Below, one piece after another: positions 1-64,000 of a DNA stretch of 64,000 nucleotides; positions within the stretch are counted from its first letter, which is position 1; every line of letters begins with the position of its first letter. The DNA is from Octopus vulgaris (Eukaryota), in NCBI GenBank assembly GCA_951406725.2, contig OX597826.1, positions 12,896,001-12,960,000 on the forward strand, given 5' to 3'. The translations under genes and the position numbers were made by a program. Under the pieces are notes generated by a model, which worked only from the letters and a program-made list of their open reading frames with translations, was not told the origin of the DNA and did not search any database.

Positions 1-38
1 TTTTTGGTAATTTCTAGTGTTTGTATGCGTTATCTCTT

Positions 39-107
<69 letters not shown>

Positions 108-368
108 TTCTTTCTCTCTGGGTTGGAGAGAGCTCTTCTCTATATAGAGAACACTACGAAGTGCTCAAGAGATTTGAAGTTGAGCAGGCAGAGGTATAAA
201 TGTAAAGTCAGACAAGTTAGTCAAGTCGATTTACACAGAATATTAAATACATTTAATACAAAAACGATGTACATGTGTATGGATATAAAAGAGTCCGACT
301 TAAACAGAATATAAATGATATCAGGAGTTAAGTGTATTGGTTAGTGATTCCATAAAATATAAACTTAC

Positions 369-637
369 TTGTGGATGGCGCCTTATAAGAATTGCAGTTT
401 TTGGTTGGGCGAAGGTTCATGTAGACGTCGCAATTGCTAGTTGACCAGAGGCAACAATGATAGTAAGGAATCACATCCCAGACCCAATGAGATAGTTGTG
501 GTACATGGTTTACTTTTGCGTAAGGATAGGCACCAAAAGCTGCAGCTTTGTCTGGAGTACTGCCATGATGGGAATCTCTGCTGTAAATTAGACTTCCATC
601 TTTACGATAGCAGCATTGGTTCCCTGCAGCTCTCTTC
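369..637 (-). CDS. mesh/SUSD2-like gene, AMOP C-terminal exon; gene continues beyond the left edge
   Basis: cag/gtaag, 269 nt, phase 2-1. Encodes [12 protein letters not shown]...GSTPDK...[20 protein letters not shown]...[17 protein letters not shown], closely following the SUSD2/mesh AMOP C-half. Confidence 0.95.
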
Positions 638-676
638 CTGTAATAAAAAATATTTGGTTAACAACATCAATGTCTG

Positions 677-710
<34 letters not shown>

Positions 711-762
711 TGTATGTATGTATGTATATATGTATGTATGCATGAACATATATATATGTATA

Positions 763-821
<59 letters not shown>

Positions 822-825
<4 letters not shown>

Positions 826-1010
826 AGAATTCACAAAAAAACATAACACGAAGACAGGTGGTGTAGACAACAAACAGATGTATTAGTATAACGCTCGAGA
901 AGTGAAAAGGTCTTTAACGTTTCGAGCCTATGCTCTTCCACAGAAACGAACACAGAAAGAAACAAGGACAGAAAACAAAGAATGTATAGTGGCTAGCGAT
1001 CTATCATGAC
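822..1010 (-). mobile_element. Penelope-like pLTR relic with degenerate minimal hammerhead motif
   Basis: Minus strand 946-912 reads TTT-CTGTGGA-A-GAGC-ATAG-GCTC-GAAACGTT-AAA. Sits next to (AT)n. Confidence 0.55.
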
Positions 1011-1338
1011 GAATATTTATGTGAGTTTGTATATATATATATGTAGGTACTGAGGTATATATATTTCTTCTAGCAAATTAAAAGACTTCGTAGAGGTTCT
1101 CTCGTTCGCTCATGTGTTTTTTAAGTGGTTTACTTAGATGAAGGAAAGATTAGGCTGACTTGAGTCAAAGTAACAACAGCAAACGTTTAAATACAACCTG
1201 CTTGTTATCCTCGGAATATTTTCTTTTTACAGATGTTTTCAACCAAGCCAATCCTGAGTGAGTAGACAGAGCTATGATTGAATGTATTCCAACCATGACC
1301 ACCCTGTCGTTCTGAGAAGTATTAATATCTCTCTCTCC

Positions 1339-1385
<47 letters not shown>

Positions 1386-1489
1386 ATATGAGTCTATGTA
1401 TATTTTTATTAATATTTAGCAGATGCAACAGAGTGACTCTCGGACCTTGAGTCACTCTGTTACCTCTGCTAAATATTAATGTATATATG

Positions 1490-1604
<115 letters not shown>

Positions 1605-1607
1605 TAG

Positions 1608-1660
<53 letters not shown>

Positions 1661-2237
1661 ATAAAGAATTACTCTATCAGATGTCTCTTTCGTATTTGCA
1701 GACATAAGGTTGTAATTTAAAGGAAATTTGCGGCCTTTCTTTTGCAGGCCAAAGGACCAAATTTCCTCATCAATTAGCAACAACAATTTATCGCATTTTT
1801 AAAAAGATTATTGCAAGGAATATGAGTATGGAACTTTTAATCACATAGGGATAAGCTAGATACGTAAATTCACTCAAAGTACGTCTAATATATGTAACTT
1901 GCCTTCTAAATCTGATGTGATTCTTGACAAAAATATCAAGAATATAGCCCGCTGAATCTGCAAGACAACGTCTCTAAATACCCGTTTGATCTGCTGAAGG
2001 TAACAGCGGAATCATTCTCAGATGACAGTTTACTGTCTTGAGATTATTAAGGTGCTTTGGGCAATTTGGTCTTGATGCTCGATACTGTAGTAAAGCATGA
2101 ATCCTGATGATTAAAAACTCATTGTTGATATATCTGCTTCATCAGGGCAGATTTCGATTTCGTATGAGAATCATTTCTAATGACATTGTAAATCAATTAG
2201 CATAAATTCTCATTTTTCCTTCCCACATAAATTTAAT

Positions 2238-2730
2238 GTGGAGGCGCGTGGCTTAGTGGTTACGGTGTTGAACTCATGATCGTAAGGTTGTGGCTTCGAA
2301 TTCTGGACCGAGTGATGCGTTGTGTTCTTGGGCAAAACACTTCATTTCACGTTGCTCCAGTCCATTCAGCTGGCAAATATGCGTAATCCTGCGAAGGACC
2401 GGCGGGGAATTTCTACGCCACTGAAACCGGGGAACCAGCCCTTATGAGCCTGGCATGGCCCGAGAAGGGACATTTATTTAGCGGAGGCGCGTGGCTTAGT
2501 GGTTAGGGTGTCAGCATCATGATCGTAAGATTGTGGTTTCGATTCCTGGACCGGGCGACGCGTTGTGTTCTTGGGCAAAGCACTTCATTTCACGTTGCTC
2601 CAGTCCACTCTACTGGCAAAAATGAGTAACGCTGCGATGGACTGGCGTCCCGTCCAGCTGGAGAACACATACGCCATTGAAACCGAGAAACTGGGCCTAT
2701 GAGCCTGGCTAGGCTTTAAAAGGGTGCATT
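2238..2730 (+). mobile_element. Two adjacent tRNA-derived SINEs (V-domain-like family)
   Basis: A box TGGCTTAGTGG, B-box-like GTTTCGATTCC, and CTGCGATGGACTGGCGTCCCGTCCAG motif. Near-identical copy at 41275-41525. Confidence 0.8.
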
Positions 2731-2803
2731 TATTATTACTTTATTTTACATAAATTTAATGCCTCGTACTCAAATGTAGTAATCAGAAAATTAAATTACT
2801 TAC

Positions 2804-3085
2804 GTTGGACAGGTTGATTTCACGCAGTGGACTGCTCCTTCGTGGAAACGACATTTAGAATTCGAAAATATATTGCAACTGGGTTGGGTCAACCAACGGC
2901 CGAAGTCTGCTAGTGCTTGGTCCAAGTTACATGGGCACGGAATCAAATGGTCAAGCCAGTCTCTGTTGTAACTTACATCATTTTTCATCAATTCACATTT
3001 ATTCGATGCCCAGTTTGCGCCAATTTTTCGACGTAAAGTAGGAGCTATATACCATCCTAGGGGAATTATTTTAGAGTTTAAGAAC
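2804..3085 (-). CDS. mesh/SUSD2-like gene, AMOP N-terminal exon
   Basis: tag/gtaag, 282 nt, phase 2-2. Encodes WASNKC...LIPCPCNLDQALADFGRW...CRFHEGAVHCVKS (AMOP CPC.L.QA and C.FH.GA.HC.RS motifs). Confidence 0.95.
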
Positions 3086-3481
3086 CTAGAATATATTTAA
3101 AAAAAAGCAAAACAAGATAATTAAAATAAAATAAAAGATGTCATGCAAACAGTAATTACTTAAGCACATTCGAGAAACATTATATGTATATATGCATGTG
3201 TGCATACATACATGCATATGCACCTATGTGCGGCTCATAAACTCCTCTTCATACATTTTCTTCAACTCTGCGAAGGCCTCTGAGCAGGTATTACCTTGAC
3301 AACTTGCACTATCATAGTCAATGCGACAATCTCACGCTACACACGTTCCTTCCAAGCACTGGCGTAAGCAGCAAAAGCGAGCTAGAACATTGAAATTTAG
3401 CGCACATGCACAGGCTGCTTTACTCTGCATGTTTTAGCTTTGTTACTATTGCAATAGTCCGGATACTTATTATCAGATTTC

Positions 3482-3521
<40 letters not shown>

Positions 3522-3623
3522 GAGGTATGATCAATATAAATATATAAATTTAAACTGAGGGTGAGAAATTAGATATTTAATTAACATCGATTTCCCACCA
3601 GTGGTCTAACATAAAAAAAACTG

Positions 3624-3685
<62 letters not shown>

Positions 3686-4243
3686 CTTGGAAAAGGATAC
3701 GTGGCGTTCGATCATGTAATAATATAAATAATATATGAATATATGCATATATACATATATATATATAACATACCTACATCTATATGTATATATACATCAT
3801 ATATGGGTACAGAACATCAAATTTTATTTAATTTGCTTTGCGGGAAGGACTGTTTCAAGCAAGTCGCGTCTTGTCCTTACCTTCGAACGTGGAGTAGTTG
3901 AAATATGGACAACTGAAGAAGGGGAATATTCTTTATGTTCTATACATTGTATGAATAAAAGTTCGTTTCCATGTTTTTGTTTTTATGTTTTCGTTATTAT
4001 TGTTCAATGATATTTTTTCCTATCTTGTCTGTAATAGATTTGTGACTTTTCGGTGGTACAGAAGTATTTTGTGACTTCTATCATTAGCGATATAGGTACT
4101 CATTTAGTACCCTTATGTATATATGTACATATCTAACATTGTATGTATATATTTTATTAATTTGCCTGTACGGCTAATAATTCGCTTACCACTTGTGATG
4201 GTATTTTAATAATACCATCCCTGTATTTATATATATATATAGT

Positions 4244-4310
<67 letters not shown>

Positions 4311-4366
4311 TCTTATACGCTCATACCTAAGTGGTGCTTAAATCTACGCAAAATAAAATAACTTAC

Positions 4367-4530
4367 ACATGAGTGTTTGCTTTCGATATGTTTGTAAGCT
4401 CAACTTCTATGAGCCCTATTTCATAATCGCAATCAGATCCTTTACAGGAATATTTGCTGGGATTAAACTCCAACCGGCTTTCGTACAATCTGTGGTTCTT
4501 CTTGATGGTTGCGAGCTTCTTGTATTGTGG
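4367..4530 (-). CDS. mesh/SUSD2-like gene, linker exon
   Basis: tag/gtaag, 164 nt, phase 0-2, open frame PQYKKLATIKKN...CKGSDCDYEIGLIEVEL. Phases fit both neighbouring exons. Confidence 0.85.
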
Positions 4531-4833
4531 CTACAAATATGAAAAGAACGATATTATCAAATAAAATACTTTGTTCAATGATTTTCTTTTGATCATTTAA
4601 GACCACGTCACATTTCTGTGAGAGAATAAATTCTATGGCGTTCATATTTTCTAAAAGACATTAGCAACATCTGCCAAAATAGTGTAAATACAGTAACGTT
4701 TCGATTTAATGGATCAAGAAGGGTGAGAACTATTCCTTAATGCTAGAAGTTCGTTAATTCCTTTCGGCTTCAATAAAATAAGTATCAGTTAAGCACTAGG
4801 TCGATATAATTGACTAGTCTCCTCCCTCGAAAA

Positions 4834-5430
<597 letters not shown>

Positions 5431-5433
<3 letters not shown>

Positions 5434-5753
5434 TCAGTAGTTTTATTTTTATAGCGTGCTTTCACTTCACTACCGAGCGCAGCTCTGTGTGCCTTGGGTA
5501 TGTGCTGTGATTTATTGTGATGCTCTGATGGTTATCGTATGGAAAGTGTTCTGCGTAGGATGTGTGCAGTGCTTAGTAGTGCAATTTTCTGTATGTTATA
5601 TGTGTTTGTAAGTCCTGGTGTTTTTGTTATGTATTTGTCTGAATATTTTTTTATCATGCCTAATGCACCTACTATGATAGGAATTGTTTCTGTTTTTAGA
5701 TTCCACATTCTGGTTACCTCTATTTCCAGGTCTTTGTATTTTGAAAGTTTCTC

Positions 5754-5756
<3 letters not shown>
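5431..5756 (-). mobile_element. 5'-truncated R4/Dong-like non-LTR retrotransposon 3' end
   Basis: ORF 5532-5756 EKLSKYKDLEIEVTRMW...IPIIVGALG matches the C-terminal restriction-like endonuclease region (K..KY.DL..E...W....P.V.GALG). Flanked by (TAA)n on both sides. Confidence 0.8.
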
Positions 5757-5801
<45 letters not shown>

Positions 5802-6357
5802 GTGAGAGAGCAGCTCATGCCATCAAAGGGTCTTTGGGGTGCAAATATACGAAACCTAATATACCCATCATGACTACCCGTCTGATAAGGGTATATCAGG
5901 CACATGCATCACAACCATATGTGTGCGACATGGTGGGTGAGCTCATATCAAGATAAAAAGCACATCACCATGCAGGCGGGGGGGGGGGTCCAGTTAAATT
6001 TTTCTTCAGGTCAAGTAGCCCATCCTACTCAAAAGGTCCCTGAATAAGGTTTCTTTAAAGATAATGAACGAAACACCCATGTTTCCAGAAGTGTATTATT
6101 CAAGCCCCAACGAATTCATTGCAACACATGGCTATGATGCTCCCCCACTACTTCTGCTCGAGATCAGAGATGCACATATATAATCAGGCACTAAGGGATA
6201 TGCTCAAGTTAAGGACAAGCAACTGCTATCCAAATTTGTGGTACTGAGCAGAATATTTGCTATAGCCCTTTTTTTATACCATGAGAAAACATGTACATGA
6301 TAACACTTTCAATCAGTTAAGATCAAAAGCCATGAGAGACACTGTCTTATTATTTGT

Positions 6358-6590
6358 AAGGCAGTGAGCTGGCCGGATCGTTAGCTGACCGGATCGTTAG
6401 CATGCCGGGCGAAATGCTTAGCGGCATTTCGTCCCTCTTTACGTTCTGAGTTCAAATTCTGCCGTGGTCGGCTTTGCTTTTCACGCTTTCGGGGTCGAGT
6501 AAATAAGTACCAGTTACGCACTGGAGTCGATGTAATCGACTTAATCCCTTTCCTTAAATTTGAGGCCTTGTGCTTCCACTAGAAAGAATT
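6358..6590 (+). mobile_element. Deu/Nin-domain-like SINE
   Basis: tRNA-like head with GAGTTCAAATT B box and a degenerate GCCTTTCATCCTTTCGGGGTCGATAAAT.AGTACCAG core. Confidence 0.8.
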
Positions 6591-6592
6591 GC

Positions 6593-6625
<33 letters not shown>

Positions 6626-6631
6626 TACTAT

Positions 6632-6714
<83 letters not shown>

Positions 6715-7466
6715 CTCTCGTTGAATCTGAAGTCCTTTAAAGCAAGTTTACTGTTGCTATAATTGTTAAAGTAAAACCAAAACCGTACACTCCGGAGAAA
6801 GGTGTCCTACGTCGACAAATAAGAATTCAAGGGAATAAATCTTATGGGATGTGAAAAGGGAAGTCGTAAGTTTCGAGTCGACGGCTTGCCGAAATATTAA
6901 AGAAAAGAGAAAAACAGCGGGTTGAAAGCAGAAGAGAGGGAGTGAGAGGGAAAGGAGAAAGAGGGGTAGAATTCCAAGGAATGCCTTAATAGACACAATC
7001 AGTTTATTTGGAAACCCAACTTGAAGGAGTGAAATCGCATTCATAAATAAGCTACTCGCAAAATTATAAGACGGACATTGATTAGGGATGACAGAATAAC
7101 TGAATAAAGGAATAATATTTAATAACAAGTATAAGAGAACGAAATTTGAATTAGAAATTTAGAAAACACCCGAAAATGTACAAAGGTGAAACAACGATAA
7201 GAGTACCAGATTCAAAATGATAAATCATCCGACAAATTTTAGTTAGTGTACTCAGATATTCTGAACATGTGAAAGTTATTGACCTGTCATAGACATTGTA
7301 CAGTAAACTTCGTCATATCTCTTTACTCTAAGTAACTCAATCAATTTTCTGAATTGTTGTCTGATAAATGACTTTAACTGATACCTTGCTTCGAAATTCA
7401 AGCAACTACATCGTGGGCAGAGAAACTTTCTACTTAATAACACTCACAGCAATATAATCTATATAA

Positions 7467-7852
7467 TCTATATATATAAAGCTGAAGTTGTCTGTGTGTG
7501 TGTGTGGCAGGTTTGGTAGCCTTCAACTAACACTCTCTCCTCCGAGACCTTGCGGCGCAAGTTGACCAAAATTGAGAGTATGATAGAAGAAGGCTTGCTC
7601 TTCATTCCGTAGAAGATAAAATTCAAATCGGACCATTTTAACACCAAAAATTATTTACATCAAAAAGGTGCTTTTTTTTCTATGAAAATCCCTATTTTTT
7701 ACGATTTTTGACTGCTGTGTCGCCACTTTTCGGTGTATTTCAACCAGAAAAATGTTCACGACCAAGCTACATAATGCAAAATTTTTACTTTTCGAAAATT
7801 CCAATTCTATTGAGTCGAAACAAACCCGAGCAACGCCGGGTGATACTGCTAC
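7467..7852 (+). mobile_element. Non-autonomous Helitron
   Basis: 5' TCTATATATATAAA; 3' hairpin CCCGAGCAACGCCGGG followed by ATACTGCTAC (degenerate CTAG). 3' end shared with 25361-25737. Confidence 0.7.
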
Positions 7853-8744
7853 TTCTCAATAAATTTAAATCCATTTCATTAGGTATCAAAATTGTTCATT
7901 ACTGAACCATTTATCCGACTTCCACAAAAATTCGGGAATACTGTGCAATATTATGCAGTATACTGTGCCTCCTACTCAATAAACAGATCCTGTTTCTTTG
8001 AAGTTCTTTATTCTGCATTCTGTGTGTTAAAAATATTTTTTTTTTTAAACTTTTTTGTGGATTGATAAAGATTAAACATAAGCATAGGAGTGGCTGTGTC
8101 GTAAGTAGCTTGCTTACGAACCACATGGTTCCGGGTTCAGTCCCACTGCGTGGTACCTTGGGCAAGTGTCCTCTACTATAGCCTCCGGCCGACCAGAGCC
8201 TTGTGAGAGAATATTAATATACATTTAATGGACCATCTACAACGTTGCAGAGCCAAGCTCTATTTTCTCTAACCATTATTTGCAAATAACTGTTTTTTCT
8301 AATGGAGATAACGGTTTTAAGCATTTCGAAGGGAGATAACCTATGGTATGTTCTCTCCAAATAAAAACGTGCAACGTAAATGCATAAAGATGGCTGAAGT
8401 GGTTGCTAGAATTGCAAGGCGCTGGCACAGAAGTGTGCCAGTTCCAGAATTCGATCCTCAGAAGAGGTTGCTGAAAATGCCAGACTCATTAGCCCCCAAT
8501 TCGCTTTTCGTACTTATCTTCACCTGGGGTCGTGAACATTTACTAATGATCGAATAAGTACAATCGCAAAAAAAAAAGAAAAGAAAAAAGAAAAACGCAA
8601 GAAAAACAAGCAAAACAGATTCTTCATGCCGAGCCAACTGGCAAGAGACGGATTGGGTAGACCAACATCGAGATAGTTGGATGAAATCCATATTCCTTGG
8701 GAATCCAACCGAAAATCTAACGATGGTTGCTTCTCATGCAATGC

Positions 8745-8818
<74 letters not shown>

Positions 8819-9270
8819 CTCTGCTTGGTGCCTGTGGCGAAAGAGGTTGCCTGGTGGATGAGGCTGAAAGGCATGAGGTCAGATACATTCCTCTTTAGTA
8901 GAGAGGTCTGATCGAGTCACTTGTAAAGGAAAACGAGGGCTGGGAAGGGAAGCGCTGTCCTCGAGTGAGTTTACTGAAAAGGTGGGTTGAAAGTTGTGAA
9001 ATTGACAAGAGTGGAGGGCGCCCTTCTGAGTGTAGACCTGTAAGTCGGGGAAAGGGAACTGAAGAGGACGCTTGCCTTTGGTTGTTCAGGGAGAACTTGG
9101 ACAGTGGCGTTCCTCAACTATCCCTAAGGATCATCTTGTATCAGTTGGACTACATTTTTATCGTCCTCATCCTCTTTGTTATTTCGTTTCCTTCTCGTTG
9201 TAAACCGTGTATACTTACTCATTTTTTTTATTTATTCATTTATAATTTCATATGTAAACCCCACACTTTA

Positions 9271-9628
9271 TGTTACAAGAATGTTTGCAAAAGGGACATG
9301 AAGGCCTGCAACATCAATATTAGCAATTGGGAAGCAGTTGCCAGCAACCGAGGAGATTGGCGACGTACCGTAAGAGAGGGAATACAAAGGAGTGACAGAG
9401 AGAGAGAGGAGAAATGGAAAGACAAGAAAAGACGTCAACAAGAAACTATGACATTACAACCAGCCAGGAACAGTCTTCGCTACATTTGCGGTACCTGCCA
9501 GAGGGGTGTTTGTACAGGATAGGACTACACAGCCACAGCAGGAAATATATCAGGACATGAAATGTAAAAGCCGGACTAGACTACTTTATGCGCAACTCCA
9601 TTGTCTCCCGAGACAAAAAGGATGCCAA
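9271..9628 (+). mobile_element. RTE-clade LINE 3' fragment
   Basis: YKNVCKRDMKACNI...WEAVASNRGDWRRTVREG...YICGTCQR is the typical RTE ORF C-terminus with a degenerate zinc knuckle. Confidence 0.8.
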
Positions 9629-9864
9629 CCAATATGTTTGTTTTGTATTGTCCCCCTCATCCTTCACGCTGGTGGCAAATAAATGAAATCATAATTATTG
9701 TTTTTGTTGTTGTTGTTACTGTTGTTTTGTTGTTTTTTTTATGTTGTTATAAGTAACGAGAACACTATTTATGATTCTTAAAAAAAATTGGTTTTTAAAA
9801 TTAACTTCATCCTGGCTTGGGAAAGATTATTAATCGACATAAGTCTAAATGCAATGAACTGTAC

Positions 9865-10031
9865 CTTATGTCTATCTTCTTTATAACCAATGAGATTTAT
9901 ATTGACTGTAGCCTTGTAGTCCAAACTAAGTAGGTGTGGCTTCCATAAAATACGCAAGCGTTCAACATCGGTTTTGTCCCAGTCGTTAGGGTTTAGAGTG
10001 GTAACCGTTTCGGGCTTTAGTTTAGGTAAGA
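9865..10031 (-). CDS. mesh/SUSD2-like gene, post-IPT exon
   Basis: cag/gtacag, 167 nt, phase 1-0. Encodes LPKLKPETV...W...LRILWKPHLL...VNINLIGYKE, like the L.W....L....V.I.L.GY.E segment of SUSD2/mesh. Confidence 0.88.
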
Positions 10032-10212
10032 CTGCAAATGAGAATACAAAAATAGTAATACTACGAGAGTTGATGAAATGCTTTTTTGTTTGCTTGGAAA
10101 AATGTGTATGTTTTTGCTATTTGATTCATTGTAAATTTCACAAACAACGGCACCATTGATAATCTGAAAAGACGTTTTTGCGAATTTTCGTTATCCATTA
10201 AATTTATAAGTA

Positions 10213-10398
10213 CGAGGGGGTGCTGGAAAGTTCCTGGCTTTAAGAATATTACGAAAGGCCTAGGTGGAGGCCCAGCATTCCATGTTCTTTTGGATGAACT
10301 GAAGGACTGCTGCAACAAGTGAATGAATAAAACCATAATTAACTGATCTTCCTGTATTTTCTTTTACCCAAAGCCAGGAACTTTTGAGCACCCTTTCG
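10213..10398. mobile_element. mariner-type MITE
   Basis: TIRs CGAGGGGGTGCTGGAAAGTTCCTGGCTTT and AAAGCCAGGAACTTTTGAGCACCCTTTCG, TA on both sides. Confidence 0.85.
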
Positions 10399-11294
10399 TA
10401 AAGCAATTAAGCAGTATGATAAATACCTCTTAAATGGATCTATTAAATAATTATGGAAAAGATATAAACATTAAAAAAAAATTTTTAATAGTACTTTTTT
10501 TTTTTTTTTTTGCTGTACAACAATTTTTAAAAAGGAAATTTGCTTGAATTTTCTGTTATTTTTCGATACCGTTATTTTGAAAGTTTAATGTGTTTGGGGA
10601 CGGGGAAAATTAATAAATTGATTAGCAGCAATTAGTTTTGTCTAGTCGATCTGGGGTCTAACTTTTAGCTGGAGTGCGACATATATTTCTTAGATCTCAC
10701 TACAATCGACAAATATGGTAGCAGTAACATATTCATTTGATCTGTACAAAGAAGTCATCTTCGTGACTAGTCAAATGAAATCAATGTTTAATTCAACAGA
10801 TGGCGTTACCAACAAATGGAAGGTATTTATTACTCGCCAAGAAAATTACATTCTTATCTTAATTCTGTTTCTATTTTCTACATCACAAGGCGAAATCTGA
10901 TACAAAGTATTCATATTATAACATGAATGAGCATAGAAAAATTCAAAACAAGTAAATTTCCTTTTCCAGTGTGTGCTCTTTTGGGTTTGGCTTTTCCAAA
11001 TTTCAGCATCGACATCCCACAGATCACTTCATCCTTTGCCTGCCAAAAGCATTTTCATAAGTTTGTCGCAAATGCCCTCGGTTGTTTTCAAATTTTTAGT
11101 TAGTCTCTGCTTCATACGTTCTGTGTAATATAAAACTTTACTTCGATGTGTAACAAATTACTCCGAAGACTACAAAAATTGGGAATATATATCATATATT
11201 TTGCATGAACACCTGGGAAAATATGTATTATGTGTCGTATGCGATACGCAGGACAGGTAAAGGGTTAATGATACAAAATCAACTGCCAACTTAC

Positions 11295-11558
11295 CAACGT
11301 GCACTACAGTGTATGGCATGGAAGAATCTATGGTGTCTAGCTGTACTTTCAGCGTAGTTTCTCCTCTAAAAAGAAATCGTGGTACTGGACATCTAACTTT
11401 TGCTTTGTTGATCACGATGCCATTAGAAACCTCTTCTTTCTGAGACAAATGCCTAAAAGTACATCGGGCAGTTGTATTTTCTTCTAAACACAAACCTGTA
11501 ACTTCGAGCATTTCTCCCCCAAACATTCCGATAAACCTTGTTGATACGCTCAAGTGCA
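11295..11558 (-). CDS. mesh/SUSD2-like gene, IPT/TIG exon
   Basis: cag/gtaag, 264 nt, phase 1-1. Encodes LSVSTRFIGMFGGEMLEVTGLC...ARCTF...KVRCPVP, an IPT/TIG pattern. Confidence 0.92.
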
Positions 11559-12185
11559 CTGAAAAGTAAGAAAATAAATTTCATTAACGGTTGCATAACG
11601 AAGACGGCACTCTGGCAGAATCGTTAGCATGACATACAAAATGTAAGAGGTATTTCGTTCGTCTTTACGGTCTGGGTTCAAAGTTTGCCGAAGTCGACTT
11701 TGCCTTTCATCTTTCTGGAATCAATAAATAAGTAGCAGTTAACTACTGGGGTCGATGTAATCGACTTACCTCCACCCTTCAAAAAAGGAAAATTTGGAGA
11801 TCCTGTACCAAAATTCGAAACCTCCAGTAGATGAATAATATCGATTTTCTTTATATAAACATAAAGCGTTAAGCTTGGAACGAATATAGTCGATTATATT
11901 GATGCACCTACATGAATGGTAAAATATTTTATATACATCCTGGTGACCTCTGAACTTAAAGCGTCAAAATACGCATCTAGATACTGAGCAGTTGTTTGTC
12001 CGAATAGTTAATGATTCTCCAATATTAACGCTCTGGTTTGTAATACCAATATATATTCTCAAAATAAATCTAATCATGAGATTGTTCCTAAAGGAATCGA
12101 TGAGTTTCCTTTTAAGTTTCCTTCATTAAGAAATATGAAATGGTCGAAAAGAAACGTGGAAAATCAATAGATAAGTTGAACTTAC

Positions 12186-12360
12186 GTTCGCTAGTAATGT
12201 TAGTACAGCCACCTCGTTCTGGAAGATCAGAAGAGACTCGGAATAAAAATCTGCCTGGAACATCGAATCCGGAAATATGTGGTAAAGTGGAGAGATCGGT
12301 TTTCTCCTTCCCGGGAAGAACAGAAGTCCAACCACGATAATTCCCTGCATTTATACCTGC
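12186..12360 (-). CDS. mesh/SUSD2-like gene, NIDO C-terminal exon
   Basis: cag/gtaag, 175 nt, phase 0-1. Encodes AGINAGNYRGW...SGFDVPGRFLFRVSSDLPERGGC (AGxNAG and PGRxxFRV motifs). Confidence 0.93.
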
Positions 12361-12526
12361 CTGTATTTAAAAGAAATATTCAAGAATACGATACAATCAG
12401 ACGTCCTTCAAATGAAATAAATGGATTGCAGGTCAATAAATAGACAGTTAATTCTGAAACTTCGAAGGTTAATTGCTCAACGTCATATACGTCAATATAA
12501 GCTTGTGTTCACTTAGACATATTTTT

Positions 12527-12908
12527 CTTTTATCTTTCACTTGTTTCAGTCATTAGACTGTAGCCATGCAGGGCACCCCCTTCAAGGGTTTTAGTAGAAA
12601 AAATCGACCCTAGGACTAATTTTTGAAGCCTAGTATTTATTCCATCGGTCTCTTTTGCTGAATTGCTGTTACGAGGGTCATACACACGCCAACACCGGCT
12701 GTCAAGTGATGGTGGGTGACAAACACAAAGATACGCACACATAGATATGTACATATACGATGGGTTTATTTCAGTTTCCGTCTACCAAATCCACTCACAA
12801 GGCTTTGGTCGGCTCGAGGCTTAGCAGAAGATACTTACCCAAGGTGCCAGGCAGTGGGACTGAGCTCAGAACCATTTGGATGGGAAGCAAGAATCTTACC
12901 ACACAGCC
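12527..12908 (-). mobile_element. CORE-like SINE (possibly octopus OR2-type)
   Basis: Same family as 27740-28115. tRNA-like head, CCT-GGCACCTTGGGTAAGT CORE-like segment, tail ...GACTGAAACAAGTGAAAGA. Confidence 0.75.
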
Positions 12909-12948
12909 GAGTAATAAAATTATTTTTATACAAGAGAAGTATACTTAC

Positions 12949-13044
12949 GTGATAGAATTTTTTCTTTGGGTTAACTTCTTTATAGTTGAACATGGCGTAG
13001 GTTTCATATTTGTTTGCTGCGACAACTAACTGGAATGTGTTGGA
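12949..13044 (-). CDS. mesh/SUSD2-like gene, NIDO core exon
   Basis: tag/gtaag, 96 nt, phase 0-0. Encodes SNTFQLVVAANKYETYAMFNYKEVNPKKKFYH; NTFQ...FNY is the NIDO signature. Not in the ORF track. Confidence 0.93.
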
Positions 13045-13457
13045 CTAGACAATTAGAAATAATACATATATTGAAGTATACTCAGCCAGTTTTCCAGTTA
13101 AAGTGTAGTTTGGGCTATAAACGAACTATTTAAATTTCGTTTTGTATTTGTTTTGCAAGATTCCTTATGTAAAACCGTGTATTGAAATATATTTTGTTGT
13201 ATTTTAGAAAGATTATTATGCCAATAATAAACACGCGTGCTCAATCTAGTTAACTTATTTATAGTTTATTTGTTAATTAGTTAACTATTTAACCATTTAT
13301 CTAAGAGTTTGTTTGATAAATCGCTCGATCAATCAATCAGTTATATTTGTCAAAGTCCTTTCGTCGCCATTCTCGACTTCATCAATGAGCAGCCTTCTCT
13401 ACTCCAGATCTACTCTGAGACACCTAGTTTACAAGTAGTGTCTAAATATACAATAAT

Positions 13458-13690
13458 ATGCAAGGAGGTACCCAAAAGAAACTGGAATTTTGCAATGTTA
13501 TTTTATTCACTTAGTTTTCCGTGTTTACACTTTTATCGCCTTCAAAGTGTTCTCCATTTGAAGCAATGCGTCGGCCCAGACGCGTTTTCCACTGTTTGAA
13601 GCAGTGCTGGAACTCTTGCGAAGTGATGCCTTTGGACGCTTCTATCGTTTTTTCTTCACCTCTTCCATATGTACAAATTTCGTAGCACCA
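13458..13690 (-). mobile_element. mariner transposase C-terminal relic with terminal repeat
   Basis: Minus strand (one frameshift) EEVKKK..EASKGITSQEFQHCFKQWKTRLGRRIASNGEHFEGD matches the mariner C-terminal W..R...C....G.YFEG motif. Confidence 0.75.
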
Positions 13691-14918
13691 GTGATAACCT
13701 TCGAAAAAGGTTCACAACACACAGTTAATCATGACAATTTTCGAAGTTCCGTGAGCAAGCCAAAGCACAAAATTTTGCCGCAACTCTTTTCACTCGTAAT
13801 TCCTCGCTCAAAATTCGTTGGCAGAAGTTCCAGAACACACCAGTCATATCAACCCCCTGTGATTAACTGGTACTTATTTTATGTACCATGAAAGGATGAA
13901 AGGCAAAGTCGACCTCGTCGGAATTTGAACTCAGAACGGAAGGCCGGACGAAATGCCGTTAATCATTTTGTCCGGCGTGCAAATAATTCTGACAGCTCGC
14001 CGCCTTGAGTGTATTTGTCTAATATTAATATCTTAAATACCATAACACTCGGCTTACATTACTTGATGTATTTAATAAAAGCAAAGATGTTAGTAGTGTT
14101 GTAAGATTTCTCTGTTTGGAAGTATGAATATTTGTATCCTATATAACTTGTACCTCTCTCTCTCTCTTACTTCTTTTTGACTCGGAGATCAACTATTGAA
14201 CGAATTTTCATTAACTAAAATGACATTTTTTTTCTAATAGATCCATACCATAATTATCATATAAGAGAGTTACAGAAGATGATTTCGCTTCGTGATTACT
14301 ACAAGAAATTTTCAGGAAACTGTGAAAACAGGCGGCCAAAACCCTTTATTATTTAGATTTACAAGAGAAATTATACAAAGATCTGATAATTAAAATCCAT
14401 ACAGTAATCATCATACATAAATATAGAAAAATATCATGAATAGAAATTCATTTGAACATTTAATATTAGTTATATATAAATCATAGACAATGTCGTCGTG
14501 ATGACAAATTCTATTTAGTTATTTATTTATTGTCTTTGGTCAGTAAGTATTATTTCCTACTTGCTTTTATCTAGAAATCAAAGGAAGTGACTACTATTCC
14601 CTTCAAACTTTGCTTTTGTGAGCTGGACGTCAATGTCTTGAAACTGACCTATTTTCCATTACATTTCAGACAGATTCAGTGCTGAGTTGCTAAAGCAGAA
14701 ATATTGTTATATAGCAAATATTCTGCTCAGTACTATAGATTTGCTTGTCAGTTACTTGACCATAACCACTTGAGCATATCCCTTAATTATTTCTTGAGCA
14801 TATCCCTTGAGCATATCCCTTAATGACTGATAAGCATCGCCAGGCCTGGTCGGCGTTTGTGAGAGATGCAGCATTGAAGATAAATGAAGCCAACTCAACC
14901 CACCCCGGGTGAATGCTG

Positions 14919-15056
14919 GAAGAAGAAGAAGAAGAAGAAGAAGAAGAAGAAGAAGAAGAAGAAGAAGAAGATGAAGAAGAAGAAGAAGAAGATGAAGAAG
15001 AAGAAGAAGAAGAAGAAGATGAAAAAGAAGAAGAAGATGAAGAAGAAGAAGAGGAA

Positions 15057-15088
<32 letters not shown>

Positions 15089-15209
15089 TGAAGATGAAGA
15101 AGAAGAAGAAGAAGAAGAAGAAGAAGAAGAAGATGAAGAAGAAGATGAAGAAGAAGATGAAGAAGAAGAAGATGAAGAAGAAGAAGATGAAGAAGAAGAA
15201 GAAGATGAA

Positions 15210-15265
<56 letters not shown>

Positions 15266-15333
15266 AGAAGAAGAAGAAGAAGAAGAAGAAGAAGAAGAAG
15301 AAGAAGAAGAAGAAGAAGAAGAAGAAGAAGAAG

Positions 15334-15363
<30 letters not shown>
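14919..15363. repeat. (GAA)n microsatellite with GAT/GAG variants
   Basis: About 445 bp; source of the poly-E, poly-K and poly-F pseudo-ORFs. Confidence 0.98.
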
Positions 15364-15364
<1 letters not shown>

Positions 15365-15613
15365 GCATCTCAGATCAAGAGCAGAAGTATTGGGGAAGCA
15401 TTATAGCCATGTGTTGCGAAGGATTTTGTGGAGTTGGAAAAATGCAAGAAAAGGCAAGTCTGAAGGAAATATTAACTTTTTCATAATTTCTAAGGGTAAA
15501 CAAAAATGAAATAACATTTGCTACCCAGGGACCAAAATCGTGTTGCATACTGTAATTTATTTCGTGTCAGGTTTCGAATGCAGTAATGAGTAATTGAGTC
15601 AAAAGTAACTTAC

Positions 15614-15937
15614 ATTATCCAGAACACCATTTATTAAATCTTTTCGGTCGATCAGGCCTTGCCAAGTCACGATGACAACAACACTTGAGTTGAAATGTTC
15701 GGCTCCTACCATAGATTGTTGTATGATATTCGTAACATTGGCCTTGATATCTGGATCGGTGACAGCTCGAAAAAATATGCCTTCGTCTTGTCGACTGAAT
15801 TGTTCTGCAGAGAAGGTTGAGTCGAAATACAGAGGAGCAATAAAAGGGGGGTCTTGCACATCATATTCCCTTGGACCATCCCAGTCGACAAGTTCGAACT
15901 TTTGCTTTTTAAATCCTAAACTTCCAAATGGAGTAAC
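15614..15937 (-). CDS. mesh/SUSD2-like gene, NIDO exon
   Basis: cag/gtaag boundaries, 324 nt, phase 0-0. Encodes VTPFGSLGF...DPPFIAPLYFD...FNSSVVVIVTW...GVLDN (FIAP and vvTW are NIDO motifs). Confidence 0.93.
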
Positions 15938-16086
15938 CTGTCAATACAAAATATACAAGAAATAAGTGACATAACTATACGCAATGCGCACGCGGATCTA
16001 CTGACGCACAGACACATGCATACGCACATACACACACACACACACAAGCGCACAATAATGATGATGATGATGAGAAGGAGGATAAC

Positions 16087-16139
<53 letters not shown>

Positions 16140-16370
16140 TTTCAATTTTTCGCCACAAGGGCATTTTGGGGGAAGAGATTAAGTCGATTAAATCGACACC
16201 AGTGCGTAACTGGTACTTATTTAATCGACCCCAAAAAGATGAAAGGCAAAGTCGACCGTGGCGGAATTTGAATTGAAAGCGTAAAGACGGACGAAATGCC
16301 GCTAAGCATTTTATCCGGAGTGCTAACGATTCGGCCAAATTGCCTCCTTAATAATAATAATAATAATAAC

Positions 16371-16428
<58 letters not shown>

Positions 16429-19075
16429 GAATAAATGATTCTGGTATAAGGCCACCAATTTCGGATGAGGGATAAGTCGATCCCAGTTCTCAACTGGTAC
16501 TTATTTCATCGATCCCAAAAGGATGAAGGACAAAGTCGTCTTTAATGAAATTTGAACTCAAAACGTAACGACAGACGAAATGCTTCTGAGCATTTTTCCC
16601 GGCGTGCTATCGATTCTGCCAGCTCACTGCCTAATAATAAGGATAAGTATTTGAAGAAGAATCGGAGTAAGATTATCAGTGAAAAAGTTGAGCAGTAGTA
16701 GGAGAGAAAATGTAGAAGGGATTTTAATTGTGTTGCTGATATGTGTATATAAGTCGGCTGATTTAGTGGTGCGGTGTGTATAATTATTCAGAGAATGATT
16801 TGGTCTAAAATAATTCGAGCAATAAGTTATCACCATTCACTGTTTTCAACCATCTTGACTTACAAATGGCTTGAAATATTTGAGCGTTGTAAATATTTTG
16901 TGCACACGAGAAAATATCAATTGTGATTGACGGTTAAAAAGAGAACATTCAGATATACAACCCACAAAGTTTGCAGGAATGTTTATAAGGATTCACAAGA
17001 CATTAGTTATCATTTGATATTATTACTTATACATAAAAACATTTTAGAAAGACATTTATTGTGAAGTTAACATTTATTCGGATGGATGCAGGTACAATAT
17101 TTTGATCGTTAGGCTGAACAGGAATCTATTGGTTTCCCACTGCTCGCATAAGATAAAAACTGTTCAAAATTATTTTCTTTTTGTGCCATATAATTTAACA
17201 CACTCACCAATAAAATTTCCACTTATTTCTTATTTTTATTTTCCTGACTATTGAAAAGGTTGCAAGACGCAACGAAAATTTTAGGAAAATAAAAATAAGA
17301 AATAAATGGAAATTTTACCGGTGAGTGCGTTAAATTATAAAGCTCAAAAAGAAAATGACTCTCCCCAGACACAACAGAATATGCTTCAACACACGAACTC
17401 ATATAAAGAATCTTGCAAACCAAATCCAAAAACGAAATGTTCAAAATGAGTTGTCGTGAAATTGAATTCTTTTGCTCCATGTGATTCTTTGCATGTGTTT
17501 TTTATAGAATGTATGTGTGTGTGTATATAAAGTGGATCCATCTGATAACCGATGTAGACGACCTCAGAAAAATAGCATAAGAACTATATTAATGCAATTA
17601 AATTTTCTGAATACAGGAAATCGAGATATATTGTCGGCAATCACCAACAATTCAACTCTAAGGCAGCTGTCGCAATATGCATTGTGTGAACCTAAGCTAA
17701 CCTGCTGGAATTCTTCACAATATCTAGGTATTATGGAAAATAATTACATGGAAGCGGAAGTATTGCCACATGGAAACACCCATTGTGTACAACATGGTAT
17801 TATAATACAACTTTCATTGTTTTAGTTATTATTTTCAACCGCGCTCAAATTTAATCCGTTAAGATCTGAGTTATGTGATTCCAACTAAAGACTCGCTTCC
17901 TTTCAAGACAAAAGTTACCTCCCTTCTAGCTTATAATCGTGATCAATCTGATTGCACTATATGATGTCACGAGCCAACGTGAAACCCTCTGCAGAGAAAG
18001 CTTACCACTCCTAGAAATAGCAACCAAATTTTCTTAAGTTACATCGTATTTTCTTTAAAAATTAAGAAATAGAAAGGAAATCTGGACAATGTAAAGTCTG
18101 TAGTCCACGGTTAAAATGTTTTTGTTTGCAAGATTTGGAAATGGTCACGAATACAGGGAGATTTGCATTATGAAACCAACTGTGTTCAGTATAACAGATT
18201 TTTCGTCGGGCTAGTTGTTATGGCCTTAGGTTAGCTATCGTTTTACTAGCCTCAAAGAAACTGCAGGTAGGCTCATTATAGCTCAGCTTAAACGGCTGGT
18301 GTGATTGAAGAGAATCAGTCATTTGTTTTGTCATCAGTCTGAAAAGTATACGTCGTTTGTAGAAAGAAAGAGTGGAAGAAAGTACATCAATTCATAAAAA
18401 TCTATTTCTAAAAAATCGATAAAGAAAATTGAGTGATCTTTTATTACGGGTTTGTGGAAGAAGTACAGGATGTATCCATGACTTATACAGGGTCTTAGAT
18501 AATAAAGAGTGGTAAAGAAGTTACCCTTTTTTTTTTACTACCCACAAGGGGCTAAACACAGGGGAGACAAACAAGGACAGAGAAGCGGATTAAGTCGATT
18601 ACATCGACCCCAGTGCATAACTAGTACTTAATTTTATCGACCCCGAAAGGATGAAAGGCAAAGTCGACCTCGGCGGAATTTGAACTCAGAATGTAACGGC
18701 AGACGAAATACGGCTACGCATTTCGCCCGGCGTGCTAACGTTTCTACCAGCACGCCGCCTGCTATCACGACAAGAATTCTGATCCGAATACTAGCTACAG
18801 AGCGGTTTACGCTAAAGGCAGATAACTAAAAGCTGGTAGTGTTAAACCGGGAGACGTATTTAGTTTACAACTCAAATGAAATTGTGTTGTTTTCTTTGCA
18901 GTTCTTGTTTAAAATAATTGGGAGATGTGAGAAGGCTGTGAAACAGAACAAATAATTAGAAGAGGTGTAGGGAGAAAAGAAAAGTGTAGAAGAGAGAAAT
19001 GAGGAACGAATGATTGGTAAAAAGTATGTGTAAATGCTAGTCTGTGTTTGCGTATACATATAAATAAGTGTATAT

Positions 19076-19677
19076 ATTTCTTTATTGCCCACAAGGGGCT
19101 AAACATAGAGGGGGCAAACAAGGACAGACAAAGGGATTAAGTCGATTATATCGACCCCAGTGCAAAACTGGTACTTTATTTATCGATCCCGAAAGGATGA
19201 AAGGCAAAGTCGACCTCGGCGGAATTTGAACTCAGAACGTAACGACAGACGAAATACCTATTTCTTTACTACCCACGAGGGGCTAAACACAAAGAGGACA
19301 AACAAGGACAGACAAACGGATTAAGTCGATTATATCGACCCCAGTGCAAAACTGGTACTTTATTTATCGATCCCGAAAGGATGAAAGGCAAAGTCGGCCT
19401 CGGCGGAATTTGAACTCACAACGTAGCGACAGACGAAATACCTATTTATTTACTACCCACAAGGGGCTAAACACAGAGAGGACAAACAAGGACAGACAAA
19501 CGGATTAAGTCGATTACATCGACCCCAGTGTGTAACTGGTACTTAATTTATCGACCCCGAAAGGATGAAAGACAAAATCGACCTCGGCGGAATTTGAACT
19601 CAGAACGTAACGGCAGACGAAATACCGCTAAGCATTTCGCCCAGCGCGCTAACGTGTCTGCCAGCTCGCCGCCCTCG
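19076..19677 (-). mobile_element. Deu/Nin-like SINE trimer with 17-bp TSD
   Basis: Three units with 184-bp junction spacing. TSD TATAAATAAGTGTATAT at 19059-19075 and 19678-19694. Confidence 0.9.
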
Positions 19678-20712
19678 TATAAATAAGTGTATATTTACAC
19701 ATAAGTGAAGACATGTTGAGCGTTGTGTGCATGTCTTTGATTCGGAATGTCAGTAACTTTATTATACTTTACGATCAACTGCAACACAAATAACTAATTC
19801 AACAGTTATGTGTCTGTGCATTTGTGTTCATAACAAAAGCATGTCGCTTAAGCGGTGCAATTCCAAACTCTGTATGATTATCTTACACACTAGAACATCT
19901 AATTAAATACACAGGGTGATTTAAAACATCGTTTTAGATAGCGGCCGAGACTACTTACGCTCCTACCTTGGCGTGTTATATCTCTCCTCTCTCTTTCTCT
20001 CACTCTCCCTCTCTTTCTCCCCCCCTCTCTCTCTCTCTCTCTCTTTTCATCCGCCACTCTCCCCACCTTTTCACAGCACCCATCACCGATCTCCCTATTG
20101 AATACATTACTCTTCCCTGAATGATTCTCCTCTGTTAATTCCAACAGCTCAGTGTTTCCAGAACATCTGGTCTATTTACTTGCCGTTCACACTACCCACA
20201 AGCAGCCAAGTCGTATATATCCCTTATATATTGCATATATATCCCTTATACACAAAAGGAGCAGTATTAGATTTAAATAGTCATCTAGGTATCATACTTA
20301 ATGTAAATACATCTTGACAGACAGCATTTCTCTGTTGTATTCGTTCGGAGATAATATCTCCGAGGACGGATTTGGGCTTTAAACCACAATATTTTTTATA
20401 TCACAGGGTGACGAAACTGGATCCAGCAGCAGCGAATGAAAACCTCAGCTGAATTTCTACCTCTTCTGCATCATTAATAACGTGTGTGTACTCATAACCA
20501 GCATGTTCAGACGAAATCCTTCAGCATATATATACGAAAACAGTGAAAGCAATCACTGGTGTTGCAAGCACCTATCCGACTAAAAAGCAACATCCATTTT
20601 ATGAAACTAAAGTAGTATTAGATTGAAATGACCATTTATGTCATACCTAGAGTAGATACATTGTATTAGGCAATTCTTCTGTAGTATTCCGTCCGTGATA
20701 TTTTCTAATATG

Positions 20713-21327
20713 AAGGCAGAGAGCTGGCAGAAACGTTAGCACGCCAAGCGAAATGCTTAGCGGTATTTCGTCTGCTGTTACGTTCTGAGTTCAAATTCCG
20801 CCGAGGTCGACTTTGCCTTTGATCCTTTCGGGGTCGATAAATTAAGTACCAATTACGCACTGGGGTCGATGTAATCGACTTAATCCGTTTGTCTGACCTT
20901 GTTTGTCCCCTCTGTGTTTAGCCCCTTGAGGGTGGTAAAGAAATAGGTATTTCGTCTGCTGTTACGTTCTGAGTTCAAATTCCGCCGAGGTCGACTTTGC
21001 CTTTCATCCTTTCGGGGTCGATTAAATAAGTACCAGTTACACACTGGGGTCGGAATAATCAACTTAATCCCTTTCTCTGTCCTTATTTGTCCTCTCTCTG
21101 TTTAACCCCTTGTGGGCAGTAAAGAAATAAGAAACGTTCGCACGCCGGGCGAAATGTTTAGCGGTATTTCGTCTGCCGCTACGTTCTGAGTTCAAATTTC
21201 TTCGAAGTCGATTTTGCCTTTCATCCTTTCAGGATCGATAAATTAAGTACCAGTTGCGTTCTGGGGTCTATCAAATCGACTGGCCCTCTCCCAAAAAATT
21301 TCGTGCCTTGTGCCTAGAGTAGAAAAG
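20713..21327 (+). mobile_element. Deu/Nin-like SINE trimer with 16-bp TSD
   Basis: TSD GATATTTTCTAATATG at 20697-20712 and 21328-21343. The last unit carries the alternative tail (GCCTTGTGCCTAGAGTAGAAAA). Confidence 0.9.
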
Positions 21328-21838
21328 GATATTTTCTAATATGGATGCAAGAGATAGTTCCATCTCCTTCTAATATATCCTTTAGTTGTTTCGGCCATGC
21401 CCCGGGCCACTGCCTTGAAAAATTCTCACTCGAATGAATCGACCCCACTACTTTTTTTTTTTTTTTAAGCGGGGTACTTATTCCGTAGGACACTTTTGCC
21501 GAACCGCTAACTTACAGGGGCGTAAGCACACCAGCAATGGTTTTGAAGCGGTGGTGGGAGACACACACACAAATACATACACACATAAGCACGATGCGCG
21601 CTTCTTTCACTTTCTATCTACGAAATCCACTCACAAGGCTTGGTCTGGTCGGTTCGAGGTTACAGTAGTAGGTACCTGCCCAAGGTGCCACGCTGTGGAA
21701 CTGAACCCGGAACGGTGTGGTTAGGAAGCACAAACCTGCGCCTAAATGTTGGTAAAGAACCGGACAGAAAGAAAAGAATGCAAATAAACAACCTTAGTAT
21801 TTTCAGTGAATGGTTGAAGAGAGAAGAAATTTTCTTAC

Positions 21839-21972
21839 ATGCAATTGCTTATAACGCATCCCAGCAAAATAAATATCGTGGGGCAACGAAATAATATAGT
21901 CATCTTCGGAATGTTCCGCTTTATCATCTCCTGCACCAACACCAAATTCAAAGAGTGGACTGGCATGGATCA
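21839..21972 (-). CDS. mesh/SUSD2-like gene, most 5' coding exon found (pre-NIDO region)
   Basis: Acceptor ttttatctttcag, donor gtaag. 134 nt, phase 1 to 0. Encodes IHASPLFEFGVGAGDDKAEHSEDDYIISLPHDIYFAGMRYKQLH, matching the LxPFG..GD...DD..I.L...F.G..Y..L motif that precedes NIDO domains. Splices in frame to 15937. Confidence 0.88.
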
Positions 21973-22567
21973 CTGAAAGATAAAAGAAACATTATAAACA
22001 CCTTTACTGAAATATTTCAATCTCATTTTCTGGTCGTTTTTTATCATCAATCTTGATAAAGTCGTTCTCATTTACTAATTCTCCTTTTCTAACTGATTCT
22101 TCTATTATTTATTTTATTCTGTTTTATTTTCAGTTGATTGTTTACTTCAATTTTACACTGCGTTGCCCACCGTAATACGATGCAATTTCGCTAAACATCA
22201 ATTCTAAATATGAATCATTTTTTAATTAATGACTGCGCTCTTTAAATTATGATAATGAACCTATAAAAAAAAACATAGATTAAAATCCATGCAGTTAACA
22301 TTTAATAAAAAAAACAATAATGGATTGCAACATTTGCAATGGTATTAGCAACATTAGTTTCTATTTTGGAAAAAATTTTAAGCTACAATAAAAAAAATTT
22401 TCAAGCTACAATAAAAACAGTGTTTTTTACTTTAAGAGTAATAGCAATTTCAACTGCACATTATGAGTGCAAATCTCGAAAGTTGGATGGTAAAAGGAGA
22501 AAAAAATCATAGTCTTTGAATTAAAATGCCATAAAAGGCCGCGCCACATTCCACATACAGAACATCG

Positions 22568-23338
22568 AAAGGCGGTGAGCTGGCAGAAACGTTAGCACGC
22601 CGGGCGAAATGCTTAGCCGTATTTCGTCTGCCGTTACGTTCTGAGTTCAAATTCCGCCGAGGTCGACTTTGCCTTTCATCCTTTCGAAGTCGATAAATTA
22701 AGTACCAGTTACGCACTGGGGTCGATATAATCGACTTAATCCGCTTGTCTGTCCTTGTTTGTCCTCTCTGTGTTTATCCCCTTGTGGGTAGTAAAGAAAT
22801 AGGTATTTCGTCTGCCGCTACGTTCTGAGTTCAAATTCCGCCGAGGTCGACTTTGCCTTTCATCCTTTCGAAGTCGATAAATTAAGTACAAGTTACGCAC
22901 TGGGGTCGATATAATCGACTTAATCCGCTTGTCTGTCCTTGTTTGTCCTCTCTGTGTTTATCCCCTTGTGGGTAGTAAAGAAATAGGTATTTCGTCTGCC
23001 GCTACGTTCTGAGTTCAAATTCCGCCGAGGTCGACTTTGCCTTTCATCCTTTCGAAGTCGATAAATTAAGTACCAGTTACGCACTGGGGTCGATATAATC
23101 GACTTAATCCGCTTGTCTGTCCTTGTTTGTCCTCTCTGTGTTTAGTCCCTTGTGGATAGTAAAGAAATAGGTATTTCGTCTGTCGTTACGTTCTGAGTTC
23201 AAATTCCGCCGAGGTCGACTTTGTCTTTCATCCTTTCGGAGTCGATAAATTAAGTACCAGTTGCGTTCTGGGGCCGATCTAATCAACTGGCCCCTTCCCC
23301 CCAAATTTCTGGCCTTGAGCCTAGAATACTAAAGAATA
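22568..23338 (+). mobile_element. Deu/Nin-like SINE tetramer
   Basis: Junctions at 22802, 22986 and 23170 (184-bp period). The final unit has the alternative tail. Confidence 0.9.
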
Positions 23339-24461
23339 TTGTACAATAGATACGTGTCTGTTAAACAATATTATATGTTAGTAATATTTCCTTTACTGCA
23401 TGCTTTCAGCATTAAATAAAGGATATTCAAATATTATGCTTTGCACTGCCACCGTGTGTATGTAGCCATATTCTAAAATGGCGATGGTATACACAGACAG
23501 TCCAACGTATATATTAGCCAGATAATACATAATAGTGAAACTTCACGTTAATGACAGCGTAGCTAAACTTTTATACTGTTAAATATATACAGTAATGCCT
23601 CACTTTACGAGGAACCGCTTTATGAGATCCCGGGTTTATGAGTTTTATTTCTCAAACACAAGATCCAAATTTTGAACAAAGCGCAAAAGTTTCTGCTTGT
23701 TATCGAGAGATTTATAGAGAGCCAAGAAAAACGCTTCTTCTAAGCAAAGAGATCTGGACTTTACAGTTCTATATTTAAGAGATGAGGAATTATGTACATT
23801 ATTTACATTATTTACATTCGACGGATATTTGTCTTCATCTTCTTTGTTGTTAACACAACGTTTAGGCTGATATACCCACCAACCTTCTTCGGATGTCTTG
23901 CGGAAATTTCGAACGTGGGTTCTCATTCCTAAGGAATGGAGGGTATATCTGCCAAAACGTTGTGTTAACAACAAACAAGATGAGGACAAATATCCGTCGA
24001 ATGTAAATAATGTTAATAATGTAAATAAAGCTCTAGACTTGTTTTTTTTAAAAGAAATCTACAAGTCCGTCTACGAGTGCTTGTGAATCGACGATGATGT
24101 GCGCGAGTGAAAGTGATTGAGTAAACGATTATCATAATAATTTTTTTTTTATTATAAGGAATCTTGACATTCATTTTACTTTACTTAAAATATTCTTTAC
24201 ATTCTGTTGTTTTATTGCCGTTTATTTACGAGTATTATCAATTTTATCGGTAAAATATTTTTCTGAGAACGAATTACGATTTAACATTGCAATAATGGGA
24301 TATAATTGCTCTGCTTTATGAGTTGTCGCTTTACAAGCGGTCTCCGGGATCAAATTAACTCGTATATCAAGGCATGCGAGTACACACCTGCGCACATAAC
24401 TCCTTTCCCACATATAACTGAAACTTTCCCACTTATAACCGAAACCAAAATGAAGACCAGT

Positions 24462-24509
<48 letters not shown>

Positions 24510-25360
24510 AACAACCGATGCCATACAACATAAATTCGTTATTAATTCAAATTATCTCCGTCTTCTGAGAATAATTACCGAATGACAATTTAGATTAGTT
24601 CCATATGAGAAGGGGAAATAATCCCAAGAACTTTGACATACCATTAAGAAAGAAGTGGACAGGCTAATTGTCTAGAGATAAGAGGAAAGTTGTTGTCATG
24701 TATTTCTGCTTCATTTTGCATCATCAGCACGGCAATTGTTCAAACGTATTTCCAGTAACGAAGTGACCTAAACGTATACTAAAATAATAGAACTTGTTTA
24801 TGGCTTTGGTAATACGACTGTATATATGTATGATAATTAGCAAATGGCAATTAAGACCAGCTCCGTATGAGAATGGATGATAATCTTAAGAATCAAGTAT
24901 GCTTCAAAGTTGACATGACATTGAGAGAAAGGACAGGCTTATCGCCAGGAGAAAAGAGGGCAGTCGATAGTATGTGTTTCTGCCTCAATAGGCGTCATCA
25001 GCATGACAGTTGTCGAAGCTTATCTCAAATAGCCAAGAGACGTAGACATACGTAAAAAGAGAACAGATTTATGACCGTGATGATGTGTGTGTGTGCGTGC
25101 GTGCGTGCGTGTGCGTGAGTGTGTGGGCGGGTGTGAGTGTGTGTGTGTGTGTATGCATTAACATTCATATATACACGCATATATTAACACCTGTTAAACC
25201 TATTTACAGTAAGATTTATGAGTTGCAAGAAAGCAATTACTGGGAATTCCAAGTAAAATATTTCAGGTTAAATAATGTTTAGTTACATGCGGATTATTAT
25301 TATAATATAGTGGTGATGAGAAATCATTACCAACATCAACGACTGTAAAAAGCACTATCA

Positions 25361-25737
25361 TCTTTATATATAAAAGAGAAGTTGTGTGTCTGTTTCGTAC
25401 GATTTAGATTCCTAACTACTCCCACATTTTGCGGTGCAGTTTAACCAAAACCGGGTATCTTATAGTCGTGATTCATATCGAGCCCTTCTGGGTATTAGCG
25501 CGCGTCTACAATGAGTCTACGATTTTAAAAAAAATTACCATCATTTTTTTCGCTATTATATAAGGGAAGTAACTCTCTAAAAATGTCTACGATGAGTCAA
25601 CGATTTAAAAAAAAATTTATCATCATTTTTTTCCATTTTTAATGCATTCTTTTGCTATCTTTTGGCTATAACTCTCTAAAAATGCTTATATAGTTATTTC
25701 CCTTACAGACCCGAGCAACGCCGGGCGATACTGCTAG
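25361..25737 (+). mobile_element. Non-autonomous Helitron
   Basis: A|TC...CTAG|T ends, subterminal hairpin CCCGAGCAACGCCGGG, no TSD. Confidence 0.82.
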
Positions 25738-26401
25738 TTAATAATAAAAGCAAAAATTCAAATCAACATCTTCAACGACATCGACAAACGACTAGTTATA
25801 ACTACAAGAATACTATCAACAACAACAACAACAATAACAACATCAACACCAACGCCAACAACTACAAATTCAAGAAATATAGTGTAAACAACATTATCAG
25901 CCTACACCATTAATAACAACAACACCAGCTTTCCTTTCGTAGGTATTTCAGATGTACACGTATGAAGATACCAATATAATAGAAGGATATTGACAAGTTG
26001 AATTTCACTGTTGGGCACAAAGTAGTGCAGCGTCAGTGTCTAGAGACAAACATGTCAAGACTTCAGATAGATGTATAATATTCTTTTGACAGCTCCGCGT
26101 GATGTCTACGCCATTAAAGCTCTTGTGAAATTCATGAACATGACGTAATCTGATTGCGTTTCTCTTTAGTTGTATGATCTGTTGCATAAGCAGAATATTA
26201 TTTGATGATGGGTAATGGCTGAATAGATAATCTTCTAGACCCGGCTTTGTAACATCTTGATTTGTTTTTGTTTTTGTATTTCTTATCTTATTTTATTTTA
26301 TTTAGGATTTGCTGTGCTTTGGGCAAGATAATTCGAATATATCCTGCTGTCGTTTTCTTGCTTGGCAGCAGAGGTAAAAATTAGAAGCGATCGAACGATT
26401 G

Positions 26402-26404
<3 letters not shown>

Positions 26405-26448
<44 letters not shown>

Positions 26449-26914
26449 AGACACACACACATACACACACAGACACACACACGCACACAACCGCACACGA
26501 ATACATACGGACACTCATTTTTATATATATGTATATATGCATATGCCTACATTTCTGTGTGTATGTATATATATATGTATATATATATATGTATATATGT
26601 GTGTATGTATGTATGTATGAATATATATGTATATACATATACATGCATATGTATATATACACATATATATATATGCACATATGTACATGTATATATATAT
26701 ATATATACATGTATATATATACACACATACATACATGTATATATGTGTGAGTGTATGTATGAATATCTCTACCTATGTTTAGCTATATATATACACACAC
26801 ACATATATACACATTTATATATACGTATATATACTTGTATACATATACATATATTTATACATACATACACACATACATACATACATACATACATACATAC
26901 ATTTACACACACAC

Positions 26915-26947
<33 letters not shown>

Positions 26948-27007
26948 CATACATTTACACACACACGCACACATACACACATACACGTACGCACACACAC
27001 GCACACA

Positions 27008-27057
<50 letters not shown>
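26405..27057. repeat. Compound (CA)n/(TA)n/(TACA)n microsatellite
   Basis: Low-complexity tract seen directly. Confidence 0.95.
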
Positions 27058-27058
<1 letters not shown>

Positions 27059-27739
27059 GCATAATGACTGGAAGGAGAAAAGCAGTGAAATAATTTGCGA
27101 TCTTGAGTTCAGATGAGACGAGAATAAACTTGAAATGAAGAAAGATTTTGCATTGATTTCTTAAAATTTCTTTTTAAATATCCTAAAGGATCTTGTCAGC
27201 CCACCTTAACACTTTTTCATTGATTGGTGAACATTGAAATGGGTTGGTGGGAATCTTACATATAAGCGAATTTTGTGAGAATGTTTCGTGTTTAACTAAA
27301 TAACTATTTCTTTATTGCCCACAAGGGGCTAGACATAGAGGGGACAAACAAGGACAGACAAAGGGATTAAGTCGATTAGATCGACCCCAGTGCGTAACTG
27401 GTACTTAATTTATCGACCCCGAAAGGATGAAAAGCAAAGTTGACCTCGGCGGAATTTGAACTCAGAACGTAAAGACAGACGAAATACCGCCAAGCATTTC
27501 GCCCGGCGTGCTAACGTTTCTGCCAGCTCGCCGCCTTTTCTATCGTACAATATTGAGCTCTTCCTGTACTTTCTCTATGCTGTTTTACGCGCAAAAAACT
27601 AAAAACCCTGAGACACGCACACACACACACACACACACGCACAAATGCACACACGCACACACACACTCACACACACACAAAATGACTTTTAAGCGTATTT
27701 TTGGTTCACCTTCTAAAACTAACTAGGCAATATACTCTT

Positions 27740-28115
27740 ACTCTCTTTTACTCTTTCACTTGTTTCAGTCATTTGACTGCGGCCATGCTGGAGCACCGCC
27801 TTTAATCGAGCAAATCGACCCCGGGACTTATTCTTTTGTAAGCCTAGTACTTATTCTATCGGTCTCTTTTGCCGAACCGCTAAGTAACGGGGACATAAAC
27901 AAACCAGCATCGGTTGTCAAACAATGCTAGGGGGACAAACACATATATACGACGGGCTTCTTTTCAGTTTCCGTCTACCAAATCCACTCACAAGGCTTTT
28001 GTCGGCCCGAGGCTATAGCAGAAGACACTTGCCCAAGGTGCCACGCAGTGGGACTGAACCCGGAACCATCTGGTTGGTAAACAAGCTACTTATCACACAG
28101 CCACTCCTGCGCCTA
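27740..28115 (-). mobile_element. CORE-like SINE, full length
   Basis: Head AGGCGCAGGAGTGGCTGTG..GGTTCAGTCCC and CTTGGGCAAGTGTCTT core. Other copies at about 21382-21735, 30518-30928, 31655-32120, 34250-34654, 39050-39459, 43980-44378 and 54280-54748 (all minus), and 8082-8210, 58204-58680 and 58700-59105 (plus). Confidence 0.85.
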
Positions 28116-28534
28116 TATAGTGTATAATTCTGTTAAACATTATGTGGAAAAGAAGCTTTGGTTTTTCTTAATGAAAATTTTGATTTTAATAAAATTGCTG
28201 TAATTTTTGACGACGCACAACGTGTACTTAACTGCGTGTTGGCCGTGTGGAAAGTATACTCGGCCGTTTAAGTGATGGCACCGTTATAAAATTAACTAGC
28301 TATTTGTTGCTTACTTTCTTGCGTTCTATTTCCTCCAGCAGGGGAAATTACATAGATCTGACTGAAGTCTTATCAGACGAACCTTTATTCCTCATCCAGT
28401 TAACACTAATAAAGACCGGGATGAAGACCCATCTCATGGATTTTTGAGTTTTAGAATGGAAAGCAAAGAAACAGCTTTAGCGTTTAACAGAATAGCCAAA
28501 GGAAATTAGCTTCAGCCTAACAAATTATTGTTGC

Positions 28535-29003
28535 GGATCTTTTCTGTTTGAACGGCAGATTTTTAAAATAATTCCCACGTAACTAAACACTTTTAAACTT
28601 CGAATACTGGTAGAATGTGTTTATAAAACATCTTTTTCTCTTGGCTTTATTGAGAAAATTCTATAGTTTGTAAGATATTTGTTGTTTATTTTCTTCAATT
28701 TCTGCAATTTCAACCAATCGATGACATCTATTGAGGTAAAAAAAAAAAAGCATTCTGTGCCGTATGAATATGTTCCTCATTTAAGAAACAGATTGGGTTT
28801 ATATACATTTCTGAAGAAAAAAGATACCCTTCCCCCACCCCTAACCCGAACCCGAACCCGAACCCTAACTCGAACCCTAACCCTAACTAACCCTAACCCT
28901 AAAACAGATTGAAATGCAATAGATCGATACTAGGGTCATAATTATGGGTGACAATTTCATATGACACAGCTAGAAAAAACTGCCGTTCAAACCGAAAAGT
29001 TCC
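28535..29003. mobile_element. Merlin-like MITE containing telomere-like repeats
   Basis: About 29-bp TIRs beginning GG (GGATCTTTTCTGTTTGAACGGCAG and CTGCCGTTCAAACCGAAAAGTTCC). 8-bp TSD ATTGTTGC at 28527-28534 and 29004-29011. Confidence 0.8.
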
Positions 29004-29038
29004 ATTGTTGCCAGTGCACAATTTTATTTATTAACAAA

Positions 29039-29403
29039 CTAGCAGTATCGCCCGGCGTTACTCAGGTTTGTAAGGGAAATAACTATAAAGCATTTTTAGA
29101 GAGTTATAGCCAAAAAATAGCAAAAAAATGGAAAAAAAATTATGGTAAATTTTTTTTGAGTTAAAAAAGGTCGAGTTGCGTCCCCTAGATAGTCTGTGGT
29201 TTGTGTTTCTGATTCTCGACCCCATGTCGAATTTATCGATTTTTTTCAGAACTGGGGGAACTTTTCAAAATTTTCGCTGCGTTAGTTTTGAATTATGACA
29301 TTAGGCTATGTGTGTGTCAAGTTTCATCAGAATCGGTTGAGGGTACAACCAAACAGACACACAGAAACACACACAGACAAACTGCCGTTTATATAGAGAG
29401 AGA
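29039..29403 (-). mobile_element. Non-autonomous Helitron
   Basis: Minus strand A|TCTCTCTCTATATAAACGGC...CCTGAGTAACGCCGGGCGATACTGCTAG|T. Confidence 0.8.
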
Positions 29404-31186
29404 TTTCTATCGTAGCCAGTACCCAACAGCCATATTGAAAATACTCCCACTCAAAAACTATCACACAAATACAGTTACATCTGTACGAATGATAAAAAAA
29501 GCCATTCAAAATTAATTTCTTATACTTCGTTAACTTAAAGTAAAACAATATATCAAACAAATAAAAAACGACTTAACTGAAAAAGCTAAGAAGATAAAAT
29601 ATAAATCAGATAAAACGCTACAATACGTCTGTTATCTTGAAAAGGAATAAAAGCATTTTTTCTAGGTGATTTTTTTTCTTCTTCCCAGCTCAGGTAAATA
29701 ATAATTTGTTGCTTATCAGTGACGTTTACAGTTTTGAACTTCGTTGCAATCAAAGGAGTGATATAAGTGGTAGAATTTTTATCAATCTCAAGAAAGCTGA
29801 AAATGTCAAGCACATCATTGGGAGGCATAAAATTGCACGTTATCTTTCTCCCTATTTCTTGTTCAAGGTCTTTTCGCAGAAATCAGACGCCCTTGAGTTT
29901 AGTTCAAACAAATTAGAAATTAGGAATAGTTTTGCACGTAAATATAATTATGGCTTCTGAGATAGACAGCAACAACAGTTTCGAGAGAGGGAGAGATGAG
30001 ATAGTTGATCGAATTAATTCCAGTAAGTGATTTGTGCGTTGCTATACATGACTGGTACCGAGGAATGAAAGATAAGCTATTAGAACTCAGTTTACAAAGA
30101 GAAGTAACTAAAAATCGTATGGTATGTTGTCCAACACTCTACAGGTCCTGATGCACACCATCCTTAGAAGATAAAGGTACTTATATCACAATGGTATGAG
30201 TCCAAGAGAGAGAATATGGCTGGCAGAGTTAATTAAGTACTAGGCAGCCAGCTAAAAGGGATTTAGATCATATTCTGTCCTTATCACTGTTTTGTGTCCG
30301 TGTTCAAGACACTCAATCTCCTGTAAGGATTTCAGAGAGAATAATATGCGACTGTCAAGATAGAAGTCCAAATAAAACTGAACAGCAATTAGTTTGAAAA
30401 TTTTTGTGAGCTGATTGCATGAGATTGTACACTGACGACTTGTTCAAAGAAACAAGAACTGCTACCAAATGGTTGAATGTATCGTGAAAACTTTCCACGA
30501 TGGTAGTTCAGTGGTTACTCTTTTACTCTCTTTTACTCGTTTCAGTCATTTGACTGCAGCCATGCTGGAGCACCGCCTTTTTAGTCGAGCAAATCGACCC
30601 CAGGACTTATTCTTTGTAAGCCTAGTACTTATTCTATCGTTTTTTTTTTTTTTGCCGAACCGCTAAGTTACGGGGACGTAAACACACCAGCATTGGTTGT
30701 CAAGTGATGTTAGGCGGACAAACAGACACACATACACACATATATATATATATATATACATATATACGACGGGCTTCTTTCAGTTTCCGTCTACCAAATC
30801 CACTCACGCGGCTTTGGTCGGCCCGAGGCTATAGTAGAAGACACTTGCCCAAGGTGCCACGCAGTTGGACTGAACCCGGAACTATGTGGCTGGTAAGCAA
30901 GCTACTTACCACACAGCCACTCTTGCGTTAGTGCATATTGCTGGGTGAATCTTTGTCAATCAACCGGATGACTTTTTCTTAGATGCTCTCTAAATTTATT
31001 TCGTAGATATGCATGCAGTATTTGTGCATTGTAAATTGCCACAACCAATCAGAACTATACATGTTTTATGGCTTTTGCATAATCTGAGTTTTTAGGATGT
31101 ATCTTTAGCTACGTTAGAGATGTGATGGGATGCAATATAGTGGTGCTTATCGTTTGTAAAATTACTGGTGGCTTTAGTGAAGGCGC

Positions 31187-31515
31187 ATGGCTCAGTGGTT
31201 AGAGCGTCGAACTTACGATCGTGATTTTGTGAGTTCGAATCCTGGACCGGGCTGCGATGTTGTGCTCTTGAGCAGGACACTTTATTTCACGTTGCTCCAG
31301 TTCACTCAGCTGTAGAAATGAGTTGCGACGTCACAGGTGCCAACTTGTATCGGCTCCTTTGCCTTTCCTTTGGATAACACTGGTGGCGTGGAGAGTGGAG
31401 GCCGGTATGCATGGGCGACTGCTGGTCTTCCATAAACAACCTTGCCCGGACTTGTGCCTGGTAGGGTAACTTTCTAGGTGCAATCCCACGGTCAGTCATG
31501 ACCGAAGGGGGCCTC
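31187..31515 (+). mobile_element. tRNA-derived SINE with the V-like family head and a different 3' half
   Basis: A box TGGCTCAGTGG, B box GAGTTCGAATCC. 5' half aligns with 2481-2620; 3' half is unrelated. Confidence 0.75.
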
Positions 31516-31882
31516 AGCTCAGCTCAGCTGACTTTAGTTACATGGTGTTCGTGAATAAGGAAGAGATAATATAGTTTAGTGCTGTTCTCTCACACGTATC
31601 CAGTTAGTCCTTTCTAGTATTTTGAAGAGTATCCCTCTTCTGACTTTTACCTTTACCCTGTTTCAGTCGTTTGACTGCGGATCTGCTGGGACACCACCTT
31701 GAAGGGTTTTGGTGAAACAAATCGACTCCAGGTCTTTCTTTTAAAACCTGGTACTTATTCTATTGGTCTCTTTTGCCGAAGCGCTAAGTTACTGAGATGT
31801 AAACACACCAATATCGTTTATTAAGCAGTGATTGGGGACAAACACAGACACAAATATACACATGCAAAGAGACATACATACA

Positions 31883-31955
<73 letters not shown>

Positions 31956-33657
31956 ATATATATATGACAAGCTTCTTTTTCAGTTTCCGTCAGTCAAATC
32001 CACTCACAAGGCTTTGGTCGGGCCGAAGCTATAGTAGGAGATACTTGCCCAGGGTTCCACGCAGTGAGACTGAACCCGGAACCATATGCTTGTGAAGGAA
32101 ACTTCTTAACACACAGCCACAATTTTATGATATATTTTCAAGAGATACCACTCGATATCATATGCAATAACGTTGAGTAAAGTTACAACTTTCTTTCTTG
32201 ATTTTTAAAATTGGGGTTTGCATTTCTGCTTAAGTAAAATTAATTATGAAAGACATTAAATGATTTTTCGTTTACACTTCTTTCTCTTTAATAGCTGTTG
32301 AGCTAATGTTGAGTGGAACTATGGCATTACAAAATGGTAACACTTAATGTGTTTAATAGTATAATTTAAGTGATTATTAATATATATTTAGAAGACTAGG
32401 AGATCCAGGTCAGAAATCTGTGAATAAGACCTTGTATATAAGCATGGCGTACACGATGTTTTTTCTTCAAAACCAGTACGACAAAGATATACCACCTATT
32501 TTATAATGCTTGCTACATTTGAATAATAACAACTTATACATGAATATGTGTTTATTGTTTTGATGCTAGCAACAAAGATTTACGAATGCAGTTTTCCCAT
32601 TATCAACAATTCAGAATATCTGAACACAGAAGTAGTAAAAAATATATGTCTTTCAAGAATAAAAAGGAAACAGTCAGAACAGTCATGTGAATTATACTTC
32701 ACTCAATAAAATAACGCATAGTCTATGCACAGCTACGCTGACACCATCGTAGCTCTCCATGTATAGCTGCAGCACAATAACAATTGAGAAATATATAAGA
32801 AATAGATTCTGCGGTATTGATTTATTTCGCTAACACAGGCTGCATTTTTTTTCCTTCTTTCAAGATACAAGTAAAAAAAAAAGCTATACAGACGATTGTT
32901 TAAATACCAATATATTACTGGTACTTAGTTAACTTCAACTAAGGGAATGAAAAGCAACAATGAAAGAAGCCAGTTATCTGCTTTCTGAGCGCCAATTCTA
33001 CCACTTTCAGATTCCGGTACATTATCGATTATATAAATATCATTCTATTCTATTCTCGTGTTAGAAGATTTTTATCTCGACAACTTGCTTGTCGATTTTC
33101 TATAAAAGTTGACAAAATCGCAGAAAGCGCAACAGAGCTTTTAGAGAGTTGAAGAAATCTTGTGAAATTTCTGCCAGTAGTAATTCAAGTATTCTAAACT
33201 ATGTTCGTGTTAATATCCAATTCCATCTTTATGCATTGTTAATGATGGCGGTGATGGTCAAAGACCGTTACCTTTACAACATTACTACTTTATATGGCCA
33301 AATGTCAGGCCCTTCGATTCTTTTACATTGATCTCGCTGTTTACTTGGCTTACTATCTTTCAATGTGTCTTTCTAACCATCTACCCATTCATCGATCTAC
33401 TTATCTGCTTACTCATTTGCCCGGACTTCTATAAACCATTGCAGAACCGGTTGCAGTTATTCTAAAAGACCAGCAAATTTTGTCCGCGTAGTGACAGAAA
33501 TTTTTCTTCAGTCGTAAATAGAATTCTGATTAAGCGAGTCACGCTTAAAGTGGAGCTTACTAAGTTTGTTAGTATATACTATGGTTGATGAAACCCTCAG
33601 GAAAGGTCAAAATACTTATTAAGCTCACTCATTCGGTTATAATTTAGAACCTATAAA

Positions 33658-33888
33658 AGGCGGCGAGCTGGCAGACACGTTAGCGCGCCGGGCGAAATGC
33701 TTAGCGGTATTTCGTCTGCCGTTGCGTTCTGAGTTCAAATTCTGCCGAGGTCGACTTTGCCTTTCATCCTTTCGGGGTCGATAAATTAAGTACCAGTTTC
33801 GCACTGGGGTCGATGTAATCGACTTAATCCGTTTGTCTGTCCTTGTTTGTCCCCTCTATGTTTAGCCCCCTGTGGGCAATAAAGAAAT
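33658..33888 (+). mobile_element. Deu/Nin-like SINE monomer (reference copy)
   Basis: Full-length unit flanked by TATAATTTAGAAC repeats. Other monomers at about 11602, 13850, 16140, 16440, 18535, 27305, 35713, 38328, 45075, 48038 and 62120. Confidence 0.9.
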
Positions 33889-35966
33889 ATATAATTTAGA
33901 ACTTATCTACCAGAGTTGTCCATCTTAATGCAATTTATGTTAGTATTCACATGGGCCACCAGTAGGTGTCGCTACGTTTTATATCAGGGACTACGTTATA
34001 GCAAACAGTTTGGCAATGAAACTCATCATTCGACACTTTGCTGTGCCAAAAGATGCAGCAGATTTTTTTCAGACATACCATGTGGACATCATTGATCTTA
34101 TTCGTGTCTCAGTTTACCACTTGCTAACATTCTGAAACAAGCATTAGGACATATATGACACAGCTGTTATACTGAGAATAATTCGAACAAGGTACATTTA
34201 CAATGGAGGAAACTAAATGAGATTTCATATCACGGTTAAACTCTCTTTGCTCTCTTTTACTTGTTTCAGTCATTTGACTGCGGCCATGCTGGAGCACCGC
34301 CTTTAGTCGAGCAAATCGACCCCTGGACTTATTATTTGTAAGCCCAGTACTTATTCTATCGGTCTCTTTTGCCGAACCGCTAAGTTACAGGGACGTAAAC
34401 ACACCAGCATCGGTTGTCAAGCAATGCTAAGGGGACAAACACAGACACACAGACACACACACATATATAAATATATATATACATATATACGACGGGCTTC
34501 TTTCAGTTTCCGTCTACCAAATCCACTCACAAGGCATTGGTCGGCCCGGGGCTATAGCAGAAGACACTTGCCCAAGATGCCACGCAGTGGGACTGAACTC
34601 GCAACCATGTGGTTGGTTAGCAAGCTACTTACCACACAGCCACTCCTGCGCCTATGTTTTGTGGGTTTTTTTTTGTTTTTTTGGTGGGGTTTTGCATAGA
34701 TATCTTGAATATAGCTGTTCCTCAACATCCACCTTCCCGTCATCAATAATTATTCTAAATTCAATTCATACGTTGAAATCACAACCTCTCTCTCTCCCCC
34801 TCTCTCTCTCTCACTCTCTCTCTCTCTCTCTCTCACTCTCTCTTTATCTATCTCTCTATCTATTTATCTTTTATCGCTGAAGTCATCATCCTTGTTGACT
34901 TCAGTCTATTCAACTTCTGGCTTTTGTACTCAGTCGACACTGACAATGCTACTGTTATATCGCCCAAGAATTGAACACGTTTCCCTGACACACCGTGGAC
35001 TATCCTAATTCTTTTTTTTTTTATACAACGGCCTGCCTATCTCATCCTCGTCACCACTGTTATATCGCAATACTACACAGTGGCTGTATGAGCATCTCAT
35101 CCTCGTCGCAACTGTTATATCGCGATATAACAATGGCGACGAGGATTTCGTCGCACACACAGCCACTGTGTAGGTTTGCGATATAACAGCTACTTAAACA
35201 GAAGCTCAATTAACTTTCCGAACAATCTGTAATCATGTAGTATCCACACTGATATCCCAGTTTCTCTTGACCGTTTTCTGTGCTACAAATCCAGCCCTTT
35301 TCTAAACATTACCGTCTGTCTTATCTGATTCTTGCCTAATCAAGGTAATGCACAATACATCTTCCTACTAGCACCGGAGACTAACCATACCTATAGCAGT
35401 AAATACGTTTCCCTATTGACATATCAGATGCAGTTAATCTTTCTCACTTAAAGAACATTGCCAAAACTGCAACACAAAAGACTCTTCTCTATAACCTGAA
35501 AATAAATTAATTTTGATCAGTCGTTGACCTACTAGAATTTTTACGTCAGAAATGCAATGGAGTATTGGGCAATATCTTTCATGTTTCAGGCAAGCGCACC
35601 AAATCGAAGCCAAAATTATCATTCACCAGTATGCCTCAGTTACTAACTTACAAACGCTCATTCTTTTCTCCTTTTTCTTCTACTATTCCAACGGTCTCTG
35701 TACCTTTGTGACGGCGGCGAGCTGGCAGAAACATTAGCACGCCGGGCGAAATGCGTAGCCGTATTTCGTCTGCCGTTACGTTGTGAGTTCAAATTCCGCC
35801 GAGGTCGACTTTGCCTGTCATCCTTTCGAGGTCGATAAATTAAGTACCAGTTACGCACTGGGGTCGATGTAATCGACTTAATACCTATGTCTGTCTTTGT
35901 TTGTCCCCTCTATGTTTAGCCCCTGTTTAGGTCTCTGTACCTTTGAACTGCATATATATATGTGTG

Positions 35967-35998
<32 letters not shown>

Positions 35999-36021
35999 GA
36001 GGTGCAATGTGTGTGTGTGTG

Positions 36022-36305
36022 TGTAGGGCAGCAGACTCGCGGTCGGGGGATCGCGGTTTCGATACCCAGACCGGGCATTGTGCGTGTTTATTCAGCGAAA
36101 ACACCTAAAAAAAGCTCCACGAGGCTTCGGCAGGGGCTGGTGGTGACCCCTGTTGTACTCTTTCGCCCCAACTTTCTCTCACTCTCTCTTCCTGTTTCTT
36201 GAGTAACGCTGCGATGGATTGGCGTCCCGTCCAGCTGGGGGGAACACATACGCCACAGAAACCGGGAAATTGGGCCCATGAGTCTGTCTAGGCTTGAAAA
36301 GGCGA
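36022..36305 (+). mobile_element. SINE with the V-like tail and a distinct middle segment
   Basis: Tail GCTGCGATGGATTGGCGTCCCGTCCAG...GAAACCGGG shared with 2481-2730. Head and middle shared with 61362-61659 (minus). Confidence 0.72.
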
Positions 36306-36314
36306 CGTTTATCG

Positions 36315-36392
<78 letters not shown>

Positions 36393-37061
36393 TGCCTTAA
36401 CTCAAGTCTAACCAACACACTCGTTTCTTTTCTTTTTATCACGTTTAGTAGTCTTAACCTCAATTGTATCAGGTAAATATTTTCTGCATTCATTCTGCCC
36501 TTTCAGAATTGTAACTCTCAGAAATTCTCAGAAATTCCGTTTCTCGTTCTGAATTTTTTTTTTCTTTCTTTGGTCTAAGTATTTTCAAACTGAACATCGA
36601 CAGCATCAACCTCAACAGTCTAAAAAAAAGCTTGCAAAGTTACGGGTGCTAGCTCACAAGTGAATAATTAAAATATTACATAATCATATATAAAACAATT
36701 AGTGGTCTATGGACAAATGAAAGATCCTTCTAAAATTTGAAACCGAATTGCAGATTCAGTTTGCTGCAATCCTATATCGCTGCTTCTTAACGACACCGTC
36801 TATAATAGCAAAACTGATAAGAAAAGGTTGATAAGCTGCTATTAAATTAGGTCATTTCACATATGCGCCGATTTTCTACACAAAAGCTTATATACGAATG
36901 AATTTAACATACCTTATATAATATAAATGCATATATGCGCATGTGCAAATAATATAAGTACAATACATATATTTGCCTTTCAACCAATAATTAATGCATT
37001 TATATACCCGGTAGATATATATTTGTAGCTTCAAACCATATATATATACATACAGATATAT

Positions 37062-37104
<43 letters not shown>

Positions 37105-37108
37105 TAAG

Positions 37109-37187
<79 letters not shown>

Positions 37188-37232
37188 TAAATACACATAT
37201 ATATATACACATATATATATACTTATATATAT

Positions 37233-37281
<49 letters not shown>

Positions 37282-37287
37282 GCATGC

Positions 37288-37341
<54 letters not shown>

Positions 37342-40300
37342 ACACACATACATAAATGCATGTTCTTCAAATACATTTGCATACTTATATATGCTCGCAT
37401 ATATATACGCTGGTGTGCATATAATCGTGACTATAAACAATCAACAATCGACAGCAATAACGGAAAATAAATTTTCTTATCTGCCTAGCAACGTTAACAA
37501 GCTTAAGAAGAAATCAAAACAGATTGATAGAAAACGTTAATCGTAGCATGGTGGTGAGAAACGAGTTGACTGCAATACTATCTTTTGTAACGGACAGAAA
37601 AGGATTATGAGTCTTTAGATACGGAAACATGTTGGAAAATTCTGAGAAAATTTGAAGGAGTTATGTTTTACCTACGATGGGTGCAGACATATATATATTT
37701 TTTCCTGGGATTCACTCCGGACGCTTGTTATCCATTTTGGAATATATCTGTCCGAGATATGCGTTTTAGGCGAACAAATAAATAGATTTTATTTGATCCA
37801 GAAGCACTTACGAGAAAACAGTTTTTCGACAATGCAGACTTGACAACGAAAATATGTTAATACCTATGATGTTTAGATATAAATGTTCTCGTGTTCGTTA
37901 CATTTTTGTGTGGGTGTAATAGGAGAGACACAGAGACAGAGGTGCAGACAGACATTGGCAGACAGAGAAAGATAGAGGGAGAGAGTGTGAGCGAAAGAGA
38001 GAGATAAAATTAACTGAACAGGTGGAGACTTCGCTGTTCTTCTCATCATGAAAAGCAAAACGCTCGGTCTTAGTGTTTAGTTATTTTGAATTTAGTATTG
38101 TAAATTATTTCTTTAGAATTGGTTGATATTATTCATTTGTATCTTGTTTGTTGAAACCCTCACACGACACGAAAATAACATTTGCAACAATTTTAGAGCA
38201 TAAGGTTTCAAATCGTGTGACTTCAAATTGTAGGGTTACCGAACCGCAAGGTACGACTCCAATGACCCACTGTTCAGTTCACTGTTTGTGCAAACCATAA
38301 ACTGGAACTATATTTCATATTAGGAAGGGCGGCGAGCTGGCAGAAACGTTAGCACGCCGGGCGAAATGCTTAGCCGTATTCGTCTGCCGTTACGTTCTGA
38401 GTTCAAATTCCGCTGAGGTCGACTTTGCCTTTCATCCTTTCGGGGTCGATAAATCAAGTACCAGTTACGAACTGGGGTCGATGTAATCGACTTAATCCCT
38501 TTGTCCTTGTTTGTCCCCTCTGTGTTTGGCCCTTTGTGGGTAGTAAAGAAATATATATTTCATATTAGGTGAGTGCCTGGTTCGGTTTCATTTCCTGACT
38601 GGAGCATTACAATTGACGTTTCACTTTCCGTTTTCTGAACGAAACTGGAATAAACATTGCAAATTTGCATTTCCTATTCTTTAAAAGGCTCTGAGGTCTA
38701 AAATTTGAAGCAATTAATTCTGCCCAAAACTTCATTCTTAGACTAAAGTGTCTGTGTCAGATTACTTTGCTATGTCATATGACAAAAAGTCAAAAACTTT
38801 TCAGAGACACACCAATAATTCAATAGGTTATACTTTGATATATTTGGATGACTTGACCTGACCAGGTCATGTCTAACTTAATAGCCCTACTTGGTTTTGT
38901 TTAGAAAATTGAATTGTGATATTTTTGACAGATAAAATATTTTATTTCTTCTCTTCTGTTATTCCAGTTCTGACATTTAATAAAATAAACATTTCTCTTG
39001 AAACTCTTTGGGATAAACAACCTATTTCTACTTCGTCCTGTCTTTTATGCTTTTACTTGTTTCAGTCATTTGATTGCGGCCATGCTGGAGCACCGCCTTG
39101 AGTCGAGTAAATCGACCCTCAGGACTTATTCTTTGTAAGCCTGGTACTTATTCTAACGTTTTCTTTTTGCCGAACCGCTAAGTTACGGGGACGTAAACAC
39201 CTCAGCAATCGGTTGTCAAGCGATGGGGGGGGGACAAACACAGACACACAAACATATACCCATACATATATATATATATATATATACATATGTTCGACGG
39301 GTTTCTTTCAGTTTCTGCCTACCAAATCCACTCACAAGGCTTTGGTCGGCCCGAGACTATAGTAGACGACACTTGCCCAAGGTGCCATGCAGTGGGAATG
39401 AACCCAGAACCATGTGGTTGGTAAGCTAATTACTTATCACACAGCCACTCCTGCGCCTATGTTATTGAACTAATACAATTTTACCTTCTTCAACACAGCA
39501 CTAGCGTTTTGGCAACTTTGTTTTACTCTTTGCAGCTAAAAAAAGAAATCGGCTTTCAAGGCATTTTTGACACTCCTTGAAACATGGCTGTAACCTATCA
39601 AATTTATTAGTTGACCTATTAGGCAATATCTCTTGAAAAGTCTCAAGATATATCCCTCTTCACACATAAACTGAATGATTCAGCGACTTTTAAATATGCA
39701 TGATTAGGATATAAATTTTATCTACAAAGAAAATAATAAAACTATTGCTTTAGCTACATATCACCGCCCCAGAAATGAATTTAGTTTTTAAAATATTTAC
39801 TTCAGAGAATATGGCCACTGTGGTTTTCTCCAACAAAATTACTTTAAAGTACAGCATTCTATACAAGTAGTATACATTAACTGGGTTTTTCTCTTTTTCT
39901 CTCTTCACTGACCAAATTTCAATTGTCAATTCTCAGAAACTGGAAATTCCTACTACTGCCAGTTTTTTTGTTGTTTTTTTTTTGAGAGAGAGAGAGAGAT
40001 TGGCATTACTCTCTATTTTTCATTAAACTTCAAACTTTAAAATGCCCTTTTGTCTGTTAAGCTTCTTAAACAACAACAACAAAATCAGAATAGCTCATGT
40101 TTGATGAGAACAAGCTGAAACTAAATTTATCTACACACGTCCATCGTTTGTAATCTCATGGTTTTGTGTCAAGTAAACAGCATCCGCATTGCAGCTGAAT
40201 AGGTTCCCCGTTAAAGCTGAACAGTTTCCGCATTACAAGGGCAAGATTGTAAAAGTTATAGAACCATTTAGAGAGATTTCGTTCGGAACAACCTAATGCA

Positions 40301-40382
40301 AAATATATTTAACTTTGCTTCGGTGACGTCTTCTTTCGATTTCGGAGCTAACGATATAATTGAATATACGTTAAAGAAGTTA

Positions 40383-40751
40383 TCTCTATATATATAAACG
40401 GCAAAATATCTGTGTGTGTGTGTGTCCTTTATACAAAGCCACATTTTTTTAGTTAGAGGGCTCGCACTTTCTATGGTCATTCAAAACAGTCCAAGGGTAG
40501 TCGTGCACATCTTTACATTTCCTCCGGTCACCCCGCAAAGCCATTAAAAAATCAATAGAAGTGACTTTTTTGTGAATTTTCTATCCAAAACCCAAAGAAA
40601 ATGCCCAAAACTTGATACGTCAATTGAATGCCAGCTAGCTGTATGTGATTGGTCGGAGATTTGGACAGTACTCGCGTATATGTGTGCACGCACGCAGCTG
40701 TATATGCATGCACTAGCACTATGACCCGGTGTTGCCGGGTCATAGTGCTAG
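40383..40751 (+). mobile_element. Non-autonomous Helitron
   Basis: A|TC start; perfect 13-bp hairpin CACTATGACCCGG-TGTTG-CCGGGTCATAGTG immediately before CTAG|T. Confidence 0.8.
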
Positions 40752-41045
40752 TAAAGTATAAAGAGAGAACATGTCAGTTTGACACCTGAGATGTGGTAGA
40801 CGTGAGGTATGAAAGTGACCACTGAGAAATTTGAGATGAAGTGATTTGAGCAAGAATGCAACGCCTCATCCGATCCCAGAACTGAAACCACGATCTCATG
40901 GTCGCGAGGCCATTCGCCCACACACACATACAAACTTAATGAGTGTGTGTGTGTCTGTGTTTGTGTATGTGTGCGTGTGTGTATGTATGTGTGTGCGTGC
41001 ATGCGTGCGCGCGTGTGCGTGTGTGGACATTAATATAAAAGTTTC

Positions 41046-41207
41046 CAAGACATTCACAAGACGTTCACAAGACGTTCACAAGACGTTCACAAGACGTTCA
41101 CAAGACGTTCACAAGACGTTCACAAGACGTTCACAAGACGTTCACAAGACGTTCACAAGACGTTCACAAGACGTTCACAAGACGTTCACAAGACGTTCAC
41201 AAGACGT
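41046..41207. repeat. 11-bp minisatellite (CAAGACGTTCA), about 14-15 copies
   Basis: Nearly perfect tandem array seen directly. Confidence 0.97.
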
Positions 41208-43159
41208 CTCAGCAACTTCAACCGAGAAAATACACAACACACAGTAGGAATCATTTACAGTAAACAAAACGTAAGTGGAGGCGCGTCGCTTAGTGGTTAG
41301 GGTGTCAGCATCATGATCGTTAGATTGTGGTTTCGATTCCTGGACCGGGCGACGCGTTGTGTTCTTGAGCAAAACACTTCCTTTCACGTTGCTCCAGTCC
41401 ACTCAGCTGGCAAAAATGAGTAACGCTGCGATGGACTGGCGTCTCGTCCAGCTGGGGAACACATACGCCATAGAAACCGGGAAACCAGGCCCATGAGCCT
41501 GGCTTAGGCTTTAAAAGGGCGCATTTATTTATTATTAAACTAAACTAAGAAAACAATTGCAGTGTGGAAGGTGTTTATAAGCCATTTAAGAAACACACAA
41601 AAACCGTTGGATTCACTTCAACATTTAAATTTAATTTGTCAGCACAGAATTTTGTCAGTGAGCAGCTCGCGGTCTCAAAGCGACGAAAATATTTTGGAAA
41701 ATTAAATTTAAATATTGAAGTGAATCTAACGGCTTTTGTGTGTTTCTTACATGGCTTATAAACCCCATCCACGCTGCAATTGTTTTCGTTCCAGCACACG
41801 ATCTCATATCAGGTTACTTGCTATGTAAGTACATCGTAAAAACTAAGGATTATTTCCCTAAGTAAAAATAAGTATTAATTCAATACCATTCTGAAATTCA
41901 ATGCAATTCTAATGTAGCATTTTATTTTTCAAGAGCTCCAAAGGATTATTGATTTCCCAGAATGGGTCACCATGATGGTAAAAACGTGGGAAGTGCTGTT
42001 TCAGCTAAGAGTAATATTTATTTCCAATTTTGGCACAAGGGCAGAAACCTTAGGAGATTACATTCACCCTAGTCCTTCAATTGATACTCATTTCATCAAT
42101 CCAAAGACAATGAAAAGAGATAGAAGACCTCGGCGGAATTTGAACTCAGAACGTAAAGCTGGAAAAAATGTTGCTAAGCATTTTCTCCAGTATGCTAACG
42201 ATTCCGCCAGGCTGCTTCTTTACAGTAATTCTTCCAATTGATTGGTGCAATGCCTGAAATTTGGGAGAAGGTAGCTAGTTGATTACATCGACCCTAATGC
42301 TCAAATTGTTCTTATTTTATAGACCCAGAAAGGATAACAGGCAAAGTCGATCTCGGCGGAATTTGAACTCAGAACATAAAGAGCTAGAAGGAATGCCGCA
42401 AAGCATTTATGTCCGACGTGCTAACGATTCGGCCAACTCGCCGCCTTAAATGAATGTAATAATATAAGGAAACCGTAACATCTATACCTTTCCCATTCCA
42501 TTGATATGAAGAATACAGACGAAATGAAACTGCTTCAATTAAAAATAGCAACAAGATGCAGTCTGATGACAGATTACTCATAGCAGGGAGGGAAAAAAAC
42601 TATATAATTAATTTCCATGGTGATAATTGTAATTAAAGAAGGCGTTTATATTTGTCCAATTTTGCAACATGAACATAATTAGAGTATTCATAAATACCGA
42701 ACAGGTGTTAAATCTTGCTTCTGTAAGACACTATGGTATACTATGGTATATATAATCAGGTGCAAAGACTCCAAGGTAAAACAACCTTAATATAGAAATG
42801 TCATTAAACACAACAAAAGACGATATAAAGCGAAAAATCAATCGATATAAGAAGTTAACTAATTTTCTTATAGATTAGATTCACCTTCACGCTAGACGAA
42901 CGCTTGACCTTTACAGGTCGCATCTTAACTCCTGTTACTGCTTGACCTCAAAGAGCATGTGAATATGTCTCTCACACGCATGCACATACACGCATCTGTG
43001 CGTACACGAACACACAAGCACACACACACATACACACACACAAGCACACACACACATACACACACACAAGCACATATAAACACGCATAAACACACACACA
43101 TATTCCTCAAAGTACACATGAGCATATGTATGTATGGGTGATATTTATAGGGGTATATG

Positions 43160-43560
43160 AAGGCGGCGAGCTGGCAGAATCGTTAGCACGCCGGGCGAAA
43201 TGCGTAGCCGTATTTCGTTTGCCGTTACGTTCTGAGTTCAAATTCCGCTGAAGTCGACTTCGCCTTTCATCCTTTGGGGTCAATATAATCGCACTGATGT
43301 CAATATAATCGACTTAATACGTTTGTCTGTCCTTGTTTGTCCTCTGTGTTTAGCCCCTTGTGGGTAGTAAAGAAATAGGTATTTCGCCCGTCGCTACGTT
43401 CTGAGTTCAAATTCTGCCGAGGTCGACTTTGCCTTTCATCCTTTCGGGGTCGATTAAATAAGTACCAGTTACGCACTGGTGTCGATATAATCGACTTAAT
43501 CCGTTTGTCTTTCATTATTTGTCCCCTCTATGTTTTGCCCCTTGTGGGTAATAAAGAAAC
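43160..43560 (+). mobile_element. Deu/Nin-like SINE dimer
   Basis: Junction AAAGAAATA|GGTATTTC at 43377/43378. Confidence 0.85.
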
Positions 43561-43939
43561 AGATATTTATATGGGTATATAGATACACACACATAGGTAT
43601 ATATTCAATTCGTCCTTAGTCGAAAGACACATGTTGTTATTTTTATTGTATTCACATTTGTGTAACATTGTCCGTTTTTTACGTCCTTGTTTTTGTATAC
43701 ATTCGCTGCTTTCTTTCAAGGAATCTAATGCTCTTAGCTTAGTTTTTCCTCGAGGCTGGCTAGACTGGAGCAATCTCAAGACTAATCAGCCGAAATTGCT
43801 AGGATAATCTGGTGCTTGACTGAAGAAAGAAAACTCCGAATGACTTGTCCTTGTTTTCTTTGTATCGTCTATCTGGATGTTTTGCTGTCCCCTTTTGTAT
43901 CACCTAACTGTCTGGATGTTTTGCGTTCTTGTCCCATTT

Positions 43940-43979
<40 letters not shown>

Positions 43980-44380
43980 TCTTTTACCTTTTGACTGCGG
44001 CTATGCTGGAGCGTTACCTCTAGTCGAACAAATCAACCCCCAGAACTCATTTAAAAAAAAATCCTAGTACTTATTCTATCAGCCTTTTTCGCCGAAGTGC
44101 TAAGTCATGGAGACGTAAACACTTCCGCACCGGTTGTCATGCGTTAGTGGGGGGGGGACAATCACAGTCACAAATGTACACACAAACACATGTATTTAAT
44201 ATATATATATATATGTACGACAGGCTTCTTTCAGTTTCCGTTTATCAAATACACTCACAAGGCTTTGGTCGGCCGCTTCTGTAATAGAAGATACTTGCCT
44301 AAGGTGACATGCGGTGATGGAAATGAACTCAGAACCATGTGGTTGGTAAGCAAGCTACTTACCACACAACCATGCCTGTG

Positions 44381-44418
<38 letters not shown>

Positions 44419-44626
44419 CATACATACATATTTATATACATACATACATACATACATACATACATACATACATACATACATACATACATACATACATACA
44501 TACATACATACATACATACACACACATACTAACACAACACATATATACATACTAACACATACACACACAAATACATACATACATACATAATATTTATATA
44601 CATACATACATACATACATACATACA

Positions 44627-44657
<31 letters not shown>

Positions 44658-46474
44658 GAGTTTTCTGAGCTTAGAGACTGTCTCGATTAAATGAGAGTGA
44701 CGCTCGGGTGCGGTAGTTTACGTGGAAATTTAAGGTATGAGACTTTATCCTTGATAGAAAAAATGAGATTACGCCAGTGATGTACCGGAAGAAGAGAGAA
44801 CTGAACAAAACCGAACCCTACCGTATACCAGAACTGATGATAAGTCAAAGATAGATATCTGAGCACAGGCCGACAGAAAGCTGTGACAGACTGACACCGT
44901 TCCAAGATACGTGACGCAGTGGGAGCCCATAAATGAAAAGTTTTAACAAGAAATGTGCGTGCCAGACACAGTCGAAAGCTTTAGCGTCATGAGGATTCTA
45001 ACAGTTTCCATCAAAATTCTCAAGAATGGGAGTCCACGAACACATGATTTACGGGGAGCGGTTTTCTGTACAAATATAGGTTTCAAATTTTGGTACAAGG
45101 CCAACAAGCTCAGGGAGGGGGTCTGTGTCGATTACATCGACCCCAGTGCTCAACTGGTACTTATGTTGTTGACGCCGAAAGGATGAAAGGCAAAGTCGAC
45201 CTCGGCGGGATTTGAACTCAGAACATAAAGGCAGACGAAATGCCGCTAAACTTACTGTCCGACGTGTTAACGATTCTGCCAGCTCGCCACCTTACGCTTT
45301 ACTAATATTGTGTGTGTGTCTACAGATGTGAAATCGTGTCCACGTGCAACCTTCGAGTTTTTCTATCCCAAAAGGGTTTTTTAGCTCAATATCTCATTTA
45401 TAGGTTTATGTGCTTCGAGATGCGTTATGCCAAAAATGAATTATTTCCTGTTCTCTCGTTCGTCTTTATAAATTCTAATGACATCAGCAACATGTATGTA
45501 TGTATGTATGTATGTATGTATGTATGTATGTATGCATGCATGCATGCATGTATGTATGTATGTATGTATGTATGTATGTATGTATTTATGTATGTATGTA
45601 TGTATGTATGTATGTACGTATGTATGTATGGTGGTAGGGTGTGTGAGTGCTGGCTTGGCGGAGAAGGAAGTATATGCAGACTCGAACCAGGTTAATGAAG
45701 TTTTGCTGCCCTTTATGAAAATCATCATCAGCAAAAGCAATGTGAGAATCGAAAATTTGAAATGACCATTTATCGCAGTATGCATAAACATCGTCATAGC
45801 AGCCATTATATTGAGTCAATAAGGAGACGTAATTATATTTCTGATAAGAATCATTAAAACGTCATTAACATATCAACATATACCATTAGTATATACCATT
45901 AATTCCTCATATCTTATAATACACAAGAGTTTTGTTAGTTTTAGTACTCAGTTAAAACACTCCCATAAGTAATAGCTTGCTTTAGGACAGTCCCTCGCCA
46001 ATGACACTAAATATCTTCGTTTGTTTTGTTGGGGGTTTTTTAAGATAAAGAAAGGAGCTACCTATTACGTATCGTACTACTATATTCTTCCTCCTTGCAC
46101 CATCATTTCAAAGAATGATTTTTCAGATTTTCTTGGAAGAATACAAAAGTGGTTTTCTCTTGTCTTTTTACGAGACATTAACTTGTCAGTTACATATGGA
46201 GATGTTCGCCAGCCTGGCGAGTAAGAAAATAAGGAGATGGAACAAACGCCACTAAACATTTTATTGGAAGCTCTAATAAATCCATTCATCTATGCCTCTG
46301 GATTGGTATTTTATTTTATCGACCTGACTCTAGAACGATCAACCGTAAAGTTAACCGCGGCGGATTTGAACTCAAAATGTTAAAAAACCTGAACACACAC
46401 TTTAAGCCATTTGGTCCGGTACTCTATCGATCGTAGCAATTTGGTTCAAGACACGCCGTATTTGAATAAAATAT

Positions 46475-47303
46475 GGCTTTTCTACTCTAGGCACAAGGCT
46501 CGAAATTTTGGGGGAGGAGGCCAGTCGATTAGATCGATCCAGTACGCAATTGCTATTTGATTTATCGACCTCGAAAGGATTAAAAGACAAAGTCGACCTC
46601 GGTGGAATTTGAACTCAGAACGTAGCGGCAGACGAAATACCTATTTCTTTACTACCCACAAGGGGCTCAACACAAAGAGGACAAACAAGGACAGACAAAC
46701 GAATAAATTCGATTTACCACCCACAAGGGGTTAAACACGGAGAGGACAAACAAGGGCAGACAAACGGATTAAGTCGATTTCATCGACCCCAGTAACTGGT
46801 ATTTATTTAACCGATCCCGAAAGGATGAAAGGCAAAGTCGACCCCGGCGGAATTTGAACTCAGAACGTTACGGTAGACGAAATACCTATTTCTTTACTAC
46901 CCACAAGGGGCTAAACACAGAGGGGACAAACAAGGACAGACAAACGGATTAAGTCGATTATATCGACCCCAGTGCGTAACTTGTACTTATTTAATCGACC
47001 CCGAAAGGATGAAAGGCAAAGTCGACCTCGGCGGAATTTGAACTCAGAACGTAACGGCAGACGAAATACCTATTTCTTTACTACCCACAAGGGGATAAAC
47101 ATAGAGGGGACAAACAAGGTCAGACAAACGGACTTAATCGATTATATCGACCCCAGTGCGTAACTGGTACTTATTTAATCGACCCCGAAAGGATGAAAGA
47201 CAAAGTCGACCTCGGCGGAATTTGAACTCAGAACGTAACGGCAGACGAAATACCGCTAAGCATTTCACCCGGCGTGCTAACGATTCTGCCAGCTCATCAC
47301 CTT
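46475..47303 (-). mobile_element. Deu/Nin-like SINE multimer (four units plus a partial tail duplication)
   Basis: Junctions at 46641, 46886 and 47070. The terminal unit has the alternative tail. Confidence 0.88.
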
Positions 47304-48591
47304 ATTGCCAGCTCGCTATATTGGCTATTCATGGCTGGAGCTCCTTTCATCAGGAGTCTGTTTAATTAGGATTATGACCTAAACAACAAAATAACAAAAG
47401 TTAACATAGACTCAAAACCATAAATTTAGTTCAGGGAATCAGTTTATTCCATCTACGTTGAGTATTTGAACATACTTTTACTAAATTGCTCCGGGATTTA
47501 TGAAAGAGCAACTTTGAACTCGGACGTAGAGAGACAGCACTAAATATCTCATGGCATTTCTGTCAGTCGTTTTAACGATTCTGTTATCCAACGCCAAGCA
47601 ATGAGTGAACCTCTATGCAAACGCCCGACCTACTAGAAATGATAGCCAACCTCTCCCACAATATACTGCCTAAAAACACAACAAGGAGAACACACTGTGT
47701 AATGTAATCTTAGACACACTATTTCCGAAAAAGAAAAACTGAGCGGCCACAACTGAAACAGAGACAGAAAAACGGATTAAGTCCATAATAATATCAACCC
47801 CAGTGCGTAACTGGTACTTATTTAATAGACACCGAAAGGATGAAAGGCAAAGTCGACCTCGGCAGAATTTGAACTCAGAACGTAGCGGCAGACGAAATAC
47901 CTGTTCCTTTACTACTCACAAGGAGCTAAACACAGAGAGGACAAACAAGGACAGACAAGCGGATTAAGTCGATTATAGTTTGTGATATAATTATTGAGAT
48001 GGGGTTAAGCTACAATGACACGGTATTAATTAGAAAAGGCGAACTTGGCAGAAGCGTTAGCACACCGGGCGAAATGCGTAGCCGTATTTCGTCTGCCATT
48101 ACGTTCTGAGTTCAAATTCCGCCGAGGTCGACTTTGAATTTCATCCTTTCCGGGTCGATAAATTAAGTACCAGTTATGCACTGGGGTCGATGTAATCGAC
48201 TTCATCCGTTTGTTTGTCCCCTCTGTGTTTAGCTCCTTGTGGGTAGTAAAGAAATAGGTATTAATTAGAAAATTATAGGTAACACAACATATGAGTGTAG
48301 GTGTATGTGTTTGTGTGTGTGTATGTGTTTTTGTTCAATCAATAGTTTCAAATGTTGGCACAAGGCCAGCAATTTTAGGGTGGGATAATCGATTACACTG
48401 ACCTCAGTTCTCAACTGGTATTTATTTTATCGATCTCGAAAAGACGAAAGGCAAAGTCGACCTCGGCGGAATTTGAACTCAGATCATAATGTCCGAAAAT
48501 TACTATCAGGCATTTTTGTGCTAACGTTTCTGCCAGCGACAACTCGACAAGATGCTAATTAAACAGAAAATAGCCTAAAGACTCAAATATA

Positions 48592-48983
48592 CTTTTCTAC
48601 TCGAGGCACAAGGCCCGAAATTTGGAAGGAGGGGGCCAGTCGATTAGATCGACCCCAGTACACAGTTGGTACTTAATTTATTGACCCCGAAAGGATGAAA
48701 GGCAGAGTCAACCTCGGCGGAATTTGAACTCAGAATGTTACTGTAGACGAAATACCTATTTCTTTACCACCCACAAGGGGTTAAACACAGAGAGGACAAA
48801 CAAGGACAGACAAACTGATTAAGTCGATTTCATCGACCCCAGTAACTGGTATTTATTTAACCGATCCCGAAAGGATGAAAGGCAAAGTGGACCTCGGCGG
48901 AATTTGAACTCAGAACATAACGACAGAGGAAATACGGCTACGCATTTCGCCCGGCGTGCTAACTTTTCTGCCAGCTCGCCGCT
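48592..48983 (-). mobile_element. Deu/Nin-like SINE dimer
   Basis: Junction at 48756/48757. The terminal unit has the alternative tail. Confidence 0.85.
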
Positions 48984-51900
48984 TTACAGACTCAAATAGA
49001 ATATCACAACTTATCAACTTATATATAAATTCTTACATTGAATGCGAAAAGGAAAATCCGGAATTGGCGGGGTTAGAATATAAAATGCAAGGGGCACAAT
49101 GTATTTTGACTGGTTGTCCATGTTACTCCACTACCTTTTCCTGTCTTAGAGCAAATATTTTGTTGGTTTCAATGGGTTACTGAAAACACTGAAAGAAATT
49201 TGGAATTACAGTTTCTGCTGTTTAAGACCATCACTCGGTTTTGAGTTGTCTTTAGCAGAGTTAGGTCTCCAGTCTGAAGATAACTTTCGGGTCCCCACCC
49301 CCAATCACCAGCTTCAGAGGCTAGAAGAATGTCATGAGTGCTTCTATAACTCAATAATGTTACAGAAAGTAAAATATGCGACGTTGGAAGCTGGACGGTA
49401 AAAGAGTTTGTCGGAAATTTCCTTCTGTTACTTACTTAAGCACATAAGTTAAACAAAAATGGCTTCAAACGAAAATCGAAAATTGCGATGTGCTTAAATC
49501 TTCACCTAATAATAATCTGCAGAGGATTAACGGCTTTTCAATGTATTAGACATTTCTCGATAATAGGAAAACGAGGAAGAAATGTTATTGAATCGATTGA
49601 TTTCATTCTTGGGAATAAAGAACGAATTTTCTTTCCTTTTTTTACTTTTTTTAGTTAAGAGTTGCACAGTATTGTAATTGAGTGGTTGGTCGCTAGAAAT
49701 GGGTTTCTTAATACTCGATAGCTCAGACTGACATACAATTCACTGCTCTAAATAATACGAACGAGTGGCATAGCTATTACGTCTGGTATAGGATTCAGCA
49801 ATCCGATAAAATGGAAAAGTTTGTTCACTAGATTTCGAAGAAATTAAGATAGCATGGCTGGGTGTAGCTAAAAGAAAAGGTTCCCCAGTTAGAAGTTATT
49901 TGTGTACCGGTCCTTATTAGTGGAAGAGCTTTCATTTATGTTACTAAAGACTTTGAAAATGACACAAACCTACATTCCTTCTCAGTTATTGAGTAGAATT
50001 ATCTCAATGCCTCTTAAACCCTAGGTAAATTAATGAACTGGCGCTTAACTTCAATTTTCTGGCACCAAGAGCATAAGAGATAAATTTTCCGCTTGGATAC
50101 CAGGCCACCAGCTCATGTAGCATTTCCGGATGATCTGTTACCCATTACCAACAGTTTAAACGACCTGTGATGATACAATACTAAGTATACTGCCCTAACA
50201 CATGATAAAACGCCTGCAGTCAAGGCACTCGAGCGTCAATATATTCAATTCAGCCATTTTACCCGAAGAAACGAGGCTGTTTTCATCAAACTATACTGTT
50301 AGCATCATCACGACTGTTACGTAATTTCAGATGTTCTTCGCTTGAATGCCTATGATCAATGGTCTGTTCGACGAACAGAAACTAAGCAACAACAAAATCT
50401 TAAATAAGCACATTCTAACTAAGCCTGGTTAGCGGAAATCTTATTTACTGAATGCTTCCATGTAAAGATCGTGTAACATGATGTGTTATACAATTTTAAT
50501 GAGATCTTAAAGTTATAACATAAGACCACCACATCTTTAGAGAGCCGAGTCGATTTAGATGCCCAGCCTGCCACGAATAAGCTGTACAGCAACGAATATA
50601 ATGAAATACAATCCCATGATATACACGCTGCGTGCTAAGATCATAGAACCTACGTTAAATATTATATAACCTTGCAATGGGAGCAGACATAACCGAAGGG
50701 TTATGAATTTCGCTTTGCAAGTATTATGTCGCAGGTTCGTGATCTCTCTGGGCATAAAATCATATTAAGCAAATGTCTTTTGCTATTAACTCGGATTGAT
50801 ACATAACTTGTGAGTAAAACTTAATCAAGAGAAACTGTGAGGAAACCCTTCGGATAAACAGTTTTGTTATACAATGTCATGCTAATGTTGCTTTAAGGTC
50901 GACTCTATGCTATTCCGTCTACCGCCAAATTGGTGCCAAAAATACTGATCAACACTCATTTGGACCACGTCAGTAAGGCTGAGAAAGGGGTTCTGGCGAT
51001 TGGACAACTCAGGATCTCCATACGTGCAATCCAGGCTTGATCTGTAGCTGTCATTAGTGGAGTCCATTTTGTTGCAAACCTTTGGACCAGAGTTTGGAAT
51101 TGAAGGTGGCCTCCTGTTTCCCACCAAGCACAAGGGCCATGAGTAGCACGCTTTCTCCTGACTAAGCGATCAAAAAATAATTCTTTAATAAAAAGCTGAA
51201 CTTTGCTCTAAGTAATTATTACATCGGCATGGATATATAGCAGAATCGGAAAATTTTGCTTGCTTTCGACAAGAATTTATACTAGAGTCGTATAATTTTG
51301 TTTGTTTTGAGGAATATAAAATCTAATGTTCCCTCCATACTAATTTATAATATCACCTTTTCTATCTTTCTTTCTTATCTTCAGACATGGGGTAGGGTTC
51401 GAAACGACGGATACACCTCACCGACAAATGAACTTATCGAAGTTTCCGATTAACTAAACATATTTTGCTACCCAGTTAAGCGTAATATGTGGAGAAACAA
51501 AAACAATCGAAAGATGTCTTAACACGTATAAGGATTTGTTTAAATGCTTCTGATAATACAAAATAAAATAGCAAACATCGAGGCATATAGAGACGGTTTC
51601 CGTTGACAAATAGTAATGCAAAAAAAAGTTCACACAGTTACAGGATAAACAGACAGGACTCCTAATCAATATTTTTTTTATTAATATGGCATATGAAATG
51701 ATAAAAAGGAAAGAAAATAGAAAGCAGGAAGTATACTGAGAAATATATTACAGCGAATCATGCAAATATTTCGTAATCTCGGCAGACAAAATGGCGACTG
51801 CGTTGCGTCGAAGAATAATGAGAGAAATATGCTGAAAGAATCGTTCCACATCGCAGAACTCGTTCTTGTGGATAGCAAGAATGATCAGGATAGGGATAGG

Positions 51901-53164
51901 TGGTGGTGGTGGTGGTGGTGGTGAGTGGGGGACAGATCGCCAGTTTGTTGTAGGTTCGAAAAAGAAAAAACCTATCAGAAAGCACCCAGCAGATACTTTC
52001 AGCTCCCTCTGACGAAGGGTTCTAACTGAAACGTTAGTTTTATCTTCTTTCACATTGCATAAAATTTATTTCCTGGTGTGATTAACCATACTTCATCTCA
52101 TCGACTTAACTAAAAAACAGTCTACAGTGTGATTAAAAATATATTCCATAACCTCAACTAAATTTGTCTTTTGAACTTATAGACACATGTTGGACATAAA
52201 TTTCGCGAATAAATAACGTTTTACATAGTAACTAAGCTTATTCTACGATGGGCCAACGGGGGAGCCTCTACACGATAGATCGACATGCTAATAACAGCAG
52301 CCAAATATCCCTCGAATTACACCCTACAGGAACAGCTTAGAAATAAATACATCAGATAGAGTAGTCTTTCAGATTACTAAAATACTAGACGGTCACAACT
52401 GGAACGCACTTGATCATAGATCTACAGGATCGATCTTGACCTGGGGCTAAACAATAAGAACGACTGAAAAACAGTTAATGTGTGTGTGTATGCATGTGTG
52501 TACACGTGTTTGTGATTGTATGTTCATGAAGGGTGGCTGTGTGTGTACGTGTGTGTGTGTACATGCGTATATGTGTATATGTGTGTCTGTGCGCGCGCGA
52601 GTGGTCTGTATGTATGAACCCATACGTTCACCTCTCAGATCCGTTTGCGTGGAATATGTCCGTGTAATGTGTGTATTTTCTCTATGGATTCTTTTTTTTT
52701 TTTGTCCGAATGGATTACGAGTGTGAGCTTGTGTGTGTATTTGCAGTCATGTGTGTGTGTATGCATGTGGCGCGTGTATGTATGTGCGTGTGTGTCTCTC
52801 TGTATGCGAGTGTGTGACCGAGTGCTTTTTGTGTGTGTATGTGTGTGTACGTTTGTGTGTGTATGTTTGTGTATGTGTTTTTTGTTGTTGTTGTTGTTTG
52901 TTTTTAACCCAATAAGGTTGAGAAATACTCGTTTTCCACTTTACCTTGGCTGCAAAACAAAAGAAGGAGAAAAACCTCCATTGACTCTCGGCTGTTCATC
53001 CCGATCACTCTCCGGTCACCGACTGGCAAACCAAGTAAAGCTTTGACTGCTGCTGCTGCTGCTGCTGCTGCCGGTGCTGCTGTTGACAGCGGTGGTGGTG
53101 GCGGTGGTGGTGGTGGTGGTGTTGCTGCTGTCACTGCTGCCGCTGTCGCTCTCCGAGACACTTT

Positions 53165-53990
53165 TCACTCCCTTCTTATCTCACTTTTGTCCTTCCTTTT
53201 TCTTCATGTAACTCCCTCTCTCCCCTCCCTCCCTCGCTCTCTCTCCCCTCGCTCCCTCTCCCCTCGCTCCCACTCTCTCTCCCTCTTGCTCTCTTTTTCT
53301 TTCTCTCTTACTCTTCGTCTCCCTTTCTCTTTCCTTCTCTCTCTGTCTCAGATTATCTTTCGCGAGCTGAGTGAAGACTACTCCCCAAACCCCCTTACAG
53401 CTCTTTCCCCCACCTCCTTCTTTCGTTGTTTCCCCCCTCATCTCCCCTACATTCCCCTCTCTCCTTCTTCCCTCTCTTTCTTTTCATTTCTTTCTCCCTC
53501 CCTGACTCTGCCCTACTCCCACTTCCTAACCCCCTTTTACTATATCACCCTTTTTCTTCTTTTTTTCTTTGTATGTCTTCTTATCTATCCCTCCCGTTAT
53601 GTTTGCATTTGTCATCCTCCCACTTCCCCTCTCTCTCTCTCCTTTAGTCTCTCTCCCTCTCACGCCCTCCGTCTCTTTCTCCCTCCCTCTCTCTCTCAAC
53701 CTCTTTCTTTCTCCCTCTCCCTCTCCCTCCCTCATTTTATCTTTGTAATCACCCCTTAGACACATTCTCCCCTTCCCATCCAACAACGTGTATCTGTCGC
53801 TCACGCTCCTTACACCCTCCTCTTACCTTTTCTCTTCAGTCTCCTCACGCTCCCTTTCTCTCATTACTTTTTATCTCCCCTTCTACCCTCACTCTCCTCT
53901 ACCTTGCCTCCATAACACCCTCTCTCCTTTTTCCCCTTCCTCTCTTTCTCGCATCACTCCCCCTCTCTATGTCTCTCTATCTCCCTTCGC
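53165..53990. repeat. Long polypyrimidine/polypurine (CT-rich) tract
   Basis: About 820 bp dominated by C/T on the plus strand, directly after (GCT)n/(GGT)n runs at 53047-53150. Confidence 0.9.
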
Positions 53991-54530
53991 GATCCGTGTT
54001 AACATGTTGACATTCCGTCTTTTATTCTTATCAATAAACAAATAACGAATCGTCACCATTACTCACCTCCGCCAACAACCGCCACTGAACTTCTAACATT
54101 GTCTACAACACCACCACCCTCACCACCCACTACCATTTACCATCCCCCTCGAGCCTTCTATGCGGTCGCTGGACCGGCTAGAAATAGCAGCCGTTTCTCC
54201 TTCAAACAATCCCACGCAATTGACTTTAAAACAAGTGACAGACCAGACAATGAAGACCTGGGCAGACAAAAGGTCTTCAGTCGTCAGACGGCGGCCATGC
54301 TGGGGCACTGCTTTGAAATTTTAGCCGAATGAATCGACTCCGGGACTTTTACATTTTTTTTTGATTTTTGTTTTTGTTAAGCCTAATTTTTATTCTATAG
54401 GGTTTTTTTTACCGAACGGCTAAGTTACTGGGACGTAACTTCCTGCCGAACCGCAAAGTGACGGCGACATAAACACACCAGCATCGGTTATCAAGCGATG
54501 TTGGGGGGACAAACACAGACACACAAATAT

Positions 54531-54583
<53 letters not shown>

Positions 54584-54977
54584 CGACGGGCTTCTTTCAG
54601 TTTCCGTCTACCAAATCCACTCACAAGGCATTGGTCGGCCCGAGGCTATATTAGAAGACACTTGCCCAAGGTGCCATGCAGTGGGACTGAACCCGGAACC
54701 ATGTGGTTGGTAAGCAAGCTACTTACCACACAGCCACTCCTACGCCTATATATATATATATATATATAAACATACATACGGGTAACCACCCTGATTTCAA
54801 ATTTGTGTGTATCACGTAAGGCTAGAGATGGGAGCGATGACCTCCCCTCGCAAATATTAATCGGACACTGAATGTGTGTCGTTAACCAGCTGGAAGAGAT
54901 GTCTTCCTGGGGCCTATAAACGTCAGTAGCACTGTCCTGTATAGGACACCACACTTGGTTAGCAATTGTGTGTTACG

Positions 54978-55057
<80 letters not shown>

Positions 55058-56944
55058 ACGATGGGCTTCTCACACTTTCCAACTGCAAGGCATAGATTGG
55101 ATCGAGGTGGAAGGATTACAGTAGAAGATGCTTGCCCAAGGTGCCGATCGGTAAGACTGAACCCGAAATCACATGGTTGCAAAGAGAAATTCTTAACCAC
55201 ATACAACCATGTCTCGCTGGAACAGCCATGGCTGGAATTCAATAATAGAACTGCTCGCTTATGATTGGCTTGAGACAAAACACCAGTCTATCCACCATAA
55301 TCAATGCCATCTACCAACGCCAGTACTATCAACAGCACTACCTCCGCGTCCCCACCACTAGTACTACCTCCATCACTGCAATCAACTCTAAATACTACAC
55401 GCTCGTTACATCTACTGCTACCACCACAACAGACACTACAACCAATAAACAAGAGGCCCTTGACATAATCGCTTGAAATACCATAAAAAACAACGAAATC
55501 TCCCTCAAATCACTCACCAGCATACGTTGGCTAATGCGGTCCTTGGTTTCCTGAACGTAGAAAAGAGCAAGTCCCGTCGGAAAGGGCTGGGTGCAACCGG
55601 AATACCTTTGATCATAAGGACAGTCCCATAGAAAACGGATGCTTCAATGCTCTTGATCATTAAAGGTGACCTGGGCCTATAAATCAACAGTAGCAACAAC
55701 CATCATTAAGATCCAGTATCATCATAGTTCTAGGAACAAACATTTTCGGACTGTTTTTGTTCCGTTTAGTCAGGGATGGGGAGGAACAAAGCGGTGACCC
55801 TTTACTTCTTTTAGGGCCTTTGAGTTTAGTGAGAGAAGTGGAGGTCTGAACTGAAAGCCTGCGAATGAGGAAACTCGACTAAAGGACCCTAAGACCAATT
55901 GGTGCTGGTGGTGATAGTAATGTTCAACTGGTTGACAGATTGTCTGTCACCCAAGAACTCAGAACTCCAAGAGTCGGAATAATTACTGCAAATAAAGCCT
56001 CCGATTGAAATTTTCCGGGCGGGACAAAAATACTTTCGGAGACTTGGGTGGAAGTCCTTTTAAAATTCAAGAATAGAGAGGGGTTTTTTTTTCCTTTTAG
56101 GAAAAAAAAAATACATCAGATACTCCTGAGCCCTTCTTTAGCTTTTCGTCCCCAGGCCTTTGTACCGGCTGAATCCTCCGTCTATAATTTTTTACAGGAC
56201 GTTATCCCACCAGACACTCTAACAATTCCGTCAATCCACCACTTTTGAGGGGCCTCTAAATTTTATCGACTCTGAAAGAATGAAAGGTCACGTTGACTTG
56301 GGTGTGATTTGAACTCTGAATGCACAGAACCTGAACAAACACCACAAGATCTTCTGCTCTAATAACTCTTTTGTTACTATATCTGCCAATGATCAAGCAG
56401 GCAATTCTCCAGCATCCTTGTCACAACATTACCTTTTATCAATGTTAATTGTGATTCGTGTGCGTCGATCCATTAAAAATTATTACTATTTTTTTTTTTG
56501 CGAAGTGGATAGAGATTTTTAAAAATATTTTGAATCGTCTTTCTTGTCCTCAATTGGTTGATTAAAATCTTTGTTCAACAATGTGTACCTTCTCTCAATG
56601 CGTTTATTAAACTCGAGTAAATAAATTTATCGTACAAACTACATTAAGAGTGATGTGTTGGCACTTCTTATTTCACTGTAATAATTCATCAAAGCCAACG
56701 TGTGGTTTCCGTATATATTTTACAATAAGTTTTCTACCAATCTGCACCAGTACCATTACAGCCAATTCTATGACACCCACCACCACCACTACCATCAACA
56801 TCATCATCATCATCACTACTATAAAATTCACACCACCACCACCACCACCACCACGGCAACACCTTCTATATTGCCGCCAACAAACAAGTTTATTATTACT
56901 ATTACGATACAACTACGAGTGACATAACTTTTTATTATTTCTAT

Positions 56945-57005
56945 CACTACCACCACCGCCATAACCACACTTTTACAACTACAACACTCAACACTGCTGC
57001 TGCTG

Positions 57006-57060
<55 letters not shown>

Positions 57061-57087
57061 AACCACCACCACAACCACCACCACCGT

Positions 57088-57120
<33 letters not shown>

Positions 57121-57293
57121 AACCACCACCACCACCACAACCACCACAACCACTACTACTACTACTACCACCGCCACCACTACCACCACCACTACTACTA
57201 ATACTAATACTACTACCACCACCACCACCACCACAACCACTACTACTACTACTACCACCACCACCACCACCACCACTACTACTACTACAACCC

Positions 57294-57332
<39 letters not shown>
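56945..57332. repeat. Compound (ACT)n/(ACC)n microsatellite
   Basis: Seen directly; source of the poly-V and poly-S/G pseudo-ORFs. Confidence 0.97.
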
Positions 57333-57333
<1 letters not shown>

Positions 57334-57598
57334 GGATCAACAGACATCACTACCATTAAAATATTACGTTAACCACCCGCTATTACAACTACTTACGCCG
57401 CCACCACCGCCGCTGCAAACCTCTATCACCACCAAAGTGTAACGCCACCCTTGAGATTCGTGTGTTAACTGTCCTACCCTGCAACTACTATATTCACGCT
57501 AATCACAAAAAAAACCAAAAAAAAAACCACTCTATCAAACAGCAACAACAACAACAACGAAAATAATGAGAGTACTAGCTTTTGTTACAACCATCTCT

Positions 57599-57668
<70 letters not shown>

Positions 57669-57717
57669 TACATATATATATATATATATATATCTTTTTC
57701 TGTGTATGTGTGTACCT

Positions 57718-57799
<82 letters not shown>

Positions 57800-58391
57800 G
57801 TGTGTGCATGTTGCAGGCCTACACATAATTGCTTGTTTTGAGAGGGTTTTTTTGTAGTTTCCAAGAAAATTCTTGCCATGCGTTTTATCATGAAACAGAG
57901 AAATCTGCTGCATATTTTGATCACTAACTTATTTAAGGTTAAGTGTTTAACTCATCTGCAATCGCTGACCTTTGAAGGGTTACTGTGATTGATCTCATCC
58001 CACTTGATAGTTGGTTTTTTTTATTTTTTTGCTTTTTTGTCTTTTTTTTTTCAAGGTGAAACGGCTTAGTGAAGAATAATGCAGTAATTAGATTGTCTAA
58101 ATATCAATCTATGAGGTGAGGTTTCAATATTGACAAAAAAAAATTTTTGATCGGCCTCGATCCGAAGACTTAGTATCGAATTTTGTTTTCAAACATGCAG
58201 GTACAGGCGTGGCTTTGTGGTAAAAGCTTGCTTCCCAACCACATGGTCTTGGGTTCAGTCCCACTGCTGGGCACCTTGGGTGAGTCTCTTCGCTTATAGC
58301 CTCGGACCAACCAAAGCCTTGTGAGTAGATTTGGTAGACGGAAACTGAAAGAAAACCACTGTGTGTGTGTGTGTGTGTGCGTGCGTGTGTG

Positions 58392-58479
<88 letters not shown>

Positions 58480-59208
58480 TCCCCCTCTGCCGCTAGACAA
58501 TCGGTACTTGTGTGTTCTCGTCCCTTCATCTCAGTGGTTCGGCAAAAAAAGTTCGAAAGAATTACTACCAGGCTTTGTAAAAAATAAGTGCTGGGGTCGA
58601 TTCATTCGATTAAAAAATTCCCCAAGGCAAGGCTCCAGCGTGACCGCAACCCAATAACTGAAGCGAGTAAAAGATAAAAGATGAAAAAAATAAAAGATAA
58701 AGGCGCAGGCTTAATTATGTAGTGAAAAGGTTTGCTTTGCAACCGCGTGGTTTTGAGTTCAGTTCCACTGCACGGCACCTGACCAAGTGCCTTTTACTAT
58801 TGCGCTGGACAGACCAATGACTTGAGAGTGAACCAGCTAAACGGAAATTATATGGAAACCCAACGAGTACATGTGTGTGTGTGAGCTTCAGTATTTGTAT
58901 TTGTTTCCTTCCCACAGCTTGACGACCAATGCTGGTTTGTTTACGTCCCTGTAACATAGCAGTTCGTGAAAAGGGGCCGATAGAATAAGAACCAGACGTT
59001 AAAAAGAAAAAAGCCATAAGTACTTGGGCTGAGGTGTTCGACTCAACCCGTCAAGGTGAGATCTCACTCAGCATGGCCGCAGTCCAGTGAATGAAGTAAA
59101 TAAAAGATCATTTGCAAAATTCATGTCCTTCAAGAGAAATCATCAGGAAGACCTTTACGGCATATCGCTTCTCATTAGAACCTTCTCATGGTGCATTTTA
59201 TATATATA

Positions 59209-59763
59209 CAGGGTGGACCAAAATGATCTGACACATTTGGAGGCTTAATAAAAGCACAAAATAAGAAATAATGAAAAGAAAATTTTTATTTTCTGAATGT
59301 ACATATAATTCCATTTTATTTCATTAAGTTTTAAAAATTAAATCAGCTAAATGCTTCCCATCATTGTCAACACTCTGTTGGAGACGTTCATGAAAGTTAT
59401 CGATAACTCTATGGATCATTTCTTCTGGGATGGTTGCTATTTCTACACAAATAGCACGTTTTAATTCATCAATAGATCGAGGGCGATGACTGAATACTTT
59501 TGATTTTAAATATCTCGACAAGAAGAAATCACATTTCACCATTCCAGAAGAAATTATCCATAGACTTATCGATAACTTTCATGAACGTCTCCAACAGTGT
59601 GTCGACAAGGATGGGAAGCATTTAGCTGATTTAATTTTTTAAACTTAATGAAATAAAATGGCATTATATGTACATTCAGAAAATAATTTTTTTATTTCCA
59701 TTATTTCTTATTTTGTGCTTTTATTAAGCCTCCAAATGTGTCAGATCATTTTGGTCCACCCTG
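59209..59763. mobile_element. Fold-back Tc1/mariner (maT/rosa-like) element built from two 3' ends
   Basis: TA|CAGGGTG...CACCCTG|TA with about 225-bp inverted arms. ORF 59324-59542 CDFFLSRYLKSKVF..PRSIDELK...DGKHL is a transposase C-terminus. Confidence 0.9.
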
Positions 59764-62556
59764 TATATGGTTTATGTACGAAATGGCTGAATAGATAAAG
59801 CATTAAGCAAGGTCATACATGTAATGTGAGCTCAAGTCGGCTGCAGGTGTTTCGTTATATTCTGAATGGGTTACTAAACCTGACGTAATTTAATTCACTA
59901 TAGTGTCGAGGATAAGAAGCAATTTTTTGAGAGAATTATTGCTATTTCTGCTTACTCGAAGAAGGAAAATATTATGGAAATCACTTTAGTATGTCTCAAA
60001 CCCTAGGGATTAAATGTCCTATATGCAAAATGTTCCGAACAAAGTATATGAGAAATGTGATATCAATGCATTTCTCAAGTATATTAGTGTCTCTTGGGCA
60101 TTGGTATACCAAAAGTGTAAGCATCTCAAGGGTATTAGAGTATTAAAATGTCTCCAATTCGAGAATGCTTTCAAAGAGATTTGCCTTCGGTGAAATGCAT
60201 TCGACTGCAACTGAAATCGTCTTACAGTCTCCAAAAGCATCACTTTTACTCATTTGTGTTTAGTTATTAAACAACACAATTATTTGCAGAGGTAGAATGT
60301 AAAATAAGATAAAGAAAATAGATTATAAATTATCAATTAATTATTCATTTATGTTCCAATCACCCGATATTTCAAATGAAATGATATAAAATCAAAAACA
60401 GATACATAAATGAAACTTATAACAATAAAGAAAAATATCGTAAGATTTGTAATGATTAGAAAAAGACGAAATTCTTGAATAAATAATTAAATAGTAAAAT
60501 TATGTTGCAGACGTCTTTTGCAGCTTATATTTGCATACTCCAAATCCGTTCGATCAATAGTACAGTAAAGATTTTCAAAGCTTTACAAAGTTTTTTCCAT
60601 TTTGTTCTACTGGACGTATACACATAGCTAATATATGCATTTATTCATACACTCAGATATTATATGCAAGCACATATAACTAAATCACCGGCGCTGTCTT
60701 CACTCAAACAAGAAATGTGTCGCTTTATTAGTAGCCAACTTTTATTCTGTTAAAAACATTTGTTATTCAAATGTATTACATAGCATCATGAAACAAAAAG
60801 ATCAACAGGAAATATAGTTCCACCGAAACCTCATAAATTTAAATCGTCTCTACTTAACCTGTGAACCAATTTCATAATGAGTTTTCCAGTCAGATTTCAG
60901 CAACTGCAAATGTTACGTGACAGAGTTTGAAACAAAGATGTATAAAACCAAATGCATTAAATGGTATAATACAGAACACCATGGGTGCTTTCTTAGTACC
61001 CCTTTCATACCCGGTTCCTCTGAGACCATACGGGTGTGCTGTGCAGTAGAAAATAATTTATACCTACAAACAAACTATTGCTACGTCTATACCAAAGGAA
61101 CACATTGTTATTTAGCATCTGCTTTTCATTCAAAAGACGTCAATAATTTCTCCTTTTCTAAAAAGGAAGAAGATACAAGATATATTTCTCGGAGACAGGA
61201 ATTCCCCTGATATTCTCCACTGGCTTCAAGCCAATTCTTTACCATTACAACACATATATTCAATGTTTAAACTCACTAACACCACTGAAACCTATAAATA
61301 AAATAAAGTTAACACAAGCTGAGGTCATATTAATCACAACAAGCATTCACTTTGATATTTTGTTCCCTCTCGAGCCACGCCTGGCTCATAAGGGCCGGTT
61401 TCCTGGTTTCCTTGGCGTATAGGTTCTCCACTTGAACAGGACGCCGGTCCGTCGAAGGTGAGCTGCAAGATGCAGGAAGAAAGAGTGAGAGGAAGTTGTG
61501 GCGAAAGAGCCAGTAGAAGTTCGCCATTACCTTCTGCCGGAGCCACGTGGGGCTTAGGTGTTTCGCTCATAAACACACACATCGCCCGGCCTGAGATTCG
61601 AACCCGCGATCCCTCGACCGCGAGACCGCTGCTCTAACCACTAGGCTATGTGCCTCCACATTCACTTTGATGCGTTCAAGGACTATCAAGAAGTGCCCAA
61701 AACAAAAGCTTCTACTTAAGATTTTTCCCTTGATTAATCCAGTTATTGGTAGAGCCATGAATGAAAACCCCTGGATGGTGACATAGAAGGCTGTAACTTC
61801 TACAAATGTTACTGTAAGGTCCATAAATATAATGGCGCAGCTTTGTATTTGCTTCGTGATCTGACGGCAAATCATGATCTTTTCGTCTTGAAACAGTGTA
61901 CTTCTCTATCTCACTATATTGTCTAGTGGTAGACATTTTTTCATTTACTCCCCGACACAGATTTCACGCCATAATTCCATTGGGAATTACTTGGGCCTCA
62001 AGCAGGAATCAATATCGTGTCGCAATGTCACCTTGCCAAGAGCTTACTAACACTATAATGAGATCACGCACACACACAGGAGTGTATATACATTACATTA
62101 CATGCATGCATATATACATATTTCTTTACTACCCACAAGGGGCTAAACATAGAGGGAACAAATAAGAACAGACAAACGGATCAAGTCGATTATATTGACC
62201 CCAGTGCGTAACTGGTACTCATTTAATCGACCCCGAAAGGATGAAAGGTGAAGTCGAAAGTCGACCTCGGCGGAATTTGAACTCAGAACGTAGCGGCAGA
62301 TGAAATACCGCTAAGCATTTCGCCCGGCGTGCTAACGTTTCTGCCAGCTCACCGCCTTATGCATGCATGCATACATACATACATACATACATACATACAT
62401 AATACATACATACATACATAATACATACATACATAATACATACATAATACATACATGCATACATACATACATACATACATACATATTTACATACATACAT
62501 GCATACATACATACATATTTACATACATACATACATACATATTTACATACATAATG

Positions 62557-63808
62557 GGGGAAACGAAATGTGAAGCTCACGAGATACTTTATGTATCCCA
62601 GCAATTATTTTAACCATCTTGCATCGGATACAGAGTATCCCATCTTGCGGACGAGATACTGTATTGCATCTTCCGTTGCAGATTCACCTCACCTGATGTC
62701 ACCCTCAGATTTGATATAAATGTCATTGAATCTACCTTAGGAATTCCGCAGTGATTGTTGAGTTTATGAAAAAATAAGGGAAACGAAAAATGGAGTTCAC
62801 GAGAATCTTTATTCACCACAACGATCGTTTCGACCCATCTTGCATCGGTCCGTTGCGAGTGGGATACTGTACAACAGGTTGTGTCGCATCCTCTGGTGCG
62901 GATACATCTCATCAGGTGTCTTGTGTTAAAGAAGCTGCATCTCTAAATATAATCGGTTACACTTGGCATGTTGTTGTTGCCAGCAGGTTGTTGGCTATAA
63001 TAACCAGGGGTGGATGCAATTTTCGGATTAAAACCGGTTAATGGGTTTGGTTAGAGTTCATAGCGAATACATGACAGAGTAAAGTAATAAAGGATAAAAA
63101 ATAGAAAATGATAAAGGATAAGAATTAAAAGATATAATTAAGAAAGATAAGTATACACGCGTTGACATAAACATATATAGACGTACATACACACACTCAC
63201 ATACATACACATACCCCAATGGACTCGTGGACAGACATACCTACGCTCACGCCGTTGAGCAGATGTCGCTGAATACAGTCACAAACAACTAAGATGGTCG
63301 TATTAGAGAAAAATAAAAGATGATAGCGTGAGTATGTGTAGCCACGAAACCACCGGTGTGTTTATATATGTAAGTCTATGTATGTGTTTATGTCAACACG
63401 TATATACTTATCTTTCTTCATATTATCTTTGAATTCTTATCCTTTGTTATTTTTTTATTTTTATCTTTTATGATTTTATTCTATGCCGTGTATTCACTAT
63501 GAACCATAGCCAGATCCACTAACAGGTTCGAACCCGGATATCATATCTAACCCCTGTCATTATAACCAACAACCTACTGGCAACAACAACATGCCAAGTG
63601 TAACCGAATATATATATATATAAATATATATATGTATATATTGCGAGGTAGCTTCTTTAACATAAGACACCTGAAGAGACACATCTACACCGGAGGATGC
63701 AACACAACCGGTTGCACATTATCCCACCAGCAACGGACCAATGCAAGATGGGCCGAAACTGTCACTGTGGTGATTAAAGATTCTCGTAAACTCCATTTTC
63801 CGTTTCCC
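62557..63808. mobile_element. Penelope-like pLTR cluster (degenerate tandem copy plus an inverted pair)
   Basis: Arms 62778-63189 and 63367-63808 are inverted copies, with a third decayed copy at about 62557-62700. Each arm of the pair has a CTGANGA...GAAAC motif. Confidence 0.6.
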
Positions 63809-64000
63809 GGATCTGTGCGGTTTTCGTCACTGCATGTCGATATCTAAAAAAAAAAAAGATTTTAATGTATCATTGAGATGTAATTTTTGATGCTGAATCC
63901 GAATTTGTTATTCATTTATTCCAGAAAAATTTTGCGAAAATGTTACAGGTGTTCAGAGTTTGATAATTTTCAGCCAATTAGAAAACAGTGCGTTCGTTGC

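Follow-up and report, generated by a model that had tools for sequence, protein, structure and literature searches.

Composite SINE arrays of Octopus vulgaris are mostly inserted whole, and their target words follow the unit behind each tail

The DNA analysed here (the window) is a stretch of 64,000 nucleotides from Octopus vulgaris contig OX597826.1, in which a SINE occurs both as monomers and as arrays of partly headless units (Table 1). The initial annotation had counted seven array loci with a 184-bp period, and had seen four of them end in a unit with a different tail (21281, 23288, 46523, 48638); both counts are correct. Target site duplications (TSDs) of the SINE vary in length (9-27 bp, mostly 13-19). 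T219 and C219 denote units whose tail has T or C at position 219.

Table 1. SINE units and arrays in the window, with their TSDs
Feature	Coordinates	Strand	Details
A monomer	18528..18759	-	No TSD found
Trimer	19075..19673	-	Head unit 1-231, then two units 48-231; C219 tail on last unit
16-bp TSD around the whole 19075..19673 trimer	3' copy 19059..19074, 5' copy 19678-19693	-	
Trimer	20715..21327	+	T219 unit, junction 48, C219 unit, junction 15 (between 21129 and 21130), B1 unit; B1 tail ends in GTAGAAAAG
16-bp TSD around the 20715..21327 trimer	3' copy 21328..21343, 5' copy 20697-20712	+	
Tetramer	22571..23340	+	Three near-identical T219 units (1.6-2.2% apart), then B-tail unit; no TSD seen
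C219 monomer	27305..27535	-	No TSD found
C219 monomer, reference for unit positions	33659..33889	+	Head 1-85, hairpin 35-56, shared body to 166, A tail 167-231
T219 monomer	38328..38553	+	16-bp TSD starting TATATTT
Dimer	43162..43561	+	Single 19-bp TSD (43140-43158 / 43562-43580); 13% between units
Array	46477..47301	-	Three T219 units, 65-bp partial tail duplication, B1 unit; no TSD seen
Dimer, truncated 5' and 3'	47756..47975	-	Junction 48 at 47901
T219 monomer	48038..48256	+	Both TSD copies start GGTATT
A-B1 dimer	48590..48983	-	Single 11-bp TSD (48579-48589 / 48988-48998)
T219 monomer	62119..62356	-	TSD starts TGTAT

The element is a typical SINE in being short (231 bp), interspersed and devoid of an open reading frame, and the genome holds 53,614 exact matches to its tail. 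By comparison with consensus sequences, the reference monomer has an A-box-like word (7-18) and a B-box-like word (73-85); ARAGORN and Rfam searches found no tRNA or RNA-family match for the head. Region 98-140 may resemble the central domain of Deu/Nin SINEs. The octopus SINE OR2 is given in published papers as a CORE SINE. The A tail aligns, over its final 50 bases, to the end of a LINE with RVT_1 and zf-RVT domains (scores 52-64; the best of 300 shuffles scored 35-39), the two tails being only about 75-85% alike and the RVT_1 a fragment just under the Pfam cut-off. On these domains and the microsatellite flanks we assume, by resemblance, that the LINE is Tx1-like, in which case the A tail resembles the 3' end of a Tx1-like LINE. 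B tails gave no LINE match, and other LINE ends in the examined loci, judged by eye, showed no resemblance to the SINE tail.

All twelve tail-to-position-48 junctions listed in the initial annotation are present where it had placed them. Ten join AAAGAAATA exactly to GGTATTTCG, and the other two read AAATAAATA (19442) and AAAGGAACA (47901). The 29-base junction has 20,831 exact copies genome-wide (reversed control, 0). In a set made up of the window and the first 630 kb, 230 kb of it picked around junction matches, 101 of 121 junctions joined position 231 exactly to 48; in position-unselected loci plus the window, 37 of 41 did so. The claim of one invariant junction is nevertheless wrong: a second one, from 231 to 15, lies inside the window and has 2,187 matches in the genome. 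The tails in front of the two junctions differ. At junction 48 tail base 219 was T in 37/37 unselected and 27/29 B1-selected cases; at junction 15 it was C in 3/3 and 4/4, respectively, and in 86 of the first 100 genome-wide matches. Multi-unit loci made up 29 of the 69 A-tail loci in unselected DNA. The head hairpin that had been proposed does fold (z -1.7); folding of the proposed junction palindrome shows no gain over shuffled sequences (z +0.36 and -0.74). An early stop created by CpG decay to GGTATTTTG was also considered; that sequence was seen at only 6 of 182 junctions, so such a stop is not general, though a few masters could matter.

Copies ending in the two A tails occupied different targets. 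The TSD target copy started with GG in 11 of 22 T219 cases and 1 of 16 C219 cases (P 0.005), and with AG in 0 of 22 and 7 of 16 (P 0.0009); for T219, GG in the pre-existing TSD copy (11/22) compares with a background of 3.4%. Target positions 3-5 were TAT or TAC in 17 of 22 T219 TSDs. After a T219 tail the target starts GG-TAT, as does the SINE at position 48, and after a C219 tail AG-AA, as at position 15; the match of target flank to next unit fades beyond about seven bases. The flank words reported earlier all exist, but two had been misplaced by a few bases (GATATTT starts at 43562 and TATATTT at 38552-38554). The new result is a double dissociation: T219 goes with junction 48 and GG targets, C219 with junction 15 and AG targets. 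Since the first target letters are those of the unit following each tail in arrays, read-through RNA likely helps to choose landing sites.

The same words could arise if the enzyme came first, that is, if T219 and C219 subfamilies were moved by different LINE endonucleases preferring GGTAT and AGAAA. Junctions and flank words would then both follow from endonuclease preference, and composite masters would do the rest without RNA guidance. The TAT or TAC of T219 TSDs does resemble the (TATC)n flanks of the presumed Tx1-like LINE and the AATATT after B1, and no C219 nesting at position 15 was found. One study describes the endonuclease as the main determinant of target choice by Tx1 elements (PMC4494074). 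However, about four bases separate the two tails, which are of one age and occur within the same arrays, and each target word is an exact match to the unit found behind the tail in question in arrays. The order of units tells further against this reading: an array ordered C219-C219-T219 has a GGTAC TSD (L198), and T219-C219 arrays have AGAAA TSDs (L152, L161). We regard separate endonucleases as an unlikely explanation.

Existing copies had been proposed as preferred targets, and position 48 of other copies indeed takes insertions (58 versus 11 matches). Host-specific letters are duplicated on both sides at 10 of 29 such loci; 7 of the 29 do not resume at 48, so that the 58 includes head duplications. 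A mirror hot spot predicted at position 15 gave 11 matches in 8 loci, with a C219 insert resuming at 15 in 0/8. Of the proposal that the RNA end primes at matching sites, two elements stand, namely that the bases after the tail mirror the target and that position 48 is preferred, but growth of arrays by self-insertion in place is not supported.

Instead, the arrays are mostly inserted whole. A single TSD surrounds 35 of 71 headed arrays, as compared with 24 of 53 A monomers and 0-1% in a shuffled control, and 13 of 19 arrays of a tail-matched set; no TSD was detected for about half of the arrays. A head starts 94 of 104 arrays. In the tail-matched set CpG decay was the same in terminal B1 units (23/150, 0.153) and first units (20/131, 0.153), and similar in heads (19/113) and in A monomers (65/443). 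B1 monomers were far more decayed (107/257, 0.416; B1 head 73/197), with Fisher P of 2e-8 for terminal B1 units and 2e-4 for heads. First and last units of A-A arrays did not differ either (0.174 versus 0.166, P 0.78). Architectures recur: that of the 20715..21327 trimer (T219-[48]C219-[15]B1) was found again at many other loci. The multimer is, therefore, amplified as a composite, with one TSD, units of about one age and a recurring architecture. The exception is formed by older-looking units after junction 15. In an unmatched set of 42 arrays, terminal B1 units were more decayed than first units (0.233 versus 0.155, P 0.002); divided by junction, the values were 0.182 versus 0.140 at junction 48, mostly from one site, and 0.303 versus 0.167 at junction 15 (n=16). 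The older B1 after junction 15 is not accounted for by a single young master.

These data bear directly on growth in place, in which new units would enter at position 48 and fuse with the old head by 5' homologous annealing, leaving no inner TSD. In its favour, position 48 is a real target, junction 15 is followed by terminal B1 units older than the first units, and the two units of a dimer often differ as much as random pairs do (median difference 0.099 versus 0.095). Such growth, however, had been said to predict older terminal units, and tail-matched terminal B1 units are as young as first units. Heads are also young, including bases 1-20 (0.175 versus 0.374), and have variants of the A type. 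The letters 43G/48C were seen in 10-11 of the 42 A-B1 array heads and in 1-2 of 33 B1 monomers. Only 7 and 6 of 42 first units have the B1 letters at 61/63, as against 31 and 29 of 42 last units, and a search for a hidden TSD inside the first unit at 61/63 found none. Old B2/B3 tails, though more numerous, end only 1 of 72 clean arrays. The single TSD around about half of the headed arrays and the young terminal B units refute in-place self-insertion as the main route, and we give it very little credence.

Re-copying at insertion fares equally poorly. Here, reverse transcriptase that had reached position 48 would switch back to the identical word behind the tail, or else roll on a 184-nt circle, adding identical units. 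Some T219-only trimers (L014, L020, L101) do share rare variants in all units and differ by 3-5%, which would fit units that were identical when inserted, and a rare variant is shared in 4 of 7 dimers ending in T219 (0.04 expected per pair). Shared variants, however, often cross unit borders (L029, L136, L008, L026), as repeat exchange would give, and near-identical middle units (0-1%; median 0.5% for 19 pairs in 7 arrays) are younger than the insertion. Against the 184-nt circular RNA suggested previously stand the 94 of 104 arrays that start at a head, which the circle would lack, and the mixture of T219, C219 and B1 units in most arrays. A self-cleaving ribozyme at the unit border was sought and gave no Rfam match at gathering score, and the junction fold was no better than shuffles. 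A retrozyme or other circular-RNA retroelement was rejected, as the arrays are not of one unit type with permuted ends.

Least credible of all is one dimeric master varied by slippage or assembly error: DNA-level expansions exist (L026, L028), but a single dimer is refuted by the two junction types and by terminal units of three or more types, arranged in several orders. Long homogenised arrays with at least four middle units, as expected of a SINE-derived satellite, are a minority (L026, L028; more than five pieces in 0 of 69 unselected loci). Diverged units, 20,831 junction copies and the recovery, from contigs of four other runs, of window-array flanks attached to SINE ends exclude an assembly artefact. 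Contigs of the other runs break at the SINE, no record spanning an array, and the runs labelled as RNA contain 6-10% of the sequence words. A multimeric master with local duplication came closest among the earlier alternatives, but there are several composite architectures rather than one dimer.

We consider it probable, on sequence patterns, that composite SINEs are amplified by read-through Pol III transcripts, which a Tx1-like LINE would reverse-transcribe from any tail, the bases of the next unit biasing site choice. Only the first unit appears to have an A box, and the unit consensus seems to contain no stretch of four T; transcription would then continue across every unit. Copies end at a T219, C219 or B1 tail, and the target words correlate with the T219 and C219 tails; the cut target likely base-pairs with the start of the unit that comes next. 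For R2Ol, annealing of read-through RNA to the target is described as setting the start of reverse transcription (PMC6795142). Position 48 of other copies takes ordinary nested insertions with a TSD, and transcription from the inner head may extend into the 3' part of the host and so create a new master in which the junction is kept, so that one junction would stand ahead of several terminal unit types. Rare nested insertions of this kind likely seed new masters. Near-identical units have been added in place to some arrays, probably by unequal exchange between units, which would keep the junction.

More tentatively, the SINE may act as a self-guided ratchet, a possibility we take seriously without favouring it: the head part behind a tail would steer the RNA into other copies of the superfamily, and each nested insertion would make a longer master that takes over the tail of its host together with a different guide word. 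If so, target preference would be written in, and evolve with, the stacking order, and dead relatives would be recruited back into transposition. With two tails that are nearly identical and equally old yet differ in their target words, each equal to the unit behind, the genome offers a natural, genome-scale test of RNA-target pairing versus endonuclease as the setter of non-LTR insertion sites. How a dispersed SINE becomes a tandem array, a step left to recombination in work on squamates and a clam, thereby gains a route that can be tested. Repeat libraries for such genomes should count arrays as single insertions when bursts are dated.

Our literature search, which covered open-access papers, found no description of octopus-type arrays or of a self-guided SINE. 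One close parallel comes from the blood clam Scapharca broughtonii, whose TSD1-(SINE)n-TSD1 arrays have a mollusc-type tRNA SINE, a full tRNA head on the first unit, the same head truncation further on and one TSD around the array (PMC11481361). They make up 3% of SINEs, have truncated inner tails and were attributed to recombination, whereas in octopus 29 of 69 A-tail loci in unselected DNA are multi-unit, the inner tails are whole and can be used, and the target words vary with the unit that comes next. Squamate SINE-derived satellites (sSat) are likewise tandem repeats of part of a SINE whose long arrays turn uniform; their authors found no true dimeric SINEs and invoked unequal recombination (PMC10702118), whereas in octopus the short arrays are themselves the transposed unit. 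Alu, mouse B1/B2 dimers and jerboa Dip multimers are head-to-tail multimers, some from composite templates, but join full-length units via A-rich tails, and their origin was left open (PMC8466645, PMC10702118); octopus junctions lie inside the head and are base-exact, and copying can probably start at inner tails. SINEU, mobilised by Tx1 LINEs, and Tx1L inserted into Tx1D share a Tx1-type partner, a preference for repeated targets and tandem insertions, but SINEU tandems sandwich a TSD and hit another transposon (PMC4494074), whereas clean octopus arrays have no inner TSD. Finally, in target-primed reverse transcription by R2Ol and R1Bm, and in the 3' microhomology of RTE, CR1 and L2, RNA beyond the element's end pairs with the target and shapes the start (PMC6795142, PMC6007223). 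In those elements rRNA or a microsatellite tail acts as the guide; in octopus it would be the SINE's own head sequence, so that other copies become targets.

The multimeric SINE arrays are real, occur genome-wide and constitute a new variant of multimeric SINEs. With one window monomer as the ruler for positions 1–231 (Table), we found seven window arrays in which tail end 231 is fused gaplessly to position 48 (junction 48), with a period of 184 bp. Both this period and the 12 junctions reported in the initial annotation were present, 10 with the exact junction words and two with an altered tail; across the genome (2.8 Gb), 20,831 copies of the 29-base junction were counted, and none of the control. 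The junction, however, is not single and invariant as had been claimed, because a second type, 231 joined to position 15 (junction 15), is seen in the window (Table) and 2,187 times genome-wide. A search of the window found no tRNA gene or Rfam family.

Beyond the window we sampled 291 loci of the same genome (1.39 Mb in total), giving 484 SINE loci once duplicates and edge cases were dropped. The position-unselected share was 600 kb (L031-070, L101-120), and the other loci were picked by junction, tail or nesting patterns. In unselected DNA plus the window, 29 of 69 A-tail loci had at least two pieces. All unit types have head and body (1–166) in common. A units carry a tail (167–231) in two forms, T219 and C219, the latter with 173C, 200A and 221A; B1 units are set apart by a distinct tail and by five letters in the body (61T, 63T, 141G, 144T, 157C), and B2 and B3 are older relatives. 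T219 precedes junction 48 in 37/37 unselected and 27/29 B1-selected cases. C219 precedes junction 15 in 3/3 unselected and 4/4 B1-selected cases; in a genome search permitting either letter, 86 of the first 100 matches had C219 before this junction. One order of units recurs across loci (Table). At most SINE 5′ ends the GGCGG head is set off from the target-site duplication (TSD) by two A bases; the true start of the SINE, or of its transcript, may thus lie two bases further upstream.

The two tail forms also differ in their targets. Among terminal A units with a non-SINE flank, the flank started with GG in 32/67 T219 versus 4/42 C219 units, and with AGA in 1/67 versus 12/42 (P about 3e-5 for each); likeness to GGTATTT wanes past the seventh base. 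These letters belonged to the target, since they are found in the pre-existing TSD copy even when the first two bases are left unscored: this copy opens with GG in 11/22 T219 versus 1/16 C219 TSDs (background GG, 3.4%), and with AG in 0/22 versus 7/16. The proposed likeness of flanks to post-tail sequence is thus borne out, the target start letters being those that come after the same tail in arrays. The primer meets the RNA at the TSD's first bases in standard target-primed reverse transcription by L1, CR1, L2 and RTE (PMC6007223), and the same meeting point is established for read-through RNA of R2Ol (PMC6795142). Because target starts equal the next unit, the SINE RNA would continue beyond its tail into that unit, the consensus of which has no T4 run. 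Judged from these sequence comparisons, such read-through is fairly probable as the mechanism of target choice and array amplification. The main rival is that the endonuclease itself favours certain target letters, above all TAT at positions 3–5; such a preference may contribute to the target words. Nowhere in the literature searched did we find a description of target words that are specific to a tail and copy the next unit.

Arrays were mostly inserted whole: one TSD encloses about half of those that begin with a head, and in a tail-matched set their terminal B1 units, first units and heads are similarly low in CpG decay. A single TSD surrounds 35 of the 71 clean arrays that begin with a head and end in A or B1, and 4/7 window arrays; A monomers have one in 24/53 cases, and shuffled pairings in 0–1%. 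In the tail-matched set, for which a single exact pattern picked out 79 B1 tails in 90 loci, terminal B1 units had a decay of 23/150, first units of 20/131 and heads of 19/113. Decay was 65/443 in A monomers and higher than in arrays in B1 monomers (107/257, and 73/197 for the head; P = 2e-8 and 2e-4). A-type letters are found in the heads of A-B1 arrays, and B1 letters at 61/63, the expected trace of a hidden TSD, are mostly absent from their first units. The TSD and decay counts speak against in-place self-insertion with 5′ annealing as the main route, which the initial annotation had proposed. On the contrary side, terminal B1 units were more decayed than first units in 42 unmatched arrays (0.233 versus 0.155, P = 0.002). 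Split by junction, the difference was slight for 48 (0.182 versus 0.140, n = 32, mostly due to one site) and clear for 15 (0.303 versus 0.167, n = 16); this excess may reflect several masters on older hosts, or some in-place growth. Rolling-circle copying of a 184-nt circle is not supported, as 94/104 arrays begin at the head, which a headless circle could not yield.

Self-targeting does exist, in ordinary nested form. The nesting pattern (host head, duplicated bases, new head; raw counts, motif conservation not factored in) matched 58 times at position 48 versus 11 at 70–85 and 11 (8 loci) at 10–26. The host resumed at 48 in 22/29 loci inspected, the other seven probably being head duplications; host-specific letters were duplicated on both sides in 10 of the 22, several hosts being old B2 or B3. 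Existing copies as preferred targets are therefore upheld at position 48, but a host head lies upstream of only 1/71 clean arrays. If transcribed from its own head, a nested copy would read exactly head-A-[48]host; new masters thus likely arise by nesting with 3′ carry-over. The corresponding nesting predicted at position 15 was seen in 0/8 loci. Separately, the nested junction TCTGCCG-AA-head recurs in 7/58 matches on five contigs (L156, L159, L174 and others), and a nested form may thus itself be amplified; some of these copies have a 65-bp head duplication.

A young LINE with a (TATC)n 3′ end has the A tail's final 50 bases in common with the SINE. This LINE carries zf-RVT and RVT_1 (E = 3e-6 on a fragment, just short of the cut-off) and has the look of a Tx1-clade element. 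It is a candidate partner of A tails; target habits of Tx1 elements are treated in PMC4494074. A young LINE family (Table) has (TATC)n on one side or both, which suggests microsatellite targeting.

Middle units are 0.5% apart at the median (19 pairs from 7 arrays, 8 of the pairs from one array) versus 9.5% between arrays. Given this near-identity, and variants shared by units that frequently cross unit borders, they appear to stem from expansion in DNA with the junction preserved. Uniform masters or re-copying could lie behind some T219-only trimers, the units of which are 3–5% apart and have rare variants in common. Other tandem forms are tabulated.

Table. Positions of units, junctions and other repeats in the window and in further loci (L) of the same genome (G000)
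Feature	Location	Details
Ruler monomer	window 33659-33889	positions 1–231
Junction 15	window 21129	231|15
T219-[48]C219-[15]B1 order	window 20715; L025, L142, L166, L184, L189, L195	repeated
Two A before head	window 20713-20714, 22569-22570	examples
Full-length A, A, B1	L111, 9702-8975 (- strand)	bases 48-74 between; private changes common to both A copies
LINE family	L206-L220, e.g. L218:1-1816	copies 92–99% alike; RT + zf-RVT; pyrimidine-rich 3′ UTR
Incipient satellite	L028:6072-8100	eleven units: ten nearly identical A, B1 at end
101-bp piece (B1 3′ part + TSD)	L142-L147 (G000:C1 15.78 Mb)	at least 6 repeats after six-unit array; expansion of TSD-(SINE-TSD)n type
Rarer local duplications	L030:1389-1900; L286	periods about 165 and 190 bp; different borders
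Old B2/B3 in or beside (ATT)n	window 4759-6551, 16177-16631, 42056-42445	head to tail, fitting their ATT-like tails
Very long (ATT)198	window 4835-5429	
Very long (GAA)148	window 14919-15363	
11-bp repeat	window 41046-41207	99% pure, 14.7 copies

SINE multimers and SINE satellites have been described in rodents and reptiles, and the portions consulted of a 2026 octopus repeat annotation (PMC13282606) contained no description of such arrays. The octopus arrays share their architecture with SINE arrays already published for a clam (PMC11481361).
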